Below are positions 1-64,000 of a DNA stretch of 64,000 nucleotides, one piece after another. The DNA is from Patescibacteria group bacterium (lineage in GTDB: Bacteria > Patescibacteriota > Patescibacteriia > UBA1558 > GWA2-36-10). The notes below the pieces were generated by a model, which saw nothing but the letters and a program-made list of their open reading frames with translations, had not been told where the DNA came from and made no database searches. The stretch lies in the NCBI GenBank assembly GCA_028718865.1, contig JAQUKX010000003.1, positions 33,214 to 97,213 of the forward strand. Reading direction: 5' to 3'. A program made the translations under genes and the position numbers. Every line of letters begins with the position of its first letter. Within the stretch, counting starts at the first letter, position 1.

Positions 1-1123
1 CATAAAAATCAGCAATGGTTTGGATTATTTTTTTACCAGTTAGGCCGGCTTTTTTCGGGTTTATAGAAATGTCCCCCAAAATAGATTTAATGCTATCTAG
101 ATTGGGCTTTAAATTGTTTAATTGGTGGATGGCGATTATCCGATTTAAAGCACCTTCCAGCTCACGGATGTTTTCCTGGATATTTTCAGCCACATAATGA
201 ATTATTTCTTTGTCTAAATCGTAGTTTTTTTCTTGACACTTTAACTCTAAAATAGCCATTCTAGTTTCCAAGTCCGGTGAAGATATATCAGCAATCATCC
301 CCCATTCAAAACGGGAGATAAGACGACTTTCCACCCCTTGGATGGCTTTGGGTGGCCTATCAGATGATAAAACTATTTGTTTATTATTTTGATGCAAGGC
401 GTTGAAAGTGTGGAAAAACTCTTCTTGAGTCTGCTCTTTTCCGCTGATAAACTGGATATCATCGATTAAAAGCACGTCTACGCTACGGTATATTTCCTTA
501 AATTTTTCACTTTGTCCTGATTTTATAGCAAAAATAAAATCATTGGTGAATTTTTCACTGTTGATATAAAGTATTTTTTTATCAGGATCCTTGGATAAAA
601 TATAATTGCCTACTGCCTGGACAAGGTGGGTTTTACCCAAACCCACTCCGCCGTAAATAAATAAAGGGTTATATATTTCCCCGGGTTTTTGGGCAGCAGC
701 ATGGGCAGCAGCATGGGCCAATTCATTGCCTGGACCGACCACAAAGGACTTGAAAGTATAATTGGAATTTAGGCCAAAACGATGATTGTTTTTTGCTTGA
801 GAGTTATTAACAGCCTTGTTTTGAACAATGTTTTTTATTTGAGTATCTTCTCTAATATTAGCAGTTTTTTCCTTATCAGCCACCCTGTAGATAACCTGTA
901 GATTATTTTTTGATAGTGACTTTTCCAGAGCATTGAGGATGTTTTCATGATGCTTTTTTTCCAGCCAAGTTTTAACAAAAGAACTGGGCACCCCGATTAT
1001 TATCTGGTTGTTTTCCATTTCCAAAATAAAGGTATTTTTAAACCAAGTGGTGAAACTGGCTTTACTGATGATGATTTCCAGGTCACCAAGCACGCTTTGC
1101 CAAATTTTTTCCCTATTTTCCAT
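1..1123 (-). CDS. dnaA: Chromosomal replication initiator DnaA. The N-terminus is present (start codon at 1121-1123); the C-terminal DNA-binding domain is cut off by the window edge.
   Basis: Minus-strand translation gives MENREKIWQSVLGDLEIIISKASFTTWFKNTF...YNPLFIYGGVGLGKTHLVQAVGNY (Walker A) ...LLIDDIQF..., the classic DnaA AAA+ signature. The track ORFs at 15..197 and 947..1150 on the plus strand are antisense artefacts. Confidence 0.9.
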   Translation of the reverse strand, partial: MENREKIWQSVLGDLEIIISKASFTTWFKNTFILEMENNQIIIGVPSSFVKTWLEKKHHENILNALEKSLSKNNLQVIYRVADKEKTANIREDTQIKNIVQNKAVNNSQAKNNHRFGLNSNYTFKSFVVGPGNELAHAAAHAAAQKPGEIYNPLFIYGGVGLGKTHLVQAVGNYILSKDPDKKILYINSEKFTNDFIFAIKSGQSEKFKEIYRSVDVLLIDDIQFISGKEQTQEEFFHTFNALHQNNKQIVLSSDRPPKAIQGVESRLISRFEWGMIADISSPDLETRMAILELKCQEKNYDLDKEIIHYVAENIQENIRELEGALNRIIAIHQLNNLKPNLDSIKSILGDISINPKKAGLTGKKIIQTIADFY

Positions 1124-1129
1124 GCCAAA

Positions 1130-1283
1130 ATAATTACTATAATACTATAACACAAAAAATTTTTTCCTAAAACAAGACCTTTATTGATAAATTGTTAATA
1201 AGCTGTTAATAATTGTTGATAACTTTTATAACTTGAAAAAATATCATTAATATGGTATCTTTCCTTCGTTAAAATTAAAAAAT
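1130..1283. promoter_or_regulatory. dnaA-rpmH divergent intergenic region; candidate oriC/DnaA-box cluster.
   Basis: AT-rich sequence with repeated TGTTAATAA / TGTTGATAA 9-mers, which are the reverse complements of TTATTAACA / TTATCAACA and lie one mismatch from the TTATNCACA DnaA box. It sits between divergent dnaA and rpmH. Confidence 0.4.
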
Positions 1284-1421
1284 ATGCCAAAAAGAACATA
1301 TCAACCCAAAAAAAGAAAGAGAGCCAAGACTCATGGCTTTAGATCTCGGATGTCCAGTCCGACTGGTAAGCGAGTTTTGAAAAAGCGCCGCGCCAAAAAA
1401 AGAGCTAAGCTAGTTGTTTAA
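1284..1421 (+). CDS. rpmH: 50S ribosomal protein L34.
   Basis: [45 protein letters not shown] (46 aa, below the ORF-track cutoff). It is in the canonical position upstream of rnpA. Confidence 0.9.
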
Positions 1422-1430
1422 TCTTGGCTT

Positions 1431-1784
1431 ATGTTACCCAAAGCCAATCGTTTGACCAAAAATCAAACCATCAAAGATTTGGCTCAGAAAGGCAAAAGTT
1501 TTTTTTTACCAGAGTTTAGCATCAAATATTTAGCCAAGGACAATAAAGGAGGAGACAGTCAGTTTGCCTTTGTTGTTTCTGCCAAGGTGGATAAGCGGGC
1601 AGTAGTTAGAAATCGTCTTACCCGGCAGATGAGAGAAGTGGTTAGGAGTTTTTTACCCAATTTATCTAATGGATATTTTGTGCTAATAATAGCTAAAAAA
1701 AAGGCTTTGAATCTGGATTTTGCTAAAATTAGAGAACAGTTTAGCTTTGCTTTTAAAAAAATAAAAATCTATAATAGTCAGTAA
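1431..1784 (+). CDS. rnpA: RNase P protein component.
   Basis: 117-aa basic protein directly downstream of rpmH with the ...[19 protein letters not shown]... RnpA motif, in the conserved rpmH-rnpA-yidD-yidC order. Confidence 0.85.
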
Positions 1785-1786
1785 TA

Positions 1787-2023
1787 ATGATCGCCAAATT
1801 TTTATTATTTTTAATTAGAACTTATCAAAAGACCTTGTCTCCAGACAGTGGTTGGCTGCGTTTTTATTATCCCCATGGTTTTTGCCGCTACTGGCCGACT
1901 TGTTCGCATTATGCTTATCAAGCTATAGAAAAAAAAGGTGCTTTCAAAGGGGTTTTAAAAGCTATTTGGCGTATAATTCGTTGTCATCCCCTGTCAGCAG
2001 GCGGATATGACCCAGTAAAATAA
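1787..2023 (+). CDS. yidD: Membrane protein insertion efficiency factor YidD.
   Basis: 78-aa protein with the YQKTLSP...[15 protein letters not shown] motif typical of YidD; conserved synteny. Confidence 0.8.
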
Positions 2024-2029
2024 AAATTT

Positions 2030-2770
2030 ATGGCAATATTTTTTACCTTATTTTATCAACCGATTTTTAACTTTTTGGTTTGGCTCTATAATCATTTGCC
2101 TGGCCAGGATTTGGGTCTGGCAATTATAATCCTTACTTTGGTTATTCGTTTGATTCTTTATATTCCTTCCAAAAAAGCTATAAAAGCCCAAAAAGAATTG
2201 GCCAGCATCCAGCCGGAAATTGACAAAATCAAAGAAGAATACAAAAACGACAAAGAAAAAATGGGTCCGGCATTAATGGCTCTTTATAAAGAAAGGAAAA
2301 TCAATCCTTTTGCCTCTTGCTTGCCCATGCTTATTCAATTACCTTTTATTTTTGCTATTTTTAAGGTATTTTTTGATGGCTTGACCAAAGAAAATGCCAT
2401 GGAAGCGCTTTATCCTTTTGTAGCTAATCCCGGAGTGCTAAATCCAATGGCCTTTGGTTTTTTTGATCTATCAGAAAAAAGCATTATAGTAGCTATTTTG
2501 GCTGGTCTTGGCCAATTTTGGCAAACAAAAATGCTTAGTGCCAGCAATAAAAACGCCAAAGCTTCGCTTAGTTCGTCTTTGAACAAGCAAATGCTCTATA
2601 TTTTCCCGCTTTTCACGGTTTTTATTGGTTCCCGTTTTCCAGCTGGCGTTACTTTTTATTGGCTTTTAACTACTCTTTTTTCTATAGGTCAGCAGTATAT
2701 TGTTTTGGGACGCAAGAAAAAACAGCCGGCCGGCACAGCAGAAGTAGGTGAAGTAATAGATAAAAAATAA
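2030..2770 (+). CDS. yidC: Membrane protein insertase YidC (short form).
   Basis: 246-aa multi-TM protein with a KKQ-rich loop and C-terminal basic tail; synteny with rnpA/yidD. Confidence 0.8.
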   Translation: MAIFFTLFYQPIFNFLVWLYNHLPGQDLGLAIIILTLVIRLILYIPSKKAIKAQKELASIQPEIDKIKEEYKNDKEKMGPALMALYKERKINPFASCLPMLIQLPFIFAIFKVFFDGLTKENAMEALYPFVANPGVLNPMAFGFFDLSEKSIIVAILAGLGQFWQTKMLSASNKNAKASLSSSLNKQMLYIFPLFTVFIGSRFPAGVTFYWLLTTLFSIGQQYIVLGRKKKQPAGTAEVGEVIDKK

Positions 2771-2795
2771 TTCTCTTTTGATAAATAAACAAAAA

Positions 2796-2825
2796 ATGCC
2801 CTTTAAAAAAAGGGTTTTTTGGTGT
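2796..2825 (+). terminator. Intrinsic terminator after yidC.
   Basis: CCCTTTAAAAAAAGGG hairpin followed by a T-run. Confidence 0.5.
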
Positions 2826-2879
2826 TTATATAATTCTGGAGGGAATTAGCTATACGCCCGATGATCAATAGAATCCGCT

Positions 2880-3060
2880 TGTCATCTCACGCTTTCCCTT
2901 CTGTTATTCCCGTCCCCACCTTCGCGGGGATAAACTCCAGCGGCTTGCCTGCTGACAGGCAGGGAATCTGGTCTTTCTCTTTCGTCATTCCCTCGAAAGC
3001 GGGAATCTACTTTGAGATAAAGAAAAGCTAGATTCCGGCTCGGAGGCCGGAATGACAAAA
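2880..3060. repeat. Cluster of modular hairpin repeats (GTCATTCC-N-GGAATCTAG family).
   Basis: Concatenated ~25-30 bp palindromic modules, e.g. TCCCCACCTTCGCGGGGA, GTCATTCCCTCGAAAGCGGGAATCTA and TTCCGGCTCGGAGGCCGGAATGAC. The same modules recur at 5765-5965, 6925-7140 and 7500-7650 in shuffled order and in both orientations. Confidence 0.7.
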
Positions 3061-3065
3061 AGATA

Positions 3066-3812
3066 TTAATCAAAATTTCTCTCACTGCCAACTATGACTT
3101 TGAGTTTTTGCGGCGCTACAGTGATTTCCACCGGAGTCTTCATGATGATTTGTTGGTCAGTTAAAATAGATACTTGATCTTCCTGATTGCTGCCGATTTT
3201 AATTTTGGTAAAAGGCAAAATAGTTTCCGCTATTTTTTTTGAGCCAAAAAGCCCTGATTTTATAGGGGTAATCACTGCTTCTAGTATGCCATCAATAGGG
3301 TTGGACATGGACAGATTTTCATTGGTAGCGAAGTTGTAAAGAGTGATTTTATTTTTTTTGGTAGTGGGCTCTACTTTGAAATCATTGTATTCTATCACTA
3401 CGTCACCGTTTTCAATTTCAGCTGTGTTGATAAAATAGTGGTTGTTTATCTTGCCCAAGTCTATTTTTTTGATAATTCTAGAAGCCAGTACTTCGCAAGC
3501 AGCTTCTTTGGGCGGGATGCCCAGTATTTTGGCAATATTGTTATTGTTGTCTACTGGGATTAACCCTAGAGTCAAATCAAGATCTGCTACGATATTGATC
3601 ACCTTGGCAAAAGTCTGAGCATTGCCAATAGCCACAACCGTATGAATCCCCTCTTTGGCTGCGTCATTTATCAACTCTTTCATGTTTTTGAGTACAGACA
3701 AACGGGCGATTTTTCCTTTAATACCCAAATCAGTCAACCTTTTTTCTATTTTGATCAAAAGGTCAGTGTATTTTTTTTCATTTAAAAAAGAGTCGTAAAT
3801 GTATAAATACAT
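3066..3812 (-). CDS. Diacylglycerol/lipid kinase catalytic-domain protein (YegS/DagK-like).
   Basis: 248 aa; the N-terminal ...IHTVVAIGNAQTFAKVINIV... region matches the DAGK_cat fold arrangement. This is homology inference only. Confidence 0.5.
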   Translation of the reverse strand: MYLYIYDSFLNEKKYTDLLIKIEKRLTDLGIKGKIARLSVLKNMKELINDAAKEGIHTVVAIGNAQTFAKVINIVADLDLTLGLIPVDNNNNIAKILGIPPKEAACEVLASRIIKKIDLGKINNHYFINTAEIENGDVVIEYNDFKVEPTTKKNKITLYNFATNENLSMSNPIDGILEAVITPIKSGLFGSKKIAETILPFTKIKIGSNQEDQVSILTDQQIIMKTPVEITVAPQKLKVIVGSERNFD

Positions 3813-3826
3813 AAAAAATAAGAATT

Positions 3827-4255
3827 TTATTTTTCCTCAACTGTTTCCTTGGCTGATTTTGGCTTAGAAACCGGACTCTCGTCTTGATAGCTGATGTTGC
3901 TCACCGGCATATCAATATTGCCTTTGATTAGGGCTCCGCTTTCCATAGACAGAACTTGAGTTTTGACATCACCTAGAACAAGAGCAGTGCTGCTGAGCTC
4001 TAGCTTTCCTTTGATATGGATATTGCCCTTGACCTTTCCTGAAATAAAAGCATTATTGGCGCTAATATTAGCCTGAATTATAGCATTAGTGCCTATTTTG
4101 AGGTTGTTTTTGGTTTTGATATTGCCTATCAAAACACCTTCGATAATTAAATCTCCTTCGCCTTTGAAATCGCCTTCTACTTTGACAGATGGGCCAATGA
4201 TAGTTTCAACTCCTTTGGAGCTAGGAGCAGCACTGCTTTGCTGTTTATTAAACAT
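3827..4255 (-). CDS. Bactofilin-family cytoskeletal protein.
   Basis: 142 aa of repetitive beta-helix-like segments (GNIKTKNNLKIGTNAIIQANISANNAFISGKVKGNIHIKGKLEL) typical of the bactofilin DUF583 family. Confidence 0.65.
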   Translation of the reverse strand: MFNKQQSSAAPSSKGVETIIGPSVKVEGDFKGEGDLIIEGVLIGNIKTKNNLKIGTNAIIQANISANNAFISGKVKGNIHIKGKLELSSTALVLGDVKTQVLSMESGALIKGNIDMPVSNISYQDESPVSKPKSAKETVEEK

Positions 4256-4515
4256 ATTTTTTATATTTAGACAATTTAATTATAGAGATTTTCTGTTCCT
4301 TTATATTAGCTAAATTAGCGTTTAATGTAAAGAGCATGGACTTTTTTTGCTAGCTATATTAGAATATTTAAAGTAAAAAATGTTCTTATTTTATTTCAGG
4401 GGCATTAAAAATAGGGTAAAATTAAACAACTAAGCTATAAAATATATATTACGACACATTATTTATACTAATATAAAATAGAAAGTAAAAATTTAGTTAA
4501 AATCAAAACCCCTCT

Positions 4516-4590
4516 GACCCCATAGTTTAATGGATAAAACAAGAATCTCCTAAGTTCTGGATCCAGGTTCGATTCCTGGTGGGGTCACCA
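4516..4590 (+). tRNA. tRNA-Arg (anticodon CCT).
   Basis: Cloverleaf with acceptor GACCCCA/TGGGGTC, anticodon stem AGAAT/GTTCT, loop CTCCTAA, T-loop GGTTCGATTCC, and an encoded CCA. Confidence 0.8.
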
Positions 4591-4728
4591 CTTTTTAAAC
4601 CAAACAAAAGACAAAAAAGCACTTTCGTGCTATGATAAAAATATGAGTGCTAGCGACGAAGAAAATCAGTCTGTTTTTAATAAAAATTTAATCCTAATTT
4701 AAATAGGGCTTTTGGCCTGTTTTTTTAT

Positions 4729-5706
4729 TTGTCTATGCTTATAATCACTTTACTTATTTTGGTGTTTTTATCATCTTGGTTTTCCGGTATGGAAATCGCC
4801 ATGTTTTCGCTAACACCAGCCAAGGTAAAAGAGTTGGTTTTGGCCAAAAAGAAAAACGCCTTGCTTTTGGAGAGGCTTTTAAGCAAGAAACACCGGCTTT
4901 TGGTAGTAATTCTTTTGGGCAATAATTTGATAAATATAGTGGCAGCCAGCTTAGCAGCCGTAGCAGCAGTTGAAGCTTTTGGCTCCATTGGCGTGGGTTT
5001 GGCTACTGGCATTATGACTATTTTGATTTTGATCTTTGGTGAAATGTACCCCAAAGCCTATTATCAAATTCATGCGGCCAAAGTAGCTCTGCGCTTTAGT
5101 CCGTTGATTTATGTTTTACAAATTGTTCTTTGGCCTATAGTAGTACTTTTGGAAAAACTGCTCAATATTTTGACTGGCAATAAAAAAAGGGAAAAAGTTT
5201 CGGAAAAAGAGTTCAAAGCCTTGAGCCGTTTGGCTGTAGAAAAAGGAGTTTTGCAATTTAAAGAGCACGAGATGATTATGAATGTGTTGGAGTTCAATGA
5301 CATCAAAGTCAAGCAAATAATGGTACCAAAGTATAAAATGGAGCTTTTGCAGGCGGATGCTCATATTGATCAGGTGGCTTATTTTGTTGGCCAAACAGGC
5401 TTTTCTCGCTATCCAGTTTATCGTAATCAAAAAAACAATGTAATTGGCTATGTCCATGCCATTAGTATTTTGCAAGCCTTAAATAGCGAAAAAAGAGAAG
5501 ATCCAATTTTTGGCTTAGTTAAGCCAATTTTGAAAGTGAATGAAGAAGATAAAATCAATTTGGTGTTTAATCGCATGATCAAAACTCATACTCATATGGC
5601 TTTGGTTTTTAGAAAAAAAGAAGTGGTAGGATTGGTAACTTTAGAAGACTTATTGGAAGAAATAGTTGGAGAAATCAGAGATGAGACCGATGAACCGATT
5701 TCTTAG
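4729..5706 (+). CDS. HlyC/CorC-family (CNNM) transporter with DUF21 plus CBS domains.
   Basis: 325 aa with four N-terminal TM helices, then CBS-pair-like segments (…KVKQIMVPKYKM…VIGYVHAISIL…) and a C-terminal CorC-like region. Confidence 0.7.
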   Translation: MSMLIITLLILVFLSSWFSGMEIAMFSLTPAKVKELVLAKKKNALLLERLLSKKHRLLVVILLGNNLINIVAASLAAVAAVEAFGSIGVGLATGIMTILILIFGEMYPKAYYQIHAAKVALRFSPLIYVLQIVLWPIVVLLEKLLNILTGNKKREKVSEKEFKALSRLAVEKGVLQFKEHEMIMNVLEFNDIKVKQIMVPKYKMELLQADAHIDQVAYFVGQTGFSRYPVYRNQKNNVIGYVHAISILQALNSEKREDPIFGLVKPILKVNEEDKINLVFNRMIKTHTHMALVFRKKEVVGLVTLEDLLEEIVGEIRDETDEPIS

Positions 5707-5764
5707 GAATCAAAATTTTTTGGCTAATACTATATAAAAAACATCTTAAGAAGGTGTTTTTATG

Positions 5765-5965
5765 TTGGAAGTGATTTTCTTTGTCATTCCGATTCCGCCT
5801 GCGCCTGTGGGCTTCGGCGGACAAGCGAGACGAGTGAAACGAGGCGAGTGGAGGAATCTAGTTTTTTCTTTTCGTCATTCCGGCCCCCGAGCCGGAATCT
5901 AGTCTTTCCTTATCTCAAAGTAGATTCCCGCTTTCGCGGGAATGACGAAATAAAAATAATCGTCA
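5765..5965. repeat. Modular hairpin repeat cluster (same family as 2880-3060).
   Basis: Contains TTCGTCATTCCGGCCCCCGAGCCGGAATCTAGTCTTTCCTTATCTCAAAGTAGATTCCCGCTTTCGCGGGAATGACGAAATAAAAA. About 110 bp (5851-5960) reappears identically at 7041-7140. Confidence 0.75.
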
Positions 5966-6133
5966 TTGTAAGACTTTAGGTCTTTAATTTATAATTTTTT
6001 AGGTTTTAAGATAAGAAAAAACTCCGTCTCACTCGCCATTGTGCGAGAGTATTGAGACGGAGTGTTGAGGACTGGCTGATCTGCCAGTTGGAAGTGTTAG
6101 CCGGTCTTTGCTCCTGTGGAGCTACGACAAGAC

Positions 6134-6820
6134 TCAGGAAACTGACTGACGAGCGCGCAGAAAGCCAACGGCAAAGCCAGGAAAGAACCAGCCGACGCGG
6201 AGCCTGCCATTGCCAGCAAGCCAGAAGACGCACGGCACGCCGCCATCGCGGCCGCGCGAACCGGCGCAGAGAGTCCAGTTCTGGACATCAAGATGCTCGT
6301 TGGTCTCCGAGAAATACTTGAGCTCGTAGACCAGCCGCTCGAGCAGAGTCATGGCGTTGACGCCCTGCTGACGAAGCTTGTTGGCCGACAGATTTTTAAG
6401 TTCCTCGTCGGCCTCCACCCGCTCGCGAATCCGAATCGCGTAGTTGCAATCCGAGACACGAACGTTATCAATGACGTCCTTGTCCAGGTCGTCGATGTAG
6501 CTCGACACCGGAAAACACTTCTTCATGGCCTTGAGCACATCGTTGAGCTTCAACCCCTTGGGGATGAAGATGACGCGGTCAAAACCGCCGGCGTTGTCGG
6601 GGATCGAGGCATCGGAGAAGCTCACCGACAAGCGGAAGTACTTGCGGTAGAACTCCTGCCACTCGGACTGAATGTCGGAAATGGCGAAGGGATTCTGACG
6701 CTGGAGGAAAAGCTCCAGCTCTCGCACGGTGATCACACCGTGCTGCAGCTTGTGCATCAGGTCTGCCAGCAAGCCAAGCACTTTGCTCGGCAAGCTACCG
6801 ATCACTTGCTTCTTGCTCAT
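6134..6820 (-). CDS. DGR variable (target) protein, remote paralogue of 24717-25400. GC-rich with a C-terminal variable region.
   Basis: 228 aa and about 65% identical to the 24717-25400 product (shared NPFAISDIQSEWQEFYRKYF...GGFDRVIFIPKGLKLNDVL...RARQSVS). Its C-terminal ~35 codons align to the TR at 25687-25802, with most differences at TR adenines. It has its own TTGACA promoter and GAAAGGAA SD at 6822-6900 and an intrinsic terminator at 6010-6060. Confidence 0.75.
   Translation of the reverse strand: MSKKQVIGSLPSKVLGLLADLMHKLQHGVITVRELELFLQRQNPFAISDIQSEWQEFYRKYFRLSVSFSDASIPDNAGGFDRVIFIPKGLKLNDVLKAMKKCFPVSSYIDDLDKDVIDNVRVSDCNYAIRIRERVEADEELKNLSANKLRQQGVNAMTLLERLVYELKYFSETNEHLDVQNWTLCAGSRGRDGGVPCVFWLAGNGRLRVGWFFPGFAVGFLRARQSVS
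6146..6262 (-). other. DGR variable region VR2 at the 3' end of the remote target gene.
   Basis: Minus-strand sequence GGTTCGCGCGGCCGCGATGGCGGCGTGCCGTGCGTC...CTGCGCGCTCGTCAG aligns along its length with the TR. The 3' 15 nt (CTGCGCGCTCGTCAG, an IMH-like invariant) are identical. Substitutions are mostly at TR A positions, plus a few non-A changes. Confidence 0.7.
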
Positions 6821-6924
6821 GATCAGTTTCCTTTCATGTAAAGGTTCTAGGTATTACCTCGGCCAATTCCGAAGTAATGTATAAGCATAGCTATATTTAC
6901 TATTTTGTCAATGTTTTGGAGTTG

Positions 6925-7140
6925 TCATTCCCGCGAAGGCGGGAATCTAGCCTCTTTTTGGTTCAAAGTAGATTTCTCGACTACGCTCGAAATGACAGAA
7001 GGGAAAGGCTAGATCCCGCAATCCGCCAGCTGGCGGACGAGTGGAGGAATCTAGTTTTTTCTTTTCGTCATTCCGGCCCCCGAGCCGGAATCTAGTCTTT
7101 CCTTATCTCAAAGTAGATTCCCGCTTTCGCGGGAATGACG
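6925..7140. repeat. Modular hairpin repeat cluster.
   Basis: Modules GTCATTCCCGCGAAGGCGGGAATCTAG and others, plus the exact ~110-bp copy of 5851-5960. It flanks the remote DGR target on the opposite side to the 5765-5965 cluster. Confidence 0.75.
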
Positions 7141-7221
7141 AAATAAAAAATCATGGTTTGACATTTGACAATTAGCATGCTATGATACCCCCATAGGGTA
7201 TAATGATATTTATTTAAAACA

Positions 7222-7482
7222 ATGAAAAAAGCCTGTTGTCCAGAAAAAATAATTTCCCAGCTCCATCGTATTGAAGGGCAAGTGCGTTCGGTGGAGAAAA
7301 TGTATAATGAAAAAAGGGACATTGAAGAAATTGCCAGAGTAGTCAAGGCTGCTCGGGCTTCTATGGATTCTTTGAGCAAACTGCTTATCAATGATAAGAT
7401 AAGTGGGTGCTATGATGGCAAAAAATCAGTGGATAAAAAAGAAGTTGGTCGCTTGATAAATATTTTATTTGATATAACATAA
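7222..7482 (+). CDS. CsoR/RcnR/FrmR-family metal-sensing transcriptional repressor.
   Basis: 86 aa; KIISQLHRIEGQVRSVEKMYNEKRDIEEIARVVKAARASMDSLSKLLI matches the RcnR/CsoR helix pattern. An N-terminal CC and an internal Cys are present. Confidence 0.6.
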   Translation: MKKACCPEKIISQLHRIEGQVRSVEKMYNEKRDIEEIARVVKAARASMDSLSKLLINDKISGCYDGKKSVDKKEVGRLINILFDIT

Positions 7483-7499
7483 AAAAGTTTAGAAATTAA

Positions 7500-7650
7500 C
7501 TAGATTCCCGCTTTCGCGGGAATGACAGAAGGGAAAGGCTAGATTCCCTGCCTACCGGTCTTCGACTCCGAGGTCGCTCAGACTTGAGGAGCAGGCAGGT
7601 CGCTGGAGCTTATCCCCGCGAAGGTGGGGACGGGAATGACATAAATAACA
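7500..7650. repeat. Modular hairpin repeat cluster.
   Basis: TAGATTCCCGCTTTCGCGGGAATGAC ... CCCCGCGAAGGTGGGGACGGGAATGAC. It is an inverted arrangement of the modules seen at 2880-3060. Confidence 0.7.
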
Positions 7651-7667
7651 ATTAATTAAAAAATAAC

Positions 7668-7994
7668 ATGGCATTAGAAATTACCGATCAAAATTTTGAT
7701 CAAGAAGTAAAAAATTTTAAGGGACTAGTCTTGGTAGATTTTTGGGCTGCTTGGTGTGGACCTTGTAAAATGCAAGGACCAATAATTGATCAATTAGCCG
7801 AGGAATTAAAAGATAAAAGTGAAGTAAAAATAAGCAAGTTGAATGTGGATGAAGCTCGAGTCAAAGCTCAAGAAGAAGAGGTGATGAGCATCCCTACTTT
7901 AAAACTTTTTAAAGACGGGCAAGTAGTGGAAACTTTAGTTGGTTTACAAAGTAAGGAAAGTTTACTAGAGCTTATCAATAAACATTTAGCCTAA
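7668..7994 (+). CDS. trxA: Thioredoxin.
   Basis: 108 aa with the WAAWCGPCK active site. Confidence 0.9.
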   Translation: MALEITDQNFDQEVKNFKGLVLVDFWAAWCGPCKMQGPIIDQLAEELKDKSEVKISKLNVDEARVKAQEEEVMSIPTLKLFKDGQVVETLVGLQSKESLLELINKHLA

Positions 7995-7999
7995 AAAAT

Positions 8000-8953
8000 A
8001 TGGAAAATCAGCTTTATGATGTAGTGATAGTCGGCGGTGGACCAGCCGGACTGACATCTGCTATTTATACTTCTCGCCGAGCAATGAAAACTTTGGTAAT
8101 TTCTCGGGACATTGGTGGTCAACTTTCTTTGACCGATGATGTGGAGAATTATCCTGGTTTTGAATCTATAGGCGGACTGGAACTTTCTCAAAAATTTCAA
8201 GTTCAGGCGGCCAAAACGGGCGTAGAATTTTTGTTTGAAGGAGCGGAAAATATTATCAAAGAAGATAGTGGTTTTTTGCTAGAGACCTCATCGGGCAAAA
8301 AAATAAAAGCCCGCAGTATTATTTTGGCTTTTGGTTTGACGCCACGCTCTTTGGGCGTGCCAGGAGAAAAAGAATTAAGTGGTCGGGGTGTGACTTATTG
8401 TGCTACTTGCGATGGACCGCTTTATCGGGGCAAGGAAGTGGTGGTAGTTGGCGGTGGCAACTCAGCTCTAGATGCGGCTGAGTATATGTCTAAGATTGCC
8501 AAAAAAGTTTATATGCTAGCTCGAGGGGAACTTTTTCGAGGGGAACAGATTTTGGTAGATCAGGTAAAAACAGCTGCTAATGTGGAAATATTTTTCCGTG
8601 CCAATGTCAAAGAAATAAAAGGCAAAGACAGAGTAGAAGCGGTTGTTTTTAGCGTAGAAGGTCAGGAGGATAAAGAAATTCCAGTGGATGGTATTTTTGT
8701 AGAAATAGGTCATGTGGCCAAAAGCGATTGGCTAGCTGGTCTGGGGGTAGCTCTCAATGAACGCCGAGAAATAATCATCAACAGCGACAATGAAACCAAT
8801 GTCAAAGGAGTGTTTGCGGCTGGTGATATTACCGAAGTTAGTTATAAGCAGGCAGTTATTTCTGCTGGCGAGGGCTGTAAAGCAGCTTTGCAGGCCTATC
8901 GTTATTTACAAGGAGGCAAGCCACTTACGCCAGATTGGACGCCGAAGAAGTAG
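8000..8953 (+). CDS. trxB: Thioredoxin reductase.
   Basis: 317 aa with the VIVGGGPAG FAD motif, the CATCDG redox centre and a GGGNSA NADPH motif. Confidence 0.9.
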   Translation: MENQLYDVVIVGGGPAGLTSAIYTSRRAMKTLVISRDIGGQLSLTDDVENYPGFESIGGLELSQKFQVQAAKTGVEFLFEGAENIIKEDSGFLLETSSGKKIKARSIILAFGLTPRSLGVPGEKELSGRGVTYCATCDGPLYRGKEVVVVGGGNSALDAAEYMSKIAKKVYMLARGELFRGEQILVDQVKTAANVEIFFRANVKEIKGKDRVEAVVFSVEGQEDKEIPVDGIFVEIGHVAKSDWLAGLGVALNERREIIINSDNETNVKGVFAAGDITEVSYKQAVISAGEGCKAALQAYRYLQGGKPLTPDWTPKK

Positions 8954-8990
8954 TTTATGGCTTATGGCTTATGGCTTATGGCTTATGGCT
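8943..8990. repeat. Heptanucleotide tandem repeat (TTATGGC) of about 5-6 units.
   Basis: GTTTATGGCTTATGGCTTATGGCTTATGGCTTATGGCTGTATGG overlapping the trxB stop. Confidence 0.8.
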
Positions 8991-9031
8991 GTATGGTAGA
9001 AATTTATAAAATTTAATTTTAAACTAAAAAT

Positions 9032-10261
9032 ATGAATGCTTACGACAATGCTATTAGGCAGTTGGAAAAAGCCGCTCAGTTAATTGACTTGGATAAAGAT
9101 GTTTTGGCCAAATTGTCTGTTCCGGAAAAAATAATTATGGCTTCTTTGCCTGTGCGCCTAGATGATGGAACGCTCAAGATTTTTCAAGCTTACCGCGTAC
9201 AATATAACAGTGCTCGCGGACCATACAAAGGAGGAATTAGATTTCATCCTCAAGTTGATCTGGATGAAGTCAAAGCTTTGTCTTTTTGGATGACCATAAA
9301 AACAGCAGTAGTAGATTTGCCCTTGGGCGGAGCCAAAGGCGGAGTAGTAGTAGATCCCAAGTCTTTGTCACAAAGCGAAATAGAAAGATTGTCTCGCGCT
9401 TGGGTCAGAGCTTTTCGACCAGTTATTGGTCCAGAAAAAGATATTCCCGCCCCTGATGTTTATACTAATCCGCAAATCATGTCTTGGATGGCGGATGAAT
9501 TTTCTCAGTTGGAAGGCAAGCCTTCTTTGGGAGTAGTCACTGGCAAGCCCTTGGAATATGGTGGCTCTAAAGGACGCGACACAGCCACGGCCACTGGTGG
9601 TTTTCAGGTTTTGATGGAAGCTATAAAACTCAAAGGACTAGATCTCAAAAAAACCAGAGTGGCTATTCAGGGTTTTGGTAATGCCGGTAGTGTGATGGCC
9701 AGTTTACTTTATCAAGCGGGCGCCAAAATAGTAGCTTTGGCTGACTCTCGTTCTCTTATTTATTCTGACCAAGGATTGAATATTGAAAAAGTTTTGGAAC
9801 ACAAAAAACAAAGCGGATCTTTGGCCGGATTTTCTGGGGCTAAAGAAATCAGTCAAGAGGAATTTTTCCAATTGGCAGTAGAAGTGATAGTGCCAGCGGC
9901 TTTGGAAAATCAAATTGATAAAAATAATGCCAAAGATATCAAGGCAAAAATAATTTTGGAACTAGCCAATGGTCCAACTACACCGGAAGCTGATGAGCTT
10001 TTGACCAAACAAGGTGTTTTGGTGGTGCCCGATGTTTTGGCCAATGCCGGCGGAGTAACAGTTTCTTACTTTGAATGGCTACAGAACATTTCCCATAATT
10101 ATTGGAGTGAGGAAGAAGTAGAGGCAGAACTCAAAGAAAGAATGATCCCTAGCTTTGAAGCTGTTTGGCAAATTGCCCAAGAGTATAAAACTGATTTACG
10201 AACCGCTTCTTTTATTCTAGCTTTAAAAAGATTGGAAAAAGCAATTAAAGTCAGAATTTAA
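9032..10261 (+). CDS. gdh: Glutamate dehydrogenase (Glu/Leu/Phe/Val dehydrogenase family).
   Basis: 409 aa with the LPLGGAKGGV catalytic lysine-region motif and a GFGNAG Rossmann motif. Confidence 0.85.
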   Translation: MNAYDNAIRQLEKAAQLIDLDKDVLAKLSVPEKIIMASLPVRLDDGTLKIFQAYRVQYNSARGPYKGGIRFHPQVDLDEVKALSFWMTIKTAVVDLPLGGAKGGVVVDPKSLSQSEIERLSRAWVRAFRPVIGPEKDIPAPDVYTNPQIMSWMADEFSQLEGKPSLGVVTGKPLEYGGSKGRDTATATGGFQVLMEAIKLKGLDLKKTRVAIQGFGNAGSVMASLLYQAGAKIVALADSRSLIYSDQGLNIEKVLEHKKQSGSLAGFSGAKEISQEEFFQLAVEVIVPAALENQIDKNNAKDIKAKIILELANGPTTPEADELLTKQGVLVVPDVLANAGGVTVSYFEWLQNISHNYWSEEEVEAELKERMIPSFEAVWQIAQEYKTDLRTASFILALKRLEKAIKVRI

Positions 10262-10339
10262 AAACAAAATATAAATATAAATAAAGCGCCGAATTTTTTC
10301 GGTGTTTTATTTTTACTCAAAAAGGTATAAGATAAGTCT

Positions 10340-10915
10340 ATGGCTAGAAAATGTATCATGGGCATAGATGAAGTTGGTCGTGGATCTTTAGCCGGACCAA
10401 TAGTAGCGGTTGCTTTGTTTTCTCAAGGCCTTCCCCGGGAAAAAGAGATTTTGGCTCAGCTAAAAGAATCAAAGTCTTTGACAGTTGCCAAAAGAGAATT
10501 TTTCTTTGCGCAAATTGTCGGCACTTTTCTTTGGTCAGTCAGTGTTTTGGATAATCAATTTATTGATCGCTATGGAATTCAAAAAGCTAATTTATTGGTT
10601 TTTCAGGAAGCCAGTGAAAAATTATTAAAAGAAATTGATCGACCAGTTGAGATTTTGGCTGACTACGTTGGTGGCGCTAGTGATTATTTACGTCAGATGT
10701 CTTTTTTTAAAAAAGGGGACAAGCAGTTTGCTGAGATTGCGGCTGCTTCTATTATTGCCAAAGTGTATAGAGATAATTTGATGGAGGAGGCTAGTCGGAT
10801 TTTTCCCTTGTATAATTTTGCCAGTAATAAAGGCTATGGAACTAAAGCACACTATAAAAAAATTTATCAATTTGGTTTATCTCCTTTACATAGAAAAAGT
10901 TTTATAAAAATTTAG
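10340..10915 (+). CDS. rnhB: Ribonuclease HII.
   Basis: 191 aa; the N-terminal MGIDEVGRGSLAGPIV motif is typical of RNase HII. Confidence 0.8.
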   Translation: MARKCIMGIDEVGRGSLAGPIVAVALFSQGLPREKEILAQLKESKSLTVAKREFFFAQIVGTFLWSVSVLDNQFIDRYGIQKANLLVFQEASEKLLKEIDRPVEILADYVGGASDYLRQMSFFKKGDKQFAEIAAASIIAKVYRDNLMEEASRIFPLYNFASNKGYGTKAHYKKIYQFGLSPLHRKSFIKI

Positions 10916-10955
10916 CCCCTGCTTTTGAGCAGAGGCTAGGATCTCGTGAAGGAAC

Positions 10956-11294
10956 TTAGCTGTTGTTGTTTAGGGAGCGAGGCTCCACAGCGCGGCCTTC
11001 ATTTAAGGCTCTTATGATTCCCTGGACCATGCCTTGGGATATGCCACGATCCAGATAGACGACAGTGGCCGTAGCTTTTTGGCCCCAGGCCAGCCCGGCT
11101 TCTATACCTAATCTTCTTTGTTCGGGCACAGTGTCGTCCAACACGCCCTCTTGAGTATAGAGTAGGTGAGAAGCAAAGGGTGCCTCGCCTCTCTTAAGAC
11201 AGTCAAGCAGGCAGGCGCGAGCGTATTGAATGTTGGTCGCCACTTCTTCAGGTGTACCAGCGAAAGGGCTTTCTATGATGACTAAACGTATCAT
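10956..11294 (-). CDS. Hypothetical protein with elevated GC (~52%), possibly horizontally acquired.
   Basis: Starts at MIRLVIIESPFAG, directly preceded by an AAGGAGGAG SD. The track ORF extends to 11354 without a good RBS. Function is unknown. Confidence 0.5.
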   Translation of the reverse strand: MIRLVIIESPFAGTPEEVATNIQYARACLLDCLKRGEAPFASHLLYTQEGVLDDTVPEQRRLGIEAGLAWGQKATATVVYLDRGISQGMVQGIIRALNEGRAVEPRSLNNNS

Positions 11295-11493
11295 GAGGAA
11301 CTCCTCCTTTGGTTTTGGCCTTGGATATTTGAGACAACTAATATTTATTAACATATAAAAAACATTTAGGCAAGCTATTGGTGGAAAGGCCTAGTTTGTA
11401 TTAATGTTGTTTTTCTATTTTTCATCGCCGCAGTTTTCTCAGAAATTTATTTTAAGAGCCGTCTCATTTTCATTATCCACAGACGGCTTTATT

Positions 11494-11600
11494 GACAGCG
11501 TTTTTGGTAGTGCTATTATTATCTTGAAGACAAGAGACGCCGTGTAACAACCCGACGGCTCTAACAAAAGCCCCCCACGTTAGTAGGGGGCTTTTGCGAA
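11494..11600 (+). ncRNA. Candidate small transcript: TTGACA-N17-TATTAT promoter followed by a hairpin and an intrinsic terminator.
   Basis: TTGACAGCGTTTTTGGTAGTGCTATTATTAT, then GACGCCGTGTAACAACCCGACGGC, then AAGCCCCCCACGTTAGTAGGGGGCTTTTG. There is no ORF. It precedes a repeated GAAGAAAAGCGATTTTGAGA motif. Confidence 0.3.
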
Positions 11601-11732
11601 GAAAAGCGATTTTGAGAGCTAACTAGGTTAGTCTCATTTGATAGAATAATACAAAGGCGTTGTTCTGTCAAGATTAATTAATTAATTTTTCTCTGAGAAG
11701 AACAGGGAAAAAAAGAAAGGAAAGCGATTTGT

Positions 11733-12143
11733 ATGGATTTAAACAAAGTAAGCCTGATAGGCAATTTGACAGCTGATCCGCTGCCCAAAACATTGCCTTC
11801 AGGTCAGAGTCTGGCATCTTTTAGCATTGCCACCAATTATACTTGGCGCGATGCCCAGAGCAAAGAAAAAAAATCTCGGGCTGATTTTCACAAAGTAGTG
11901 GCTTGGGGACGGCTAGCGGAAATCATTACTGTTTATTTGAAAAAAGGATCAAAAGTTTTTTTGGAAGGCCGTTTGCAAAACAGAAGCTGGGAGGATAAAG
12001 AAGGTAAAAAGCGTTATACTACGGAAATTGTCGCCTCTGATCTGATAATGCTCGGTGGTAGTCACAAAAAAGAAGTCAAAGGGGATGAAAATGCCAAAGA
12101 GGATGTAGACATGGAAGAAATTCAAATAGAAGAAGAGGATTAG
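11733..12143 (+). CDS. ssb: Single-stranded DNA-binding protein.
   Basis: 136 aa with an OB-fold N-terminus (KVSLIGNLTADP...FHKVVAWGRLAE...) and an acidic C-terminal tail (DMEEIQIEEED). Confidence 0.8.
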   Translation: MDLNKVSLIGNLTADPLPKTLPSGQSLASFSIATNYTWRDAQSKEKKSRADFHKVVAWGRLAEIITVYLKKGSKVFLEGRLQNRSWEDKEGKKRYTTEIVASDLIMLGGSHKKEVKGDENAKEDVDMEEIQIEEED

Positions 12144-12383
12144 AGAGTTAATCAAAAGATAATTATTATCTTAGGCCAAGGCCTGAAGTTTGCCTGTATC
12201 TTCAGGCCTTGCCCAAGTGAATAATCTCAGAAGAAAAGCGATTTTTGAGACTTGGTTCACTGGTTGGTCTTTTTGATTGGGCAAAAAGATTGGCCGTTTG
12301 GTTCTTTAGCATCAAGCAAAGGAGGAGTAAGGCGATTTTTTCTCCCAAAAAACCAGAAACTTTCTTTTTCCAAGGAGAAAGCC

Positions 12384-13112
12384 ATGAAAGGCAAAGCGTT
12401 TCTTTTGGTTCTGCTGATTGCTGTCGGAGCAGCCCTGTGGCTGGCCGGCTGTGATCATCAGGAGGCCGGTCCAGTAGCGCCGGTGGCAGTGGAGCAGTCG
12501 GAAATTCTGCCCGATGAAAGCGAGGCTTTCAGCGAGCTGAACATTTCGGCCGAAGAAGTCAATGCAGCTGGGCAACTGGCTTATCAGGAGCAGGTCAGGG
12601 AAAACGGCGAGAAAAACGCCTGCGTTTCCGTGTATTTGCCCTATGTCAGTCAGCTGGACAGTCGCTGGAAAAACCAGTCTTTGGGCTACAACTACAATGG
12701 CACTTCTACGATAGGCAACCAGGGTTGCTATCTGACCTGTCTGGTGATGCTCTACCAGAAGTGGGGTTATTCTTCTATGACCCCGCCGGTGCTCAACAAC
12801 TGGTCCTACCAAGGGCAGGCGCATTACGCCTTTTCCACTTCCGGAAACGGCGATCTTATCTACTACCCTCAGGCCTTGCAGTACGGCTATATGAGCCGGC
12901 CCACTCGTTTTATCAGTAGTTACAATCTGATTTATAACGAGTTGGCAGCTGGTAGGCCGGTGGTCGCTCAGATTCGGACTGCAACTATGCCTAGCCACTT
13001 TGTGGTTATCTACGCCTTCAACGGCACCAGCTATTTAGTGCGCGATCCTTTGGGTCAGAGTAGTCGGCCTTTGTACGGCACTATTGTCTCCTTGCGAGTC
13101 CATGGTGTCTAA
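12384..13112 (+). CDS. Lipoprotein with a papain-like (C39-like) cysteine-peptidase domain; GC-rich (~55%).
   Basis: MKGKAFLLVLLIAVGAALWLAGC lipobox; Cys in GNQGCYLTC and His in PSHFVVIY, consistent with a C39-like peptidase. The track start at 12252 is upstream of the SD (AAGGAGAAAGCC-ATG), so 12384 is the more likely start. The antisense ORF 12312..12998 is spurious. Confidence 0.55.
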   Translation: MKGKAFLLVLLIAVGAALWLAGCDHQEAGPVAPVAVEQSEILPDESEAFSELNISAEEVNAAGQLAYQEQVRENGEKNACVSVYLPYVSQLDSRWKNQSLGYNYNGTSTIGNQGCYLTCLVMLYQKWGYSSMTPPVLNNWSYQGQAHYAFSTSGNGDLIYYPQALQYGYMSRPTRFISSYNLIYNELAAGRPVVAQIRTATMPSHFVVIYAFNGTSYLVRDPLGQSSRPLYGTIVSLRVHGV

Positions 13113-13195
13113 GGCCAAAGGGCGGGTTATGGTTATAACCCGCCCGAACATTCTTGTTTTATTTGTGATATAATTTGGTAGTCAGAACTTAGAAT

Positions 13196-14266
13196 ATGTT
13201 AAATAAAAAAATAGTAATTATCATTTTGTTTTTAGTGCTTATAGTATTAGCTTATTTTTTATTTAGCAAAATTGAAAACCAAAAAATAGACTCCGGACCT
13301 TATTTTTTGGTTTTGTGGGATGTTAGAGAAGAGTCTTATTTTGATAATATCCATCCTTCTTATCGTTTAGACAAATGCAGTTTGGATAATTGTGAAAAAA
13401 TAGATATTTTTCAGACGGATCATTTTTTGGAGAAAATACTTAGAGAAGGAACTAATTTGTTTTTTATTCGCGGTGATAAAGTCATTAAAAGAAACTTTGT
13501 TGATAAAATGGAGATAGTTGTTTACCAGATGTCTTCCGGTCATAGGATTGTTGGCCCTCTACATAAAAATGGTCAGTATTTGGCTTGGGAGTCAGTAGAT
13601 AATTTGATTGACCCAGCAAGTAGATTTATAAATATTTTTGATCTAGAGAATAACTCTCATCATTTGTTGGATTTGGATTATATAAGCGTTGATGAGCAGG
13701 TTATTTTATATTTGGATAACCAGGGTCAGGTAGATACTTTAATTTTGGAAATTAAAAATGATATTCAGGAGTCAGAACTGCATTTTAGTTATTATGATTA
13801 TTCTCAAAGGGGAAAATACCCCTTAGTAGCCAACACTCATCATCTATTTGGGGTGATAAAAAAAGAGGATAAAATATTATTTCCGGAAAAAGAAGGGATT
13901 TTTTCTCTGGATATAAAAAGCGAGCAAAAAGAACCTGTTTATCTGGTTCCGGAGAATAACTGTTATTTTTCTTCTATGTCTGACAACGGTCAGTGGCTAG
14001 CGGAAAAAAATTATTTGTCTGGCGAGGAAGCGGCTAATCTTTATTTGGTGAATTTGAAAAGCGGAGATAAATATTGGCTGGAAAAACAAAATGCTAATTG
14101 CTCTTATTATCATGGGTATTGGCCGGATAATCAATACTATTTGGAAAAAAGAATTGGTTATTATTTTTTACTGGATTTAAATAATTGGCGGATTTATAAG
14201 CCTAATTGGCCCCAGTCAGATTATTTGTTGCTTGACTTGGAGCCTTACCCAAAAAATTATGAATAA
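13196..14266 (+). CDS. Hypothetical membrane-anchored protein.
   Basis: 356 aa with an N-terminal TM segment (IVIIILFLVLIVLAYFLF); rich in W/Y; no recognisable motif. Confidence 0.5.
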   Translation: MLNKKIVIIILFLVLIVLAYFLFSKIENQKIDSGPYFLVLWDVREESYFDNIHPSYRLDKCSLDNCEKIDIFQTDHFLEKILREGTNLFFIRGDKVIKRNFVDKMEIVVYQMSSGHRIVGPLHKNGQYLAWESVDNLIDPASRFINIFDLENNSHHLLDLDYISVDEQVILYLDNQGQVDTLILEIKNDIQESELHFSYYDYSQRGKYPLVANTHHLFGVIKKEDKILFPEKEGIFSLDIKSEQKEPVYLVPENNCYFSSMSDNGQWLAEKNYLSGEEAANLYLVNLKSGDKYWLEKQNANCSYYHGYWPDNQYYLEKRIGYYFLLDLNNWRIYKPNWPQSDYLLLDLEPYPKNYE

Positions 14267-14759
14267 CAAAATAAAAACAAGTTTAGTAATTTTTAGCTCG
14301 ATTTTTTTGATTGCTTTTTCCGTTTTTTTCATATTTAAGGAAAAAGACCAGGAAGCTTTGGTCAAAGTAGAAAATTTTGATTTATATCAAGAGATGCTTG
14401 ATCCAGAGGAAAAAAACTTGAATGCTGATTGCGCTAATGAGGAATTCAATCAATTGAGGAAATTGACCGAGCTTGGTCAAATGAAAAAGCTGGTATTGGT
14501 CGGAGGCTTGGAAATAAGAATTACTCCCAATTATTATAATTGGAATAATGAAAAATTTTTAAGCTTTAACGATCCTGAATCAGGCGCTTTTTGCGGAGAG
14601 GGCGGATTTTTTCCTTTATACGCTGATAGAGAAAATCTCTGGTGGATACAAAGCTGTAGCAGTGGTTATAGGCCAAATGAAGATGATATAAATTATCAGG
14701 ACTTTATTAATTGTCAGGAGTCTGAGAAAATTGTCCTAGATTATTTTGCCAAAAAATAA
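14232..14759 (+). CDS. Hypothetical membrane-anchored protein.
   Basis: 175 aa with an N-terminal TM; overlaps the upstream gene (operon-like). Confidence 0.5.
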   Translation: MTWSLTQKIMNNKIKTSLVIFSSIFLIAFSVFFIFKEKDQEALVKVENFDLYQEMLDPEEKNLNADCANEEFNQLRKLTELGQMKKLVLVGGLEIRITPNYYNWNNEKFLSFNDPESGAFCGEGGFFPLYADRENLWWIQSCSSGYRPNEDDINYQDFINCQESEKIVLDYFAKK

Positions 14760-14784
14760 TTTAAATAATTTTTAAAAACTTAAT

Positions 14785-17322
14785 ATGGGAAGAAAAGCGA
14801 TCGTCTATTTTGGCTTGTTTGGATTTTTTCTACTGGCCAATATAATTTTTTTAAACAAAGTCAGCGCTCTAGAGAGTGACTTACTTTTTTCTGAAATAAT
14901 GTATGATGTCCCTGGCAGTGACAGCGGTCAGGAATGGGTAGAGGTCTATAATGCTGGCCAGGAAGAAATAATTGTCACCAGTAGCTGGCGTTTTTTTGAC
15001 AGCGCCAAACACATTCTCAATTTGGTTCAAGGAACTAGCACCATTGCCTCAGGCGAATTTTTTATTTTAGCGGACAATACTACTAATTTTTTAGTAGCTT
15101 ATCCTGACTATTCAGGCACGCTGTTTGATACAGTAATTAGTCTGCCCAATACCAGTTCTACTATTTATTTGAGCTTTGACAGCGGCGCAACTTATCCAAT
15201 TGAGGCTAGTTACAATTCTGCTTGGGGAGGGTCTGGCAATGGTTATTCTCTGGAAAAAGTGATTTTGAGCCAAGATAGCAGTCAAAGCAACTGGCAGGAG
15301 AGCAGTATTTTAGGCGGTACGCCGGGCTGGCCTAATAGTGAGCCAAGTAATGACCCGCCCGATGAGGAAGATCCACCAGAAGACGATAATCCGTCCGATG
15401 ATTTGCCTGATCAGAATATTCAAGCCAGCTGGGCTCAGATTATAATTTCTGAATTTTTACCCAATCCGGTGGGCAGTGATGACTATGAATGGATAGAGCT
15501 CTACAATCGCGGCCCTTTAGCTGTGGATTTGATCGGTTTTGGGCTGAGTGATGACACAACTCGGGTTTTTATATTAGCTCCTAGCAATGTAGAAAATATA
15601 ATTTTAGAGCCCTATCAATTTATTGTTTTCTATCGGCAAACTACTAAAATAGCTTTGAATAATTCCGGCGGCGATTCAGTCCAGCTTTATGATCCTTTGG
15701 GCAATATTTTGGAAATAGTTGAGTATAGAGAAAGCGCGCCTGAAGGCAAAAGCTATGGGCGGGAAAATAATCAGTTTTTTTGGACCAAAATACTTACTCC
15801 TGGACAAGCCAATCAAATCAGTCGCAACCAAAATCCAATAGCGCAAATCGCAGTGAGCGGAGAAAAGTTTGTTGTGGGAGAAAAAATAGAATTTTCCGCC
15901 ACTGGCTCTTCTGATCCCGAAGGCGATGAGCTTGATTATCAGTGGGATTTTGGCGATAGCGGCAAAAGCACCAAGGAAATCATCAAATACGCCTATAAGC
16001 AGGCCGGTGCTTATACTGTTATTTTGACAGTCAAAGACAGCGAGGGCGGCACAGGTGAGACCCGCTACAGCTTAAACATCAAAGTTGAAGAAAAAGCAGA
16101 TAGCGCCAAAGATGAAGGCAAAAAAGCCAGTGAGAGCAAAATTATTTTTGAGCCGGATTTTAACGTAGATGATTTTTTTATTTCCGAATTTTTGCCCAAT
16201 CCAATCGGTAGCGATGATTATGAATGGATAGAGCTCTATAACGCTTCCAATAAAGAGATTGATCTTTTTCTCTGGCAGGTAGATGATATAGAAGGCGGTA
16301 GCAAGCCTTATGTTTTTTCCACTAGCACTATTTTGGCTGGCAATTCTTTTTTAATTTTAGAGCGTCAAATTAGTAAAATCGCTCTCAATAATGATAGTGA
16401 TTCAGTTCGTCTTTTGACGCCAGTTGGCGATCTTTGGCAGGAAGTAAAATATGAAAAAATTCCCGAAGGCAAATCCTATGCTTGGGATCTGGAAAATAAA
16501 GAATGGCGAGTGCTTGATGAGCCTAGTCCGGGCCAGGCTAATTATTTTTTGGTACTGATTGACCAAGCATCGGCTGTTTTGGCCGGCTTTGAGCTGGCGG
16601 CTATGGCCAAAAACTCTTCGGTGCAAATAGAAGGCGTGGTTTTACGCGATTATATTAAAGGAGAAAGCAGTCTTTATCTGGCGGATTATTCCCAAGGCCA
16701 GCCGGACTTTGAAGAGCTGATAGAAGTATATTGCTATTACAAGGATTTTCCTGCGTTGCAAGCTGGCCAAGTGGTCTTGGTCAGCGGCCAGCTCACCAGA
16801 AATGAGGCTATTGTCAGAGTAAAAATAAAAAACCAAAGCGATATTACTCTAAGTGGCAAAAAAATTAATTTGGCGCCATCGGATTTGCTGCTGGTTGAGG
16901 ATTTAGACAGCGGCCAGCTCAACTCTTTTGTTAGTGTCAAAGGCTTGGTAGTGAAAAAATCCGGTAAAAATATTTATTTGGCTAGCCAGGCCGGCGGCGA
17001 TTATCTGGTTAGGGTTTATGCCAAATACGGCTGGGGTGATTGGGAAATAAAAAAAGGCCTGACCATTGTTGCCTCGGGCATTTTAACCGAGCTAGACAAT
17101 GCTTTTAAGCTCAGTCCTTTATCTGATAAAGACATTGCTTTGGCAGAAGAAGTTTTGGGCGAAAAAATAGAGGAGGATATTGCGGTTTTAGAAAACAGCC
17201 GGGTTTTTGAATCTAGTCAGCCAGCTGGAGCAAAGAAAAAAGTTTGGATTTTTGTTTTAGGCGGGGCAGGTTTATTGGCTGGAGTTTATTTTTTTAAAAA
17301 AAGAAAAACAGAAGTTGAGTAA
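14785..17322 (+). CDS. Large surface protein with three lamin-tail-domain (LTD) repeats, a PKD domain and a C-terminal membrane anchor.
   Basis: Three repeats of the form FSEIMYDVPGSDSGQEWVEVYN and ISEFLPNPVGSDDYEWIELYN; a PKD-like segment DPEGDELDYQWDFGDSG...YTVILTVKDSEGG; signal peptide; C-terminal VWIFVLGGAGLLAGVYFFKKRK. Confidence 0.65.
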   Translation: MGRKAIVYFGLFGFFLLANIIFLNKVSALESDLLFSEIMYDVPGSDSGQEWVEVYNAGQEEIIVTSSWRFFDSAKHILNLVQGTSTIASGEFFILADNTTNFLVAYPDYSGTLFDTVISLPNTSSTIYLSFDSGATYPIEASYNSAWGGSGNGYSLEKVILSQDSSQSNWQESSILGGTPGWPNSEPSNDPPDEEDPPEDDNPSDDLPDQNIQASWAQIIISEFLPNPVGSDDYEWIELYNRGPLAVDLIGFGLSDDTTRVFILAPSNVENIILEPYQFIVFYRQTTKIALNNSGGDSVQLYDPLGNILEIVEYRESAPEGKSYGRENNQFFWTKILTPGQANQISRNQNPIAQIAVSGEKFVVGEKIEFSATGSSDPEGDELDYQWDFGDSGKSTKEIIKYAYKQAGAYTVILTVKDSEGGTGETRYSLNIKVEEKADSAKDEGKKASESKIIFEPDFNVDDFFISEFLPNPIGSDDYEWIELYNASNKEIDLFLWQVDDIEGGSKPYVFSTSTILAGNSFLILERQISKIALNNDSDSVRLLTPVGDLWQEVKYEKIPEGKSYAWDLENKEWRVLDEPSPGQANYFLVLIDQASAVLAGFELAAMAKNSSVQIEGVVLRDYIKGESSLYLADYSQGQPDFEELIEVYCYYKDFPALQAGQVVLVSGQLTRNEAIVRVKIKNQSDITLSGKKINLAPSDLLLVEDLDSGQLNSFVSVKGLVVKKSGKNIYLASQAGGDYLVRVYAKYGWGDWEIKKGLTIVASGILTELDNAFKLSPLSDKDIALAEEVLGEKIEEDIAVLENSRVFESSQPAGAKKKVWIFVLGGAGLLAGVYFFKKRKTEVE

Positions 17323-17508
17323 GGAGCAAAACAAAATTTAAATATTTTTATTTATACTAAGCTATTTCCAATAAAATTACGGTGCCTATTCCTAGAATTA
17401 TACCAGCTATTTGTACAGGCGATAGAGTTTCTTTGAAATAAAACCAGCTGACAATAGATCGTGACCAGTCTTCTTGGTGCCTCTCAAGGTTAATTTGTAG
17501 AGGCTTTT

Positions 17509-18564
17509 TTATTCGCTAGCTAGGCTTACCTGCAGAGAGTTGCTTATCACAGTCGGTATTTGATGGATTTCGATTATATTTTTATCTTCAAAGATAACTT
17601 CAAAAATAATTCCCTCCATAGTTTCTTTGGAAAATGTCTGGTCAAAGATGAAGTTCCCCAGACTATAGACAATAAAAGCATCTTGATATTTTTCTATATC
17701 TTGAACCACATGGGGATGGTGGCCGATTATTAGATCGGCGCCACTATCTACTGTCAGACGAGCCAGCTCTCTTTGATAGTTATTAGCCTGTTTTTGGTAT
17801 TCTTCACCAAAATGATAGGAAACAATTAAAATGTCAACTATATTTTTAGCCTTGCTTACATCCTCTATTATTTTTTCTCGGTTAAAATCAGTCAATCCCA
17901 CCTGCTCAAGTGTTGCCCGGCTAAAATTATTGACAAAAGGCGTGTAAGCCAACCAACCAAACTTGATATTATTTTTTTCTATGATTTTTACTTCCTGGGC
18001 TTGAGCGCTGTTATGGTCTGCTCCTACAGATTGAATATTATTTTCTTCCAAAATATTTAGAGTATCTTCTAGCGCTATTTTTCCCCAGTCCAGAGCATGG
18101 TTATTAGCCAAAGACAAGACATCAAAGCCAGCTAATTTTAAACCTTCTATAACTCGTGGATTAGCCCGAAAACTGTAGGGGCTGCCTCTGTCTGCTCCTC
18201 GGGCAGAAATAGGCCCCTCTAGATTGCCAAATAAAATATCGGCCTGTTGACTGAAATCAGCTATTTTCAAAAAAGGCCAGCTCCAATCATTTTGTTTTTC
18301 CATTTGGCTGCCAACAGCACGCGACAGCATAATATCACCGACAAACATCAGTCGAGTTATTTGGCCGCCTTCAGGCAGGCCAGCGCCAGGGAAATAGACA
18401 GGGGTTTCTTTTTGTTTCTTTGTATTTTTTACTATCGAAGTTTCGCCGGCCTTGGCTACTTGGTCAGTCTGGTAGCTATTTATATAACCAAAAGCAGCTA
18501 TACCTAGGCTAGTCATAGCTAAACCCATTAAAATAAACGGTAGTATTAGTCGGCGCTTTTTCAT
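17509..18564 (-). CDS. CapA-family metallophosphoesterase (poly-gamma-glutamate synthesis-like).
   Basis: 351 aa; signal/TM, GDIMLSR...NLEGPIS...GHHPH metallophosphatase motifs. Confidence 0.6.
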   Translation of the reverse strand: MKKRRLILPFILMGLAMTSLGIAAFGYINSYQTDQVAKAGETSIVKNTKKQKETPVYFPGAGLPEGGQITRLMFVGDIMLSRAVGSQMEKQNDWSWPFLKIADFSQQADILFGNLEGPISARGADRGSPYSFRANPRVIEGLKLAGFDVLSLANNHALDWGKIALEDTLNILEENNIQSVGADHNSAQAQEVKIIEKNNIKFGWLAYTPFVNNFSRATLEQVGLTDFNREKIIEDVSKAKNIVDILIVSYHFGEEYQKQANNYQRELARLTVDSGADLIIGHHPHVVQDIEKYQDAFIVYSLGNFIFDQTFSKETMEGIIFEVIFEDKNIIEIHQIPTVISNSLQVSLASE

Positions 18565-18618
18565 TTATTTTTCTTCACGGAATTTTTCTATAGAGAGCAA
18601 ATTTATAAGGGTTTATTT

Positions 18619-19125
18619 TTACGGCACATATATTGGCGCTGTTGTCACTTTGAAGGTATTATCAATTTTTTTTACTTCAAAGTTAAATTTATTTTGAGAA
18701 GGCATTTCTTCTTCAGTTGCTCCACAACATGGTCCCAGCACAAAAGTGCTACCATCAGCTTTTTGAAATTGGACAAGCAGATTGTAGGTGCCATTATTTT
18801 CTTTTTTTATGTCAATTACTTTTGCCCTAAGGCAGGTGCCAGTTGCCTCACAATACCTTTTGAGTATTTTGGCCTTGTCATTTCTATCTTCTGGCAAGCT
18901 GAAGATTTCAAGGTTTTCCCAGGAGCTTGTTGAGCCGTCTAATTCAAACAATGTTAGCGCTTTATCAAAGTCTTGATCGTTAAGATATGTAAAAAAAGAA
19001 ATCAAGGTTTGTTCTGCTTTTACTGCTTCATTTATAATTTTAGGTTTATTTTCAAAACTTATTTTGTATATTCCAAAACTAGCCAATAGTATTATTGCTA
19101 GGAGGAAAATTTTTTTGGTCGTCAT
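18619..19125 (-). CDS. Hypothetical secreted protein.
   Basis: 168 aa with an N-terminal signal peptide; no motif recognised. Confidence 0.45.
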   Translation of the reverse strand: MTTKKIFLLAIILLASFGIYKISFENKPKIINEAVKAEQTLISFFTYLNDQDFDKALTLFELDGSTSSWENLEIFSLPEDRNDKAKILKRYCEATGTCLRAKVIDIKKENNGTYNLLVQFQKADGSTFVLGPCCGATEEEMPSQNKFNFEVKKIDNTFKVTTAPIYVP

Positions 19126-19201
19126 AGTTTTATGATGAGTTATCTTTATTTATTTTGTGAACCTCGCATCCGCTGTTAGCGAACGCATTTTTTCTATTTT
19201 T

Positions 19202-19600
19202 TTAGATATTTGAAATTTCTTTTCCCGTTCCCGTTTTAGACTTTTTTTTCAAAAAATATTTTTGAATCAAGTAACCCAAAAACGCAAAAAATAATCCAGA
19301 GACAAGAAAGGTAATGATAACAACTCCGGCCACATCCTCATTTGGATTCAGATAGCGCAAAGTTGCTATTACGCCACCAGCAACTATCTCGCCGAAAATA
19401 AATCCGCTAATTAATCCTGTTTTGGCCTGCTTTTCTGTAAGTTCATACGCAAAGCCTGCGCCAAACAAGACGATGCCGAAAAAAGCAAAAGCAGTCCAAG
19501 GCCAATCCCACCCATCAACAAGCATATTTCCAAAGAATGGAATCAGTAAAATGGCTATAGTTAAGAGCAATGGCCTAATAATAATTTTTGTATTTTGCAT
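19202..19600 (-). CDS. Hypothetical small membrane protein (cassette ORF).
   Basis: 132 aa with 3-4 TM helices. Its ATG lies inside the L-type site (GTGTTATG on the minus strand). Confidence 0.5.
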   Translation of the reverse strand: MQNTKIIIRPLLLTIAILLIPFFGNMLVDGWDWPWTAFAFFGIVLFGAGFAYELTEKQAKTGLISGFIFGEIVAGGVIATLRYLNPNEDVAGVVIITFLVSGLFFAFLGYLIQKYFLKKKSKTGTGKEISNI

Positions 19601-19640
19601 AACACACTGGGATATCTGAAGTTGCCGAATTTACTTTTTT
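19598..19640. repeat. Degenerate L-type cassette site.
   Basis: CATAACACACTGGGATATCTGAAGTTGCCGAAT; compare the L consensus CATACAACAGACAAGCGTATCTGAAGTCCCGAA. A degenerate R-type site lies at 19155-19190 (GAACCTCGCATCCGCTGTTAGCGAACG). Confidence 0.5.
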
Positions 19641-20569
19641 CTTTCTCGGTTGTGAATATATTTGTCCAAAGCTTCTTTTGAGCTTAGCCAATTACGGCCA
19701 TCCTTTTGAGCTTCTAGTTTACCCTGTCTAGTTAGTAGATTAAGATATTTGGCTGAGTATGGTGTGCCTTTAGCTAAGACGGCCAGGGACACTAATTTTT
19801 CTTTAGTGTTTTGAGGGGCTAAAGTTTTAAGATAAATATCAAAAGATCTTTCTACTGTTTGAGCGATGAAATTTACAAGCGGAGCATAATCACCCTTGTC
19901 GGCTTTGGCTAAAACATTGTAGTATTTTTTTCGATCATTTTTAAGAATGATAGCTAGAGGATAGCCAGCTTTCATTAATATCAAATTCATAGCCAGTCTA
20001 GCAGTGCGGCCATTGCCGTCAAAAAATGGATGAATATGCACTAGTTTATGGTGAAACAAGGCGGCTAGCTCAATAGTAGGTATATTTTTAAAATTGTTTT
20101 TTAACCAAGCTAGTAGTTGTTCCATTAATTTCGGTACCTCATAGGCATCAGGCGGATTATGCGCAGCGCCAGCTATATAGACATTAGCACTTCGGTATTT
20201 GCCAGCTTGATCTTTTTCAGTTTCTTGCACAATGATTTGATGCAAAGAGCGGATCAATCTTTCAGAGACGGTATTTTGTTTATCGCTATCAATCAAATCA
20301 TATAGATACTCCAGAGCCGCATAATGGTTTTTGGCTTCTAGATGATCTTTGAGCGGCTTGCCTTTGACAGTAATGCCCTCATTGATCACTAAAAAAGTTT
20401 CTTTTAAAGTCAAGCTATTACCCTCGATAGCGTTAGAATTATAGGTCATCTCCAGTCTAAATCTTTCTTGCAGTTTTTTGACCCCGGCTTTAGGCAAGGG
20501 CCGTAATTTATTTAGTTCTTTTTTTTTTGCTTCTAGTCTAGAAGCAATTTGTTTATTTAAGTAATTCAT
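19631..20569 (-). CDS. Fic/Doc-family protein (cassette ORF).
   Basis: 312 aa with the canonical Fic motif HPFFDGNGRTARL. Confidence 0.8.
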   Translation of the reverse strand: MNYLNKQIASRLEAKKKELNKLRPLPKAGVKKLQERFRLEMTYNSNAIEGNSLTLKETFLVINEGITVKGKPLKDHLEAKNHYAALEYLYDLIDSDKQNTVSERLIRSLHQIIVQETEKDQAGKYRSANVYIAGAAHNPPDAYEVPKLMEQLLAWLKNNFKNIPTIELAALFHHKLVHIHPFFDGNGRTARLAMNLILMKAGYPLAIILKNDRKKYYNVLAKADKGDYAPLVNFIAQTVERSFDIYLKTLAPQNTKEKLVSLAVLAKGTPYSAKYLNLLTRQGKLEAQKDGRNWLSSKEALDKYIHNRERKK

Positions 20570-20799
20570 ATAAATAATTTAATATGGTATATCTAACTTT
20601 TTATATTATACCATATTAAGAAAAAAAGTAAATTCGGCAATTTCAAGTGAAGCCAAGAAAAGAAATAGAGCTTTATAGTCTATTTCTTCTGGTGATGGTT
20701 GATGTTCAAAATGCTCGTTCATAATATTTTATTTAGTCCGCCTCTGGCGGGAACCGCATACGTGATGTTGGGCGATGTATTGCGCAGTTATTAATTTAT

Positions 20800-21080
20800 A
20801 ATAAATGCTCTTAGGGGATGAGGGAAGCGTGGGCTTCCCTCTGAGGAAGTATAGTACTGACCATGAGTTGGTCAGTTATTTCTCCTGCGGAAAAGTCGAT
20901 GGAGAAAATTGTGCCTTTTTCTCGGTGGCATGCAAGGAATGGGCGGACCGAGGTAGCCGAGCATACGCTGGTCAGCTCTCCGTGAGTACTCCTGTGCGAG
21001 ACGGAGGTAATTACGAGAAACCGCACCCTGTTTTTTCATAAGAAAACCTTTCCTGTTGGAGGTGAACGAACGTGGTCATC
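20800..21080. ncRNA. GC-rich (~55%) structured element with 12-bp terminal inverted repeats; candidate ncRNA of unknown class.
   Basis: CTTAGGGGATGA...TCATCCCCTAAG termini. Internal hairpins include GGGAAGC/GCTTCCC, CTGACCA/TGGTCAG, GAGAAAA/TTTTCTC and CTCCGT...ACGGAG. The two overlapping track ORFs here (20805..21041 plus, 20811..21026 minus) are mutually exclusive and are most likely artefacts of GC richness. Confidence 0.3.
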
Positions 21081-21340
21081 CCCTAAGAGTATTTAATTTT
21101 AAAAGTATCAACAAATAAGTTTAATCTCTATAAATATCATTGTCAATATAGAGCAATATTTTGCCTAACTGTCTTCAGTATGCGAAGTTGCCTCGCATAT
21201 TTCAGTGATATAATTTTACCATCACTGAAATAAAGAGGCAATTTGCACGAAACCCTAGCTTTTTAGGCTAGGGTGTAGTCGCATACTGGGTGTTGTGCGT
21301 TTTTTAATAAATATTTTTTAATTATATATTTTGATAGGTT

Positions 21341-22045
21341 TTAGTTGTTTTTTAATACACAAGCATTGTTTGATCTATAGTATCCAGAGTTACATGTCCA
21401 ACCATTGCCTAAATAATTTAAGCTAGCATTTGTTGGAGGCTGAACTTTTATACAACTATTGTTTGATCTATAAAAACCATAATCACATGTCCAACCGTTA
21501 CCTAGGTAATTTAATTTTGCATTTGCAGGAACATCGACAGCTACACAAGCATTGTTTGATCTATAGTATCCAGAGTTACATGTCCAACCATTGCCTAAAT
21601 AATTTAAGCTAGCATTTGTTGGAACAATGATAGTTTTTTTAGCGCTAAGATTTTGGTTTGTGGTATTTAAGTTTATACTTGAGCCGGAGTTTTTATTTTC
21701 ATATAATGATTTTCCTACGTAGTAGTCTGGGTCCGTTGTCCAAGTTGGCGTGTCCCAAGTTGATCCTTTTGTTCCGTAAGTTTTATTATATAAACCTTGG
21801 GATGATGTCCAGCTATAATTGTCATATTTTAATCCATTTGGATTACTACGAACATGTGGTTGGACATATGTGCCATTGCTTCTGTAGTAGCCTTTTACTG
21901 AAACATATGCGTCAGCATTGTTTATAAAAGTAGTTGAGCCAATAATTACTACTAAGGTAAAAATAGCTATAAATTTTTTGAATAAATTTTTCATAGTTTT
22001 GATAATAATATTTAGTATATTACCATAAAATTGTATTATTGTCAA
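21341..22045 (-). CDS. Secreted repeat protein with three ~31-aa Cys-containing tandem repeats (cassette ORF).
   Basis: Signal peptide; repeats P[TA]NA[SK]LNYLGNGWTC[ND][SY]G[YF]YRSNN[AS]C[VI]. The underlying 93-bp DNA repeats at 21350-21620 are nearly identical. Confidence 0.6.
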   Translation of the reverse strand: MTIIQFYGNILNIIIKTMKNLFKKFIAIFTLVVIIGSTTFINNADAYVSVKGYYRSNGTYVQPHVRSNPNGLKYDNYSWTSSQGLYNKTYGTKGSTWDTPTWTTDPDYYVGKSLYENKNSGSSINLNTTNQNLSAKKTIIVPTNASLNYLGNGWTCNSGYYRSNNACVAVDVPANAKLNYLGNGWTCDYGFYRSNNSCIKVQPPTNASLNYLGNGWTCNSGYYRSNNACVLKNN

Positions 22046-22244
22046 GGTTATTTTTTTGTCTACAAAAACCTATCAAATTCTTTATTATAAGAAAAATATT
22101 TATTAAATTGCGTACAACAGGCCAGGATATGAGAAGTCCCGAAACCTACTAATATGATACAATAAATCACCCTAAAGGGCGATGCATTATATTAGCAGTT
22201 GAGGGATTTTGATAAAAAAGTTGTAAATTTTAAGCTATTTTTAA

Positions 22245-22295
22245 TATTGACAAGTTTATTTAAATATGATATAATGATACATTAAATTCCGGCCA
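22245..22295 (+). promoter_or_regulatory. Consensus sigma70-like promoter for the GC-rich ORF 22328-22618.
   Basis: TTGACAAGTTTATTTAAATATGATATAATG (TTGACA-N17-TATAAT), followed by the SD AACAGGAGGGTAATACTGTG. Confidence 0.55.
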
Positions 22296-22327
22296 ACCTT
22301 AGTGTTAGTTAACAGGAGGGTAATACT

Positions 22328-22618
22328 GTGAAGAAAGTCGTTCTTATCATCATCGCGATCTTCGCGCTCCTGCTCGTTTCCGGTTGCGCCGGGACCAATT
22401 CGGTTCAGAACACGCCTGGTAGCAATGGCGTGGCTGGGTTCTGGTCTGGCCTCTGGCACGGCATGATCGCGCCGATCAGCTGGTTAATCTCCCTCTTCAA
22501 CTCCAACGTGAACATCTACGAGGTTCACAACAACGGTGGCTGGTACGACTTTGGTTTCGTGCTTGGCGCCGGGATTCTGGCCAGAGGGAGCCGATCCTCA
22601 CGTAGGCGCGAGCACTGA
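22328..22618 (+). CDS. Small GC-rich (~60%) lipoprotein; a self-contained expression unit inverted relative to neighbouring cassettes.
   Basis: MKKVVLIIIAIFALLLVSGCAG lipobox, GTG start with a strong SD, and a terminator hairpin ACTAGTTGTCCCTAACAACTAGTTTTCTTTT at 22630-22665. Confidence 0.6.
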   Translation: MKKVVLIIIAIFALLLVSGCAGTNSVQNTPGSNGVAGFWSGLWHGMIAPISWLISLFNSNVNIYEVHNNGGWYDFGFVLGAGILARGSRSSRRREH

Positions 22619-22734
22619 ACAAGATCATGGGTTTACTAGTTGTCCCTAACAACTAGTTTTCTTTTACATAAAAAATTTACAACTTTTTTATCTCATATCC
22701 GGTGTTGGGCGATGTTTATGAATTGACAAATTTA

Positions 22735-23148
22735 TTACAGGTTAGTTTCTAAAATTAAATCATAATCTTTGAAACTGTTTTTTCTATAGAAGTTGATGCC
22801 TTTAATATTTTGAGCAGATGCAACTACGCGTAACCTGCTAATGTTTTTCGACTTACTCCAATTAATAAATGATTGGCAAAGTTTTGAACCTATACCGATA
22901 CCTCTGTATCTTTCCAATACAAACGTACTTTCAAGTTCAGCATAATTTAGTATAGACCTATAAGCATCTTTACTATTGACGAGACTGCCCGTTAGATAGC
23001 CTACAATCTCATTATCTATATAAACCACAAAAGCGCAACTATCATTTTTACTAATACATTTTTTAAAATATTCAGTACCATGCTTACTAAATGTCCATTT
23101 ACAATCAATGGTATCATCAAATTCCGCATACTCCTTTTTAAGTAGCAT
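22735..23148 (-). CDS. GNAT-family N-acetyltransferase (cassette ORF).
   Basis: 137 aa; acetyl-CoA-binding motif RYRGIGIGSKL. Confidence 0.75.
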   Translation of the reverse strand: MLLKKEYAEFDDTIDCKWTFSKHGTEYFKKCISKNDSCAFVVYIDNEIVGYLTGSLVNSKDAYRSILNYAELESTFVLERYRGIGIGSKLCQSFINWSKSKNISRLRVVASAQNIKGINFYRKNSFKDYDLILETNL

Positions 23149-23214
23149 TAGGTTTAATTCTTGAATTTTTTTAAATCTTTATTTGTAGCGTCTTTGATTT
23201 CAAATTTCATATAT

Positions 23215-23400
23215 TTATTTGTCAATTTATAAATTTCGCATAACATCGCGATTATCTGAAGTTTCAGCGAAGCTGAAATTTGGGGATTTTTCGCAGGAAA
23301 ATCCCAGATAATCGCTGTTATCTGTCCTGAGCCGAAGGCGAAAGTCTGCAAGACGTGGCGAGGATTTGCGAAGCAAACCGCAGAGTTAATTTGGAATTTG
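23215..23400. repeat. L-type cassette site (long variant).
   Basis: GCATAACATCGCGATTATCTGAAGTTTCAGCGAAGCTGAAATTTGGGGATT...; compare 27905-28005. The track ORF 23154..23351 overlaps it and is judged spurious. Confidence 0.5.
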
Positions 23401-23428
23401 TGGATGGTGGGAAGGTTATTTGGGCACC

Positions 23429-24328
23429 TTATATTAAGGCGATAATCTCTGGAAGATAAAGCAACACAACACCAAAGACAATTAACAAAATTGGAGCAAT
23501 ATTTTTATTAAAATTGTTTTCTACACTTATCTTTATCCCAATTTTGTGAGCAATGGACTCCAAGATTAATACTGCAAATGGTTGTGTTGCTGCTATTGAA
23601 GAAACAATTGTTGCAGGTAATCCTGCCATTGCGAAATAGGTTGTAAATATCCCCAAAAAAGTTAAACTTTCATTGAGCAATGCCCATTTAATATTTTTTA
23701 GCTCTTTGGGAAACCCCAATCTTATCTTTTTATTGAATAAACCGGGCAGTATAATTAAGCCAACACAAATACTGCTTATAGCTATGCCATTTAATTCTGG
23801 CAAGTTATTTGTTGCAATTTTAATAAAGAACTCGTAAAGAGCAACAACAATGATAAGCGAAATAATCATCCACAAAGAAACTTTTAATCTAATTTGTTTC
23901 GCTTTGACAGAAAGAAAAATTACTCCTAATAATATCATACTCATTCCAAAATAGCTTATCAAGGATAATTTTTCGTTAAGGAATAGGAAAGATAAGATTG
24001 CAACAATAATTGGATAAACATAAACAAAACCTATTACATTTGAAACATCTTCTTTTCCTAGCATATAATAATATAGAAAAAATTGGGAGCCAAAAATTAA
24101 ACCTGCGATTGCGGGGAAAAGCAAATCATTTATAGCTATGTTTGTCCAATTAAGAAAAAGAGCTAAAATAATTCCAATTGCTAAATTTACAATTCCTGCA
24201 ACAATTGTAAAACTGAGGGTATTTTTAACTCTATGAGAAACTACAAATTTATCAAGCACATTCATAAATCCCCAAATAAATGGAGAGATTATCGCAAAAA
24301 TTAATGGTAAAAATATGGGTGTTGTCAT
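23429..24328 (-). CDS. EamA/DMT-superfamily transporter (cassette ORF).
   Basis: 299 aa with ~10 predicted TM helices in two repeats. Confidence 0.55.
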   Translation of the reverse strand: MTTPIFLPLIFAIISPFIWGFMNVLDKFVVSHRVKNTLSFTIVAGIVNLAIGIILALFLNWTNIAINDLLFPAIAGLIFGSQFFLYYYMLGKEDVSNVIGFVYVYPIIVAILSFLFLNEKLSLISYFGMSMILLGVIFLSVKAKQIRLKVSLWMIISLIIVVALYEFFIKIATNNLPELNGIAISSICVGLIILPGLFNKKIRLGFPKELKNIKWALLNESLTFLGIFTTYFAMAGLPATIVSSIAATQPFAVLILESIAHKIGIKISVENNFNKNIAPILLIVFGVVLLYLPEIIALI

Positions 24329-24617
24329 TTTCCTCTTTTACAATTAATTGATTTCTTATTTATTAAGCTATCGTAAGGTGCCCACAAATTAGGAGATGGT
24401 GGTCAGGGGTTACAAATTCCAAATTAATTACAGATAACACACCAGGATATCTGAAGTTGCCGAATAAATATCCGTGATAGAATAATTATAACATCACGGA
24501 TATTTAGAGGCAATTTGTAGTGGAACTCAAGAAAAAATAGAGCATAGTATAAAAATGGCCAAAATCAGATAAAAGTATATAAATTTTACCTAATATTAGC
24601 CAATATTTGCCATTTAT

Positions 24618-24716
24618 GCTTGACAGATTGTGGTATATATGGTATCATTATATATTACTTTGGGAATAAGCCTGAAGTAAGTACCTGAACAAAGTTTCAA
24701 TGAAAGGAAGCTGGTC
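24618..24716 (+). promoter_or_regulatory. Promoter and SD of the DGR target gene.
   Basis: GCTTGACAGATTGTGGTATATATGGTATCATTATAT (TTGACA ... TATCAT/TATAT) and the SD GAAAGGAAGCTGGTC-ATG. Confidence 0.5.
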
Positions 24717-25400
24717 ATGAGCAAGACGCAAGTGGTCGGCACGATGTCCGAATGGTCGGGCATTATCCGCGACATGTTCCGTCAGTTCGACGACGGCTCG
24801 TTGACCCTGGCTCACGCCAAGGCCTTCACCGAGCATCGGAACCCTTTCGCCATTTCGGACATCCAGTCCGAGTGGCAGGAGTTCTACCGCAAGTACTTCC
24901 GCATCAGCGTGGACTTCTCGGATGTCTCGATTCCTGCCGATCCCGGTGGCTTTGACCGCGTCATCTTCATCCCCAAGGGGTTGAAGCTCAACGATGTGCT
25001 CAGGGCCATCCGCAAGCAGTTCCCGGCTTGGAGCTACGAGGAGGATCTGGACAAGGACGTCATCGAGAACATCCGCAAGTCGGATCGCAACTACGCGATT
25101 CTGATTCGCGAGCGGGTGGAGGCCGATGAAGAGCTCAAGAACATCTCGGCCAACCAGCTGAAACAGCAGGGCGTCAACGCCATCACCCTGCTGGAGCGTC
25201 TGGTACTCGAGCTGAAGTACTGGTCCGAGACCGGCCAGCATCTCGATGTCAGCAACATCACCCTGTGCGCCGGTTCGCGCAGCCGCTTTGGTAGCGTGCC
25301 GAACGTCGACTGGAGCGCTGACTGCGGCAAGCTCCACATCTACTGGTTCAGCACTGGCCGTGCCAATGGCCGTCTGCGCGCTCGTCAGTCAGTTTCCTAA
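24717..25400 (+). CDS. DGR variable (target) protein with a C-terminal variable region; GC-rich (~60%).
   Basis: 227 aa. The last ~35 codons (…GSVPNVDWSADCGKLHIYWFSTGRANGRLRARQSVS) are encoded by the VR, which matches the TR at 25687-25802 except at TR adenines. The antisense track ORFs 24648..25337, 24752..24955, 25091..25339 and 25246..25434 are artefacts. Confidence 0.85.
   Translation: MSKTQVVGTMSEWSGIIRDMFRQFDDGSLTLAHAKAFTEHRNPFAISDIQSEWQEFYRKYFRISVDFSDVSIPADPGGFDRVIFIPKGLKLNDVLRAIRKQFPAWSYEEDLDKDVIENIRKSDRNYAILIRERVEADEELKNISANQLKQQGVNAITLLERLVLELKYWSETGQHLDVSNITLCAGSRSRFGSVPNVDWSADCGKLHIYWFSTGRANGRLRARQSVS
25271..25388 (+). other. DGR variable region VR1.
   Basis: 118 nt aligned to the TR with 16 substitutions, all at TR adenine positions (A>G ×10, A>T ×5, A>C ×1). 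A GC hairpin TCACCTCTTTCCCTTGAGGTGA lies just downstream of the IMH-like 3' end CTGCGCGCTCGTCAG. Confidence 0.85.
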
Positions 25401-25686
25401 CACTTCCAACTTTCACCTCTTTCCCTTGAGGTGAGATAGGAGTGTGCAATCACGCCCCGTGTGTGTCAATTCGTTTGACGCCCGGGGCTTTCTTTTTATA
25501 TAATAATCTCGGCTAATACAATCGGTCTTGATTTTTCAGGATAGCGATTTGCCATTTCTTTGGAAACTGCTTGTTAAGTTCTGGCTGGATTAAGTCCACA
25601 CATATTACAAACTCTTTGAAGTTTGACGATTAGTAATATTTATTTAATATCACTCGTCGGCCAAGATGGAATTTAGCAAAAATTGG

Positions 25687-25802
25687 GTTCGCGCAACCGC
25701 AATGGTAACGTGCCGAACGTCAACTGGAACGCTGACAACGGCAAGCTCCACATCAACTGGTACAACACTGACAATGCCAATGACCATCTGCGCGCTCGTC
25801 AG
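25687..25802 (+). other. DGR template region (TR).
   Basis: GGTTCGCGCAACCGCAATGGTAACGTGCCGAACGTCAACTGGAACGCTGACAACGGCAAGCTCCACATCAACTGGTACAACACTGACAATGCCAATGACCATCTGCGCGCTCGTCAG. It is rich in AAC codons, non-coding in context, and located just upstream of avd/RT. The track ORF 25666..26085 over it is spurious. Confidence 0.85.
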
Positions 25803-25838
25803 AAGTTTTCGACAAAAAAGTCCCGTTTTTACTCGGGA

Positions 25839-26198
25839 CTATTTGTTTAAATATTTTATCCACCCGCTCGCCATTTTCGAAATTTGCATCATTTTTTCAG
25901 CTAGGAGTAGGTATTTTTTGTCAGCGATTATTTTTAATTCCCACATTAGTCTAGTCAATCTTTTTGCTACTTCAATTTGTATCTTCAGTTTGGCAACCAC
26001 CACAGATTTTTTATCTCTAGCGGTCAAAGCCGCCAGTGTTCCTAATTCCAAACAATCAATGATAATATTTTCAATTTTTTGGTAAAGCCCAAAGCGTTCC
26101 ATTTTGGCAATTTGTTTTCGTCTGGTGTATAATTCCCGATATAAAGTAGTAAGCTCATGAATTATCGGCAAGCTAACATCGTTGGGGGGGGTAAACAT
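25839..26198 (-). CDS. avd: Avd-like accessory protein (four-helix-bundle family), tentative.
   Basis: 119 aa, basic/helical (…LYRELYTRRKQIAKMERFGLYQKIENIIIDCLELG…). Size and position between the TR and RT fit Avd. It is on the opposite strand and overlaps the RT start by ~40 nt. Confidence 0.45.
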   Translation of the reverse strand: MFTPPNDVSLPIIHELTTLYRELYTRRKQIAKMERFGLYQKIENIIIDCLELGTLAALTARDKKSVVVAKLKIQIEVAKRLTRLMWELKIIADKKYLLLAEKMMQISKMASGWIKYLNK

Positions 26199-27158
26199 AG
26201 TAGTCTTTTTTTAAAAATTATTTCTTTAGATAATTTGCTTTTATCATGGCGAGAATTTAAGCGTGGTAAAGCCACAAGGCGTGATATTCAGCAGTTTGCC
26301 TTTAATTTGGAAGAAAATATTTTTTGTCTTCACAAAGAGCTTGAAAATATGACGTATTGCCACAGTCCTTATCAGTCATTTTTCATCCAAGATCCAAAAA
26401 CTAGGCATATTCATAAGGCTGGCGTCAAAGATAGAGTTGTCCACCAAGCTTTATTTAGAGTATTATATCATTATTTTGATAAGAAGTTTATTTTTGATTC
26501 ATATTCTTGCAGGCTAAAGAAAGGTAATCATAAGGCTGTCTATCGCTTGGATAAGTTGATAAGAAAGGCCAGCCTTGATTATCAAAAACCAGTTTTTGCC
26601 TTAAAGTGCGATATCAGAAAATTTTTTGCCAACGTTGACCAAAAAATATTATTGTCTTTATTACAAAAAACTATTAAAGACCAAGATACTCTTTGGCTAG
26701 TTAAAAAAATTATTGATAGTTTTACATGTAGTCAAAATAAAGGTTTGCCTCTGGGCAATGTTACTAGTCAATTATTTTCCAATATTTATCTTAATGAGCT
26801 TGATTATTTTGTAAAACATACTTTAAGGCAAAAGTTTTATATCAGATATTGCGATGATTTTATTATTTTACATCAAGACAAAAAATATTTAGAAAATTTA
26901 GTTGCCACTTTAGCTAATTTTTTGCAAGCTAGACTAAAGTTAGATTTGCACCCTAATAAAATAACAATAAGGAAAGTAAATCAAGGTGTGGACTTTTTAG
27001 GTTATGTGGCTTTGACACGCTATCGAGTGTTGAGGACAAAAACAAAGAAGAGAATTTTGCGTCTTGCCAGTAGTAAAAATTTACAGTCTTATCTAGGAGT
27101 ATTACATCATGCCAATGCTTATGAATTAAAGCAGGTATTGATAAAAAAGATTGTTTAG
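26157..27158 (+). CDS. DGR-type reverse transcriptase.
   Basis: 333 aa; RT motifs HKAGVKDRVVHQAL (motif 2), LPLGNVTSQLFSNIYLNELD (DGR-specific [I/L]GxxxSQ in motif 4), RYCDDFII (YxDD) and GVDFLGY. Confidence 0.85.
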   Translation: MNYRQANIVGGGKHSSLFLKIISLDNLLLSWREFKRGKATRRDIQQFAFNLEENIFCLHKELENMTYCHSPYQSFFIQDPKTRHIHKAGVKDRVVHQALFRVLYHYFDKKFIFDSYSCRLKKGNHKAVYRLDKLIRKASLDYQKPVFALKCDIRKFFANVDQKILLSLLQKTIKDQDTLWLVKKIIDSFTCSQNKGLPLGNVTSQLFSNIYLNELDYFVKHTLRQKFYIRYCDDFIILHQDKKYLENLVATLANFLQARLKLDLHPNKITIRKVNQGVDFLGYVALTRYRVLRTKTKKRILRLASSKNLQSYLGVLHHANAYELKQVLIKKIV

Positions 27159-27299
27159 TTTTTTATATAATAGATAGCTCTATTTTTTCTTGAGTTCCAC
27201 CAGATATCCGGTGATAGACGATGTCACGACTATATAAAAAAACAAAAAAGTTTAGAAAAATATCTAAACTCTTTTTATTTGTATGAGTATTATTTTAGT

Positions 27300-27545
27300 A
27301 TGCAAGTAGTCGTGATTTCTGTCTATCAGTCGTGCGTATGCGACGTCCCGAAACGAGCTTTGCGGTAAAATAGTGCGGAGCACATCGCAAAGGCGAGTAG
27401 AGGGATGTAGGCTAAAGCTCACACATACTAAAAGAATAAAATTAAAAGTGCCTAAGCTAATTTAAGCACTTTTAACTATAAATTTCAAATGTAGTATAGG
27501 TGTAAGCTAAGCCGCATACGCGGTGTTGTGCGCTGTAATAAAGTC
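27300..27545. repeat. Compact complete cassette site (L half plus central hairpin plus R half).
   Basis: CGTGCGTATGCGACGTCCCGAAACGAGC ... GAGTAGAGGGATGTAGGC ... AAAAGTGCCTAAGCTAATTTAAGCACTTTT ... GCCGCATACGCGGTGTTGTGCGCTG. Confidence 0.65.
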
Positions 27546-27546
27546 C

Positions 27547-27831
27547 TTATTTCTTTTGGTTCAGAAATTCTTTATATAGTTCTTGAATTCTAGTCGCTTT
27601 TTCAGCAGCCTCAAGTATTTCTTGTTGTCTACCCTCTTTTAATGTATTGGCAATATTTTCAGGTCTTAGAGAATCATTCATATAATCATTAAGATATCGT
27701 CCCACTATATCACTACCAGCTTCTAATGCCTGGTGTAATTTTTCTGAATCAGGAAATTCAGCTTTTACTCTTTCAATGAAATCTTGCGGGTAGCCAGACT
27801 CGCCCTCTGTTTTTGGTTTTTCCATGTTCAT
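27547..27831 (-). CDS. Hypothetical protein (cassette ORF).
   Basis: 94 aa, acidic, no motif. Confidence 0.45.
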   Translation of the reverse strand: MNMEKPKTEGESGYPQDFIERVKAEFPDSEKLHQALEAGSDIVGRYLNDYMNDSLRPENIANTLKEGRQQEILEAAEKATRIQELYKEFLNQKK

Positions 27832-27904
27832 AATTTTTTTCGTTAATTATTAATTCAATATGTATAATATATTATTATATTTTAAATGTAAATAGGACTT
27901 TATT

Positions 27905-28005
27905 ATGGCGTATAACAGACAAGCGTATCTGAAGTCCCGAATGAGCGGGGCGGTATAATTTCAGCGAAGCTGACCGCCCAAGTGAATGAGGGATTTGGGC
28001 GGAGC
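27905..28005. repeat. L-type cassette half-site.
   Basis: GGCGTATAACAGACAAGCGTATCTGAAGTCCCGAATGAGCGGGGCGGTATAATTTCAGCGAAGCTGACCGCCCAAGTGAATGAGGGATTTGGGCGGAGCTAG. Confidence 0.65.
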
Positions 28006-28020
28006 TAGTAAAATAAATAT

Positions 28021-28440
28021 TTAATTTTCTATTACACTGGTATATTTAAAATCCTTATAATTCAAACTCGTTTTACCTAATAGATCTTTTCTCATATTTA
28101 ATACTATTTCACCTATTACTTTTTGTCCATCTTCTGGATTAGGAGCCTTACCTTCCTCAGAGATGAGTAGTTGGACTAAACGATTAAGTGATTTTACTAC
28201 TTCATCTGAACAGTAGAGCCATGAGCTATATTGTTCTTCAAAGAATTTCTTTTTTAAATTTCCAGAAGTTGTATTACCAACAAAACCTTGTAAATATATA
28301 AGTAGCTTGGCATATTTTTCTTCTTTAAATTTAAGCATAGCTTCGGTCTTTTTTGATTTTATTCCGAAATAATATGTAAGCCAAGCGCCTAATCCGCCAG
28401 AAGCTAGAGAAGTTATTATTGTTAGAATGATATTATCCAT
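28021..28440 (-). CDS. Hypothetical membrane-anchored protein, located between an R and an L half-site.
   Basis: 139 aa with an N-terminal TM. Confidence 0.45.
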   Translation of the reverse strand: MDNIILTIITSLASGGLGAWLTYYFGIKSKKTEAMLKFKEEKYAKLLIYLQGFVGNTTSGNLKKKFFEEQYSSWLYCSDEVVKSLNRLVQLLISEEGKAPNPEDGQKVIGEIVLNMRKDLLGKTSLNYKDFKYTSVIEN

Positions 28441-28454
28441 AGTAGAAAATTAAA

Positions 28455-28500
28455 TATTTATTTTACGTCTAGCGGAGCCAGATACGCGGTGTTGTGTGCT
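28455..28500. repeat. R-type cassette half-site.
   Basis: GTCTAGCGGAGCCAGATACGCGGTGTTGTGTGCTG. Confidence 0.6.
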
Positions 28501-28504
28501 GTTG

Positions 28505-29023
28505 CTAATTTGCCTCTAATATTTCTTTTGCTTTTTTTAAAAAAGTTAGGTCTCTTTTTTGGATAAAAGAACCCTCATAATTATCAGGTTTATCATTTTC
28601 TAAAGTCTTTATAGCGTCTTCTAAACTAAACCAAACAAGTTTAAAGCCCTCTGCTATTTCGCCTTTATCAAAACTAGGTAAATTATTTTTGTTAGTTATG
28701 TTACCTAAATAACAGTAAGAAGTTTGTTTTAGATTATCATGCCAGTTAAAATTAATAGCAGATCGATATTCAATAATTTGTCCAATTTCTTTTTCTACCT
28801 CTATTTCACAGCCAGTTTCTTCTAAAAGTTCCCTTCTTAAACCTTGCATTTTATCTTCGCCCTCTTCAATCCCACCACCAGGTATTTTATGATAATTATG
28901 TTTGGATACGAAAAGCAGAGGAGTGAGTCCTTGATTATCAAAAACTATAGCTCTAGTAGCTTCTCTTATTTTAAAATTATCAGAAGGGAAATTTTCGTCT
29001 CTTAATTCTTTTAATGTTTCCAT
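28505..29023 (-). CDS. NUDIX hydrolase (cassette ORF).
   Basis: 172 aa; Nudix box GGGIEEGEDKMQGLRRELLEETGCEI. Confidence 0.8.
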   Translation of the reverse strand: METLKELRDENFPSDNFKIREATRAIVFDNQGLTPLLFVSKHNYHKIPGGGIEEGEDKMQGLRRELLEETGCEIEVEKEIGQIIEYRSAINFNWHDNLKQTSYCYLGNITNKNNLPSFDKGEIAEGFKLVWFSLEDAIKTLENDKPDNYEGSFIQKRDLTFLKKAKEILEAN

Positions 29024-29069
29024 ATTGGGGGGTTCTTTTATTAGGTATATTTAATGAGTAGCAAATTAG

Positions 29070-29290
29070 CAATGGCATACAACAGACCAGCGTATGCGAC
29101 GTCCCGAAACGAGCGGGGCGCTATACTTACGGCGGAGCCGAGCGCCCAAGCGAGTAAGGGATGTAGGCGTAAGCTTACACTTCTATAGGTTAAAATTAAA
29201 AGTGCCTAAGCTAATTTAAGCACTTTTAACTATAAATTTCAAATGTAGTATAGGTGTAAGCTAAGCTGCATACGCGGTGTTGTGTGATGT
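29070..29290. repeat. Compact complete cassette site.
   Basis: CATACAACAGACCAGCGTATGCGACGTCCCGAAACGAGCGGGGCGCTATACTTACGGCGGAGCCGAGCGCCC...GAGTAAGGGATGTAGGCGTAAGCTTACAC...AAAAGTGCCTAAGCTAATTTAAGCACTTTT...GCTGCATACGCGGTGTTGTGTGATG. The ends form a ~22-bp imperfect inverted repeat with extrahelical bases. Confidence 0.7.
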
Positions 29291-29430
29291 CGTGTTTTCC
29301 CTTATTTTAAGGGGATTTTAATTATTGACAAAATAACTAAAATATGCTATTATTATATGTTATGTGGCGCCGATGCCGTAACCCCCGCCTCAGGGATTGA
29401 GGTATATACTTCTCAGGAGGTTACTACACC

Positions 29431-29853
29431 ATGAAGCGCATGACCTACGTTCTTTCGATCGTGATCCTGCTGATCTCGTCCATGGCCTTCGCGGCCAGCC
29501 ACCCCATCGTCAACAAGGACGACACCGCCAAGGTTCCGAGCTGGGACTGGGTCGACGTCCTGAACCAGGAAGTCGTCTACAGCGGCAACAACGAGTTCAC
29601 CTACGGCGAGACCTGCGGCATCGAGTGCGGCGGCACCGTGACCGTCATCGGCGAGGTCGACGAGGGCAACGTCCTGGTACGCTACACCAGTCCCCATGGC
29701 CAGACCTACGGTACGCCTTGTCCCTCCGGCATCATCTTCCAGCTCTCCAAGGAGCGCTTCACGCTGATGACGGCGGAGTACCTGGCCAACATGAAGGCCG
29801 AGCAGGAGCACCGGCAGAAGATCGCCAACATCATCAAGGAAGCCGAAGGCTAG
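29431..29853 (+). CDS. GC-rich (~62%) secreted protein; inverted self-contained unit.
   Basis: Signal peptide MKRMTYVLSIVILLISSMAFAAS. Upstream TTGACA at 29327 and SD CTCAGGAGGTTACTACACC-ATG. Terminator TGAGCAAGTCATAAAACTGCTCACTCTTTTTTT. The overlapping track ORFs 29397..29873 and 29413..29877 are GC artefacts. Confidence 0.65.
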   Translation: MKRMTYVLSIVILLISSMAFAASHPIVNKDDTAKVPSWDWVDVLNQEVVYSGNNEFTYGETCGIECGGTVTVIGEVDEGNVLVRYTSPHGQTYGTPCPSGIIFQLSKERFTLMTAEYLANMKAEQEHRQKIANIIKEAEG

Positions 29854-30126
29854 GCCATCGGCGCCAGACCTGAGCAAGTCATAAAACTGCTCACTCTTTT
29901 TTTACTCAAAAATAAAATAACCTCGTAAGAGATTATTTATATAGAAAGGGGAAACACGATTTCACATAACATCGGGATTAAGGGAAGTTGCGACCGCAGG
30001 GAGCAATTTGGGAAAATGCCGAGCTGAGGCATTTTCCGTTTAAGCCCTGTTATACGCCCCGACGACTGAAAGGAGGAGAGCGCAGCGTGGTTCGACCGAA
30101 GGGAGAAAGTCCGCCGTAGCCCGCCG

Positions 30127-30609
30127 TTAAAGCGCAGAAATTTTGTCTGGAAGATGGTCAATTCCGCCAAATTCTTTAATGGGAATAGATGTTATTTTTT
30201 TCTTAATCTCAGGTTTTACATGAGTGATAGTCATTTCATCTATTCCGCCGATAGATTCGCAGTCATCTTCAATTAGAACATCCGGAATAATTCTTTCTGC
30301 GACATCTTTGTATTCTTCATTTTTTTGGCGGAATAGTAATTGACCATCTGGAAACTTAAATTTCTTGAGAACATTTTGTATTTGCTGGATTTCTTCCGGT
30401 TTTCTGCGAGAAGTCAAATACAAAATTTCTGCGCCATCATTTTTCCAATTCTGCAATTTTTTAACCGCATTACCAACAGGAACATATGACTTATAATCAT
30501 GCACAGATTCTTCTTTATTTTCAACTTGTTTGACAATTTCATTGCGAGTATGACCTACTGCATTTTTGTGCATGATTATTGTTCCCTCTGTAAAGATTAG
30601 TATTCTCAT
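30127..30609 (-). CDS. Hypothetical protein (cassette ORF).
   Basis: 160 aa, no confident motif. A degenerate site remnant lies at 29940-30125. Confidence 0.45.
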   Translation of the reverse strand: MRILIFTEGTIIMHKNAVGHTRNEIVKQVENKEESVHDYKSYVPVGNAVKKLQNWKNDGAEILYLTSRRKPEEIQQIQNVLKKFKFPDGQLLFRQKNEEYKDVAERIIPDVLIEDDCESIGGIDEMTITHVKPEIKKKITSIPIKEFGGIDHLPDKISAL

Positions 30610-30649
30610 ATTATTAGTTAAAAAATTGCTTTATATAAAAGTATCGAGG

Positions 30650-30885
30650 CGGGCGGAGGCGGATTGCGTATAACAGACAAGCGTATGCGACGTCCCGAAA
30701 CGAGCCTTGCGGTAAAATAGTGCGGAAGCACACCGCAAAGGCGAGTAAGGGATGTAGGCGTAAGCTTACACCTATTATATAGGTAAAATTAAAAGTGCCT
30801 AAGCTAATTTAAGCACTTTTAACTATAAATTTCAAATGTAGTATGGGTGTAAGCTAAGCCGCATACGCGGTGATAGATGATGTAC
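30650..30885. repeat. Compact complete cassette site.
   Basis: Same architecture as 29070-29290, including the AAAAGTGCCTAAGCTAATTTAAGCACTTTT hairpin and ending GCCGCATACGCGGTGATAGATGATG. Confidence 0.65.
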
Positions 30886-30967
30886 ATTTTTCCTTAATTT
30901 TTGTATTTTTAAAAGTAGAATTTGATTTTTATAAAAAATTAGAGGCCCAGTTAAGAGCCTCTAATTT

Positions 30968-31159
30968 TTAGCGCGTTCTTCTACCAGCTCTGATCTCCTG
31001 ACAGTTTTTACACAGTCTTCTGCCTCCAGTTCCGCGTCTTAATTTATCCCTTTCAATGTTGTTTCCCAGGACACAATCTGAATAGATGTGATATACCTCC
31101 TGATCAACTGAATGATAGGGCATAGATGGTCTAGCCATTTTGGTTAAACCTTTCACCAT
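30968..31159 (-). CDS. Small basic Cys-containing protein (possible regulator).
   Basis: 63 aa, CxxC-like spacing (SDCVLGN...CKNC). A perfect palindrome CCATCCTGATCTAGAATTCCAGTTTTCTAAATCAGGATGG overlaps its start. Confidence 0.35.
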   Translation of the reverse strand: MVKGLTKMARPSMPYHSVDQEVYHIYSDCVLGNNIERDKLRRGTGGRRLCKNCQEIRAGRRTR

Positions 31160-31456
31160 CCTGATCTAGAATTCCAGTTTTCTAAATCAGGATGGCGTTT
31201 ATCCTAGTTGTTAACAACTAAGCTGGACATTTGACCTATTATCATTTAGAATGACAATAGGGTACTAGCATCTGGAAATGCTAGGTCCAATAAATTATAT
31301 CTCCAAAAAGGTTCCAATATCTGGAGCCTTTTTGGCTATTTTCAGTCTAACATGCTAGAAATTTTTTGTCAAATTTTGCGATTAACAAAAAGTTATTATT
31401 CATTTGTTATTCACTAGATATTGACAAATTTGAAACATATGCTATACTTATGACAT

Positions 31457-31849
31457 ATGGATAAAAAAAGTTTAAATTTACAAAAATTTCCTGGTAAAGG
31501 AACTAAGATTAGTAGAAAAATTAGTATTACAAAGTCTAATTCCTTTGGAATACCCCCTACTTTTTATAAAGAAAACGATCTAGACAGTTATGATTATGCT
31601 AATTTGTATTATGACCCAGGTAATAAAATCATAGGACTGGAATTTTCTAACAATAGTGAGCCTGGTTCATTTAAGTTAACTAGGCATGGAACTGGAGATA
31701 AAACTAGTGCTAGTTTTGTCGCCCGTTCGTTTTTTAAGACGTATAATATAGATTCTAAAAAGTATTATGGAAGATATTCTCCAGACGATATTATGCAAGA
31801 TGGAAATAAGATTTTTTTGATAGAAATTAAAGAAAGGGACGATAGTTAA
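31457..31849 (+). CDS. Hypothetical protein with its own TTGACA-N17-TATACT promoter.
   Basis: 130 aa. Promoter at 31426-31455. Divergent from 30968-31159, with palindromes (TAGTTGTTAACAACTA) in between. Confidence 0.45.
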   Translation: MDKKSLNLQKFPGKGTKISRKISITKSNSFGIPPTFYKENDLDSYDYANLYYDPGNKIIGLEFSNNSEPGSFKLTRHGTGDKTSASFVARSFFKTYNIDSKKYYGRYSPDDIMQDGNKIFLIEIKERDDS

Positions 31850-31969
31850 TCTAAATTTGTGACAAAAAATTTCGTCAAATGACGGAGTTTTTTATTTGTT
31901 AAAATAAATAAAAATCAAATTCTTGTGATTACCAAAAAAGCTGGTTAAAAACCAGCAAAGGAAAAATGT

Positions 31970-32085
31970 ATTTCATCTATCAGACAAGCGTATGCGAAGT
32001 CGTGATTGAGCGAATATGATAAAATTATTTGAAATCATATTCGCGAAAGAACGATTTGGGTGAGCGGACGTTAAGAATAAAATAT
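31970..32085. repeat. L-type cassette half-site.
   Basis: TCATCTATCAGACAAGCGTATGCGAAGTCGTGATTGAGCG-[hairpin]-CGAAAGAACGATTTGGGTGAGCGGACG. Confidence 0.6.
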
Positions 32086-32661
32086 TTATTTTATGATTTG
32101 TTCTATTAATTCAGGAAATTTTTCAGTACCCATATCACCAATAACATAATGTCCATGATTTTTTAGGTCTACAATTTCCCCACCTAATGCTTCATGAAAA
32201 ATTTTTAAACTTTCTTTTCCTTCTGGCTCTTCATTATCAGAGGTAAACATTACTACTTTATTTATGCTATCCTTAATTGATTTATCTATATCATAAGTAT
32301 AAAACTTTTTTCTACCTTCATCATTTCCATCTGGTATTTTCCATGGAGCTACTAAAATTAGTTTAAAAATTTTCTTCTTTGTTTCTCCAAGCCAACGAAC
32401 TAAAAAAGCACAACCACAGCTATGCCCTATTAGGATAGTGTTTTCATCAACTGTATATTTTTCAAATTCCTCTTTAAATTTTTCATAATTTGGGCTCCAA
32501 GGTTCTGGCATTAGGGGAGTCTCTGTTGGAATATTGTTTTGAGAGAGTTGTTTTTTTGTCCATGGTATCCAATGTTTATCATGGGTTCTTTTCTCTGGAT
32601 CCATAGCCTTTTCAATATTAGAGGGACATCCATGGATTATAATACATTTTAAATTTGTCAT
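32086..32661 (-). CDS. YdeN/RBBP9-like alpha/beta serine hydrolase (cassette ORF).
   Basis: 191 aa with the GHSCG nucleophile-elbow motif. Confidence 0.6.
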   Translation of the reverse strand: MTNLKCIIIHGCPSNIEKAMDPEKRTHDKHWIPWTKKQLSQNNIPTETPLMPEPWSPNYEKFKEEFEKYTVDENTILIGHSCGCAFLVRWLGETKKKIFKLILVAPWKIPDGNDEGRKKFYTYDIDKSIKDSINKVVMFTSDNEEPEGKESLKIFHEALGGEIVDLKNHGHYVIGDMGTEKFPELIEQIIK

Positions 32662-32669
32662 AAAATAAA

Positions 32670-32715
32670 TATTTTATTTAGTCCGCGAACCGCATGCGCG
32701 GTGTTGTGTGATGTT
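32670..32715. repeat. R-type cassette half-site.
   Basis: GTCCGCGAACCGCATGCGCGGTGTTGTGTGATG. Confidence 0.6.
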
Positions 32716-32732
32716 TAAATCGGCCAGAATAT

Positions 32733-33473
32733 TTAACTGAGATTTGCAAGTCTATAGCCTCCATCAATAGTAAGAACTTCGGCACAGACGGCGTCATTTT
32801 TTATTAGAAATACTATTGCATCCGCAATTTCTTCTGGTTGTATCATTCTTTTGATTAAATGCACTGAACCAAGTTTTTTTTGTTCTGCTGCCGTTGGATT
32901 ATCCCACATAGACGTAGCAACTCGTCCAGGAGCTATGGCATTAACTAAAATTTGTGGTGCCAATTTTTTCGCTAAATTCTTAGTGTAATTTTCTAAAGCT
33001 GCTTTAAAAGCAGCGTAGGCAATCGCTGTTGGTCTTCCATATCCAAGCCGGCCATGAATAGAGGATATATTAATAATTTTTCCTTGCCGCATAATATTAA
33101 GAGCGTATTTTGTTACCATAAAAGCTCCAAGCAAATTATTTCTAAATATATTTTCAAATACTTGAATGTTAGTATGATTATCATTTTCATCAAAAATTCC
33201 AGCATTATTTACTAATATATGAAGTGAGGAAAAATTTTTTTTGATTTGTGTAATCATTTTTTTAATATCATCCTCATTTGTAATATCAGCTTTAATAGCA
33301 ATATTGTGTTTTGAATAAATATTGCATTTAGCTAATACTTTATCAGCAGATTTTTTATCTGTTTTATAGTTAATAATCACCGAACAACCTTCTTTAGCTA
33401 AAGCGATTGCCGTAGCGGCACCCATACCTTTTGATGCTCCTGTGATTAGAGCTACTTTATTTTGTGTTTTCAT
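32733..33473 (-). CDS. Short-chain dehydrogenase/reductase (cassette ORF).
   Basis: 246 aa; TGASKGMGAATA (TGxxxGxG) and YAAFKAAL (YxxxK) motifs. Confidence 0.8.
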   Translation of the reverse strand: MKTQNKVALITGASKGMGAATAIALAKEGCSVIINYKTDKKSADKVLAKCNIYSKHNIAIKADITNEDDIKKMITQIKKNFSSLHILVNNAGIFDENDNHTNIQVFENIFRNNLLGAFMVTKYALNIMRQGKIINISSIHGRLGYGRPTAIAYAAFKAALENYTKNLAKKLAPQILVNAIAPGRVATSMWDNPTAAEQKKLGSVHLIKRMIQPEEIADAIVFLIKNDAVCAEVLTIDGGYRLANLS

Positions 33474-33489
33474 AAGATTATTGTAAGGC

Positions 33490-33600
33490 CGATTTAAATT
33501 TCACATAACAGACAAGCGTATGCGACGTCCCGAAACGAGCTTTGCGGTATAATTGTGCGGAGCACACCGCAAAGGCGAGTAAGGGATGTAGGTGAAGACA
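33490..33600. repeat. L-type cassette half-site.
   Basis: TTTCACATAACAGACAAGCGTATGCGACGTCCCGAAACGAGCTTTGCGGTATAATTGTGCGGAGCACACCGCAAAGGCGAGTAAGGGATGTAGG. Confidence 0.6.
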
Positions 33601-33612
33601 AAAACAGAAAAG

Positions 33613-34206
33613 CTAATCTAATTTCTTAATAGCATTTTCATACCACGGCCGAGCAATTTGTTTAGCTTTTTCAGATGTTATTCTATTAAACATCCAGTCA
33701 AATTTACCTCTTATTTTTTCTTTACCATCTTGCTTTACTAAGACAGTTAAAAAATGATCAATTTGATTTTCAAGAAAGCTTAGACTATCGGCATCTTTAA
33801 TTAGATTTTGTTCATCATTTCCACCTTCTTCATGTCTAGAAACAAGCATTTTCACTTTAGCTATTATTTGGTCATCAGCATTTTGTTTCTTTAAAAACTC
33901 TGCTATTACCTCCGCACCCCTTTCTTCATGAGGTCGCAAAATTTCAGTAGCAGTATAGCTAAGCTTTTCTATATTTTCCATTACATCATTTTGTCTGAAA
34001 GCTCTTTCTATATCATGAGCGACTGCGGCTATTTGCATAGCTTCATCAGCCTGAGGATCTAATTCTTTTAGCCAATAGACTGTTCTTAAAAAATGCTTAA
34101 TCCCTTGGGGCTTATTGGCTTTGTTGAAAGAATCAATAACAAATTGCTCGGCTTTTTTGTATAATTTATTATCCATAATATTTAACTGTTTTTGTCTGAA
34201 CCGCAT
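33613..34206 (-). CDS. HD-domain phosphohydrolase (cassette ORF).
   Basis: 197 aa with the HD motif AVAHDIER. The likely true start is MDNKLYKK at ~34176; the upstream ATG lies inside the R-site. Confidence 0.6.
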   Translation of the reverse strand: MRFRQKQLNIMDNKLYKKAEQFVIDSFNKANKPQGIKHFLRTVYWLKELDPQADEAMQIAAVAHDIERAFRQNDVMENIEKLSYTATEILRPHEERGAEVIAEFLKKQNADDQIIAKVKMLVSRHEEGGNDEQNLIKDADSLSFLENQIDHFLTVLVKQDGKEKIRGKFDWMFNRITSEKAKQIARPWYENAIKKLD

Positions 34207-34230
34207 ACGCGGTGTTAGGCGATGAATGTG
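34185..34230. repeat. R-type cassette half-site carrying a canonical GTTAGGC core.
   Basis: CTGAACCGCATACGCGGTGTTAGGCGATG. Confidence 0.6.
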
Positions 34231-34868
34231 GCGTTAATAATCATTGTTATAGTTATTGAAAAAGTTGTAAGAATAATAAAAATTCCGAAATGTTTGAAAG
34301 CCCTAGAAAGACGATAGTTAGTTGCGGATTTCAATATATCATACACACATTCATATTCACATATTTTATCAAAATGGTTTTTATTTTTATATTTTGTGGA
34401 GCACGTGGTTAAAAAAGATTTATGATATTTTTTCATATTTAAATAATCTTCAAATATTGGTAGGTCAAAAAAATCATCCACTACAGTAGGTAAGTTTATG
34501 TCAATATTATGACTACCAATGTCAAATTGTACTTGTGGGTTCTTTAATTCCCCCATTATAGCCTCTCCATTTAGTAGTTTAGTAAAACTACTTCTTTTTA
34601 AAAATGGCCACCTTCTCCATCGTTTTTCTTTTTTTATGTCATCATAAAATATGGATAAATTTTCTTTGAACCGTTCAATTTTATCTCTTTCCCATAAATC
34701 GGCTAATGTTATTAGGGCAATACCCAAACCCACAATAATAGAGCTAGAGGCTATGATATTATTTATTTCGGAATTTTTACTAATTAAAAGGTCTATTAAA
34801 AATATGGCAGTTAAAATTCCAGATATTTTTGCAATTAAATTTAATTTCATATATTTTGTATTTACCAC
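34215..34868 (-). CDS. Hypothetical membrane protein (cassette ORF).
   Basis: 217 aa with 2-3 TM helices. Confidence 0.45.
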   Translation of the reverse strand: MVNTKYMKLNLIAKISGILTAIFLIDLLISKNSEINNIIASSSIIVGLGIALITLADLWERDKIERFKENLSIFYDDIKKEKRWRRWPFLKRSSFTKLLNGEAIMGELKNPQVQFDIGSHNIDINLPTVVDDFFDLPIFEDYLNMKKYHKSFLTTCSTKYKNKNHFDKICEYECVYDILKSATNYRLSRAFKHFGIFIILTTFSITITMIINATFIA

Positions 34869-34995
34869 ATTTTTCGCCTAACAGCGCGGGTAGCTGAAGT
34901 TCCGCCCTGTTCGATTATTCTATTATTATAGCGCGAAGTGGGGGCGAAGCACTAGATAGTGCAGCAAGAATGGGCGGAATTTGGGCGGAGCCTAT
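34868..34995. repeat. L-type cassette half-site carrying a canonical GCCTAAC inverse core.
   Basis: CGCCTAACAGCGCGGGTAGCTGAAGTTCCGCCC...GAATGGGCGGAATTTGGGCGGAGC. Confidence 0.6.
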
Positions 34996-35007
34996 ACATA
35001 TTTAACA

Positions 35008-35481
35008 CTAATAAGTGCAACAACATCTAGGGCAGGTACAATTTTCAGGTGGCAAGGGTTGTTTTTGTATCGCTTCATCGATATTATATTCCTTTCCATC
35101 AAGTTTTTTACAAGCATCACAGCAATCATCTGTACAAGTAATAATAACTATTGAACACCCACTTTTTTTATATTCAAGTAAATCATAATAAAGTCTTTTT
35201 TGAGTGGTCTTGTTTGATTTTTTACCCTCTGACTCAAGTATTCTTTCCATTTGATAATAAAGAGCTCTAATATTTCTAGTATTACCTGATTGCATATTTT
35301 TTAAAATATATTCATTACATATAGACCATATTGTGTCATTTAAATTTACACTTTTTTGTCGGCGAGCAAAAACAACCTGTTCCGTGATTCCGCAGGTGTC
35401 GCCGACTGCAGATAGGAACTTGTTAACGGGTGTTTTTTCACCACGTACCCATTCTATCTTTTGCTTGTTTTTGAAAAACAT
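35008..35481 (-). CDS. Hypothetical Cys-rich protein (cassette ORF).
   Basis: 157 aa; CTDDCCDACKK ... CTCPRCCCTY cluster. Confidence 0.45.
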   Translation of the reverse strand: MFFKNKQKIEWVRGEKTPVNKFLSAVGDTCGITEQVVFARRQKSVNLNDTIWSICNEYILKNMQSGNTRNIRALYYQMERILESEGKKSNKTTQKRLYYDLLEYKKSGCSIVIITCTDDCCDACKKLDGKEYNIDEAIQKQPLPPENCTCPRCCCTY

Positions 35482-35484
35482 TTA

Positions 35485-35540
35485 AGTGTTAAATATGTAT
35501 TGGCGTAGCCAGGTACCCGCTGTTGTGCGATGTTCTCTTT
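35485..35540. repeat. R-type cassette half-site.
   Basis: GGCGTAGCCAGGTACCCGCTGTTGTGCGATG. Confidence 0.55.
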
Positions 35541-35582
35541 TGTGAAAAAAATCTAATATAATTTTGGCACTTTTTATCCGTT

Positions 35583-36383
35583 TTAATATTGTTCAAGAAT
35601 TTCTATGTTCTCACCATCAATAGAAACTTTGGCTTTTATTGTATTTTTCACAGTTCCGCCAAAAGCATTTTTTCCTCTAAATGTTGTATTAACAATAAGA
35701 TGATTTTTCATGTCCCAATAAGTCGTTTCTACATGTTCATAGCTTTTAGGGTCATTCATTGCATTTTTTATCAATTTTGTAAGTTGAATGTGAGAGCCGT
35801 CCCAAGCACTAAATTGTTTTTCAATCATTTTTTTTCTTGCCTCCGCCTCTTCTTCAGCCTTTTTTCTTTCATACTCAACTAATTCTTTCTCAGTGAAAAT
35901 ACGATTGACTATTATTTTTTGTTCGGATTGTCCATTGCTATTTGAAACTTTTAAAGTAAAGGTATTTTTTTCGTCTGATAATTTTGCAGCATAGCTGAAT
36001 GTTCCATTTTCTGTTTTTATTACTACCCCGTTTATGTCAAGTATCGCATCTTTTGGATCAATAGTACCTTTTATGGTCGTTTCACTAGCTTGAATAGCAA
36101 ATCCTTCATTTGGCTCGGTAATCGCCAAGCTGGGGGTTCTGTTGAGGTGAGAATAAAGTCCGAGGAGTACGACGAAAAGCACAATTGCTAAAACAGTACC
36201 AATATATTTTTTCTTTTTATTCAATTTTGATTTTTTCCAAATATACCAAGTGAGAATTACAGGGATTGATATATACCAAATCCCTATAGCGAGAATAACC
36301 AAAAAGGCTTTTCCGATCCATTTTAGAATTTTTTTATCTTTATCACCAACGGAAGCTGGCGATTGTTCGTTTGGACTTGTCAT
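35583..36383 (-). CDS. Hypothetical membrane-anchored protein with a coiled-coil (cassette ORF).
   Basis: 266 aa; two TM helices near the N-terminus; KKAEEEAEARKK coiled segment. The antisense ORF 35589..35882 is spurious. Confidence 0.45.
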   Translation of the reverse strand: MTSPNEQSPASVGDKDKKILKWIGKAFLVILAIGIWYISIPVILTWYIWKKSKLNKKKKYIGTVLAIVLFVVLLGLYSHLNRTPSLAITEPNEGFAIQASETTIKGTIDPKDAILDINGVVIKTENGTFSYAAKLSDEKNTFTLKVSNSNGQSEQKIIVNRIFTEKELVEYERKKAEEEAEARKKMIEKQFSAWDGSHIQLTKLIKNAMNDPKSYEHVETTYWDMKNHLIVNTTFRGKNAFGGTVKNTIKAKVSIDGENIEILEQY

Positions 36384-36449
36384 AGTTTTACTTATTATAA
36401 TTAATAATAAAAAGTGCCAAAATTATCCTTTATCTTTATTTTTTCACAA

Positions 36450-36660
36450 AAGATAATTTCGCACAACAGTCGTGCATACGCGAAGTCGCGAGTGAAAGTG
36501 GCGGTGGTAAAATTACGAGCGAAGCGAGGAGACCACCGACACGAAACGAGCGATTTGCGCGAGCTTAATATCTACTTTTTAAATTGCAGAAAAATATTCT
36601 TTTACTTGAAACATTTTTGATACTACTGGCTTGCCGCGTATGCTGTGTTAGCTGATGTAG
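36450..36660. repeat. Compact complete cassette site.
   Basis: TCGCACAACAGTCGTGCATACGCGAAGTCGCGAGTGAAAG...CGAAACGAGCGATTTGCGCGAGC...TTGCCGCGTATGCTGTGTTAGCTGATG. Confidence 0.6.
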
Positions 36661-36680
36661 CGAAAAGCAGACTATGTTTC

Positions 36681-37736
36681 CTATTCAGTCTCTTCTGGAG
36701 TCGAGTCTTCCAAGTATCTATCACATTCTGTGGCAATCAGTTCACGTAGATTTGAGGTTGTATCTTTGTCGAAGTTGAGGCGCGCTTTGTTGTGAATGGC
36801 AGTCAAAGGACGTAATGTCTCGGTCGTTTTTGATAGCCCAAATCCTTCGGCATCGCCTAGCATAGTAAGGCGACCGCGCTTGATGTATGACTTGAGCATT
36901 TTTATTGCGGTTTCATCATCATACGAATCTATAATAGTTCGGATAGCATGCTGTGTTTCATTCCAGTCCTCGGAGCGACGCAGTTCCTCGATGCCGATGC
37001 TCATGGTAAAGTCGAGAAGATCAGTCGTCTTTTTATCAATCTCGCTGGTTTGCTTTTCTTTGTTATAGACTATATCAGGAATGTTGAGTACTGGTTCCGA
37101 AACGTCGACACCCTCTTTTTTTCTGAAGATAATGTCACTCGGCAGCACTTCCCCAATTGCTCCATATTCATCGTGGATGTTACGGATGTAGCGAGCCGAC
37201 TGGGCAAGTGCTTCAAAACGGTCAATCTCATCAAGGTCGTCGCCCTCAATCATATCTGAGCGAAAAATATCTTGAAGGGGTCGGCTCGCGCGGTAGATAT
37301 CGGGATCTTTGATCTCGATGCCCCATTCATGCGAAGCATACTCATTTTCGAGTCCAAGACGTTTCGCGTTTTCAGCTATTTCCTCTGGTGTACCTCGGTA
37401 ACGTTTCGTACCCGGAGCCAAGAATCTGAAAAACCAGCGAGGATGTTTCTTAAGCATTTCCACTGGGTTTTTGACCGTGTGTTCGTCATAGGTACGAAGA
37501 ACTGCGTCGCCCATCCGATCAACTTTCGAAATCATACCGCGCATGTCAAATACCATGCGGTCGCCATCATAGTTTACTTTTCCTCCGTATACACCAACGG
37601 TACTTTCATAGCCAAGCGCCTCCTTGGTTGGAAGATGAGACTCCTGCATTTTTTCTTGAACGCGAGAACGAACACTATCAAGTATTCCTTTTTTCTCGGG
37701 TTCGTTTGGTACGGGAGCTTGTTCAAATTTATTCAT
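36681..37736 (-). CDS. Hypothetical protein, 351 aa (largest cassette ORF).
   Basis: No recognisable motif; acidic C-terminus. The antisense track ORFs 36796..37068, 36948..37259 and 37272..37802 are spurious. Confidence 0.5.
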   Translation of the reverse strand: MNKFEQAPVPNEPEKKGILDSVRSRVQEKMQESHLPTKEALGYESTVGVYGGKVNYDGDRMVFDMRGMISKVDRMGDAVLRTYDEHTVKNPVEMLKKHPRWFFRFLAPGTKRYRGTPEEIAENAKRLGLENEYASHEWGIEIKDPDIYRASRPLQDIFRSDMIEGDDLDEIDRFEALAQSARYIRNIHDEYGAIGEVLPSDIIFRKKEGVDVSEPVLNIPDIVYNKEKQTSEIDKKTTDLLDFTMSIGIEELRRSEDWNETQHAIRTIIDSYDDETAIKMLKSYIKRGRLTMLGDAEGFGLSKTTETLRPLTAIHNKARLNFDKDTTSNLRELIATECDRYLEDSTPEETE

Positions 37737-37764
37737 ACAATTTTATTTAGTTGCTTTTCGCTAT

Positions 37765-37870
37765 TTCAGCTAACAGGCCAGCGTATGCGAAGTCGTGATT
37801 GAGCCTATGTGGTAGAATTCGCGAAGCGACCACGTAGGCGAAAGAACGATTTGGGTGAGCGAGCTAAGAC
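37765..37870. repeat. L-type cassette half-site.
   Basis: CAGCTAACAGGCCAGCGTATGCGAAGTCGTGATTGAGCC...CGAAAGAACGATTTGGGTGAGCGAGC. Confidence 0.6.
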
Positions 37871-38151
37871 CAACGATTATTTTTATATTCTCTAACTCTT
37901 TTAATAAATTCTTGTATATCATCTTTATGAATTAGTAATTCATGGTACTCGCTAGGATCCCCTTGAAAACGTAAATCGTCACCTAGACTTGGGTATCCTT
38001 CAATTTTTCCATTCACATAACGACTAGCGTATTGTGATTGTTGTCGCAGTAGATCAAGAGCAATATCGCCAAAATGTACATATCCATTTTCATCAACATC
38101 AAATAGTTTACCCTCAATTTCTATTTGATCTTTAGGTTGTTCAAATTTCAT
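37864..38151 (-). CDS. Hypothetical small protein (cassette ORF).
   Basis: 95 aa. Confidence 0.45.
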   Translation of the reverse strand: MKFEQPKDQIEIEGKLFDVDENGYVHFGDIALDLLRQQSQYASRYVNGKIEGYPSLGDDLRFQGDPSEYHELLIHKDDIQEFIKRVREYKNNRWS

Positions 38152-38159
38152 ATTTTTTA

Positions 38160-38210
38160 TTGTTAGCTCGCGAACCGCATACGCGGTGTTGTGCGCTGTC
38201 AGATGTATTG
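38160..38210. repeat. R-type cassette half-site.
   Basis: GCTCGCGAACCGCATACGCGGTGTTGTGCGCTG; itself a ~33-bp imperfect palindrome. Confidence 0.6.
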
Positions 38211-38227
38211 AATTTTAAAAATTTGCA

Positions 38228-38331
38228 GCTCTTGACATATTATTAGATATATTATATTATAATATATCGGCTTTAATGGCCGAAACCCAGCTACGAGGCG
38301 GTCGTAGCAGTTCTTTCAAAGGAGTTGTCAC
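38228..38331 (+). promoter_or_regulatory. Consensus promoter and SD for the GC-rich ORF 38332-38859.
   Basis: CTTGACATATTATTAGATATATTATATTATAATAT (TTGACA ... TATAAT) and CAAAGGAGTTGTCAC-ATG. Confidence 0.5.
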
Positions 38332-38859
38332 ATGACGGCCAAGAATGCTGTCGCCGACGATGTCCTCGGACGGATCACTCGTAAGCTTCTGGACTTGTTG
38401 CGTCGAATCCTTGAGGGTTCGGTGGAAACCACTCGGGCCTCATTCTTCATCCAGCGTGCAATCGAGAATCCGCCGACCCCCAAGACCCCCGGTCCGGGAG
38501 AAGCGGGCATCTACGTACTCGAGAGCTACTGGTGCTACGACAAGGCGAACTACGATTTCGCTACGATCAGCTTGGAGTGGGGTGGTGAGCCTACTTGGTT
38601 TTTCGAAGATCTTCTCAAGGAAGACATCTCGGAGGACGCTAGGGGCTTTTTGCTGCGCACGCTTCGGCGGATTTACGAAGCGCAGATCCCAGATCATGGT
38701 CGGCGGAGGATGATGCGGCTCTATCGCGTCTCTTACCGCAATTGTCTGGGAAATTTCGAGGGTTCTCTGGGTCGTCCACTTCGTGACCTTCATTTCTCGC
38801 TTGAGCCTGTTTGTGAGTTCGACGAACAAGGCGAACCCCTTCCCGTCGGAACACTGTAG
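38332..38859 (+). CDS. GC-rich (~58%) hypothetical protein; inverted self-contained unit.
   Basis: 175 aa, no signal peptide. The overlapping ORFs 38345..38713, 38440..38871, 38639..39028 and 38328..38510 are GC artefacts. Confidence 0.55.
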   Translation: MTAKNAVADDVLGRITRKLLDLLRRILEGSVETTRASFFIQRAIENPPTPKTPGPGEAGIYVLESYWCYDKANYDFATISLEWGGEPTWFFEDLLKEDISEDARGFLLRTLRRIYEAQIPDHGRRRMMRLYRVSYRNCLGNFEGSLGRPLRDLHFSLEPVCEFDEQGEPLPVGTL

Positions 38860-38939
38860 TCTCAAGTACAAGGCAACATGATATCGTTCCCGCCGAGTAG
38901 CGTAAGCAAAAGGCGGGTTTTTTATTTGTATAAAATTTT

Positions 38940-39180
38940 AGATTAAGAAAATACATCTGATTGCGTACAACAGTCAGGCGTATGCGATGTCCCGAACGAG
39001 CTTTGCGGTAAAATAGTGCGGAGCACACCGCAAAGGCGAGTGAGGGATGTAGGCTAAAGCTTACACCTATTATATAGTAAAATTAAAAGTGCCTAAGCTA
39101 ATTTAAGCACTTTTATTCTTTCTTTACAAGCAAACTCTAGTGTGAGCTTAGCCGCATACGCGGTGTTGTGTGAAGTACAT
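38940..39180. repeat. Compact complete cassette site.
   Basis: TGCGTACAACAGTCAGGCGTATGCGATGTCCCGAACGAGC...GAGTGAGGGATGTAGGC...AAAAGTGCCTAAGCTAATTTAAGCACTTTT...GCCGCATACGCGGTGTTGTGTGAAG. Confidence 0.65.
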
Positions 39181-39248
39181 GTTTTCCTTAGAAATTGTTT
39201 TATCAAATTTACTAGAAAATCCGATTTTGTTTTTAAAGATAGGTTATT

Positions 39249-40502
39249 TTATGCCCCAAAAGCAAATATTTGTTGTTGTGAATATGTGGGTTCTTCTATT
39301 TCTTCTTCAATCTCACCATTTAACATTTTTATTAAGTTGGTACCTATGTGATAGCCAAGATTTACTGGCACGGCATTGCCAATTTGTTTATATTGTTGAG
39401 AAACTGAGCCAGAAAATTTCCAATTGTCTGGGAATGTTTGTATTCTTGCATATTCTCTCACAGTGAGAGGCCTTGTTTCTTCTGGGTGACATCTCTCTGT
39501 TTGTTTTTGTGCGGGGCTACAAGTTAAAGTCAATGAAGGTTCATCCCAAGATAGTCTTCTTGCCATTCCAGTTTTGCCACCGCCCATATAAAAACTTGCC
39601 CCCATGTATTCTTTCTGTAAGTTTTCCGGTAAATCTCTCCAATATCCACCTGGTGGTATAAGTTTTAGAATTTTTTTCTTTTTTTCAGGGTACTCTTGTC
39701 CTTCAGATTTTGGACATTTATCAAAAGCTTCTCGTAGTGAAATTATATAGTCTTTTTCTTTTGGGAATACTATCGGAATATTTAGATCATTTCTAACGCC
39801 TATAATAATTAGACGCTCTCTTTTTTGCGGAACATCTAAATATTGGGAACGGAGGACTTTGTATTTTACCTTATAACCAATTTCTTCTAAAACAGAAATC
39901 ATAGTTTTTAAAGTTCTTCCATTATCATGAGTTAGTAAGCCCCGCACATTTTCACCAATAGCTATTTTTGGCTGTACTTCTTTTACACATCTGGCAAATT
40001 CAAAAAACAATGTTCCTCTGATATCTTCAAAACCCATTTTTCTTCCAGCGTATGAAAAAGTTTGACAAGGAAAGCCGCCCTGGACAATATCAGCTTGTCC
40101 TTTTGTAAATTTTAAATTACGAATGTCATCTTCAATTACATTCCAATGAGGTTTGTTTATTCTTAAAGTTTGGCAGGCGTGTTTATCATATTCATTTAAT
40201 AGAACGTGTTGAATGCCCGCATTTTCCATTCCTAATGCAGTGCCCCCAGCTCCAGCAAATAACTCAATAGCGGTGTAAGGGGATGATTCTTTATTTTTTA
40301 AAATTTTAAATTTATTGCTTTTGGTTCCTTGTGTTTTATTTTGTACCCGTTTGATTTCTTCTAAGCTAAAAATGCGGGCATTTTTGTCATCCCTAAAAGA
40401 TTTTACAAGGCCTCTTTTGTCCCAACGCCTTATTGTATCGACTGAAATGTTTAGTAGATTTGCTGTTTGACCAGCAGTAAAATGTTTTTGTTTATTTTTC
40501 AT
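39249..40502 (-). CDS. DNA (cytosine-5)-methyltransferase with an N-terminal MerR-like HTH.
   Basis: 417 aa; N-terminal QTANLLNISVDTIRRWDKRGLV; MTase motifs LFAGAGG (I), GFPCQTFSYAGR (IV), ENVRGL (VI), QIGNAVPV (X). Confidence 0.85.
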   Translation of the reverse strand: MKNKQKHFTAGQTANLLNISVDTIRRWDKRGLVKSFRDDKNARIFSLEEIKRVQNKTQGTKSNKFKILKNKESSPYTAIELFAGAGGTALGMENAGIQHVLLNEYDKHACQTLRINKPHWNVIEDDIRNLKFTKGQADIVQGGFPCQTFSYAGRKMGFEDIRGTLFFEFARCVKEVQPKIAIGENVRGLLTHDNGRTLKTMISVLEEIGYKVKYKVLRSQYLDVPQKRERLIIIGVRNDLNIPIVFPKEKDYIISLREAFDKCPKSEGQEYPEKKKKILKLIPPGGYWRDLPENLQKEYMGASFYMGGGKTGMARRLSWDEPSLTLTCSPAQKQTERCHPEETRPLTVREYARIQTFPDNWKFSGSVSQQYKQIGNAVPVNLGYHIGTNLIKMLNGEIEEEIEEPTYSQQQIFAFGA

Positions 40503-40567
40503 ATAAAAAATGATAGAGGATATCTATCATTAGTATATCATAATAACCACTGCCTATGCAAAGGTTA

Positions 40568-41275
40568 TTATGTGGAAAAAGCCATTTGGAATAATTTAAA
40601 GTATTCCCTCATTTCTTTTTGGCTAAGATTATATTTATGTTTGTCCATTATAACCTTTGGCAATACTTCAAATAATTCTTGTAGAGCCTTTTCTCTTCCG
40701 GTTGCCAGCGCATAAAAACTAACGCCATCTATAACTCTTATTTTATTGTTGGAAGGGCGGCGTTTTCCATTCTTTTTATTATCTGAAGGCACGAAGGGCT
40801 TGTCATATTTTTTCTTTCCTTGTGGTATGATCTCTACAAAGTAACCAGTATAACCACTATATCTTTCCATTTTTAATTTTGATTTTATTGAATCATAAAT
40901 CTCAACTTTATGGTTGCCTTTTGTAGTATTAAATTTATTTTTTACTTCCGCAATAATTTTCATTTTTTCATTTATGACGTCTAAGCCGCCCCCTTTACCT
41001 AAATTTTGCCAGTCATTAACAGAACCTAAAATATCTTGGTGAAAATCACCAATAGCATTTTGCATTGTTTTTTGAATTTGTCTAGCTTTTTCTAATTCCA
41101 GCCAGTCTTTACAAGATATTGAGTGAGTTACACCATGAAACAAGGCCGAAAAAGGGTCTATTACATTTTTATACAATTTTTTTTCTGCGTCATTTTCTGC
41201 AGCATCTATTACTGTAATAACTTTTTTTACTGCAGCGCATAGATCTTTGTCTGATATAAATTTTAGATAAGGCAT
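40568..41275 (-). CDS. Candidate type II restriction endonuclease, partner of the C5-MTase.
   Basis: 235 aa directly downstream of the MTase in the same cassette. Possible PD-(D/E)xK arrangement GLDVINEKMKIIAEVK. Assignment is by context only. Confidence 0.4.
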   Translation of the reverse strand: MPYLKFISDKDLCAAVKKVITVIDAAENDAEKKLYKNVIDPFSALFHGVTHSISCKDWLELEKARQIQKTMQNAIGDFHQDILGSVNDWQNLGKGGGLDVINEKMKIIAEVKNKFNTTKGNHKVEIYDSIKSKLKMERYSGYTGYFVEIIPQGKKKYDKPFVPSDNKKNGKRRPSNNKIRVIDGVSFYALATGREKALQELFEVLPKVIMDKHKYNLSQKEMREYFKLFQMAFST

Positions 41276-41389
41276 GGGTATTTAAAAAATTATTTACTAA
41301 AGATATTATAGCTTAATTACTATATTAAATAAACAATTAAAAAAAATCGGATTTTTAATATTTCAAGCTTAATGATTTACTTAGGAAAA

Positions 41390-41510
41390 CATGTATTTCA
41401 TACAACAGACAAGCGTATGCGAAGTCACGAAGTGAGTGAAGGGGCTATAATTTCGGCAGAGCCGAGCCCCGAAATGAACGAGTGATTTGGGTGAGCGAGT
41501 TAAATATTAT
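41390..41510. repeat. L-type cassette half-site.
   Basis: TCATACAACAGACAAGCGTATGCGAAGTCACGAAGTGAGTGAAGG...GAACGAGTGATTTGGGTGAGCGAG. Confidence 0.6.
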
Positions 41511-41761
41511 TGTTGTTTTATTTTAGTTTTCCCTAATTTACTTAATAGCTCCGCAATAAATCCGGATAATATTCCCACAATAGCTCCTTTTAGGAGTATT
41601 AACCAATTAAAATTATTACCTTGGAATTTTAATGCCAAAGAAATGATAGCTCCAATAATAATGCCCAATGTCAGTCCGCCCCACACTGCATTTTTTGATT
41701 TCCAATACATTAATAATAATATGATTGCTATTACGCCTAATATTATCCAAATTGTGTTCAT
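41507..41761 (-). CDS. Small membrane protein (2-3 TM).
   Basis: 84 aa; MNTIWIILGVIAIILLLMYW... The antisense ORF 41487..41783 is spurious. Confidence 0.45.
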   Translation of the reverse strand: MNTIWIILGVIAIILLLMYWKSKNAVWGGLTLGIIIGAIISLALKFQGNNFNWLILLKGAIVGILSGFIAELLSKLGKTKIKQQ

Positions 41762-41777
41762 GTTTTTATTTAAATTT

Positions 41778-41822
41778 ATTTAACTCGCGAACCGCATACG
41801 CGGTGTTGTGTGATGTTTGAAC
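41778..41822. repeat. R-type cassette half-site.
   Basis: ACTCGCGAACCGCATACGCGGTGTTGTGTGATG. Confidence 0.6.
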
Positions 41823-41828
41823 CCTTTT

Positions 41829-42680
41829 TTATATTTTTTTAATATGATTATTTTCTAATACATATTCAGATTCGAAATTGAAGACATTTTTAGGAAGTGG
41901 ATTTTTAGCAAAGGGATTATGGACTAATACTACCCGTTTACCCAATTTTTCATTTACAAGATTGATTAAATGATCAGTGCAGTAGATTATTGCTGAGATT
42001 TCTTTATGACTATTATTGCAAAAATAGGTTGTGTCAATTTCAATACCATTTTTCTTTTTTATTTTAGGGCGCAGTGAGTAGCCAGATTCTTTTGTTTTTA
42101 AATTTATTTGTTGATGCCCAACTGCAAAAACGGCACTGAGGATAAGAGGAAATCCAGGGTCAATATGTTGTGTTTCATATCTATTTATAGCAATAATAAA
42201 TGGTTCATTATCTTTTACTTGTTGGTTTAAATATTTATTGATAAAAATATTATATTTTATATCTATCGCATTAGTTATTCTAATGATCATTTGTTCTTCT
42301 GGTAAATCTTGACACTGGATTTCTGACAGATCTTCAGCTACATACATTTCGTCTACAGCGTCATTTCCTCTTGATGCAGTAGTTGTTTCACACCAAGCTA
42401 TTGAGTCTTCAATTTCGAATTTAATATCAGGGCCAGAGTTTGATTTAGAATATATTTTTATTTTTTGATCAAGAAATATACATGCAAGATACATTTCCCA
42501 TAATCTTTGATGAAATTGATTTCTGGTTTCAATTAAAAAATTATCATCAGCATAGGGGTAATATTTTTTCCAAAGATTTTCAATAAAAATACGAAAATAT
42601 TCTCTTTCCTTTTCATCTCGGTTGAAGATATAATTTTTATCTTGTGCTGATTTATTGTTAAAAAAGGGTTCAAATTTCAT
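41829..42680 (-). CDS. Hypothetical protein, 283 aa (cassette ORF).
   Basis: Its start codon is the CAT of the L-site CATACAACAG; on the minus strand this reads GTTGTATGAAATTTGAA, i.e. the start overlaps the GTTRRRY-like core. Confidence 0.5.
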   Translation of the reverse strand: MKFEPFFNNKSAQDKNYIFNRDEKEREYFRIFIENLWKKYYPYADDNFLIETRNQFHQRLWEMYLACIFLDQKIKIYSKSNSGPDIKFEIEDSIAWCETTTASRGNDAVDEMYVAEDLSEIQCQDLPEEQMIIRITNAIDIKYNIFINKYLNQQVKDNEPFIIAINRYETQHIDPGFPLILSAVFAVGHQQINLKTKESGYSLRPKIKKKNGIEIDTTYFCNNSHKEISAIIYCTDHLINLVNEKLGKRVVLVHNPFAKNPLPKNVFNFESEYVLENNHIKKI

Positions 42681-42822
42681 ACAACAGACAAGCGTATGAG
42701 AAGTTGACCGTGGAGTAGCTATGATAAAATTATATCATCATAGCTACGAACGGGCAATTTGCGAAAACCAGCCTTTTTTGGCTGTTTTTCCTCATACGCG
42801 GTGTTGTGTGATGTCGAATTTT
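42678..42822. repeat. Compact complete cassette site (shortest, ~145 bp).
   Basis: CATACAACAGACAAGCGTATGAGAAGTTGACCG-[hairpin ATGATAAAATTATATCATCAT]-...CCTCATACGCGGTGTTGTGTGATG. Confidence 0.65.
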
Positions 42823-42864
42823 CTTAATATAAAGGCCATTATTTAGGGGAATTTTTATTATTTT

Positions 42865-42966
42865 TAAGATTGACAGAATGTAGTATTTATGATATAATAC
42901 ACTATTCGCCAAAAATAGACTAATTCTGGCTATTGGCGTGTACACCACAGTCAGGAGGTAAGAAAG
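42865..42966 (+). promoter_or_regulatory. Consensus promoter and SD for 42967-43266.
   Basis: GATTGACAGAATGTAGTATTTATGATATAATAC (TTGACA-N17-TATAAT) and AGTCAGGAGGTAAGAAAG-ATG. Confidence 0.55.
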
Positions 42967-43266
42967 ATGTACGGACCTCTTTTTCAAATCAGTGACGAGC
43001 TCGTTTGGAAGGACGAGCCTGCCCCAGGGCACGAAGAGGCTGGCCCCTTCAAGGTGGCCACTGTCGAGAACAACAACGACCCTGATGCTTGCGTATGCGG
43101 TGCATCCCGCAAGAACGGTTACATTCACTACGACGACGTCGAAGAAGGTGACTGCTGCGGTGAACTGCCGGCACAGTGGGTGACGATCACCTGCAACGGG
43201 ATCATCGTCAAGAACCGTGATGGCTCTGACGCCGTCTTCTGCTCTGACTGGTTCCGCAAGGCCTGA
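42967..43266 (+). CDS. Small GC-rich (~58%) Cys-rich protein; the cassette nearest the recombinase, inverted.
   Basis: 99 aa with 7 Cys (CVCG...CCGE...C...C). A palindrome CCCGGGTTAGAATAGGGTCTC follows the stop. The ORF 42992..43183 is spurious. Confidence 0.55.
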   Translation: MYGPLFQISDELVWKDEPAPGHEEAGPFKVATVENNNDPDACVCGASRKNGYIHYDDVEEGDCCGELPAQWVTITCNGIIVKNRDGSDAVFCSDWFRKA

Positions 43267-43377
43267 ACGGCCAGCCCTCTACGAGACCCGGGTTAGAATA
43301 GGGTCTCATTTTTTTACTTCAAAAAATTCCCAAACTAAAAAATAATCTCTAAAAGATTATTTATCTAATGAATAGAA

Positions 43378-43466
43378 AATTCGATTTCATACAACAGCTT
43401 GTTTGTGCACCTATTGACAGTTTAGCCAATATCAGCCAACATGTAAATAGATATCATTAATCACAA
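43378..43466. promoter_or_regulatory. Terminal L-type site plus candidate attI / recombinase promoter region.
   Basis: TTCATACAACAGCTTGTTTGTGCACCTATTGACAG... immediately upstream of the recombinase gene. It is the last site of the array. Confidence 0.4.
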
Positions 43467-44366
43467 ATGCTTATGAAGAAAAGCAATTTGTCCCGTTTTC
43501 CACGGGATATTGAGAGCAAGTCTCGTTTTTTAATTGATCTGTCAACTGGTCATCCTCTGGCCAATCTGGTCCAAGAGCTCATTATCAGAGGATTTTCTCG
43601 TCGTACTATCAAAAGCTATTTGTCGCAGAACCAGCGATTTTTGGACTGGTTAGGCTCTTCAGCAAAAGAAGTCAGTTCTCAAGACATCAAAAATTATCTG
43701 CTTTATCTAAAATCTCAAGGCCAGAGCAATACTTCTCTCAACCAGACTATTTCCGCTCTAAAATTTTATTACAGCCAAATCTTAAAGAGGAAGCTGTTTT
43801 TTAATATCAAGCGGCCAAAAAAAGAAAAATTTTTACCGGTGGTTTTGACCAGAAATGAAGTTATAAAAATTATCAATGCTTCTTCTAATTTAAAACATAA
43901 ACTACTTTTGTCTTTACTCTATGGCTCAGGACTAAGAGTGTCTGAAGTAGTCAAAATAAAAATCAGTCATTTGGATCTAGCTAGCAAAAGCTTGTTGGTC
44001 AAAGATAGCAAAGGCGCCAAAGATAGATATACATTATTAAGTGGTATTAGCTTGAAATTTTTAAATTTATACTTAGCACGATTGCCACGGGAGCAAAAAT
44101 ATTTGTTTGCCGGTCAGTCGGAACAAAGCCGATTAAGTCAGCGTAGTGCTCAAAAAATATTTGAGCATGCTTTGGAAAAGTCCGGCTTAAAAAAAGAAGC
44201 GTCTTGCCATAGTTTGCGTCATTCTTTTGCCACGCACCTCTTAGAAAAGGGAGTAGACATCCGCCATATTCAAAAATTATTAGGCCATCAGAATATCAAG
44301 ACTACTGAAATCTATACTCAAGTAGTCAGAGATTTTTGGCAGGGCATCAGGAGTCCTTTGGATTAG
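43467..44366 (+). CDS. Tyrosine site-specific recombinase with an IntI-like C-terminus (integron-integrase-like).
   Basis: 299 aa; catalytic R...HxxR...Y (SLRHSFATHLLEKGVDIRHIQKLLGHQNIKTTEIYTQVVRDFWQGIRSPLD). The ending GIRSPLD parallels GVRSPLD of IntI1. Its length is Xer-like, so the IntI-specific extra domain may be absent; this is not resolved. Confidence 0.7.
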   Translation: MLMKKSNLSRFPRDIESKSRFLIDLSTGHPLANLVQELIIRGFSRRTIKSYLSQNQRFLDWLGSSAKEVSSQDIKNYLLYLKSQGQSNTSLNQTISALKFYYSQILKRKLFFNIKRPKKEKFLPVVLTRNEVIKIINASSNLKHKLLLSLLYGSGLRVSEVVKIKISHLDLASKSLLVKDSKGAKDRYTLLSGISLKFLNLYLARLPREQKYLFAGQSEQSRLSQRSAQKIFEHALEKSGLKKEASCHSLRHSFATHLLEKGVDIRHIQKLLGHQNIKTTEIYTQVVRDFWQGIRSPLD

Positions 44367-44427
44367 TTTTTTAAAATTAGAAAACCGCTTCGCTCTGGCG
44401 AGCGAAGCGGTCGGGGTCACGAGGAGG

Positions 44428-44610
44428 CTACTTCTTGGTGGGAGGATCTTCTACCTGGATCTCTTCGTAGATCTCGCCACGGTAGACGGGGATAGAGCGC
44501 GGGGCATCAATGCCCAGCTGGACTTGCCCACTGTCAATGCCGACGACCATGATGGTGATGTTATCACCGATTTGGATTTTTTCTTCTACTTTTCTGGTGA
44601 GAATCAGCAT
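44428..44610 (-). CDS. csrA: Carbon storage regulator CsrA.
   Basis: MLILTRKVEEKIQIGDNITIMVVGIDSGQVQLGIDAPRSIPVYRGEIYEEIQ (60 aa), preceded by the SD AAGGAGGAAGAC. The track ORF extends upstream to 44691 through non-coding sequence. Confidence 0.8.
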   Translation of the reverse strand: MLILTRKVEEKIQIGDNITIMVVGIDSGQVQLGIDAPRSIPVYRGEIYEEIQVEDPPTKK

Positions 44611-44894
44611 GTCTTCCTCCTTGAGGACCTGAGAGTTTGTAAGCTTGAAACGAGCTGGGCTTACTTTAAGATTTTTCTTTATTTTTGTCAACTTGAAGCT
44701 GGCCAGGTTAGCAATCTTTGACTTTTTCGATTTTTTTGGGTATAAATATAGGCGTTAATATTTTGAAATACTAGCTGGAGTGGCATTTGCCCGCCGTAGT
44801 CCCGCATAGCGGGACGTAGGCGGGACTACGAGAATTGTGCATTGATAATAATATTTAAAAACTAAAGTTTTAATTTATACTTTAGAATATTTAA

Positions 44895-44982
44895 GCCGGA
44901 GTGGTGGAATTGGTAGACACGCTAGCCTTAGGAGCTAGTATCCGCAAGGATGTGGGGGTTCGAGTCCCTTCTCCGGTACCAA
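44895..44982 (+). tRNA. tRNA-Leu (anticodon TAG).
   Basis: Long-variable-arm cloverleaf GCCGGAGTGGTGGAATTGGTAGACAC...CTTAGGA...GGGGGTTCGAGTCCCTTCTCCGGTACCA. Confidence 0.8.
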
Positions 44983-44993
44983 GTATTTATAAA

Positions 44994-45070
44994 GGGTGTG
45001 TAGCTCAGCTGGTTAGAGCGCTACATTGACATTGTAGAGGTCAGAGGTTCGAGTCCTCTCATACCCACCA
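44994..45070 (+). tRNA. tRNA-Val (anticodon GAC).
   Basis: GGGTGTGTAGCTCAGCTGGTTAGAGCGCTACATTGACATTGTAGAGGTCAGAGGTTCGAGTCCTCTCATACCCACCA. Confidence 0.8.
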
Positions 45071-45240
45071 GAAAATTTATTTTATTTATAGAGCGCCAAT
45101 AGATTGTTTTACGACCAAAGTGATATTGCCTGCTGTTTTCCGAGCAGATTTTTATTATGGACAAAAAGTCCTTTTCGTGCTAGCCTTATTAGTTGTTTCT
45201 TGTCCCTTGTCTTGCTAGAGTCACAAAGAGGAGGCAAGCT

Positions 45241-45693
45241 ATGAAGGCTGTCTTGTCGCTGGTTTTATCGTTGGTTTTGCTTGGAACCTGCATCACAGCG
45301 TCGGCCGATTATTATCGGCCATCCCTGGAGGAGACCTTGGTTCTTCCCGGCATTGATCCTTATTATTTCGGAGAATTTCTCGAGAGCGGCAACATCGTCA
45401 CCAGCCCGCCTTATCAAGACATCTTTTTCTGGGTGGCTTATCACCACTCCGGCTGGGAAAAAATCACCATGATCCTATATTTCCCTCTGGATTTGGATCA
45501 CGAAGAGGAGCTGGACGATTTTTGCCGGCAAAGAAACCTTAGTTGGTTTTATTACAACCTCTTATTAGATGGCGAGCATTGCACGGTTTTTTCCTTTATG
45601 TCTGCTGGCGAAGATGCCAGTCAGGAGTTGATAAAGCAGCTTTGGCATTTAGTTGACCTCTCTTTCATTTGCGAGATAAATATTGACTACTAG
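45241..45693 (+). CDS. Hypothetical secreted protein (GC ~50%).
   Basis: Signal peptide MKAVLSLVLSLVLLGTCITASA; SD AAGAGGAGGCAAGCT-ATG. The track start at 45193 is upstream of the RBS. The antisense ORFs 45265..45447 and 45281..45472 are spurious. Confidence 0.5.
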   Translation: MKAVLSLVLSLVLLGTCITASADYYRPSLEETLVLPGIDPYYFGEFLESGNIVTSPPYQDIFFWVAYHHSGWEKITMILYFPLDLDHEEELDDFCRQRNLSWFYYNLLLDGEHCTVFSFMSAGEDASQELIKQLWHLVDLSFICEINIDY

Positions 45694-45868
45694 CAGTCAG
45701 CTTGCCCCCGAGCATTCGCTTGCCGCGGGGGCTTCTTTATTTTTTTCAAAATACAGAATAATTTCTTGGCCAAAGCCGTGGTGACTAGGAAAAAAATTTT
45801 GGCTTTACAAAGCAGGGATAAAATTTTATAATACAAGCAATGCTAGTATAAAAAATAAAAAGAAAAAT

Positions 45869-46285
45869 ATGGCAAAAAATAATATTGAAGCCAGAGAAAT
45901 CCCGCTCAAAGACAGTGATGATTACATTGAAGAGCCTGACGGTGAGCTGGAAGAAGAAGGCCAGCTGTCGGTAGATGTTTATCAGGACGGCCCTAACATC
46001 TATATAAAATCAACCATTGCCGGCGTAGAGCCAGAAGATATTGATATTACTTTTGACAGCGATATGATCACTATTCGCGGCAAAAGGGAAAAAGATAAAA
46101 GCATCCGCCAGGAAGATTATTTTTATCAGGAATGCTATTGGGGCGGCTTTTCCCGCTCAATCATACTGCCGGTGGATGTCCAGGAGGAAAAAATAAAAGC
46201 TGAGCTGAGAAATGGAGTGCTTACCATTACTTTGCCCAAGGCCAAGCGCCGCGATATTAATATAAAAGTTAAAGACAACGACTAA
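45869..46285 (+). CDS. Hsp20/alpha-crystallin small heat-shock protein.
   Basis: 138 aa; the ...GVLTITLPKAKRRDINIKV ending is typical of the ACD fold. Confidence 0.7.
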   Translation: MAKNNIEAREIPLKDSDDYIEEPDGELEEEGQLSVDVYQDGPNIYIKSTIAGVEPEDIDITFDSDMITIRGKREKDKSIRQEDYFYQECYWGGFSRSIILPVDVQEEKIKAELRNGVLTITLPKAKRRDINIKVKDND

Positions 46286-46494
46286 TGTTTATCAAAGACT
46301 TAGCTCTTTACTTTGACCGGCAGGAGCAAGACAAAACTTACTTCAAAGATCAAGCGGGCCGAGAAATTGCCATAGATAGCGGCCTGCTTTTAGATTATAG
46401 TGAAAAGAGCAAGCTGCTTTATCTCAGTCTTTCCTCTCAAAAGCAGGCCGAGGTCAAGGCCAAAGAAATTTTGAACGAGATTTTAAAGGATTAG
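46285..46494 (+). CDS. Hypothetical small protein.
   Basis: 69 aa, start overlapping the hsp20 stop. Confidence 0.35.
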   Translation: MFIKDLALYFDRQEQDKTYFKDQAGREIAIDSGLLLDYSEKSKLLYLSLSSQKQAEVKAKEILNEILKD

Positions 46495-46510
46495 TTTAAT
46501 AGCACGTTTT

Positions 46511-48379
46511 ATGAGGAGTATAAAAATTTCCAATATAAAGAAGAAAAAAGCTTTACTTTGGCCGCTTTTGTCTTTGGCGATTTTGGGCTTTTTGTTTCTG
46601 CTGTCCTGGGGCGGCAATTTTTTGCTTAACAAAAGCTACCAAGGCACTTTTTTAAAAGGCACTAAAGCCGGCGGCATAGATATCGGCGATCTTACTTTTG
46701 AAGAGGCCAAAAGCAAATTGGACAAACGCATTGAGTTCGTCAACCGCCGCGGCTTTGTCTATGTTGCCCCGACCAAAACCGTCACTATTTATCCAGTGGC
46801 CATGGCTACGGAAACAGGCGACAGTGTCCGTTTGATAGTTTCCTGGGACACGGTCCAGACTTTGGAAAACATCCAAAAAGAACAGGCGGACAGCCGCTGG
46901 CGGGATTTTTTCCGTAAACTGCGGATTTTTGCCATAGGCCGGAATTATCCTTTGGTGCATCGCTGGGATCAAGAGCAGCATTTGGCTCTGCTGAAAGAAA
47001 ATTTTGCTGATGTTTTGACGGAAAAAGTTGAAGCGGGTTTTGAGTTTGTCTCGGCTAATCAAATCAGAATCATAGAAGAAAAACCGGGCAATTCTTTTGA
47101 TTATGAAAAAGCCTTGATCCAGACCAGGCCGCTGATAGAAGAGCTTGATAGTTTTGATATTATGCTTTATTCCAGCCAGGATTATCCGGCTATAAATAGC
47201 CAGGCAGTCGGGAGTCTGGAGCCGGTTATTTTAGCTTCTTCTCAAGCCGGTGATATTTTACTCACCAGCCAGGATAGGCAGTGGTCAGTAGCCAATGATA
47301 CTTGGCGCCATTGGCTCAAAGTAAAAACCAAAGCCAATGGCCGTGATTTTTATCTCGGTATCAGTCAAGAACTTTTTGACGCTTATTTGCAAGAAGCAGG
47401 TATCAAAGAAAAAGTAGAAAAGCCAGTGCAAAATGCCCGTTTCAAGTTATTGGATGGAAAAGTGAGTGAGTTTATCAATAGTCAGGATGGAGTGTCCATT
47501 GATTTGTCGTCCAGTGTCAGCCAGCTGGAAGAGCTTGTTATCTCTGGTCAAGAATTAGCTTTGGAGCTGACTCTTAGCACAGTCGAGCCGGCAGTGGCTG
47601 TTACCGATGTCAATGATTTGGGGATAAAAGAAATTATCGGTACGGGCATTTCTGATTTTAAAGGCAGTCCGGCCAATAGAATTCACAATATCGGTGTTGG
47701 CGCCAGCACCTTAAACGGCATGCTGATAGCCCCGGGCGAGGAATTTTCCGTAGTCAAAGCTTTGGGTAAAGTAGACGCCGAGCATGGCTATAAGCCGGAG
47801 CTGGTGATAAAAGGCAATCAGACCATACCAGAGTACGGCGGCGGCCTTTGTCAGGTCAGCACCACTATTTTTCGCGGCGCCCTAGACACGGGACTGCCCA
47901 TTACAGAAAGGCGCAATCATTCTTATCGAGTGATTTATTATGAGCCGGCCGGCACCGATGCTACTATTTATAGTCCTTGGCCGGATTTGAAATTCAAAAA
48001 CGACACGGGCCATCATATTCTCATCCAGTCGCGCATGGAAGGCAGCAAGCTTTATTTTGATTTTTGGGGAACAGGCGATGGTCGCATAGTACGCATGACT
48101 GAGCCTATTGTTTATAATATAGTTGCGCCGCCACCAAAAAAAGTCATCAAAACCACGGACTTGGCTCCGGGCCAGGAAAAGTGCACGGAAAAAGCTTATA
48201 ACGGCGCTTCCGCCAAGTTTGATTATAGTGTTCAGTATTTCAATAAGCCCGAGCCGGTAGAAACCACTTTTTATAGCCATTATGTGCCTTGGCAGGAAGT
48301 CTGTCTTTTGGGGGTAAGCGAAGAGGAACTAGCCGAGTCAAACAATGGCAATGCCACTTCCACGCCGGATAACTCCTAA
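46511..48379 (+). CDS. VanW-family protein.
   Basis: 622 aa; N-terminal TM; VanW signature region ...GGGLCQVSTTIFRGALDTGLPITERRNHSY... Confidence 0.65.
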   Translation: MRSIKISNIKKKKALLWPLLSLAILGFLFLLSWGGNFLLNKSYQGTFLKGTKAGGIDIGDLTFEEAKSKLDKRIEFVNRRGFVYVAPTKTVTIYPVAMATETGDSVRLIVSWDTVQTLENIQKEQADSRWRDFFRKLRIFAIGRNYPLVHRWDQEQHLALLKENFADVLTEKVEAGFEFVSANQIRIIEEKPGNSFDYEKALIQTRPLIEELDSFDIMLYSSQDYPAINSQAVGSLEPVILASSQAGDILLTSQDRQWSVANDTWRHWLKVKTKANGRDFYLGISQELFDAYLQEAGIKEKVEKPVQNARFKLLDGKVSEFINSQDGVSIDLSSSVSQLEELVISGQELALELTLSTVEPAVAVTDVNDLGIKEIIGTGISDFKGSPANRIHNIGVGASTLNGMLIAPGEEFSVVKALGKVDAEHGYKPELVIKGNQTIPEYGGGLCQVSTTIFRGALDTGLPITERRNHSYRVIYYEPAGTDATIYSPWPDLKFKNDTGHHILIQSRMEGSKLYFDFWGTGDGRIVRMTEPIVYNIVAPPPKKVIKTTDLAPGQEKCTEKAYNGASAKFDYSVQYFNKPEPVETTFYSHYVPWQEVCLLGVSEEELAESNNGNATSTPDNS

Positions 48380-48709
48380 ACAAAAAACCTCCTAATCAAG
48401 GAGGACTTTGTTCTATCTTTTAGAGCAACTGTGCCCAAGAAAATCATTTCTTGAAAAAAATTCAGCCGGAGCCGAATTTCATCGGAAAAATGATCCCCAT
48501 GCTTGTCGTGGACACAGTTGCCCGAAAAGATAGATTTTGGAGATCGGATTTTATTTTTGTTTCATTATGACTAGGAATAATAGCATAGGATTGGAATCTT
48601 GTCAATACCCCCTGTTTTTTGCTATAATTTAAGGGATTTTTCAGCTTGACGTGGCATTTTTTTTGCGTTATCATCTTTATCATCTAAATAAGCTAATTTT
48701 AATAAAATC

Positions 48710-48904
48710 ATGGGACTGCCATCACAAAAAAGGACCAAGTCTTCAGCTCGTCGTCGAGCAGCTCACTTTGCCTTGAAAAATTTCGGCAAGAACAAATGCA
48801 GCAATTGCCAAGCCAGCATTTTGGCTCATCGCGCTTGCCCCAAGTGCGGCTACTTCAAAGGTGAGAAAAAAATAGCCACTGGCGGCCGCTTGAACAAAAA
48901 ATAG
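48710..48904 (+). CDS. rpmF: 50S ribosomal protein L32.
   Basis: 64 aa; basic N-terminus and the C..C...C..C zinc-ribbon (CSNCQ...CPKCG) typical of L32. Confidence 0.7.
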   Translation: MGLPSQKRTKSSARRRAAHFALKNFGKNKCSNCQASILAHRACPKCGYFKGEKKIATGGRLNKK

Positions 48905-48914
48905 TTTTAAGCTA

Positions 48915-49778
48915 ATGGCGAACCGACACTTATCAAGAACACTGGCTTTGCAAGTTCTGTTTGAATGGGATTTTAGCAAAGGCAGTCATCAAGTGGAAGA
49001 AACCCTAGAGTATCTCCGACGGGAATTTGCTCCTGATTTTGATGATCAGGGCTTTTCTTTGCAGCTGGTAAAAAACATTATTGACCATCACCGAGAAATA
49101 GATGCTCTGATAAGCAAGTTCGCACCAGAATGGCCGCTGGAGCAGATAACTACCAGCGACCGCAATGTTTTGCGTATTGGCGTCTATGAACTGAAGCTGG
49201 CAGCGGAAATTCCTCCCAAGGTGGCGATAAATGAAGCAATAGAACTGGCCAAGGCCTACGGCGGCGATAGTAGCGGCAAGTTTGTCAATGGAGTACTGGG
49301 CAGCATCTATAGAGAGATGGTTCAAAAAGGAGAAAAACAAAGTTTGTCCAGCCAAGGCATCAAAGAAGTCTCGGTCGGCGGAGTTATCTATCGCCAAGCC
49401 GATGATGGGCTTTACTTTGTCTTAATCTTGGATGCTTACGGCAAATGGACTTTTCCCAAGGGTGGCATTAAAGAGGGCGAGGATGAACAAGCAGCAGTAA
49501 AGCGCGAACTGGAAGAGGAGACCGGCCTGAAAAATCTAAGAATTTTGGGCTACTTGGGAGAAAGCGAAGTCAAGGTGCACAAGCCGGACAAGCGTCCTTA
49601 TCGCAAAATAATCAAATACTTTTTGATAGAAACCCCTGACAGCAAATTGGTAGTGCCGCAAGTGAGCGAGCTCAAGGACGTCAAATGGTTTAGCCGTCAA
49701 GAAGCGCTGGAAATTATTGGCTACGAAAACGCCAAAGATATTTTTGTCCAGGCCCTAAATGAAATAAAACAAGGATAA
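48915..49778 (+). CDS. nusB: NusB-like antitermination domain fused to a C-terminal NUDIX hydrolase domain.
   Basis: The N-terminal ~140 aa has the NusB pattern (LALQVLFEWDF...DRNVLRIGVYEL...AINEAIELAKAYGGDSSGKFVNGVLG). The C-terminal ~140 aa has a Nudix box GGIKEGEDEQAAVKRELEEETGL. Confidence 0.7.
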   Translation: MANRHLSRTLALQVLFEWDFSKGSHQVEETLEYLRREFAPDFDDQGFSLQLVKNIIDHHREIDALISKFAPEWPLEQITTSDRNVLRIGVYELKLAAEIPPKVAINEAIELAKAYGGDSSGKFVNGVLGSIYREMVQKGEKQSLSSQGIKEVSVGGVIYRQADDGLYFVLILDAYGKWTFPKGGIKEGEDEQAAVKRELEEETGLKNLRILGYLGESEVKVHKPDKRPYRKIIKYFLIETPDSKLVVPQVSELKDVKWFSRQEALEIIGYENAKDIFVQALNEIKQG

Positions 49779-50473
49779 TGCAAAGGGATATAAAAAAATT
49801 GGAAGCCAATCTGGGAGTAAGATTCAAAGATAAAAATCTTTTGCGCAGCGCTTTGGTGCATCGCTCTTATTTGAATGAACACAAGAATTTTACTTTGGAG
49901 CATAATGAGCGCTTGGAATTTCTGGGTGATGCTGTTTTGGAGCTGGCGGTGACAGCTTATCTTTACCGTCGTTATAGCGATCCGGAAGGAATCTTGACCA
50001 ACTGGCGCTCTTCTTTGGTCAATGGCGAGCGCTTGGCGGCTATTGCTGAGGATTTGGGAGTTTATAATTTTCTTTATTTGTCCAAAGGCGAAGCCAAAGA
50101 CAGCAACAAAAAAGCCAGGCAGTATATTTTGGCCAATGCCTTTGAAGCCATAGTCGGAGCGATTTATCTGGATCAGGGATTTCGAGCAGCCGACAAGTTT
50201 GTCCGCAAAACTCTTGTTATCCAGCTGGGTCGTATCATTAAGCAAAAATTATATATTGACGCCAAAAGTCGTTTTCAGGAAAGAGCTCAAGAGCAAACCG
50301 GACTGACGCCTTATTACAAGGTGTTGTCCGAGTCTGGGCCGGATCATCACAAAAAATTCGTGGTGGGCGTGTTTTTGGAAAAAGAAATGATAGGCAAGGG
50401 TGAGGGCTATAGCAAGCAGTCCGCCCAAGTTCAGGCTGCTGGCCAAGCACTGGAAAAAAAAGGCTGGCAATAA
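49778..50473 (+). CDS. rnc: Ribonuclease III.
   Basis: 231 aa; catalytic signature ERLEFLGDAVLELAV plus a C-terminal dsRBD. Confidence 0.85.
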   Translation: MQRDIKKLEANLGVRFKDKNLLRSALVHRSYLNEHKNFTLEHNERLEFLGDAVLELAVTAYLYRRYSDPEGILTNWRSSLVNGERLAAIAEDLGVYNFLYLSKGEAKDSNKKARQYILANAFEAIVGAIYLDQGFRAADKFVRKTLVIQLGRIIKQKLYIDAKSRFQERAQEQTGLTPYYKVLSESGPDHHKKFVVGVFLEKEMIGKGEGYSKQSAQVQAAGQALEKKGWQ

Positions 50474-50559
50474 TTAGAATTGATTATCAAGGCGTTCCGA
50501 CTGGGACGTTTTTTGATTTGCTCCAGTTTCTGACGAGAAACTGGGTTGACAGTAAAATG

Positions 50560-50935
50560 TTTTTTGTTATGATAGAAAAGATCAGAGTTCCCCCCGGCCG
50601 CCGCTAAAGACAGGAAAGGGGCTCGGTTGTCCTTGAGTCGCATCTTGGACGCCTTTCCACTAAGTTGACGCATCTTCAGACGTGCAACTTTAGCGGCGGC
50701 CTCAAATTCAGGCGCCGTAGGGTCATGCCTTTGATCGGCGGGCTGGTCATTGGTATTTTTTTGAGAGATGGGCTTTGGTCGCTTAGGACACAGTGGCCAA
50801 AACTACCGAAGGTCTTTCAAAATACGGCTTAAGAAACCTCCCTTGAGCCGACAAATCAGCGACCTACCCTACGGCGCTCCCTTACTGACCGTTTAGCTTT
50901 TGCTAGGCGGTCTTTGCTTTTTCCGGCTTAGTGAT
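50560..50935 (+). ncRNA. GC-rich structured non-coding transcript; candidate RNase P RNA (rnpB). Class not established.
   Basis: TTGACAGTAAAATGTTTTTTGTTATGATAG promoter at 50533-50562. The ~370 nt have no ORF. Long-range inverted repeats GGCCGCCGCTAAAG/CTTTAGCGGCGGCC and GCGCCGTAGGGT/ACCCTACGGCGC. AGGAAAGGGGCUCGG (compare P4 AGGAAAGUCCGGGCUC) and CCGGCUUAG near the 3' end (compare CCGGCUUA). rnpA is present in the genome, so an rnpB is expected. Confidence 0.35.
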
Positions 50936-50991
50936 TTTTATCAATATTTGTGTTAAAATAAGACAGTGTTATTTAACTGCAAGATCAATGT

Positions 50992-53541
50992 ATGTATTTA
51001 GAGAAGTTAGAAATTCAAGGATTTAAATCTTTTGCCAATCCAGTGGAATTGGTTTTTAACCGCCAGCTGACTGCTATAGTCGGCCCAAACGGTTCGGGTA
51101 AATCCAATGTGGCTGACGCTGTGCGCTGGGTTTTGGGCGAGCAGAGCAATAAGACTTTGCGCAGCAAAAAAGCCGAGGATGTTATTTTTGCCGGCTCAGA
51201 CAAAAAAAGCCGCTTAGGCTTTGCCCAAGTGAGCCTTTTTCTCAACAACGCCGGCCGCCAGGCTGACCTTGATTATGATCAGGTAGTTGTCAGTCGTCGG
51301 GTGGAGAGAAACGGCGAAAGCGAATATTTGATAAACAACAACAAAGTCCGCCTGCTTGATGTCCAGCTGCTTTTGGCCAAAGCCAATTTTGGCCAAAAGA
51401 CTTATAGTGTTATTGGTCAGGGCACAGTTGACTCTATTTTATTGTCTTCAGCTCAGGAGAGGAAAGAGTTTTTTGACGAAGCCACCGGCGTCAAACAGTT
51501 TCAAATAAAAAAAAGCCAGTCGGAAAATAAATTGACTGCGGCTAAAGAAAATTTGGCACAAGGCGATAAAATTCTAGCTGAGCTGGAGCCAAGATTGCGC
51601 AGTTTGACTCGCCAGGTCAGGAAATTGGAAAAGCGGGAAAAGCTCCAAGTTGAGCTGAGGCAAAAACAGACTGATTATTACAGTTTTTTGTCTTTTGGCC
51701 TAAGCAAGGATTTAAAAGAAAAAAAAGAAATTTGCCGCGGCCTAGAAAAGGAGGCGTCTGATCTCAATCAAAAATTGGTGGAAATTCAAACTGCTTTAGA
51801 CAAAGAAAGCCGAGCTTCTTCCCGTCAGGAAGTTTTTGAAGAGCTCCGCCGCCAGCTAGCGGCCGGCCAGGAAAAAATAAACAGCCTGCTCAAGAAAAAA
51901 GCAGTTTTAGAAGGTCAAGGCGACCTCAAGCTGATTGCCAAGGGTCAAGGTGATTTGGTCTGGCTGGGCAAAAGAGGCGAAGAAATAGAAAGAGCTTTAA
52001 AAAACAGCCAAAATTTGCTGGCTGAAAAAGAAAGAGCCGCCCAGAAAGCAATTGCCGAGCTGGCGACTTTAGAAGAAAATCGAGCCAGAATTCTTTTGGA
52101 ATTTCAAGAGCTGGAGGACAAGCTGCTCAATCAAGATTTGCCACCGCAAGAGCTAGCCAAAAAAATGGAAGATATTTGCCGCCAGCAAGATGATTTTGAA
52201 AAGTCATTGGCCACTATCAGCAGCCTAGAAGAACTGTCGGCTTTGCGCGATGCTTGTCGCCGTCTCAATCATGATTTGCAGGAGCTCTATGGCCGGATAA
52301 AAAACAACAGCGATAAAGATCGTTCTTTGTGGCAAAAAGAATTCAATCAGCTTTTGTCAACCAAGGATAATCTAGTGTCAGAAATCAGCGGCGCCAAAAC
52401 CAAAAAAGCTTTGCTGGAAAGCGACTGCCAGCGCCTCCAAGAAGAAATAAAAAATCTCCAAGCCGAGCGGACAGCGGTGCAAAAAGATAAAAAATTGCTA
52501 GCTGGCCAATCTGATGCCGATAGCGATCTGGCCGGCCAGCTGGCTGAACTGGATAAGGTCATTGCTCAGGAAGAAGTCAATCTGCAAAAGAGCGAAGAGG
52601 AGATAAAAAATTTCAATCAAGAGGAAGAGAACAAGCGCCGGCAGCTTTTGGAGGCGCAAAAAGATTTCCAGGGCTTGCAAAATTCGTTTAACCAAAAAAA
52701 CAGCCACTTGGGTGAAATCAAGGTAGAATTGGCTAGACTGGAAACTCGGCAAGAAGAGTTAAATAAAGAAATATCTCAAGAAGCCGCTAGTTTTGATCTG
52801 CGGCCGGTAGATGATTTGAACCCGGAAAAAAGCAAAGCGGAAATTTTGTCTTTGAAAAATCAATTGGCTATTATTGGCGGCATTGATGAAGAAGTGATAG
52901 ATGAGTACAAGGAAGTCAAAGAGCGTTATGATTTTTTGAAAAATCAAAGCGAGGATCTCAAAGAAGCTATCAGTCATTTGGAAAAAATTATTAAAGATCT
53001 GGATCAGTCTATTGCTTCTCAGTTTGATCAGGCCTTTAAAAATATCAATAAATATTTTAGCGAATATTTCAAAAAATTGTTCAATGGCGGCAAGGCCGAG
53101 CTGATTTTAAATATTGAAGAAACTAAATCAGAAAAAAATAATTCAGCAGAAGAAGGCGGTCAAGTAGAAATTGAGATCAAAAAACAGTATGGCATAGAAA
53201 TCAAAGCCACACCGCCGGGTAAAAAGCTCTCCAGCATCAACATGCTTTCCGGAGGAGAAAAAGCCCTGACCTCCATTGCTCTTATTTGCGCTATTATTGC
53301 CAATAATCCTTCGCCTTTTGTGGTTCTAGACGAAGTGGACGCGGCTTTAGACGAGGCCAATTCCATTCGTTTTACGGAAATTTTGGGAGAGCTGTCCAGC
53401 AAAACTCAGTTTATTACCATTACTCATAATAGGGCAACAATGTATAAGGCAAAGATTATCTATGGTGTGACTATGGATGATGAGGGTGTATCGCGTCTTT
53501 TGTCCATGAGTTTTGAAGCGGCTGACGAAATTGCCGCTTAA
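50992..53541 (+). CDS. smc: SMC-family chromosome segregation ATPase (short, 849 aa).
   Basis: N-terminal Walker A GPNGSGKSN; long coiled-coils; C-terminal LSGGEKALTSIALICAI...VLDEVDAALDE signature/Walker B. The antisense track ORFs within it are spurious. Confidence 0.8.
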   Translation: MYLEKLEIQGFKSFANPVELVFNRQLTAIVGPNGSGKSNVADAVRWVLGEQSNKTLRSKKAEDVIFAGSDKKSRLGFAQVSLFLNNAGRQADLDYDQVVVSRRVERNGESEYLINNNKVRLLDVQLLLAKANFGQKTYSVIGQGTVDSILLSSAQERKEFFDEATGVKQFQIKKSQSENKLTAAKENLAQGDKILAELEPRLRSLTRQVRKLEKREKLQVELRQKQTDYYSFLSFGLSKDLKEKKEICRGLEKEASDLNQKLVEIQTALDKESRASSRQEVFEELRRQLAAGQEKINSLLKKKAVLEGQGDLKLIAKGQGDLVWLGKRGEEIERALKNSQNLLAEKERAAQKAIAELATLEENRARILLEFQELEDKLLNQDLPPQELAKKMEDICRQQDDFEKSLATISSLEELSALRDACRRLNHDLQELYGRIKNNSDKDRSLWQKEFNQLLSTKDNLVSEISGAKTKKALLESDCQRLQEEIKNLQAERTAVQKDKKLLAGQSDADSDLAGQLAELDKVIAQEEVNLQKSEEEIKNFNQEEENKRRQLLEAQKDFQGLQNSFNQKNSHLGEIKVELARLETRQEELNKEISQEAASFDLRPVDDLNPEKSKAEILSLKNQLAIIGGIDEEVIDEYKEVKERYDFLKNQSEDLKEAISHLEKIIKDLDQSIASQFDQAFKNINKYFSEYFKKLFNGGKAELILNIEETKSEKNNSAEEGGQVEIEIKKQYGIEIKATPPGKKLSSINMLSGGEKALTSIALICAIIANNPSPFVVLDEVDAALDEANSIRFTEILGELSSKTQFITITHNRATMYKAKIIYGVTMDDEGVSRLLSMSFEAADEIAA

Positions 53542-53567
53542 ATTGGGTATAAAATAATAAAATCCGG

Positions 53568-53673
53568 CTTAGCGTCGGATTTTTACATTGACAAAAATAT
53601 AAATCTTCAGTTATGATTAAAATTGCCGTGCCCTAAAGGCAATTAATAAAAACTCTCGTTCCAAGGAGGAAAG
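53568..53673 (+). promoter_or_regulatory. Consensus promoter and SD for 53674-53880.
   Basis: ACATTGACAAAAATATAAATCTTCAGTTATGATTAA (TTGACA-N17-TATGAT) and CAAGGAGGAAAG-ATG. Confidence 0.5.
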
Positions 53674-53880
53674 ATGACTGCTCAAGCCGCTGCCAATAAC
53701 GGGATCGAAGATCTGTTGGTTAACCACAATGTGGTAGCCATCACCTTCAACGATGGTTTCGTCCAGGTGAGTAAGATCACCAGCATCAATCAGACCAAGG
53801 GCACGGTTCGCTTCATTCCCTTTGCCGGCCAGCCACAGAGCCGGCTGCTGGTGGACATCCAAAAAGTCCACATCGCCTAG
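53674..53880 (+). CDS. Small GC-rich (~55%) protein; self-contained unit outside the array.
   Basis: 68 aa. Terminator CAGCCCAGCCGCTCTCAAGTGGCTGGGCTAAATTTTTT. The overlapping ORF 53617..53871 minus is spurious. Confidence 0.5.
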   Translation: MTAQAAANNGIEDLLVNHNVVAITFNDGFVQVSKITSINQTKGTVRFIPFAGQPQSRLLVDIQKVHIA

Positions 53881-54016
53881 TAGTCAGCCCAGCCGCTCTC
53901 AAGTGGCTGGGCTAAATTTTTTATTTGACAAATCAGTTTTTAACGATTATGTTTTATTTGTTTGTCAATGTCCTTTGTCACTGAGGTGTCTGTTTTCTCT
54001 AACCAGGAGGCTGGCC

Positions 54017-54397
54017 ATGAGTTACTTTCTTTTGACTATCAATGCTCTTTCTGAAGCAGAGAAGTCCGATTCTGGCAACCCGTTGTTTGGGGCGGTTATT
54101 ATTTTTATTATGGCGATTTTGATACTTTGTATTTGGTTTACGGTAAAACCACCAAGAAAAAGCAGGGAAACAAAATTGGGCCACCAAGCTTCCGTTGAGG
54201 AAGTCTGGCAAATTATTTTGGAACTCAAGTCCAAACGCAAGCGCTCTTTTTCCGCTTTCTATATTTCCGAAAAAATACAAGGAAGTAATACTAGGCAGGT
54301 AGGCCAGGTTCTTTTGCAACTAGTAGACCAAGGCAAGCTAGAGAGGGACTATGGCGATTGTGTTCATGAAGAAGTGTTTCTCATCGTTTACGACTAG
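54017..54397 (+). CDS. Hypothetical membrane-anchored protein.
   Basis: Start MSYFLL with SD CCAGGAGGCTGGCC-ATG; one TM (VIIFIMAILILCIWF). The track ORF 53822..54397 begins upstream within the previous gene's terminator. Confidence 0.5.
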   Translation: MSYFLLTINALSEAEKSDSGNPLFGAVIIFIMAILILCIWFTVKPPRKSRETKLGHQASVEEVWQIILELKSKRKRSFSAFYISEKIQGSNTRQVGQVLLQLVDQGKLERDYGDCVHEEVFLIVYD

Positions 54398-54451
54398 ATA
54401 TATTGGCTTTGCCTCAGAATAAATCCAGCGACCGCAAGGCCGCTGGATCTT

Positions 54452-55291
54452 TTATTTTCCGTAAACGTTTTTTAGAAGATCAAGGTTTTTACCACTGTCT
54501 CTCAAGTAGCGGACATTGAGGTCGCGCAACTTGGCGCAAGCTTCTTTTTCTTCGGGAAGGTCATTTTTTTCCAGCATTTCTATAAAAGCTTCAAAGTCCT
54601 TGATAAAGCAATGCCCGCCAGCGCCGCGTCCGCCTTGGTGTATCACTGACAAGTGAGTCGGGCCAATACGGGGATCAGCTGAGAGAGCTTCTTTGATAAT
54701 TTCAAAATCCAAATTGTGCTTAACTATCAAATCATAAAAAATATTCATAAACACTACTTTGAAATAAAACCAGCAATTGCCGCCATATTTGATCATTTCG
54801 GCATTTTCGCAAGAAGTAATTAGATTGTAAGGCGCCGGCGGCAAAGTGCTCATGACTAACTCAGCTTTTTGGTAGAGATCAGCATTGTTGATATCGGTGA
54901 TACCGACAATATTTCTATTGGGATGGCGAGCATCATAGGCCGCGGTTTTTTCGGTTAAAAATTCTGGACTATGCATGATTTTTATTTGTGGATAAAGCGC
55001 CTGCATTTTTTGGGTAGTGCCCAGTTGAATAGTGGATTTTATGACAGCGATTTTTCCTTTTCCGATTAGTCCCAGCACTTCTTTAAGAATTGAGTCATCA
55101 AAACCTTTGGGGGTGGTGGGGGTAGGCACGGCAATTAGAGTGATATCGCAAGCCTTAATTTTTTCTTTGTTATCTTTGTATTTTTCAATATCATAGCGGA
55201 CTATTTGATATCCGCGATTTTCAAAATCATCGGCATAGTTTTTGCCGATAAAACCCTGGCCAATAAAGCCGATAAGCGGTTTGTTTGCCAT
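54452..55291 (-). CDS. UDP-glucose/GDP-mannose dehydrogenase-family protein (short).
   Basis: 279 aa; N-terminal GFIGQGFIGKNYA Rossmann; catalytic-Cys motif GAGGHCFIKD (compare GGxCxxKD). Confidence 0.6.
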   Translation of the reverse strand: MANKPLIGFIGQGFIGKNYADDFENRGYQIVRYDIEKYKDNKEKIKACDITLIAVPTPTTPKGFDDSILKEVLGLIGKGKIAVIKSTIQLGTTQKMQALYPQIKIMHSPEFLTEKTAAYDARHPNRNIVGITDINNADLYQKAELVMSTLPPAPYNLITSCENAEMIKYGGNCWFYFKVVFMNIFYDLIVKHNLDFEIIKEALSADPRIGPTHLSVIHQGGRGAGGHCFIKDFEAFIEMLEKNDLPEEKEACAKLRDLNVRYLRDSGKNLDLLKNVYGK

Positions 55292-55551
55292 TTTTTTGAC
55301 TCAATTATTAAAATTAACTGCTTAATTATAGCAATTAGTTAAATATTGTCCATCTTTATCAATCATTTTTTTGTTAGTTTGGTATTGACAAAGATAGAGC
55401 AAATATAGTAATATTGACCCCGTTATTATAAGGGCGTATAGCATATGGCTAATGGCCGAAAAAAGTAATATAGATTATAAATTATATTAAAGATAAACAG
55501 CTTATAGAATTGTATACCATTGGCAACAAACTATAAGTCATAAGCAAAATT

Positions 55552-55953
55552 ATGTTAGCAATCAGATTTCAAAGAACAGGCCGAAACAAACAACCTTATT
55601 ATCGGGTGGTAGTTTCGGAAAAGACCAAGGATATGTATGGCCGGCATTTGGAGATTTTGGGCACCTACAATCCCCGCAGCAAAGAGATAGCTCTGAAAGT
55701 TGAGCGGATTAAATATTGGCTGGAAAAAGGAGCGCAAGCTTCCGATGTTGTTTTCAATCTTTTTGTCCGAGAAGGGATACTGGCCGGCAAAAAGAGAAAA
55801 GCCGTGGCTATTTCCAAGCGCCGCCAAGCCAAGCAGGCCGAAGCGCAAAAAGCCAAGGAAAAAGACCAAGTTCCAGCTGATCAAGTTGGCAGCGAATCTG
55901 AGTCAAAAACAGAGCCTGAAGCAAAAGCCGAAACTGAGTCAAAAACAGAATAA
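55552..55953 (+). CDS. rpsP: 30S ribosomal protein S16 with a C-terminal K/E-rich extension.
   Basis: MLAIRFQRTGRNKQPYYRVVVSEKTKDMYGRHLEILGTYNP... Confidence 0.85.
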   Translation: MLAIRFQRTGRNKQPYYRVVVSEKTKDMYGRHLEILGTYNPRSKEIALKVERIKYWLEKGAQASDVVFNLFVREGILAGKKRKAVAISKRRQAKQAEAQKAKEKDQVPADQVGSESESKTEPEAKAETESKTE

Positions 55954-56039
55954 AATTGACCTTTGAAATAAATAACGCTATAATTGATTTGAAGTATTTT
56001 TATTAACACTTAATTAAGAAGATAATTAACCAAAAAGAA

Positions 56040-56342
56040 ATGGACGATAAAGCATTTTTAGAGACCGTTGTCAAAGCTTTGGTCGACAAGCCGGAAGACG
56101 TAGTAGTCGAAAGGAATATCGACGAAAGAGTCGTTCTTTTAACCTTAAAGGTTAACCCAGAAGAAATGGGGAAAATTATCGGCAAGCAGGGCCAGACTGC
56201 CCGCTCCCTTCGCACTTTGTTGCGCATCATTGGCAACAAAAATAATTCCTATGTAAACCTCAAGGTTTACGAGCCGGAAAAAGAAGGTCGCAGCGGCGGA
56301 CAGCGTTCGGAAGCTAACGACGTGGACGATCTCAAATTGTAA
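56040..56342 (+). CDS. khpA: KH-domain RNA-binding protein (KhpA/YlqC-like).
   Basis: 100 aa; GKIIGKQGQTARSLRTLL KH GXXG loop; located between rpsP and trmD. Confidence 0.75.
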   Translation: MDDKAFLETVVKALVDKPEDVVVERNIDERVVLLTLKVNPEEMGKIIGKQGQTARSLRTLLRIIGNKNNSYVNLKVYEPEKEGRSGGQRSEANDVDDLKL

Positions 56343-56431
56343 TATAAATTTGTACATAAAAATCTTGAAAGACCCCGGGCTGTAAGTCTAGGGGTCTTTC
56401 GTTTTTTCATGATTTATAGTATTTTTACTTT

Positions 56432-56863
56432 ATGAAAATAACTATTTGTAGCAGTTTGGATTTTTCTCAAGCAGTAGGCGAGGTAGCCAAAGAGTTAAAT
56501 TTGCTCGGTCACCAGATTTTTTTGCCAGCTACGGCAGAAAAAATATTACAAGGGCAGGTCAAATTAGAAGACATTAAAAAGGCCAAGGCTGACGGCAGTA
56601 TTGCTAAGCAGGCTATAGAAAATAATGTCATTATGACCCATTACAAAAAAATACTAGCTTCAGAGGCTATTTTAGTTTTGAATTATTCCAAAAACAATAT
56701 AGCCAATTATATAGGCGGCAGTGTTTTTTTGGAAATGGGACTAGCTTATGTGAATAATAAAAAAATATTTTTATTAAATAACATGCCAGACATGCCTTAT
56801 TCAGATGAGCTCTTGGCTATGGAGCCAATAATTTTAAGCGGTGATTTAAAGAGAATTAAATAA
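56432..56863 (+). CDS. Hypothetical protein occupying the usual rimM slot; weak resemblance to the nucleoside 2-deoxyribosyltransferase-like fold.
   Basis: 143 aa; GGSVFLEMGLAYVNNKKIFLL resembles the xGTxxEIGxAxAxGKPV motif. Low certainty. Confidence 0.35.
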   Translation: MKITICSSLDFSQAVGEVAKELNLLGHQIFLPATAEKILQGQVKLEDIKKAKADGSIAKQAIENNVIMTHYKKILASEAILVLNYSKNNIANYIGGSVFLEMGLAYVNNKKIFLLNNMPDMPYSDELLAMEPIILSGDLKRIK

Positions 56864-56864
56864 T

Positions 56865-57584
56865 ATGAAATTTGAAATACTGACAATTTTTCCGGACAGC
56901 TTGGACAGTTATTTTAATTGTTCTATTTTGGCCAAAGCTCAGCAGAAAAAATTGATTAGCATAAATACTCACGACATCAGAGCCAATTTTACTGATAAGC
57001 ACAAACGGGTTGATGATACGCCTTATGGTGGCGGGCCAGGCATGGTTATCCAAATAGAGCCGGTTTATAAAACTCTTAAAAAAGTTTATCCCGGCCTTTG
57101 CCAAGGCTCTGGCTCTCAGGCGCGCAAAAATAAATCAACGCGGGTAATACTGCTGTCGCCTCAAGGAAAGACCCTTGATCAAAATGAAGTCAAAAGACTA
57201 GCCAAGTATAAAAAATTGATTTTGATAGCTGGCCATTATGAGGCAATTGATGCCAGAATTGATAATTTTGTTGATGAAAAAATATCTTTAGGCAATTTTG
57301 TCCTCACTGGCGGCGAGCTGGCGGCTGCTTGTTTGGTGGATGCGGTTTCTCGGTTGGTACCGGGCGTGGTGGGCAAAGAGGAGTCAGTCCAAGACGAGTC
57401 TTTTTCCCATTATGACAGCCAGACCAAGGAATTCAATGTGGAATATCCTCAATATACCCGGCCAGAAGTATTCTATCCCCAGGGTAAAAAAGGCCAAGGC
57501 CTAAAAGTACCGTCGGTTTTGCTTTCTGGCAATCATAAAAAAATAGAAGAATGGCGGGCTAGTCAGACCAAAAGCAAGTCTTGA
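56865..57584 (+). CDS. trmD: tRNA (guanine37-N1)-methyltransferase.
   Basis: 239 aa; MKFEILTIFPD...DDTPYGGGPGMV SPOUT/TrmD signature. Confidence 0.85.
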   Translation: MKFEILTIFPDSLDSYFNCSILAKAQQKKLISINTHDIRANFTDKHKRVDDTPYGGGPGMVIQIEPVYKTLKKVYPGLCQGSGSQARKNKSTRVILLSPQGKTLDQNEVKRLAKYKKLILIAGHYEAIDARIDNFVDEKISLGNFVLTGGELAAACLVDAVSRLVPGVVGKEESVQDESFSHYDSQTKEFNVEYPQYTRPEVFYPQGKKGQGLKVPSVLLSGNHKKIEEWRASQTKSKS

Positions 57585-58025
57585 CAAACTTCAATTTTTC
57601 CTCTATCATAGTGGAGCATTAATTTTAAGGTAAAAGCAAACGTAGCTGATTGAAAACAATTGATCCGTCTGCTGGCGGAGCAAATAAAAAGACAGTAGTG
57701 TCTAAAATTTTCAGACCTGGCTGTTTTTTCTTAACGTTTTTTCTTAAGTAGTTACCAGATCGGCTATTTGTCGCTTTGAGCTTAAAAATAGTTATTTGAC
57801 AATTTAAACATGCGTTTAATAACTTGGAAGTGATAGGTTTTTAGTCCCCTGTATTTTACAGGGTCCGCCTTAGGCGGAAATTCCAAATTTTTTTTCAAAT
57901 CAAATTTGAGCAAAGCTCAAATTCTATAAATTTTATTTAAGAGTTTTCCCGCCTTTGGCGGTGGGATCCTGTTGATTTTTATCTTTTGATAAAGATTAAT
58001 AAGATTTTACTCTTTCTTAAAACTT

Positions 58026-59605
<1,580 letters not shown>

Positions 59606-59816
59606 AGGAGTTATTTGTCGGCAATCCTCACGATTGACCGATAGTCGACCTTCCCTTTTTGGGAAGGAAATAGGCTAAAAACCTTCACTTCTAAGTTATT
59701 AAAATATTACCCCGCTAGCAGCGGGGTCTTTTATTAAAAAGGCTATTACTTCTTGTCAAAAATTAGTTTTTCTGTTATTATCCCCCTTGTTATGAAATTT
59801 TAAATTATTGTTTTTA

Positions 59817-59893
59817 GGGCATGTAGCTCAGCTGGTTAGAGCACTACACTGATAATGTAGGGGTCGGAGGTTCGAGTCCTCCCATGCCCACCA
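59817..59893 (+). tRNA. tRNA-Ile (anticodon GAT).
   Basis: GGGCATGTAGCTCAGCTGGTTAGAGCACTACACTGATAATGTAGGGGTCGGAGGTTCGAGTCCTCCCATGCCCACCA. Confidence 0.85.
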
Positions 59894-59966
59894 GGAATAA
59901 TTGTGTAATAGCACAATTGTTAATTGATGAGTGCTATTAACTTATTAATCAATTATGCAATTAAGC

Positions 59967-60051
<85 letters not shown>

Positions 60052-60074
60052 TAAAACATTCGCTTCGCTCAGGT

Positions 60075-60260
60075 TTATGGCGCAACCATTATATTTACAT
60101 CTGGTAGCGCCGTGAACTCGAGTCGCAAAGCGACGAGTAGTTCACGGGGTGTGGCGCCCGCGCCCGGTACGCCTACGGCGATAGCCGTGGCGGACGGGCA
60201 GTTTTCGCCAAAGACGAACCAGCCTCTGGCTGGTGCTAGCGTAAACGCATCATAAAACAA
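60075..60260. other. GC-rich (~62%) structured non-coding element inside the tRNA cluster.
   Basis: Long hairpin CCGTGAACTCGAGTCGCAAAGCGACGAGTAGTTCACGG, palindrome GGCGCCCGCGCC and hairpin CCAGCCTCTGGCTGG. A 5S-like GGCGATAGCCGTGGCGG motif is present, but the overall order does not fit 5S. The track ORF 60075..60260 minus is spurious. Confidence 0.3.
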
Positions 60261-60289
60261 ATATAAATTGTAATTTAATAAATTAACTT

Positions 60290-60366
60290 CGGGGTGTGGC
60301 GCAGTTGGCTAGCGCGCGTGCTTTGGGAGCATGAGGTCGGAGGTTCGAGTCCTCTCACCCCGACCA
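60290..60366 (+). tRNA. tRNA-Pro (anticodon TGG).
   Basis: CGGGGTGTGGCGCAGTTGGCTAGCGCGCGTGCTTTGGGAGCATGAGGTCGGAGGTTCGAGTCCTCTCACCCCGACCA. Confidence 0.85.
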
Positions 60367-60445
60367 ATTTAATACAATAGTTTAATAGCGTAATAGAATA
60401 ATTGCTATTAACCTATTAATCAATTATACAATTCTCAATTAGTTC

Positions 60446-60521
60446 GCGGGTGTCGTATAGTGGCTCATTATGTCAGCCTTCCAAGCTGAAGAGGGCGGTT
60501 CGATTCCGCTCACCCGCTCCA
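60446..60521 (+). tRNA. tRNA-Gly (anticodon TCC).
   Basis: GCGGGTGTCGTATAGTGGCTCATTATGTCAGCCTTCCAAGCTGAAGAGGGCGGTTCGATTCCGCTCACCCGCTCCA. Confidence 0.85.
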
Positions 60522-60591
60522 AGAAATTCGCCATAGATGGCGTTTTTTTGCTATACTTTTGCTATACTTAAAACATTATTAAAATAAGACA

Positions 60592-61134
60592 ATGACAAAA
60601 AATAATCAAAATTTTCATCATTTAAAATTCGCTAGCGATAGATACACTATCAATCAATCAGTAGCTGTACTTTGTGACGGCAATAATATAGAAATGAGCA
60701 TCCACGATGTTTCTAAAAACAAAAATACCATGATTGATTTTGATAAGGTTATTCCTCGCTTATTAAATGGCCGTGGTTTGAACAGATTATTGTATTTTCG
60801 GGAGGGAAGGTCTATTTCATCTAAATTTGCCGAAAGACTACACGAAAATTATTATGGATCGGTCATAGCTTGCCATAAATCAGCTGACATCCCCCTTACT
60901 ATCAAAGCCACTCAACTGGCTTCTAAAGTAGACACCATTATTATAATGTCAGGGGATTCAGATTATATAGACTTAGTGGAGCATCTCAAAGGCGAGGGAG
61001 TGAGAGTGGAGATAGCAGCAGTTAAAAAAACAGCAGCTCAAGCCTTGATTGAGGAAGCGGATTATTTTTATGAGATCACCAAAGAGGATTGGTTTGTCTA
61101 TAAAGCGCCTAGGCCATATCTGGGAAAAAAATAA
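60592..61134 (+). CDS. NYN/LabA-like domain protein.
   Basis: 180 aa; VAVLCDGNNI ... TIIIMSGDSDYIDLVEHLKGEGVRVEIAA matches the NYN (PIN-like) domain. Confidence 0.65.
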   Translation: MTKNNQNFHHLKFASDRYTINQSVAVLCDGNNIEMSIHDVSKNKNTMIDFDKVIPRLLNGRGLNRLLYFREGRSISSKFAERLHENYYGSVIACHKSADIPLTIKATQLASKVDTIIIMSGDSDYIDLVEHLKGEGVRVEIAAVKKTAAQALIEEADYFYEITKEDWFVYKAPRPYLGKK

Positions 61135-61342
61135 TTAGATAACAAAAAATCCTGCTAGCAGGATTTTTTGTTTGCTTTGTCTTTTTTATTTTTTCTTACT
61201 AAGATTGCTGTCCGGCTAAAAATTTATCATTATTAGCTAACACAGGCGTTTTTTGACATTACCTAAATTCATTGACAGGTTTATAAGCATGTGATATAAA
61301 TAAATGTTTTAGACAAGTTGTTCCTAGTCAAAGGAGGAGGTC

Positions 61343-61621
61343 ATGAAGCGTGAAGAGTTTGCGACCAGATTTCACTGGTCAAAGATGGTCTGGCTGGGCG
61401 GTATTATGAATGTGGCAGCTATGTTGCCACAGCTTATCAGTTTGATCAAGACAAAGGAGACAGCCGGACTGTCCATAGCCATGTTTTACATCTTTCTGGT
61501 AGTGCAAATAATCTTTGCCACGCAGGGATATTTTACCAGAAGCAAAGCCCAGCTCATCACCATGGTACTGAGTGCCATGGAATCAATACTTATCATTATA
61601 TTGATCAGTTCTTATAGCTAA
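61343..61621 (+). CDS. Small membrane protein, hypothetical.
   Basis: 92 aa, 3 TM; SD AAAGGAGGAGGTC-ATG. Confidence 0.45.
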   Translation: MKREEFATRFHWSKMVWLGGIMNVAAMLPQLISLIKTKETAGLSIAMFYIFLVVQIIFATQGYFTRSKAQLITMVLSAMESILIIILISSYS

Positions 61622-61718
61622 AAATACGATCCCTTCTCCAGAAACAGCTTAGTAGCTTCGGCAAAAGGCTGTTTTCTTTTTATTTGTCTTTTTTATTTTC
61701 TCTTGCTAAGATTTCTCC

Positions 61719-62927
61719 ATGGCAAATAAAAATCAGACACCTTTGGCCGATAGAATGAGACCCAAGAAATTGGAGCATTTTTTTGGGCAGGAAAATATTG
61801 TTGGTCAGGGCAAGATGCTCCGTCAAGCCATAGAGAGCGATAGCGTACCGCCAATGATTTTTTGGGGGCCACCCGGCTCGGGCAAGACTACTTTGGCGCA
61901 CATAGTAGCTCACTCTACCAATTCAGATTTTGTACAAATATCAGCGGTTACTAGTGGTGTAGCTGAGTTGAGACAATTTATCACCAGAGCAGAGCAAAAT
62001 AAAAGACTTGGTCAGCAGACTATATTGTTTATAGATGAGATTCATCGTTGGAATAAATCTCAGCAGGACGCTCTGCTGCCACATGTAGAAAAAGGCACTA
62101 TAGTTCTCATAGGTGCTACTACAGAAAACCCTAGTTTTGAAGTGCGGGGAGCTTTACTTTCTCGTTGTCGGGTTTTTGTTTTGGAAAGATTAGGTAAAGA
62201 ACATATTCGAAGTATCATAGAGCAAGCACTCAGCGATAAAGAAAATGGCCTGGGTAATTTAAAATTAAAGATTTCAGACAAGGTAAAAGATTTGATAGCG
62301 GATTTTAGCAATGGTGATGCTCGGGCAGCACTCAATGTTTTGGAATATGCGGCTTCTCTTAGCAAAAAAATTAGTGAAGAAAATATCAAAGAGGCTTTTC
62401 AAAAATCACATTTACTCTATGATAAAGATGGTGAAGAGCATTATAATATTATCTCCGCTCTGCACAAATCAATGCGTGGCAGCGATGCTAACGCAGCTTT
62501 GTATTGGCTGGCTCGTATGTTGGAGGCTGGCGAGGATCCGCTTTATGTGGCCAGACGCTTGGTGCGTTTTGCCTCTGAAGACATAGGCCTAGCCAATTCT
62601 CGTGCTTTGGAGCAGGCAGTGGCCGCTTATCAAGCCTGTTCATTTATCGGCATGCCGGAGTGCAATGTGATACTGGCTCAAGTAGTGGTTTATATGGCCA
62701 AATGCAAAAAATCCAATGATTTATACATTGCTTATGGCCGAGCAGCCAAAGATGTCAGAGAGCAAGGCAATTTAGCAGTGCCATTGCATATCAGAAATGC
62801 CCCGACCAAGTTGATGAAAGATTTGGGATACGGCAAAGATTATAAATATAGTCCGGAACATAATTATCAGGAAAAACAAGAGTATTTGCCCGAGGAATTG
62901 AAAAATAGAAAATATTTGAAAGATTAA
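61719..62927 (+). CDS. rarA: Replication-associated recombination protein A (MgsA/RarA AAA+ ATPase).
   Basis: 402 aa; MRPKKLEHFFGQENIVGQGKMLRQAI...FWGPPGSGKTTLAHIVA Walker A; C-terminal MgsA helical domain. Confidence 0.85.
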   Translation: MANKNQTPLADRMRPKKLEHFFGQENIVGQGKMLRQAIESDSVPPMIFWGPPGSGKTTLAHIVAHSTNSDFVQISAVTSGVAELRQFITRAEQNKRLGQQTILFIDEIHRWNKSQQDALLPHVEKGTIVLIGATTENPSFEVRGALLSRCRVFVLERLGKEHIRSIIEQALSDKENGLGNLKLKISDKVKDLIADFSNGDARAALNVLEYAASLSKKISEENIKEAFQKSHLLYDKDGEEHYNIISALHKSMRGSDANAALYWLARMLEAGEDPLYVARRLVRFASEDIGLANSRALEQAVAAYQACSFIGMPECNVILAQVVVYMAKCKKSNDLYIAYGRAAKDVREQGNLAVPLHIRNAPTKLMKDLGYGKDYKYSPEHNYQEKQEYLPEELKNRKYLKD

Positions 62928-62979
62928 AAACCCTGTTTATAGGGTTTTTTAAATAGTTTTTTTCTGCTATAATATAAAA

Positions 62980-64000
62980 ATGCAAAAAATAAAGGCAATT
63001 ATACTGCCTATTATCATATATATTTTAATTTCCCCGCCTTTTAATGTCAGCGCTCAAGAAGTGCGAGATATTGTTTTTCCCATTGAAGAAGGCTGGGATT
63101 ATAATTTTACTGACACTTATGGAGCGCTGCGTTCTGGTGAGCGTACTCATTTGGGCATTGATCTAATGGTTGATCAGATGACGCCACTACTGGCAGCAGT
63201 AGATGGCCGAGTCAGTTATTTGGTAGAAAAAGATCAAGGCTGGGGTTTGGCAATCTATATAGAAGATGCCCAAGGTTATTCTTATCGTTATCTTCATATA
63301 AACAATGACACGCCAGGCACCAATGATAATAAAGAAATCAGAGCCTATGCTTTTCCCAGAGACATAGTTCGCGGCTCAGTTGTATCAGCTGGTCAAATTA
63401 TTGCTTTTGCCGGCAACAGTGGCAATGCCGAAGGCGTTGCTCATCATTTGCATTTTGAAATATGGACGCCTAGCAGACAATCCATCAATCCTTATCCTAG
63501 TTTGATGGCAGCGATTGGCCAGCCTATAACTCAGCCAAACGGAGAAATAGGAAATATAAATACTTATCAATTTACCAGAGATTTGAAATTGGGCAGTACT
63601 GGCGAGGATGTCAGAGAGCTACAAAAATATCTCAATCAAAGCGGTTTTATAGTTAGCAGTAGCGGTGCTGGCTCGTCTGGCAACGAAACAACTTATTTTG
63701 GGCCAGCTACTGAAGCTGCTTTGATCAAATTTCAGCAAGCTAAAGGTATTAGTCCGGCGGCTGGATATTTTGGGTCTATTACCCGTACTTTTGTAAATAG
63801 TAGACCAATAGAAACAATTGAAGAAATAGTTTCTCCAATTACTAATGACATTGTTAGGGCTGGTTGGTTGGTCAAAGACAAGCTGTCTCCGCGGGTTTAT
63901 TATGTGGCTCCTAATTTGGAATTGCAATGGATAGTTAGCGAAGAAGCGGCTGTGAGAAATTTTGGCTCAAATTGGTATTTAGAGATAAGAGAGTTTGATG
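62980..64000 (+). CDS. M23-family metallopeptidase with a peptidoglycan-binding domain; C-terminus beyond the window.
   Basis: Signal peptide; HxxxD/HxH-type motifs (ERTHLGIDLM ... AHHLHFEIW); PG_binding_1-like LKLGSTGEDVRELQKYLNQSGF. Absent from the track because no stop occurs before the window end. Confidence 0.7.
   Translation, partial: MQKIKAIILPIIIYILISPPFNVSAQEVRDIVFPIEEGWDYNFTDTYGALRSGERTHLGIDLMVDQMTPLLAAVDGRVSYLVEKDQGWGLAIYIEDAQGYSYRYLHINNDTPGTNDNKEIRAYAFPRDIVRGSVVSAGQIIAFAGNSGNAEGVAHHLHFEIWTPSRQSINPYPSLMAAIGQPITQPNGEIGNINTYQFTRDLKLGSTGEDVRELQKYLNQSGFIVSSSGAGSSGNETTYFGPATEAALIKFQQAKGISPAAGYFGSITRTFVNSRPIETIEEIVSPITNDIVRAGWLVKDKLSPRVYYVAPNLELQWIVSEEAAVRNFGSNWYLEIREFD

Follow-up and report, generated by a model that had tools for sequence, protein, structure and literature searches.

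A conserved end-pairing frame around the orphan cargo of a probable integron cassette from a Patescibacteria bacterium

The GC-rich element at positions 20800-21100 of the window (the whole stretch of 64,000 nucleotides that was analysed) is mainly a bracket, i.e. a pair of complementary ends around a variable interior, and is neither a new RNA gene nor a jumping element. Probably, though by no means certainly, it serves as cargo in a single gene cassette of a chromosomal integron, the host being a Patescibacteria (CPR) bacterium, and is built on a frame that is shared with a small family of cassettes. The position of the cassette is fairly ordinary and its cargo is an orphan; the conserved frame with pairing ends is the unusual part. 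Here we present the integron context of the element, the conserved frame with its relatives, the candidate cargo and the other readings that were weighed. The coordinates of the features are summarized in Table 1.

The element is located within an array of attC sites which spans approximately 19.6-43.4 kb and terminates at a Xer/IntI-like recombinase. attC sites are composed of an inverse core RYYYAAC and a core GTTRRRY with internal pairing of L'' and L'. Between 19.6 and 42.8 kb, 13 L'-R' boxes (..GCATACGCGGTGTTGTG..) alternate with 12 R''-L'' boxes (..CATACAACAGAC.AGCGTATGCGA..); the pattern of the L'-R' box gave 11 matches, compared with 0.03 expected. The flanks of the element, described in the sequence-only reading as array repeat sites, are repeat sites of the attC type, with attC core boxes on both sides, and the array adjoins a divergent tyrosine recombinase of the integron type. 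The recombinase passes the NCBIfam model labelled 'tyrosine recombinase/integron integrase' and scores 205.6 bits against the integron integrase model TIGR02249, under the cutoff of 265. The ORFs of the cassettes are mostly encoded on the minus strand and the recombinase on the plus strand. Divergent orientation of integrase and cassette ORFs is the usual layout of integrons, and because of this divergence the minus strand of the window is taken as the top strand of the integron. Cassettes of the array encode, among others, Fic, GNAT, NUDIX, EamA and SDR proteins and an Eco47II endonuclease with a C5 methylase (39249-41275). An identical copy of the neighbouring Fic protein, MDD5749444.1, comes from a Patescibacteria metagenome-assembled genome (MAG).

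As a whole, positions 19591-43467 form a complete integron-like locus with an array of about 24 kb and at least 13 attC sites, and a similar array with the same layout is present in locus L044 (contig CAYOCJ010000001.1). A comparison of the element with the attC sites of the array gave no significant similarity except for one exact 13-mer, GCATACGCTGGTC, which is found in the interior of the element (20961-20973) and in inverted orientation at 29085-29097. The latter positions are the conserved L box of the attC sites of the array, and four more attC sites match at 12 of the 13 positions. This match could be a recombination scar or a product of chance (E 0.65 against the whole window).

Table 1. 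Positions in the window of the features at the element and of selected features of the surrounding array
Feature	Positions	Strand	Details and basis
Cargo part of the cassette	20774-21162	-	between R' and R'' core sites; attC half-site families
Upstream attC, R' core GTTAGGC	21169-21163	-	GCCTAAC at 21163-21169 on +
Own attC, R'' core GCCCAAC	20773-20767	-	GTTGGGC at 20767-20773 on +
Neighbouring attC	21157-21303		R'' GCCTAAC, L'' CAGTATGCG, L' CGCATACTG, R' GTTGTGC
Putative sigma-70-like promoter	21118-21146	-	TTGACA-17 nt-TAAACT; consensus scan, 10/12 matches
P1 5' arm	21076-21102	-	perfect core 21076-21089 (CTCTTAGGGGATGA), AT-rich imperfect extension to 21102
Shine-Dalgarno (SD)-like sequence AGGAAAGG	21047-21054	-	7 nt before the ATG of the 55-aa ORF; read from the sequence
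Candidate cargo ORF, 55 aa	20872-21039	-	very basic, MKKQGAVSRNYLRLAQEYSRRADQRMLGYLGPPIPCMPPRKRHNFLHRLFRRRNN; ORF list; ORF slot of the family
Hairpin CTCCGT/ACGGAG	20977-20982 / 21000-21005		
Hairpin GAGAAAA/TTTTCTC	20902-20908 / 20917-20923		
Perfect 8-bp hairpin ACTGACCA/TGGTCAGT	20856-20876 (20856-20863 / 20869-20876)	-	overlaps the stop codon of the 55-aa ORF
Sub-terminal hairpin GAGGGAAGC-CCAC-GCTTCCCTC	20820-20841 (20820-20828 / 20833-20841)	-	abuts the P1 3' arm, can stack on P1
P1 3' arm	20795-20821	-	perfect core 20808-20821 (TCATCCCCTAAGAG), then U-rich CAUUUAUUAU
78-aa ORF	20805-21041	+	longest ORF over the element
DGR target ORF	24717-25400	+	variable repeat 25272-25388
DGR template repeat	25686-25802		
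DGR reverse transcriptase	26157-27158		
Tyrosine recombinase (IntI-like)	43467-44366	+	234.9 bits, NCBIfam NF040815, cutoff 220

Terminal inverted repeats of 12 bp around a GC-rich segment full of nested hairpins had been reported from the letters alone. The repeat is confirmed: the window contains two copies of CTTAGGGGATGA and no more, one per strand (20810-20821 on the plus and 21076-21087 on the minus strand), the perfect match extends even to 14 bp, and an imperfect extension leads to arms of 27 nt with 85% complementarity. By simple arithmetic a perfect inverted repeat of 14 bp within 400 nt has a chance expectation of about 3e-4. The elevated GC content is equally borne out, with 51% GC in the bracketed segment versus roughly 33% in the genome and, along the sequence, values of 0.45-0.53 inside the element versus 0.2-0.38 in the flanks. 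Further GC-rich islands occur in the AT-rich background of the array (22300-22650, 24650-25400, 29370-29880 and 42950-43300), and the GC content of the cargo follows that of the host in the relatives described below. The high GC content is most simply explained by horizontal acquisition from a GC-richer donor, as is that of further GC-rich cassettes of the array, and not as a signature of RNA structure.

All four hairpins named in the sequence-only reading exist, and beyond the bracket the interior is only marginally above shuffled sequences, so that the segment can be called full of hairpins only in part. The whole element folds with z-scores of -5.4 on the plus and -5.8 on the minus strand relative to shuffles (-6.3 and -4.5 in a further run), values which indicate no preference for the plus strand. 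After removal of the terminal stem and the adjacent hairpin, the remaining 234 nt reach z -2.3 on the minus strand, where 1 of 100 shuffles folds as well, and z -1.6 on the plus strand; the fold signal thus comes mostly from the bracket. The interiors of the three relatives have z-scores of about 0. The choice of a strand by the number of G.U pairs (13 on the plus and 3 on the minus strand) was rejected, as this number follows the G-rich composition of the plus strand.

Positions 20600-21350 have no match in Rfam (Rfam 15), either at the gathering threshold or with the limit relaxed to E<=10, and ARAGORN detected neither tRNA nor tmRNA on the element; the check indicates no known family and lends no support to an RNA gene. 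The earlier statement that no tmRNA or RNase P motifs could be recognised is in agreement with the ARAGORN result and with inspection by eye, in which RNase P (CR-I/CR-V, P4 pairing), tmRNA, SRP RNA, 6S RNA, T-box, cobalamin box and domain V of group II introns did not fit. The layout of a retron msr/msd did not fit by eye either, and the reverse transcriptase closest to the element (26157-27158) is part of a diversity-generating retroelement (DGR) 5 kb away. Among phage and plasmid records blastn found no genuine match. Scans of viral contigs with 16-20-mers gave matches at chance level, which blastn did not extend past the seed, and scans of viral contigs with the arm pattern found none. Six degenerate seeds derived from the peptide of the 78-aa frame detected no relative of the interior in 185,579 species genomes (GTDB) or in JGI metagenomes; in both, the matches stayed at seed level and were due to chance.

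Relatives were found through the frame. Locus L023 (1847-2144) was detected among the arrays of other Patescibacteria MAGs when genomes were scanned for the attC-box pattern. A metagenome scan with the pattern CTCTWAGGGGA-N(250-280)-TCCCCTWAGAG delivered six loci, two of which, L039 (866-1159) and L042 (753-1030), are cassettes between attC core sites. The other four were not accepted into the family: L037 is AT-rich and lies in a non-integron context, L038 contains self-palindromic repeats, L040 is of low complexity, and L041 resembles ordinary coding sequence, for which reason its match to the pattern is probably due to chance. Locus L037 (319-597) carries a perfect inverted repeat of 19 bp with the same core (GTACTCTTAGGGGACTTCT) around 241 nt on its AT-rich contig, and the repeat adjoins three iteron-like direct repeats (TTACAACAATTCGCATACAA).

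The cassettes of L023, L039 and L042 are about 375-400 nt in length and share their end sequences with the cassette of the window; in L023 the ends carry CCTCTAAGGGGA ... TCCCCTTAGAGG around an interior unlike that of the window. In an alignment of the four whole cassettes identity amounts to 51-70% in the flanks and to 32-47% in the interiors, the latter being the level expected of unrelated sequences, both between the window and its relatives and among the relatives. Homology between the members ends at the arms. The frame common to the four members consists of a promoter-like site, a 5' arm CTCTWAGGGGA, a Shine-Dalgarno site (SD) with ATG, a small ORF, a hairpin and a 3' arm. The hairpin is of the GAGGGAAG/CTTCCCTC type in all four; its counterparts are GAGGGAAAG/CTTTCCCTC in L039, GAGAGAAG/CTTCTCTC in L042 and GAGGCA/TGCCTC in L023. 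The 3' arm is followed by GAUUUU in L023, L039 and L042 and by CAUUUAUU in the window. The hairpin at 20856-20876 is peculiar to the window, as nothing in the relatives aligns with it. On the minus strand, the promoter-like site of the window is located upstream of the inverted repeat, outside the 5' arm; aligned sites are TTGACA-17-TAAAGT in L042 and TTGACT-17-TATTTT in L023, and the -35 of L039 is poor, so that such sites outside the 5' arm are clear, by consensus match only, in three of the four members.

For the analysis of covariation, the arms and the hairpin of the four sequences were aligned with the interior removed. Stem and hairpin comprise 25 pairs with 98% of the cells paired across the four sequences. 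Both sides have changed in five pairs, two in the stem (U-A to A-U and U-A to C-G) and three in the hairpin. None of 500 shuffles reached the values observed for stem and hairpin, and controls with a slid register were 46-62% paired. With four sequences this covariation is suggestive, not overwhelming. The end-to-end stem comprises 14-20 bp, and its uninterrupted part measures 14 bp in the window versus about 19 bp in the relatives. Wobble pairs favour an RNA of the sense strand in three members, but not in the window, where the single stem mismatch reads A.C in the sense orientation and G.U in the opposite one. The proposal of a structured non-coding RNA is therefore upheld for the terminal stem and the hairpin, which are conserved and covary, and fails for the interiors, none of which is conserved and which in the window is not strongly folded. 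As a new RNA gene the element finds no support, given the negative Rfam search, an interior unconserved in the relatives and the marginal fold.

Two ORFs overlap the element on opposite strands, one of 78 aa on the plus and one of 71 aa on the minus strand, and it holds that they cannot both be real. Both cross the arm and the hairpin, which are conserved and non-coding, and both are probably not genes. A protein search with the 78-aa ORF gave no candidates; the matches of the 71-aa ORF were two long repetitive proteins over several short stretches and were judged compositional. The SD, the ATG and the ORF slot on the minus strand correspond to the architecture of the relatives, for which reason the minus strand is regarded as the sense strand, with the 55-aa ORF in the slot of the family. 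The ORFs of L042, L039 and L023 (62, 64 or 69 aa) encode two hydrophobic predicted membrane helices each and are preceded by a strong SD (AAGGAGG in L042, AGGAGG in L023, AAGGAG in L039); the SD of the window is weaker. The ATG follows the 5' arm at an offset of 50 nt in the window, compared with 38-40 nt in the relatives. The stop codon of the 55-aa ORF is located 30 nt before the conserved hairpin, and the ORFs of the relatives end just before it.

The source pipelines annotated two of the three small ORFs of the relatives as genes. The cargo peptides of the four members show no mutual similarity. The three membrane peptides belong to no Pfam family, and a profile built from them recovered nothing but two of its own three members. 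For the 55-aa ORF there is no homologue, no Pfam family and no gene call in the source record, and a hydrophobic stretch is absent from every frame of the element in the window. AlphaFold predicted two helices for the 55-aa ORF with a mean pLDDT of 69, which is not decisive. Its codon positions are not coding-like (G1 0.16, C1 0.41, by complement), its codon periodicity is not significant at 55 codons, and a random sequence of this composition has, by arithmetic, a chance of about 7% of containing an open frame of 55 codons. Against a coding cargo stand its orphan status, its non-coding-like composition, its basic character where the ORFs of the relatives are hydrophobic, and the weaker SD.

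These properties of the 55-aa ORF leave room for a non-coding cargo in the same frame, i.e. a cassette with the same promoter and the same stem in which the ORF slot is held by a structured RNA or by a decayed remnant. On the minus strand the interior of the window reaches z -2.3 and is equalled by 1 of 100 shuffles, versus values around 0 in the relatives; it contains two perfect hairpins of at least 7 bp where arithmetic predicts about 0.3; the ORF is moreover an orphan, very basic, atypical at the first codon position and uncalled in the source annotation. Because the interior of the window folds slightly better than shuffles and those of the relatives do not, this reading retains some weight. 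Against it, Rfam has no match at E<=10, an SD, an ATG and a stop codon occupy the ORF position of the family, and a z-score of -2.3 is weak for an RNA of 234 nt; the interior has no homologue in GTDB species genomes, JGI metagenomes or phage and plasmid records. We consider a non-coding cargo rather unlikely. The plus-strand ORF of 78 aa, antisense to the orientation of the family, would be the real gene in another reading. No other ORF of the element is as long, G is frequent at its first codon position (0.41), its amino-acid composition is ordinary and a TATAAT is located at 20797-20802, yet it has neither a properly spaced -35 nor an SD before its ATG, no homologue was found, and its periodicity falls short of significance (chi-square p about 0.1, arithmetic). 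It would furthermore encode protein through the arm and the hairpin, which are non-coding in all relatives, and in L042 the antisense strand is closed by stop codons, as read from the sequence. This makes it a distinctly doubtful gene.

The arms might alternatively act at the DNA level, as an inverted repeat forming a cruciform or a single-strand hairpin by which the cargo is looped out in integron recombination, as an inversion switch of the inverton type, or as the site of cargo exchange. Recombination at the arms would in that case account for a conserved frame around unrelated interiors. Almost every gene of this array and of L044 is positioned between inverted repeats of at least 12 bp, some of which clearly act in DNA, since a promoter lies inside them; the homology of the family stops at the arms, and the arm core TTAGG/CCTAA resembles the R boxes GTTAGGC/GCCTAAC. 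On the other hand, the hairpin is found at the R''-proximal end, and the ORF has the same orientation relative to the promoter, in all four members, so that only one orientation and no inversion is seen. The arms read CTT/AAG where the integron core reads GTT/AAC, and the arm of L023 changes without matching its R box. The G.U wobbles in the stems of three members become A.C mismatches on the other DNA strand, and a promoter outside the arms implies that both arms are transcribed. A function at the DNA level appears improbable. Least of all is the element expected to be a miniature inverted-repeat transposable element (MITE), the mobile alternative offered in the sequence-only reading, in which it would be a non-autonomous transposon. 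The perfect terminal inverted repeats of 14 bp, the length of about 280 bp and the want of a convincing gene fit such an element. The search for further copies with the same termini, however, found only this one in the 64 kb of the window; a target-site duplication is absent, as the flanks continue the inverted repeat and not a direct repeat; the sole relatives occupy the same position of homologous cassettes with different interiors; and six interior seeds found nothing in 185,579 species genomes. A MITE is accordingly given a very slight chance.

In the favoured reading as the cargo of an integron cassette, the order on the top strand of the integron (minus strand of the window) would be the R' core, the sigma-70-like promoter, the 5' arm CUCUUAGGGGAUGA, about 35 nt, and the SD with AUG, followed by the small ORF, its stop codon, the conserved GC hairpin, the 3' arm UCAUCCCCUAAGAG with its U-rich tail, about 30 nt, and R''. 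The unit may be transcribed from its own promoter, as its consensus match suggests, and because this promoter-like site lies outside the 5' arm, both arms would be included in the transcript. By pairing they would close an mRNA of approximately 300 nt like a clamp, and the stem would stack upon the hairpin near the 3' end. Such a clamp may protect the ends of the RNA, serve as a processing site or insulate the message from neighbouring attC structure. Stems of 17-20 bp are of the kind cut by RNase III. Predicted accessibility of the SD hardly changes between folds with and without the stem and shows no consistent effect, and a translational lock of the hok type is unsupported for this reason. 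The clamp would most likely affect the stability or the processing of the cassette mRNA, somewhat in the manner of type I toxin mRNAs.

Chromosomal integrons are known to hold cassettes that bring a promoter along, among them toxin-antitoxin modules and some others. The element resembles them in its attC flanks, the divergent tyrosine recombinase, a single small cargo, an internal promoter-like site and a foreign GC content, and differs in the non-coding frame common to cassettes with unrelated ORFs in four metagenomic genomes and in its CPR host. A limited full-text literature search returned no published description of such an end-pairing bracket. RNase III processing stems bracket rRNAs and some phage or operon mRNAs; they are similar in the long-range duplex of 17-20 bp flanking a functional RNA, whereas the unit here is a mini-gene of about 260 nt. 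MITEs share the terminal inverted repeats and the length of about 280 bp, but the element is single-copy, fixed in its cassette position and variable in its interior.

Type I toxin mRNAs are 150-400 nt in length, encode a peptide of 20-60 aa and combine a 5'-3' long-distance interaction with a 3' stem-loop (PMC8594479). Like hok/Sok and AapA/IsoA (T1TAdb), the units described here are short (about 300 nt), apparently self-promoted, carry an ORF of 55-69 aa and have, by predicted pairing, both the end-to-end interaction and the 3' stem-loop. They differ in that the ORF of the window is basic without a hydrophobic stretch, and in that the peptides of the relatives exceed 60 aa with two predicted membrane helices; a small hydrophobic peptide of 20-60 aa is thus not present. 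The element and its relatives have no sequence similarity to any known family. Neither an antisense RNA gene nor a conserved antisense promoter was found, the opposite strand having only the lone TATAAT at 20797-20802 and nothing conserved in the relatives. Since the ORF is not hydrophobic, an antisense RNA is not evident and the predicted accessibility of the SD is independent of the stem, membership among the type I toxins is not claimed.

Several other features of the window were recorded. Some attC sites contain whole genes in their central loop (19591-20778, 22106-22715, 24426-27224, 27904-28502 and L042:1-724), which to our knowledge is unusual for attC sites. The loop genes measure 0.4-2.8 kb and are closed by a near-perfect stem of 21-31 bp (for example 22211-22231 / 22672-22692 and 24513-24543 / 27177-27207), and the R''-L'' and L'-R' halves pair as usual around them. 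Perfect inverted repeats of 12 bp or more flank nearly all ORFs of L044, where a reverse transcriptase is located beside the integrase. One attC loop of the window harbours the DGR (24717-27158), in which 16 of 16 mismatches between the repeats fall on adenines of the template copy. A strong promoter TTGACA-17-TATAAT is repeated at 22228-22284, 29306-29362 and 42870-42900 and is followed by GC-rich small ORFs of the plus strand (22328-22618, 29397-29873 and 42968-43267), antisense to the direction of the array. The neighbouring cassette at 21341-22045 encodes a protein of 234 aa with three repeats of 31 aa (DNA period 93 nt, 78-100% identical) that hold the cysteine motif ..NYLGNGWTC..GYYRSNN.C... 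Outside the array, positions 58026-60521 contain the 16S rRNA gene followed by tRNA-Ile, tRNA-Phe, tRNA-Pro and tRNA-Gly and then protein genes. No 23S rRNA gene was found in the remaining 4 kb of the window past this block, and the rRNA genes are probably unlinked.

What is retained from the analysis is a conserved, covarying frame with pairing ends across cassettes with unrelated small ORFs in four uncultivated genomes. As a tentative further step, the frame may be a portable chassis for expression and stability in the integrons of CPR bacteria, into which unrelated micro-genes are swapped or within which they evolve extremely fast, the arms serving both as an RNA clamp and as boundaries of cargo exchange. 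Many of the cargos of such a chassis would be small membrane peptides, which could be toxins resembling type I that stabilise the array, and it is conceivable, with a similarly low degree of confidence, that the cargo of the copy in the window is a non-coding RNA or a new micro-protein of basic character. Small genes of CPR bacteria are routinely missed by annotation. If the stem is an mRNA clamp or a processing site, it would illustrate how cassettes that bear a promoter achieve expression and insulation inside highly structured attC arrays, and CTCTWAGGGGA ... TCCCCTWAGAG beside a hairpin of the GAGGGAAG type would provide a handle for finding micro-protein and toxin cassettes in CPR bacteria.

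Follow-up and report, generated by a model that had tools for sequence, protein, structure and literature searches.

GC-rich, predicted autonomous gene modules in and around an integron-type cassette array of a Patescibacteria genome include two targets of a diversity-generating retroelement

GC-rich genes within and outside the cassette array

The window, that is, the whole stretch of 64,000 nucleotides of Patescibacteria DNA analysed here, contains an integron-type cassette array with at least 14 pairs of attC-like arms between 19.6 and 42.8 kb (for example, the R''/L''...L'/R' arms at 42676..42818). The tyrosine recombinase of the array (43467..44366, + strand, divergent from the cassettes) scores above the cut-off of the XerA/integron-integrase model and under that of the IntI subfamily. 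The window as a whole has a GC content of 39%; the background of ~33% that the initial annotation had assigned to the genome holds for the array only. Core genes in the window have 40-46% GC and a GC3 of 0.34-0.50; for cassette genes the values are 28-35% and 0.15-0.26. The eight genes that had been singled out at 50-62% GC are indeed outliers, with 53-61% GC and GC3 of 0.62-0.91.

The antisense placement of these genes within the array was confirmed: all five in-array GC-rich genes are on the + strand, whereas 22 of the 24 AT-rich array ORFs are on the - strand (Fisher p = 1.8e-4). A near-perfect TTGACA-N17-TATAAT promoter had been ascribed to each of the eight, and this holds for seven, with the site located 50-80 nt upstream of the ORF; 12384-13112 has none of consensus type. 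Perfect (12/12) matches occur at only two sites in the 64 kb, 22247 and 42870, and 11/12 matches were found at 24620, 29325, 38232 and 53588, with a 10/12 match at 6911 on the - strand. As read from the sequence, the Shine-Dalgarno (SD) motif is of the AGGAGG type in three genes only, AAGGAG in three and AAGGAA in two. A clear terminator hairpin followed by a T-run was found for six of the eight and a weak one for 29431 and 12384. The other cassettes are mostly promoterless, as had been stated, with the exception of the AT-rich reversed ORF 31457-31849, which has its own 11/12 promoter and a terminator.

Module 1 (+ strand) consists of a 12/12 promoter with a TG-extended -10 box (22247..22275), an ORF (22328..22618; 57% GC, GC3 0.75) for a 96-aa lipoprotein of family phrog_30702 with the lipobox LVSGC, and an intrinsic terminator (22635..22667; 9-bp stem and T-run). 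In module 3 (+), a TTGACA-N17-TATTAT promoter with TG (29325..29353, 11/12) precedes an ORF (29431..29853; 61% GC, GC3 0.91) for a 140-aa secreted protein with a signal peptide, an SH3-like barrel and a long C-terminal helix. Module 4 (+) has a TTGACA-N17-TATTAT promoter (38232..38260, 11/12), an ORF for a 175-aa protein without a signal peptide (38332..38859; 56% GC, GC3 0.62) and a cccgcc...ggcggg terminator with a T-run (38888..38925) that is kept in the related locus L090. Module 5 (+), the first cassette, adjoins attI/intI; its 12/12 promoter with TG (42870..42898), ORF (42967..43266; 57% GC, GC3 0.69) and terminator (43283..43316) serve a 99-aa Cys-rich protein with ~20 related clusters, some of which form repeated domains inside giant proteins. 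Outside the array, module 8 (53588..53925, +) comprises an 11/12 promoter (53588-53617), an ORF for 68 aa (53674-53880; 53% GC, GC3 0.71) and a terminator (53886-53925). The gene at 12384..13112 (+; 53% GC, GC3 0.62) encodes a lipoprotein with a Peptidase_C39_2 domain and, having no consensus promoter, is a weaker member of the set. The two remaining genes are described in the next section.

The description of the products as mostly secreted, lipo- or Cys-rich was overstated: two are lipoproteins (22328, 12384), one carries a signal peptide (29431) and one is Cys-rich (42967), whereas neither the latter nor the other four GC-rich proteins have a signal peptide. Each GC-rich gene would constitute an autonomous monocistronic module. 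It starts with a sigma-70 promoter close to consensus that has an extended -10, continues with a leader of 50-80 nt, often with a hairpin at its beginning, and with the SD and ORF, and closes with an intrinsic terminator. Such modules are predicted to be expressed without the array promoter, and the copies in the array could therefore lie antisense. The other proposal of the initial annotation, that such autonomously expressed cassettes form a class of their own, is supported, and the class extends beyond the integron.

A diversity-generating retroelement with one target in cis and one remote

The GC-rich genes 24717-25400 and 6134-6820 are paralogous and encode C-type-lectin-fold variable proteins of a single diversity-generating retroelement (DGR), a result new to this analysis. 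The template repeat (TR), accessory protein Avd and reverse transcriptase (RT) are located at 25686-27158. The cis target module (+ strand) starts with a TTGACA-N17-TATCAT promoter with TG (24620..24648, 11/12) and a 5' leader (24655..24716) with a 10-bp 5'-terminal hairpin (z -2.2), kept in the paralogue and in the related locus L001. The ORF (24717..25400; 59% GC, GC3 0.82) encodes a 227-aa protein of the C-type-lectin/FGE fold, and its 117-nt variable repeat, VR1 (25272..25388, +), differs from the TR at 16 positions, all 16 of them TR adenines. The module terminator (25453..25497, +) is overlapped by a promoter-like site at 25475 (11/12), which could drive transcription of the TR (25686..25802, +; 33 adenines). 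Avd is encoded at 25839..26198 on the - strand (phrog_3206, E 6e-13; 36% GC) and the RT at 26157..27158 on the + strand (RVT_1; phrog_1423, E 1.5e-100; 31% GC).

The remote target module occupies 6012..6911 on the - strand, with a promoter running from 6911 down to ~6884 (10/12), a leader hairpin (z -3.6), an ORF for 228 aa (6134-6820; 57% GC, GC3 0.77), VR2 (6146-6262), in which 28 of 33 mismatches to the TR fall at TR adenines, and a terminator (6012-6064). The two paralogues have the leader and the 3' end in common; the six remaining GC-rich genes show no VR/TR relationship. The DGR cassette of the array would rewrite the C-terminal 117-nt VRs of both genes, one in cis and the second 18 kb off, by adenine-specific mutagenic retrohoming.

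A clade of DGRs, clade 2, is restricted to Patescibacteria (PMC8144416). The system in the window shares a C-terminal VR on a CLec/FGE fold, adenine-specific differences from the TR, and Avd plus RT with the DGRs that diversify Mtd (Bordetella phage BPP-1), TvpA (Treponema denticola) and TaqVP. Unlike those, it is itself flanked by attC-like arms within a cassette array and has, besides the cis target, another at a distance; its target genes stand 10-27 GC points over the genome and the RT, an excess of which we found no mention in the DGR literature searched.

GC excess and the shared unit among relatives

The DGR-target homologue exceeds its flanks in GC in 74 of 74 genomes (mean +10 points, maximum +27), and in 43 of 56 loci no other ORF of 150 aa or more reaches its GC3 (median z 3.3). 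It also exceeds the adjacent RT in 37 of 37 loci (52.2% vs 35.9%, with flanks at 42.5%). At these loci, GC rises abruptly from the start codon and declines within ~100 nt of the stop. The cassette of locus L012 is collinear with the window DGR cassette, with 85% nucleotide identity overall and 87% in the RT; the target ORFs are only 74% identical, and 58% at third positions, yet GC3 is still ~0.75-0.82, which indicates persistence rather than transient import.

Other families behave similarly. Homologues of 29431 are GC-positive at nine of nine further metagenome loci (+3 to +18), with about +16 and +7 points in L007 and L004. A homologue of 38332 stands at +9 points in L091, and homologues of 42967 stand at +11 and +10, with promoters of 11-12/12. 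The GC excess is confined to the ORF, lies mostly at third codon positions and recurs throughout Patescibacteria. Given this family-wide recurrence, GC-richness appears to be a persistent trait, unlike the fading signature that a recent import would leave; the excess looks like a lasting feature rather than a gain from a high-GC host.

Between locus L001 and the window, similarity is limited to 24612-25506 and 6912-6136, and synteny does not extend into the flanks; module 4 aligns to L090 over its full span, from the -35 box through the terminator. Judging from these alignments, the block that moves between genomes is exactly the promoter-to-terminator unit, as in a phage moron. In ~1.2 Mb of Patescibacteria loci, which were picked for carrying a DGR target and are a non-random genome sample, GC3-outlier ORFs carry a promoter of at least 11/12 in 31% of cases, compared with 4%, and for terminators the figures are 52% and 20%. 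With target homologues left out, the link persists (10/46 vs 42/1095, p 2e-5).

What maintains the GC excess

We consider it probable that these genes belong to a Patescibacteria-wide class of autonomous modules, predicted to be strongly expressed, in which ORF-limited GC3 enrichment is actively maintained. A directional force would hold the module ORFs 10-27 GC points above the genome; we infer that this force is selection, for stability or expression, acting on mRNA or codons where genes are expressed very strongly, with GC-biased gene conversion at often-exchanged alleles as the main alternative. Translational selection of the ordinary kind is weak here, since GC3 reaches only 0.43-0.52 in the genes for ribosomal proteins L32 and S16. 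Promoter score and GC excess are weakly correlated (rho 0.30, p 0.012), a relationship confounded by host AT-richness. Within the family, GC1 and GC2 climb with GC3 (slopes 0.15 and 0.12), which agrees with a general pressure towards GC, biased gene conversion included, no less than with selection. Under the conversion scenario, which we regard as unlikely, frequent exchange between paralogues or strains, or with cDNA at the VR, combined with biased heteroduplex repair, would raise GC without selection on expression. The 74% identical target ORF inside an otherwise 87-95% identical window/L012 cassette does look like a recombination patch, sharply bounded at the leader and past the VR, and the genome holds two paralogues with a common leader and 3' end. 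Moreover, the vls antigenic-variation locus of Borrelia, driven by gene conversion, is a GC-rich island far above its very AT-rich replicon. However, GC rises from the start codon on, whereas the homologous leader and promoter remain AT-rich; conversion tracts would cross this boundary unless selection held the leader AT-rich, and single-copy, non-DGR families have this excess too. The likeness to vls lies in a hypervariable surface-protein gene, templated sequence replacement and GC far over the genome, but vls, in another phylum, undergoes segmental gene conversion from silent cassettes without a reverse transcriptase, and the excess in Patescibacteria is common to non-variable families too.

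A recent gain from high-GC donors, possibly the host of an episymbiont, with GC as an unameliorated foreign signature, had been suggested by the initial annotation and is unsupported, the distribution of homologues speaking against it; we judge it more doubtful still. The labelled homologues of the DGR targets and of 29431 are exclusively from Patescibacteria, in none of the 74 genomes does the DGR target fall to flank GC or lower, the RT inherited with it is AT-rich in 37 of 37 loci, and high GC3 outlasts the saturated synonymous divergence between L012 and the window. In GC, the window copy of 29431 also surpasses its counterpart in a Moraniibacteriota genome of 51-53% GC. Import is thus already weakened for three families. 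Codon usage does lie far from that of core genes and of cassette genes (A3 0.07, C3 0.43 vs 0.26 and 0.21 in core genes), and dinucleotides differ as well (distance to core genes 212 vs noise of 35 +/- 11), but the latter gap is mostly a by-product of the former, since core proteins recoded with module codon usage largely reproduce it (83; self-recoding baseline 57). Integron cassettes are acquired DNA by nature, and the 22328 family has members on Vibrio and Pseudomonas replicons as well as in phages. The phage homologues are native in composition, as is the nearest 38332 homologue (74% aa), which lies beside an IS66 transposase in a 57% GC contig. A high-GC source is therefore plausible for these single genes, and import from GC-richer sources may explain some members. 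As for the DGR itself, adenine mutagenesis spilling over the whole target, for instance through read-through templates, might erode coding-strand adenines; two of the eight genes are targets, with very low A3 (0.03-0.035). This explanation is very improbable and is contradicted by parity with the RT gene: A3/T3 outside the VR is 0.77 in a set of 80 homologues and 0.76 in the RT gene, T3 being depleted in parallel so that no adenine-specific signal appears, and the six genes without a VR/TR relationship would not be covered. The least credible reading is an assembly chimera or a non-coding RNA mistaken for genes. Structured RNAs often form GC-rich islands within AT-rich genomes, and these regions are open on both strands; against this, the + frames match the GC1/GC2/GC3 pattern, a lipobox and signal peptides are present, conserved families have confident AlphaFold2 models, and an Rfam search gave no match. 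Homologues exist elsewhere for five of the six protein families and independent assemblies carry identical junctions, so neither chimerism nor chance ORFs can account for the genes.

The module class resembles phage morons, independent promoter-gene-terminator units in prophages such as HK97 gene 15 (Cumby et al. 2012, PMC3594210). Common to both are an own promoter and terminator, GC unlike that of the neighbours, discrete spread and expression (here predicted) apart from the surrounding operon. In contrast to morons, the modules reside not in phage but on Patescibacteria chromosomes, both within integron-type cassettes and between core genes, and deviant GC, which in morons is read as a mark of transfer, is here a family-wide, ORF-limited and persistent excess. 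Promoter-bearing, inverted cassettes are also a feature of sedentary chromosomal integrons, for example the toxin-antitoxin cassettes of Vibrio superintegrons, which share with the modules attC-like bounds, an orientation opposite to the array and an own promoter. Instead of a two-gene toxin-antitoxin pair, each module carries one gene, for a small secreted, lipo-, Cys-rich or lectin-fold protein, and the array recombinase scores below the IntI subfamily cut-off. The modules are, furthermore, strongly GC3-enriched and present outside integrons as well.

GC-rich single-gene modules in and around an integron-like array

The window has an overall GC content of 39%, with the value of ~33% initially given for the genome applying to the array only, and contains a 16S rRNA gene and tRNAs. 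Its genes fall into three compositional classes: core genes with 40-46% GC (GC3 0.34-0.50), cassette genes with 28-35% GC (GC3 0.15-0.26), and eight genes with 53-61% GC (GC3 0.62-0.91). Five of the latter lie in the array (22328-22618, 24717-25400, 29431-29853, 38332-38859 and 42967-43266) and three outside of it (6134-6820 on the minus strand, 12384-13112 and 53674-53880). All eight open reading frames (ORFs) singled out in the initial annotation are indeed GC outliers, and their codon-position pattern fits the assigned frames. The antisense orientation of the in-array genes was likewise confirmed: all five are on the plus strand, versus 22 of the 24 AT-rich array ORFs on the minus strand (p = 1.8e-4).

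Perfect TTGACA-N17-TATAAT sites occur only twice in the 64 kb, at positions 22247 and 42870, in each case preceding a GC-rich gene. Sites matching at 11 of 12 positions precede four others (24620, 29325, 38232 and 53588) and a 10/12 site lies upstream of 6134-6820, whereas the scan of the 64-kb window yielded no matching site for 12384-13112; the near-perfect promoter ascribed to every gene is thus found in seven of the eight. A Shine-Dalgarno sequence (SD) accompanies all eight, as annotated, and the intrinsic terminators assigned to each are clear in six and weak in two. The leaders are 50-80 nt long, and those of 24717, 6134 and 38332 start with a hairpin that is clearly more stable than shuffled sequences (z -2.0 to -3.6); the hairpin in the 53674 leader does not (z -0.4). 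The description of most products as secreted, lipo- or Cys-rich proteins is true of only four of the eight. From its sequence, we would guess the product of 12384-13112 to be a C39-like peptidase lipoprotein, at the level of its domain. Exact-sequence look-ups of two window proteins returned no match. Reading the proteins as a defence system was rejected, with no PADLOC match for any of the eight and nothing above the cut-off in NCBIfam, and so was reading the GC-rich genes as structured RNAs, with no Rfam match at gathering thresholds or E <= 1.

The array spans about 19.6-43.4 kb and extends leftwards of a tyrosine recombinase gene (43467-44366, plus strand, 299 aa) as more than 20 mostly minus-strand ORFs. 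Between these ORFs stand repeated imperfect palindromes bearing attC-like arms (R''/L'' and L'/R', each type occurring at least 14 times); the attC-like sequence at 42676-42818 folds at z -7.8/-8.0 versus shuffled sequence. The recombinase scores 234.9 against NF040815 'XerA/integron integrase' (cut-off 220) and 205.6 against the TIGR02249 integron integrase model, below its cut-off of 265. The array may be an integron of non-classical type; the literature searched yielded no description of integrons in Patescibacteria genomes. Arms flank 22328 (22113/22694), 38332 (38178/38960), 42967 (42793/attI 43385) and a complete diversity-generating retroelement (DGR; 24430/27204), and 29431 shares one inter-arm interval with ORF 30127-30609. 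None of the five in-array genes is a promoterless ORF oriented with the array promoter, as an integron cassette would be; all are antisense and have their own promoter.

The remaining cassettes are AT-rich and mostly promoterless, as initially described. As an exception, a reversed cassette with 30% GC (31421-31893) holds an ORF (31457-31849, plus strand) that is served by a dedicated 11/12 promoter and terminators. Therefore, the GC-rich genes are not alone in being autonomous and antisense. Elsewhere in the array, the cassette ORF 21341-22045 has a 93-nt sequence repeated three times in tandem, with copies one and three identical, and encodes a secreted repeat protein. A single inter-attC interval (39249-41275) holds two minus-strand ORFs, 39249-40502 and 40568-41275, of which the former presumably encodes a C5 cytosine methyltransferase, judging from its sequence; if so, the interval is probably a restriction-modification cassette.

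Phage morons carry their own promoter and terminator, deviate in GC content and spread as a unit (PMC3594210). The modules described here resemble them in all three respects: they are single genes with their own promoter (7 of 8) and terminator (6 clear, 2 weak), and their composition is unlike that of their neighbours (53-61% versus 28-46% GC). They differ from morons in that their setting is not a phage. Instead of lying between conserved phage or prophage genes, they neighbour integron-type cassettes or core genes (Ldh, TrpRS, FtsZ and others). Only one of the proteins matches a PHROG, and scans of viral sequences gave no relatives for the products of 29431 and 53674.

A diversity-generating retroelement with two targets

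Two of the GC-rich genes, 24717-25400 and 6134-6820, are paralogues (67% aa identity), and the last, C-terminal 117 nt of both are variable repeats (VR1 and VR2). The template repeat (TR, 25686-25802), the gene for the accessory protein Avd (25839-26198, minus strand; phrog_3206 'Avd protein of DGR', E 6e-13) and a DGR-type reverse transcriptase (RT) gene (26157-27158, plus strand; RVT_1, E 6e-20; phrog_1423, E 1.5e-100) are found nearby. Mismatches to the TR are located at TR adenines in 16 of 16 cases for VR1 (Fisher p 6e-11) and in 28 of 33 for VR2 (Fisher p 5e-17), and the VRs lie at the C-terminus of a CLec ligand-binding fold. Because the RT, Avd, TR and adenine-specific VR1 and VR2 differences are all present, we read the element from its sequence as a canonical DGR with one cis and one remote target. 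It is only for the DGR targets that a function is established, namely, that of diversified ligand-binding proteins. At the 3' end, where an IMH and a hairpin element would be expected, the GC-rich sequence CTGCGCGCTCGTCAG is common to the TR, VR1 and VR2, which diverge beyond it, and a hairpin follows VR1. The layout with bAvd is repeated in another locus, L003, and viral relatives of the lectin domain have no RT within 8 kb.

The complete DGR, including target, TR, Avd and RT genes (24430-27204), is enclosed by attC-like arms of the array, and a collinear cassette with 85% nucleotide identity over 2.9 kb adjoins an intI homologue in another Patescibacteria genome (locus L012). Thus, integron-type cassettes appear to be the form in which the DGR moves. 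A 23-nt REP-like palindrome, TCATTCCCGCGAARGCGGGAATC, is present in five copies in the window (2985-3007, 5923-5945, 6925-6947, 7116-7138 and 7503-7525), with 0 expected by chance, and four of the five are grouped around the remote DGR-target module.

GC excess in related loci

To compare the DGR targets with their surroundings, we fetched 80 genome loci of this family, 74 of which had enough flanking sequence. The target was GC-richer than the surrounding 10 kb in all 74 (mean +10 points, 36 above +10, maximum +27), and none of the sampled genomes had a target at or below its own GC content; there is thus no visible native reservoir. Among ORFs of at least 150 aa, the target had the highest GC3 in 43 of 56 loci (median z 3.3), and its GC3 is related to that of the neighbours by GC3(target) = 0.40 + 0.55 x GC3(neighbours). 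The target also exceeded the adjacent RT gene, with which it is co-inherited, in 37 of 37 loci (52.2% versus 35.9%, with flanks at 42.5%). Averaged over 16 loci, the GC profile runs at 0.25-0.39 upstream, steps up to 0.48-0.52 at the start codon and returns to 0.36 within ~100 nt of the stop. DGR targets in Patescibacteria are therefore systematically GC-richer than their own RT and genome, which bears on their expression, exchange or repair; no description of GC-rich DGR targets was found in the literature searched.

Comparison of the window cassette with that of L012 by segment showed 93-95% identity in the flanks and leader, 87-91% in TR, avd and RT, and 74% in the target ORF, where third positions are only 58% identical. 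Nevertheless, both targets have GC3 of 0.75-0.82, next to RT genes with 30-31% GC. With so much turnover, neutral synonymous sites would have drifted toward the host bias. The 74% identity of the non-VR part of the target ORF (24717-25271 versus L012 4838-5392) has sharp edges at the leader and past the VR, so that this part was either swapped by recombination or evolves much faster than its surroundings. Co-divergence of RT and target across loci was uninformative, with nearly all RT identities at 50-58% (Pearson 0.25, Spearman 0.08).

The excess extends to other families, here named after the start of the window ORF. Members of the 29431 family have 50.6% versus 34.4% GC in one locus (L007) and 58% versus 51% in another (L004), and the difference is positive in all nine further metagenome loci (+3 to +18); one copy (L118) is AT-rich yet has a perfect promoter. 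In the 42967 family, the values are 51% versus 40% and 54% versus 44%, with promoters of 11-12/12, and one copy is followed by an attC/attI-type motif as in the window; a metagenome scan found no relatives of the 42967 protein. For the 38332 family, 45% versus 36% GC was observed in L091.

The shared unit is the module itself. In another Patescibacteria genome, L001, similarity to the window is limited to 24612-25506 and 6912-6136, running from the -35 box through the whole terminator without synteny on either side, and the L001 module is located between the Ldh and TrpRS genes. Similarly, the alignment of the 38332 module with its nearest relative (L090, 74% aa identity) runs through promoter, leader hairpins, SD, ORF and terminator. 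In L122 (positions 1-1800), two promoter-to-terminator modules stand in tandem, the first with a 42967-family gene and the second, directly downstream, with another consensus promoter and an ORF of 208 aa. Copies of the 99-aa, Cys-rich 42967 domain also occur, 4-14 per protein, within giant proteins of 1,600-6,950 aa (P0143, P0146, P0147, P0153, P0154 and P0156), presumably located at the surface; the small 42967 protein thus corresponds to one isolated unit of the kind repeated in these very large proteins.

To assess the generality of this class, we compared GC3-outlier ORFs (z > 3) with other ORFs in ~1.2 Mb of Patescibacteria loci, all chosen for carrying a DGR target. In these loci, a promoter of at least 11/12 was found upstream of 31% of the outliers versus 4% of the other ORFs, and a terminator downstream of 52% versus 20%. 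With DGR-target homologues excluded, the link to promoters persists (10 of 46 versus 42 of 1095, p 2e-5), and the corresponding terminator counts are 20 of 46 versus 224 of 1095; many of the small outlier ORFs are probably not genes. Examples encoding small secreted proteins or lipoproteins are L001 11959-12549, L053 4465-4809 and L059 5008-5553 (GC3 0.95). Collectively, these data support the view that the modules are moron-like units that occur across Patescibacteria both within integron arrays and elsewhere, that their ORF-limited GC3 excess is persistent, and that two of those in the window are DGR variable-protein genes. The distinct class of autonomously expressed cassettes, which the initial annotation offered as its alternative reading, is thereby supported and generalised beyond the array; the literature searched yielded no account of such a class.

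Origin and maintenance of the high GC content

The reading first preferred, recent import from a high-GC donor, possibly a host, is not supported. Homologue clusters numbered 208 for the DGR target and 8 for the 29431 protein, and every credible label among them was Patescibacteria (Moraniibacteriota, Komeilibacteria, Parcubacteria, Yanofskybacteria and others), an outcome that had been named in advance as speaking against a foreign donor. A native composition was seen for 38332, whose relative in L090 sits in a contig of 57% GC beside an IS66 transposase, and was absent for the DGR targets (0 of 74); for 29431, the GC-richest host genome has a less GC-rich copy. Members of the 22328 family (phrog_30702) are also found in Cellulophaga phages, where their composition is native, and on replicons of Vibrio and Pseudomonas. 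Individual genes may thus have been imported from GC-richer sources, but such import cannot explain the whole class, and the expected decay of a foreign signature is not seen between the window and L012 targets, which retain their GC3 at 58% third-position identity. Codon and dinucleotide usage do differ from those of the host, as a foreign origin had been expected to show: the dinucleotide distance between GC-rich and core genes is 212, and that between unrelated GC-rich genes of the window and DGR targets of 22 other genomes is 55. However, core proteins recoded with the codon usage of the modules gave a distance of 83 (self-recoding baseline 57), indicating that the signal is mostly codon usage, and we therefore rejected it as independent proof of foreign origin or of a common donor.

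The codon usage of the modules is shifted overall toward G or C endings (A3 0.07, T3 0.20, G3 0.31, C3 0.43), and GC1 and GC2 climb slightly with GC3. Erosion of adenines over the whole target by spill-over of DGR mutagenesis was rejected because A3/T3 is equal in the non-VR part of the 80 targets (0.77) and in the RTs (0.76). Ordinary translational selection is unlikely, since the ribosomal-protein genes L32 and S16 are little biased (GC3 0.43-0.52), core genes prefer TTT, TAT, AAT and AAA, and in the modules G-ending codons are also favoured for K, E and Q. Promoter score and GC excess are weakly correlated (rho 0.30). Two candidate forces are left. GC-biased gene conversion at frequently exchanged alleles would fit the patch-like divergence of the target ORF between the window and L012, and we consider it improbable. 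Selection acting on the mRNA of stand-alone genes with very strong expression fits both the ORF-limited GC step and the high-expression design, and we tentatively prefer it over conversion. Selection on the message could act, for example, through resistance to AU-directed RNases or toxins, or through escape from silencing of AT-rich DNA. The fuller proposition is that Patescibacteria keep a dedicated set of moron-like single-gene modules with constitutive and very strong expression, including those for DGR-diversified lectin-fold receptors, small secreted proteins and lipoproteins, and that such selection keeps their ORFs 10-27 GC points above the genome; we regard it as doubtful at present.

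If true, the organism's most important surface and interaction genes could be recognised by an ORF-limited GC3 excess combined with a consensus promoter. Most Patescibacteria have not been cultured, and annotation is lacking for the majority of their small secreted and surface proteins. If the signature (ORF-limited GC3 excess, consensus extended -10 promoter, leader hairpin and terminator) marks autonomous, strongly expressed genes, candidate interaction factors could be picked straight from genomes. Moreover, atypical composition, usually taken as recent horizontal transfer, is here a stable property of a gene class, which calls for caution in composition-based transfer calls in AT-rich genomes.

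Three further segments of the window are GC-rich. Between attC arms at 20757 and 21157, ~290 nt (20805-21095, 51% GC) contain no credible ORF and have pairing ends (aggggatga...tcatcccct); this segment, with no Rfam match at E <= 1, is a candidate structured-RNA cassette. A non-coding-looking segment at 29937-30175 (51% GC), with no Rfam match, separates the 29431-29853 terminator from the stop codon of ORF 30127-30609 (minus strand) and includes 'gggagaaagtccgcc'. Finally, at 50546-50990, a TTGACA-N16-TATGAT promoter is followed by a ~420-nt GC-rich leader, without an Rfam match, upstream of an 849-aa ORF (50992-53541), and this segment is possibly a leader RNA or regulatory element of a new type.

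Follow-up and report, generated by a model that had tools for sequence, protein, structure and literature searches.

The window (the whole 64,000-nucleotide stretch of Patescibacteria DNA that was analysed) contains a target gene ending in a variable repeat, a template repeat (TR), an avd gene on the reverse strand and a reverse transcriptase (RT) gene of the type found in diversity-generating retroelements (DGRs). A second target gene lies at a distance. The genes and repeats are:

24717-25400, + strand: target gene 1 (227 aa; N-terminal helical part and predicted C-type-lectin-like C-terminal domain)
25272-25388, + strand: VR1, the variable repeat of target gene 1 (16 mismatches to the TR, all at TR adenines)
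25374-25388, + strand: IMH-like invariant 15-mer CTGCGCGCTCGTCAG, identical in TR and VR1
25686-25802, + strand: TR (117 nt, 33 A)
25839-26198, - strand: avd (119 aa, basic, pI 9.8; its 5′ end shares 42 nt with the 5′ end of the RT gene)
26157-27158, + strand: DGR reverse transcriptase (333 aa; LGNVTSQ, YCDD)
6134-6820, - strand: target gene 2 (228 aa, 67% identity to target 1, GC3 0.77, without an RT of its own)
6146-6262, - strand: VR2 (33 differences from the TR, 28 at TR adenines)

Repeats, target genes and enzymes

An ungapped scan aligns TR and VR1 in a single best register, at an offset of 414. The repeats differ at 16 of 117 positions, and 16 of 16 mismatches fall on TR adenines (A>G 10, A>T 5, A>C 1), a pattern with a hypergeometric probability of 5.8e-11 given 33 A in the 117-nt TR. 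The initial annotation had reported both these adenine-only substitutions and an invariant 3′ stretch of 15 nt, and the alignment confirms them; its limits for the two repeats are right at the ends but not at the starts, the TR beginning at 25686 instead of 25687 and positions 25271 and 25685 (C and G) lying outside the repeat. VR1 forms the 3′ end of its gene, encoding residues 186-224 of 227. All 16 mismatches are in codon positions 1 or 2, and the third codon positions of the TR hold no A at all. The TR encodes 11 AAY codons and 21 variable codons, from which about 10^19.5 peptides are possible.

Three copies of the 15-mer CTGCGCGCTCGTCAG occur in the window, the third being in VR2 on the minus strand. 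It is followed by TCAGTTTCC (25389-25397) in VR1 and by AAGTTTTCG in the TR, and in all 26 loci tabulated the TR version of the 8-mer after the 15-mer is unlike the VR version. We regard the VR and TR ends as an IMH/IMH* pair that is putative in function.

The C-terminal half of target 1 is C-type-lectin-like in an AlphaFold2 model (pLDDT 91.8), the first of the two folds, CLec or Ig-like, that the initial annotation had suggested looking for in this region. As modelled, target 1 is a variable protein whose C-type-lectin-like fold carries the VR residues. Its sequence matched nothing in Pfam or the PDB, and a Foldseek search of the model against the PDB returned nothing significant. The protein is small and cytoplasmic-looking, with no recognisable domains or transmembrane segments. 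The gene has a GC content of 0.59 and a GC3 of 0.83, compared with about 0.36 for the genome; adenine avoidance was rejected as the cause, A and T being equally frequent on the coding strand.

Target gene 2 and VR2 were not part of the initial annotation. At VR2, 28 of the 33 TR adenines are changed (P 5.4e-17), and there are five further, non-adenine differences, three of which agree with the TR of a related locus (L005) in another Patescibacteria genome. The repeat block after the stop codon of this gene is truncated. With its five non-adenine differences and this truncation, VR2 may have ceased to act as a recipient. The idea that partial conversion from the 3′ end produced the non-adenine differences was rejected, since these are spread over the whole repeat and three match another TR.

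The RT was where the initial annotation had put it, with the LGNVTSQ and YCDD motifs described there. LGNVTSQ fits the DGR pattern [ILV]GxxxSQ, where group II enzymes have QGxxxSP, and YCDD is the catalytic motif. Among solved structures the RT comes closest to 8ub7_A, a chain of 328 aa (E 3.6e-37), which leads the group II intron and retron RTs (about 1e-16) by 20 orders of magnitude; from the length and motifs of this chain and the cryo-EM preprint we infer that it is bRT. The motif had been likened to an IGNLTSQ of Bordetella bRT, but the closest solved chain reads IGSLTSQ. RTs of DGR phages, including ANMV-1, VP585 and Bordetella phages, are 33-41% identical over more than 90% of the length. 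In NCBIfam, a library seemingly without any DGR RT model, group II intron, Drt and retron models match, all below cutoff (146 bits against 300 for TIGR04416, 74 against 200, and 60 against 235 for NF038233). These comparisons place the enzyme closest to DGR-phage RTs and 8ub7_A, and by sequence the RT belongs to the DGR group.

The basic 119-aa reading frame on the opposite strand had been called Avd-like, and the profile searches bear this out. It matches PF22296 (E 2.3e-8, 100 of 107 profile positions, 34.9 bits, below the 40-bit cutoff) and NF033474 (E 2e-10, 40.8 bits, below the 80-bit cutoff). Among 24 orthologues, all match PF22296 and 14 match PF05635; a profile of these 24, run against PDB sequences, matched no solved structure. 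The profile matches identify the product as an Avd-family accessory protein.

About 33 Patescibacteria loci have the identical gene order with RT, Avd, TR and target linked, and in about 30 related loci of other Patescibacteria genomes the TR/VR differences are likewise adenine-only. Between the window and L005 the TRs differ at 10 of 117 positions, and the VRs at 23 of 33 TR-A sites versus 10 of 84 other sites. That VR1 is free of non-adenine differences despite this TR divergence is a sign that it was recently homogenised by its TR. Values of dN/dS are 1.3-2.7 for the VR, 0.26-0.49 for the rest of the target and 0.09 for the RT.

The template RNA and the signals around the repeats

Several signals and one structured RNA domain were located around the repeats. 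In order along the window these are:

24620-24648, + strand: promoter-like site of target gene 1, TTGACA-17-TATCAT with TG (11/12 matches)
25401-25427, + strand: four CTT-containing repeats at intervals of 6-9 nt, immediately behind the stop codon of target gene 1
25413-25434, + strand: hairpin TCACCTC-TTTCCCTT-GAGGTGA, downstream of VR1 and overlapping the CTT repeats
25454-25497, + strand: terminator-like hairpin of target gene 1, GCCCCG...CGGGGC plus a T run; its loop contains the -35 box of the TR RNA promoter
25475-25504, + strand: promoter-like site of the TR RNA, TTGACG-18-TATAAT
25511-25685, + strand: structured domain of about 175 nt in the 5′ part of the DGR RNA, immediately before the TR (covariation in 26 loci)
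25511-25553, + strand: RNA helices P1/P2
25571-25581 with 25669-25679, + strand: RNA helix P3, with inner hairpins P4-P6
25563-25581, + strand: continuous strand GAAACTGC-TTGTTAAGTTC; its 3′ part lies in P3 and its 5′ 8-mer is complementary to the TR/VR 3′ flank
25802-25809, + strand: TR 3′ flank GAAGTTTT, IMH*-like; its first base is the last base common with the VR; partner of GAAACTGC
25819-25840, both strands: bidirectional terminator-like hairpin, common to TR RNA (+) and avd (-)
26104-26133, + strand: promoter-like site for the RT gene, inside avd (11/12 matches)

The region 5′ of the TR has the features of a structured RNA. In an alignment of the relatives, 91.1% of cells are paired, compared with 78.6% in shuffles, and 27 pairs have changed on both sides; these counts come from a MAFFT alignment that does not bring the inner hairpins P4 and P5 into register. 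Covariation is found in P1, P2, P3 and P6, and the G-U pairs are compatible with the + strand alone. The -10 box of the promoter is kept 6-7 nt ahead of GGCU in relatives. A hairpin at the position of 25819-25840 is present in nearly all of the 26 relatives checked, is not evident in L056, and differs in sequence each time. The RNA domain, promoters and terminators are at least 90% conserved with L005, and the promoter region of target gene 1 is 93% identical to that of the L005 cassette. Rfam gave only chance-level matches over the element, at the gathering threshold and at E values up to 5. Neither the structured domain nor its promoter had been described in the initial annotation.

One strand of this domain is placed to contact both sides of the TR. 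Through its 3′ part it pairs with the segment that directly precedes the TR, making P3, a helix shown by covariation. The 8-mer GAAACTGC at its 5′ end is 78% paired with the TR flank across the alignment, with one both-side change, and the pairing contains a G-A mismatch in 20 of 26 aligned loci; on this sequence evidence it would pair with the TR flank. The same 8-mer, GAAACUGC, fits the VR flank better than the TR flank (mean 7.4 versus 6.8 of 8 positions), so that it may help the cDNA to choose the VR.

Most members of this family of target genes have tandem CTT-containing repeats, 7-8 nt apart, behind their stop codon. At least three CTT within 40 nt are present in 58 of 77 target 3′ flanks, compared with 3.5% of 733 control ORF flanks. 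The CTT repeats had not been noted in the initial annotation. It did record a GC hairpin after the VR; the hairpin is real, but only 4/7 of its stem is G+C. The TCACCTC/GAGGTGA hairpin is also found in L005 and L003; in most relatives a terminator hairpin takes its place.

The cassette array and its recombinase

The DGR lies inside a unit of 2.9 kb, window 24436-27329, which corresponds to L005 4556-7447 at 85% identity. Homology stops in short recombination-core sequences. The ends of the unit and the head of the array are:

24434-24543, strand not assigned: left end of the mobile unit, with core ATAACA (24434-24439), box CCAGGATATCTG (24442-24453), a small hairpin and an inverted-repeat arm (24513-24543)
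27177-27329, strand not assigned: right end of the mobile unit, with an inverted-repeat arm (27177-27207), box CAGATATCCGG (27201-27211) and an attC-like hairpin (27211-27329) ending in TCTATCAG
43383-44366, + strand: head of the cassette array, with an attI-like junction (...ATACAA|CAGCTTGTTTGTGCACC) and a tyrosine recombinase gene (43467-44366)

The L005 copy of the unit directly adjoins CAGCTTGTTTGTGCACC and the recombinase gene, whereas 16 kb separate the window's copy from both; in L007 the DGR is likewise next to the recombinase gene. The right-end hairpin has DNA fold z-scores of -5.6 and -6.0. The sites of the array have cores ACAACAG / TGTTGTG, paired inner boxes and hairpin z-scores of -5.6 to -8.3. 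They form a chain in alternating orientation, with genes inside some site pairs, and every core-to-core segment, short or long, has its own terminal inverted repeats. The recombinase scores 234.9 against NF040815 (XerA/integron integrase; cutoff 220) and, in two stretches, 205.6 against TIGR02249 (cutoff 265). Its PDB matches are XerA (7e-43) and, again in two stretches, IntI4 (3.9e-39), and it has 299 aa against the 320 aa of IntI4.

Judged from these sequences, the whole DGR with its target behaves as one mobile cassette, occupying differing positions in arrays. The initial annotation had placed the DGR inside a cassette array, a statement now strengthened by the recurrence of the unit at the attI-like junction of L005. 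A literature search on integrons in CPR/Patescibacteria and on DGRs as integron cassettes found nothing relevant in the collection searched.

Interpretation and relation to known systems

The locus is very probably a complete chromosomal DGR of CPR-typical architecture (target, TR, reverse-strand avd, RT) with a mechanism like that of BPP-1. An RNA of about 340 nt would start near 25511, from its own promoter, and end at the hairpin 25819-25840; it would hold the structured 5′ domain and the 117-nt TR, followed by a short 3′ flank. The three steps that follow are borrowed from the Bordetella phage BPP-1 model. The RT with Avd would copy the TR into cDNA, misincorporating opposite adenines; the cDNA would replace VR1 in target gene 1 and, at least formerly, VR2 in 6134-6820; and the predicted result is the recoding of 21 codons on the surface of the C-type-lectin-like domain. 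The spacer (Sp) of BPP-1 is a single RNA strand that base-pairs both with the TR 3′ end and with the segment directly preceding the TR (bioRxiv 10.1101/2023.10.23.563531). Its counterpart here may be the 5′ strand GAAACUGC-UUGUUAAGUUC, pairing with both TR flanks, and the VR 3′ flank together with the CTT repeats may mark the recipient.

Could the repeats be an ordinary partial gene duplication beside an unrelated RT from a group II intron, a retron or a defence system? The only NCBIfam RT matches are indeed to group II intron, Drt and retron models, in a library that seems to hold no DGR RT, but they fall far under their cutoffs. The adenine pattern (P about 6e-11 for VR1 and 5e-17 for VR2) and the recurrence of the RT-Avd-TR-target linkage in about 33 genomes also argue against duplication, which we consider extremely unlikely. 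A Rfam search around the RT for intron RNA domains or retron msr/msd RNA found none and, with the RT below the TIGR04416 and NF038233 cutoffs, group II intron or retron identity was rejected. The element might instead be a fossil, its adenine pattern recording past homing and its diversification being over. The five non-adenine differences in VR2, three of them matching an older TR state in L005, are in keeping with this, as is the outcome of searching metagenome contigs for exact matches to the IMH plus flank (VR strain variants), where no other copy turned up. Yet the reading frames of RT, avd and both targets are unbroken, the RT retains its catalytic YCDD, VR1 has no non-adenine difference from the TR, the RNA and its signals are conserved with L005, and the RT is under strong purifying selection, so a fossil is improbable. 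The initial annotation, in calling the pattern a hallmark of active retrohoming, went further than the sequence does; from the sequence we infer that the DGR is active today.

The array itself permits another reading, namely modules exchanged by a housekeeping Xer enzyme at dif-like sites, with the DGR as one module and nothing integron-like about the whole. Possibly comparable are the pdif modules of Acinetobacter plasmids, which are flanked by sites in alternating orientation; the cores here alternate as well. Such modules would suit a recombinase that passes only the XerA/integron-integrase model, fails the integron-integrase model, has XerA as its best solved relative and is shorter than IntI4; they would also suit the terminal inverted repeats on every inter-core segment. 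Against this, the unit common to the window and L005 is bounded by two cores that point the same way and adjoins a conserved junction by the recombinase gene, as integron cassettes do at attI, and the short elements resemble attC sites in folding into long imperfect hairpins with the cores closing them. We judge exchange of Xer modules to be possible but rather unlikely.

Returning to the DGR reading, we tentatively propose that the RNA of CPR-class DGRs is a circular permutation of the Bordetella one, with the clamp strand 5′ of the TR; that the 8-mer and the CTT repeats help the RNA-linked cDNA to choose VR over TR; and that the system moves as a recombinase-dependent cassette. Priming of the cDNA outside the Bordetella model, and recognition of and entry into the VR, are open questions in the DGR field. 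This family supplies three compact, conserved and linked elements (RNA domain, 8-mer and CTT block) that could be mutated in a reconstituted system. If the proposal is true, it gives an RNA-guided answer to how DGR cDNA finds its target. The unit also shows that an array served by a recombinase can carry, as a cassette, a complete hypermutation system plus its target in bacteria whose genomes are very small, and this mobility would explain the spread of DGRs among CPR lineages.

The array resembles integron cassettes in having an IntI4-related tyrosine recombinase at the end of a promoter-poor gene array, genes parted by imperfect palindromes that fold into hairpins, and one 2.9-kb unit that lies far inside one array and in another comes directly behind the attI-like junction. 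It is unlike them in that the recombinase is about 20 residues shorter than IntI4 and fails the integron-integrase model, the cargo, DGR included, is enclosed by the two arms of an inverted-repeat pair, the DGR cassette carries its hairpin on the recombinase-proximal side, and some array hairpins reach 240 nt. Target 1 differs from Treponema denticola TvpA, Thermus TaqVP and Legionella Lcl/LdtA, to which it has no sequence-level relation; it has neither a lipoprotein signal nor an FGE-sulfatase Pfam match, and Foldseek against the PDB pointed to none of them significantly.

The Bordetella phage BPP-1 DGR (mtd-avd-TR-brt) is the prototype. Common to both are adenine-specific TR-to-VR transfer, an Avd partner, an RT with [ILV]GxxxSQ and Y(M/C)DD in which the Arg aligned to bRT R74 is conserved, an invariant IMH-like end whose flank differs, and a hairpin following the VR. 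The target is predicted to share the C-type-lectin fold with the VR at its C-terminus, and one RNA strand is, by analogy, placed for pairing with both TR flanks. In contrast to BPP-1, avd is inverted here and shares sequence with the start of the RT gene, separate promoter and terminator signals serve the TR RNA, the structured RNA precedes the TR instead of following it (only about 45 nt come after the TR), and, where BPP-1 varies a phage tail fibre, the target is a cytoplasmic-looking protein of 227 aa, with a second target at a remote site.

The closest comparison is with the DGRs of the CPR itself. The initial annotation stated that DGRs are common there, and the literature agrees: the B3 architecture TR-(avd)-RT accounts for about 90% of the DGRs in CPR bacteria (Wu et al. 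2018, PMC5758913), and DGR clade 2 is restricted to Patescibacteria (Roux et al. 2021, PMC8144416). In the literature consulted we found no mention of a lectin-like model for a Pfam-less target family, a structured RNA 5′ of the TR, CTT repeats after the VR, or a cassette context. The present element shares with B3 / clade 2 DGRs the host group, gene order, reverse-strand avd, chromosomal site and a small target without recognisable domains or transmembrane segments. As far as its sequence can tell, it has no essential difference from them and is one more example of a catalogued class.

Repeats, proteins and targets of the retroelement

The element is confirmed as a complete diversity-generating retroelement (DGR) of the standard type for the candidate phyla radiation (CPR); it is ordinary for its host group. 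Its parts, and those of a second target, are as follows.

24717-25400, +, target 1
25272-25388, +, variable repeat VR1 (117 nt), the 3′ end of target 1
25686-25802, +, template repeat TR (117 nt, 33 adenines)
25839-26198, −, avd
26157-27158, +, reverse transcriptase (RT)
6134-6820, −, target 2, encoding a 228-aa paralogue 67% identical to target 1, with VR2 at its 3′ end
6146-6262, −, VR2, ending in the third copy of a 15-mer

Scanned without gaps, the region has one best register (offset 414), in which TR and VR1 differ at 16 of 117 nt. Every mismatch lies at a TR adenine (A>G 10, A>T 5, A>C 1), as the initial annotation had claimed; given 33 adenines in 117 nt, the chance probability of such a pattern is 5.8e-11. 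The limits given there need only trivial correction, TR starting at 25686 and not at 25687, and VR1 at 25272 and not at 25271. All 16 changes are at codon positions 1 or 2 of the target gene. TR carries 11 AAY codons and no adenine in any third codon position, and its 21 variable codons allow some 10^19.5 peptides, with a stop possible at one codon only. The final 15 nt (CTGCGCGCTCGTCAG), described earlier as invariant, are identical in both repeats and occur three times in the window.

VR2 differs from TR at 33 positions; 28 of these are adenines, so the changes affect 28 of TR's 33 adenines (P 5e-17). The five non-adenine differences are scattered along the whole repeat, and three of them match the TR base of L005, the closest related element. 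Most simply read, an earlier form of TR was the source for the last rewriting of VR2, and VR1, which has no non-adenine difference, was rewritten after TR gained the changes. Palindromic repeats of one family (GTCATTCCCGCGAAGGCGGGAATCTAG-like) surround target 2 (2899-3063, 5845-5956, 6923-6974, 7038-7149 and 7498-7644), and those at 5845-5956 and 7038-7149 are perfect 112-nt direct copies that bracket the gene.

The hairpin after the VR, the RT frame (motifs LGNVTSQ and YCDD) and the basic reverse-strand frame of 119 aa all lie where they had been placed. The RT matches Pfam RVT_1. Its best solved relative is 8ub7_A (328-aa chain, E 3.6e-37), which, judging by chain length, the motifs IGSLTSQ and YMDD and a cryo-EM preprint (bioRxiv 10.1101/2023.10.23.563531), we take to be Bordetella bRT; the motif likened earlier to IGNLTSQ has IGSLTSQ as its closest solved counterpart. 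Group II intron and retron RTs match at only ~1e-16 in the same solved-structure sequence search, and none of the models for group II, retron and Drt RTs comes near its cutoff, which upholds the assignment to the DGR type. The Arg aligned with bRT R74 is retained, and Leu occupies the residue aligned with I181. A protein search of phage records returned 145 RTs with 33-41% identity over nearly the full length, including those of ANMV-1, Vibrio phage VP585, crAss-like phages and five Bordetella phage records.

The Avd-like frame has full-length matches to the bAvd family PF22296 (E 2.3e-8) and to NCBIfam's Avd model (E 2e-10), in both cases under the curated cutoff. PF22296 is matched by every one of 24 orthologues taken from related loci (best E 1e-18) and PF05635 by 14 of them, in agreement with the proposed identity. 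The divergent avd and RT genes overlap by 42 nt at their coding 5′ ends (26157-26198), and therefore each promoter must lie within the other gene. The overlap recurs in related loci, such as L005 and L007.

No match to the target 1 protein was found in Pfam, NCBIfam or PDB sequence searches. It has 208 homologues of ~227 aa each, and all those with a named source are from Patescibacteria or one of its candidate phyla. They share a conserved body, while the C-terminal 40 residues combine a fixed scaffold with hypervariable positions. The first ~45 residues exist in two distinct versions, M-SEWSG...DGSLT and LPGKVLG...HGVIT (alignment A1 of the family), and targets 1 and 2 differ in this respect (24717-24860 vs 6680-6820). 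The two occur intermixed in proteins that are otherwise alike, suggesting that target genes have recombined with one another.

Compared with the surrounding sequence, target 1 has a far higher G+C content and the RT a lower one (GC 0.59 against 0.36 and 0.31 in the window); GC3 is 0.83 in target 1 and 0.26 in the RT. Among 74 loci the target has a higher GC than its flanks in 70 (mean difference +9 points, P 3e-13), RT GC is below the flanks in 26 of 27, and target GC3 is higher than RT GC3 in 31 of 31. Simple adenine avoidance does not explain the target GC, because A and T are equally depleted.

Compared segment by segment, the window and L005 are 90-95% identical in the cassette flanks, 91% in the RNA 5′ domain, 91.5% in TR, 90% in avd and 87% in the RT; identity is 74% in the target outside the VR and 72% in the VR. 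The VRs differ at 23 of 33 TR-adenine sites vs 10 of 84 other sites (Fisher P 2e-9). The dN/dS ratio of the VR is 1.3 between the window and L005 and 2.7 between targets 1 and 2; the remainder of the target has 0.26-0.49, avd 0.21 and the RT 0.09. Synonymous divergence of the VR is low, as would be expected if TR keeps resetting it. On this indirect evidence the DGR is probably still active on target 1.

The cassette array

The low-GC array (~19.6-43.4 kb, GC3 ~0.2) comprises some 25 units, with NUDIX, GNAT, EamA, SDR, HD, serine hydrolase and Fic genes among its cargo.

19582-43420, low-GC array
24436-27329, unit containing the DGR
27211-27329, attC-like hairpin (~120 nt) at the unit end, z-score −5.6 to −6.0
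39249-41275, Eco47II-type restriction enzyme and C5 methylase, a restriction-modification pair in the array
43397, junction sequence CAGCTTGTTTGTGCACC
43467-44366, tyrosine recombinase, heading the array beside the conserved junction; tRNA-Leu and tRNA-Val adjoin

Array genes are separated by sites with ACAACAG / TGTTGTG cores and paired inner boxes, in alternating orientation, and each unit, whatever its length, has its own terminal inverted repeats. The DGR had been placed inside the array; it is bracketed by inverted repeats of 24-31 nt within its unit, and this unit is present at 85% identity in L005, in another Patescibacteria genome. There the unit abuts CAGCTTGTTTGTGCACC and the recombinase gene; the homology ends within cores at both sides. 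On this evidence the DGR, together with its target, acts like a mobile cassette. A more distant DGR (L007) is likewise the first unit next to the recombinase.

The array is integron-like but atypical, since the arms of some repeat pairs enclose genes; unlike in a classical integron, the cores alternate in orientation. The recombinase scores above the cutoff of the XerA/integron-integrase model and below that of the integron-integrase model; it is about as close to XerA as to IntI4. The platform may be a true integron or an Xer-type module system. In the literature library searched, no paper dealing with CPR integrons or with DGRs carried as cassettes was found.

Short ORFs rich in G+C (GC 0.51-0.60) are scattered through the AT-rich array (20805-21041, 22328-22618, 29431-29853, 38332-38859 and 42968-43266). 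All of them are on the + strand, whereas the minus strand carries most of the other array genes. At least one of these ORFs has a promoter-like site of its own (42871-42899), and the start of one resembles a signal peptide. ORF 21341-22045 (−) also has such a start, followed by three 93-nt tandem repeats with the Cys-rich unit NASLNYLGNGWTCNSGYYRSNNACV. Elsewhere in the window lies a 16S rRNA gene and, after it, genes for tRNA-Ile, Phe, Pro and Gly (58026-60521); no 23S rRNA match was found in the remaining 4.4 kb.

The DGR RNA and the flanks of the repeats

25401-25427, +, CTT block of target 1
25499-25504, +, predicted −10 box (TATAAT) of the TR RNA, after the T run
25571-25581 with 25669-25679, +, helix P3

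Promoter-like and terminator-like sites indicate that TR is a separate transcription unit. Its predicted −35 box (+) is in the loop of the target 1 terminator, and the −10 box is kept in relatives, 6-7 nt upstream of GGCU. The unit is predicted to terminate at a hairpin common to the convergent avd gene; nearly all relatives have a hairpin there, with a different sequence in each.

The ~175 nt from the RNA start to TR are strongly conserved; an Rfam search of this structured region gave no match. We tested 40 pairs in a 26-locus alignment with 500 shuffles, none of which reached any of the observed values: 91.1% of cells paired (vs 78.6 ± 0.6%), 27 pairs changed on both sides (vs 16.8) and 163 cells changed on both sides (vs 45). 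Sliding the 3′ partners out of register reduces pairing to 30-52%. Frequent G-U pairs are compatible with the + strand only. P3 is the best-supported helix, with 10 of 11 pairs changing on both sides, and its 3′ strand ends six bases upstream of TR.

Adjoining the P3 strand on its 5′ side is the nearly invariant GAAACUGC, complementary to the 8-mer starting with the final base that TR and VR have in common. Complementarity averages 6.8/8 to the TR flank (usually GAAGUUUC) and 7.4/8 to the VR flank (usually GCAGUUUC or GUAGUUUC). Matching changes are seen in three lineages (GAAACUAC with GUAG, GACACUGC with GAAGUGUC, GGAACUGC with GUGGUUCC); by formal count, however, the helix is only 78% paired and shows two-sided change at a single pair. 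The evidence for this pairing is suggestive. TR/VR homology stops exactly at the edge of the proposed duplex, and the 8-mer after the shared end always differs between TR and VR, as expected of the distinction between their end signals, IMH* and IMH.

Most target genes, RT-linked or solitary, have 3-5 degenerate CTT-containing repeats 3′ of the stop codon, spaced 7-8 nt and followed by the terminator hairpin. At least three CTT occur in the first 40 nt of 58 of 77 target 3′ flanks, vs 3.5% of 733 other ORF flanks from the same loci. The 77 flanks hold 126 CTT pairs at 7-9 nt (12.8 ± 3.1 in shuffles), or 1.64 per sequence vs 0.05 for other ORFs. In target 1 the hairpin noted after the VR is built partly from the block; 3′ of the target 2 stop codon a 33-nt hairpin is inserted and the block is reduced to a stump. 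No CTT block was found after TR.

Comparison with known systems

A family scan with one genome per species yielded 79 loci. About 33 of these have target, TR, reversed avd and RT in that order, with overlapping avd and RT starts; the remainder are solitary target genes like target 2. TR was identified in ~30 loci, nearly all differing from the VR at adenines (for example 20/20, 22/22, 23/23 and 24/24). This order is the B3 architecture, which Wu et al. report in 90% of their CPR set (PMC5758913), and corresponds to the CPR-restricted DGR clade 2 of Roux et al. (PMC8144416), so the element is of an already known type. As far as could be checked, the structured RNA domain, the CTT block that follows the VR and the cassette setting of the element are undescribed; they bear on DGR cDNA priming and target finding.

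The location of the CTT block matches that of the distal Bordetella IMH plus the spacing to its downstream hairpin, and we conjecture that the block may act in recognition. In the Bordetella RNA, a spacer (Sp) downstream of TR makes two adjacent duplexes, one with the TR 3′ end, the priming site, and the other with the segment immediately upstream of TR (bioRxiv 10.1101/2023.10.23.563531). In the RNA proposed here, a single strand 5′ of TR would pair with both TR flanks, as Sp does. As in Bordetella, one strand would face both partners with the 5′-to-3′ order unchanged; the difference is that this strand lies upstream of TR, whereas the Bordetella Sp lies downstream.
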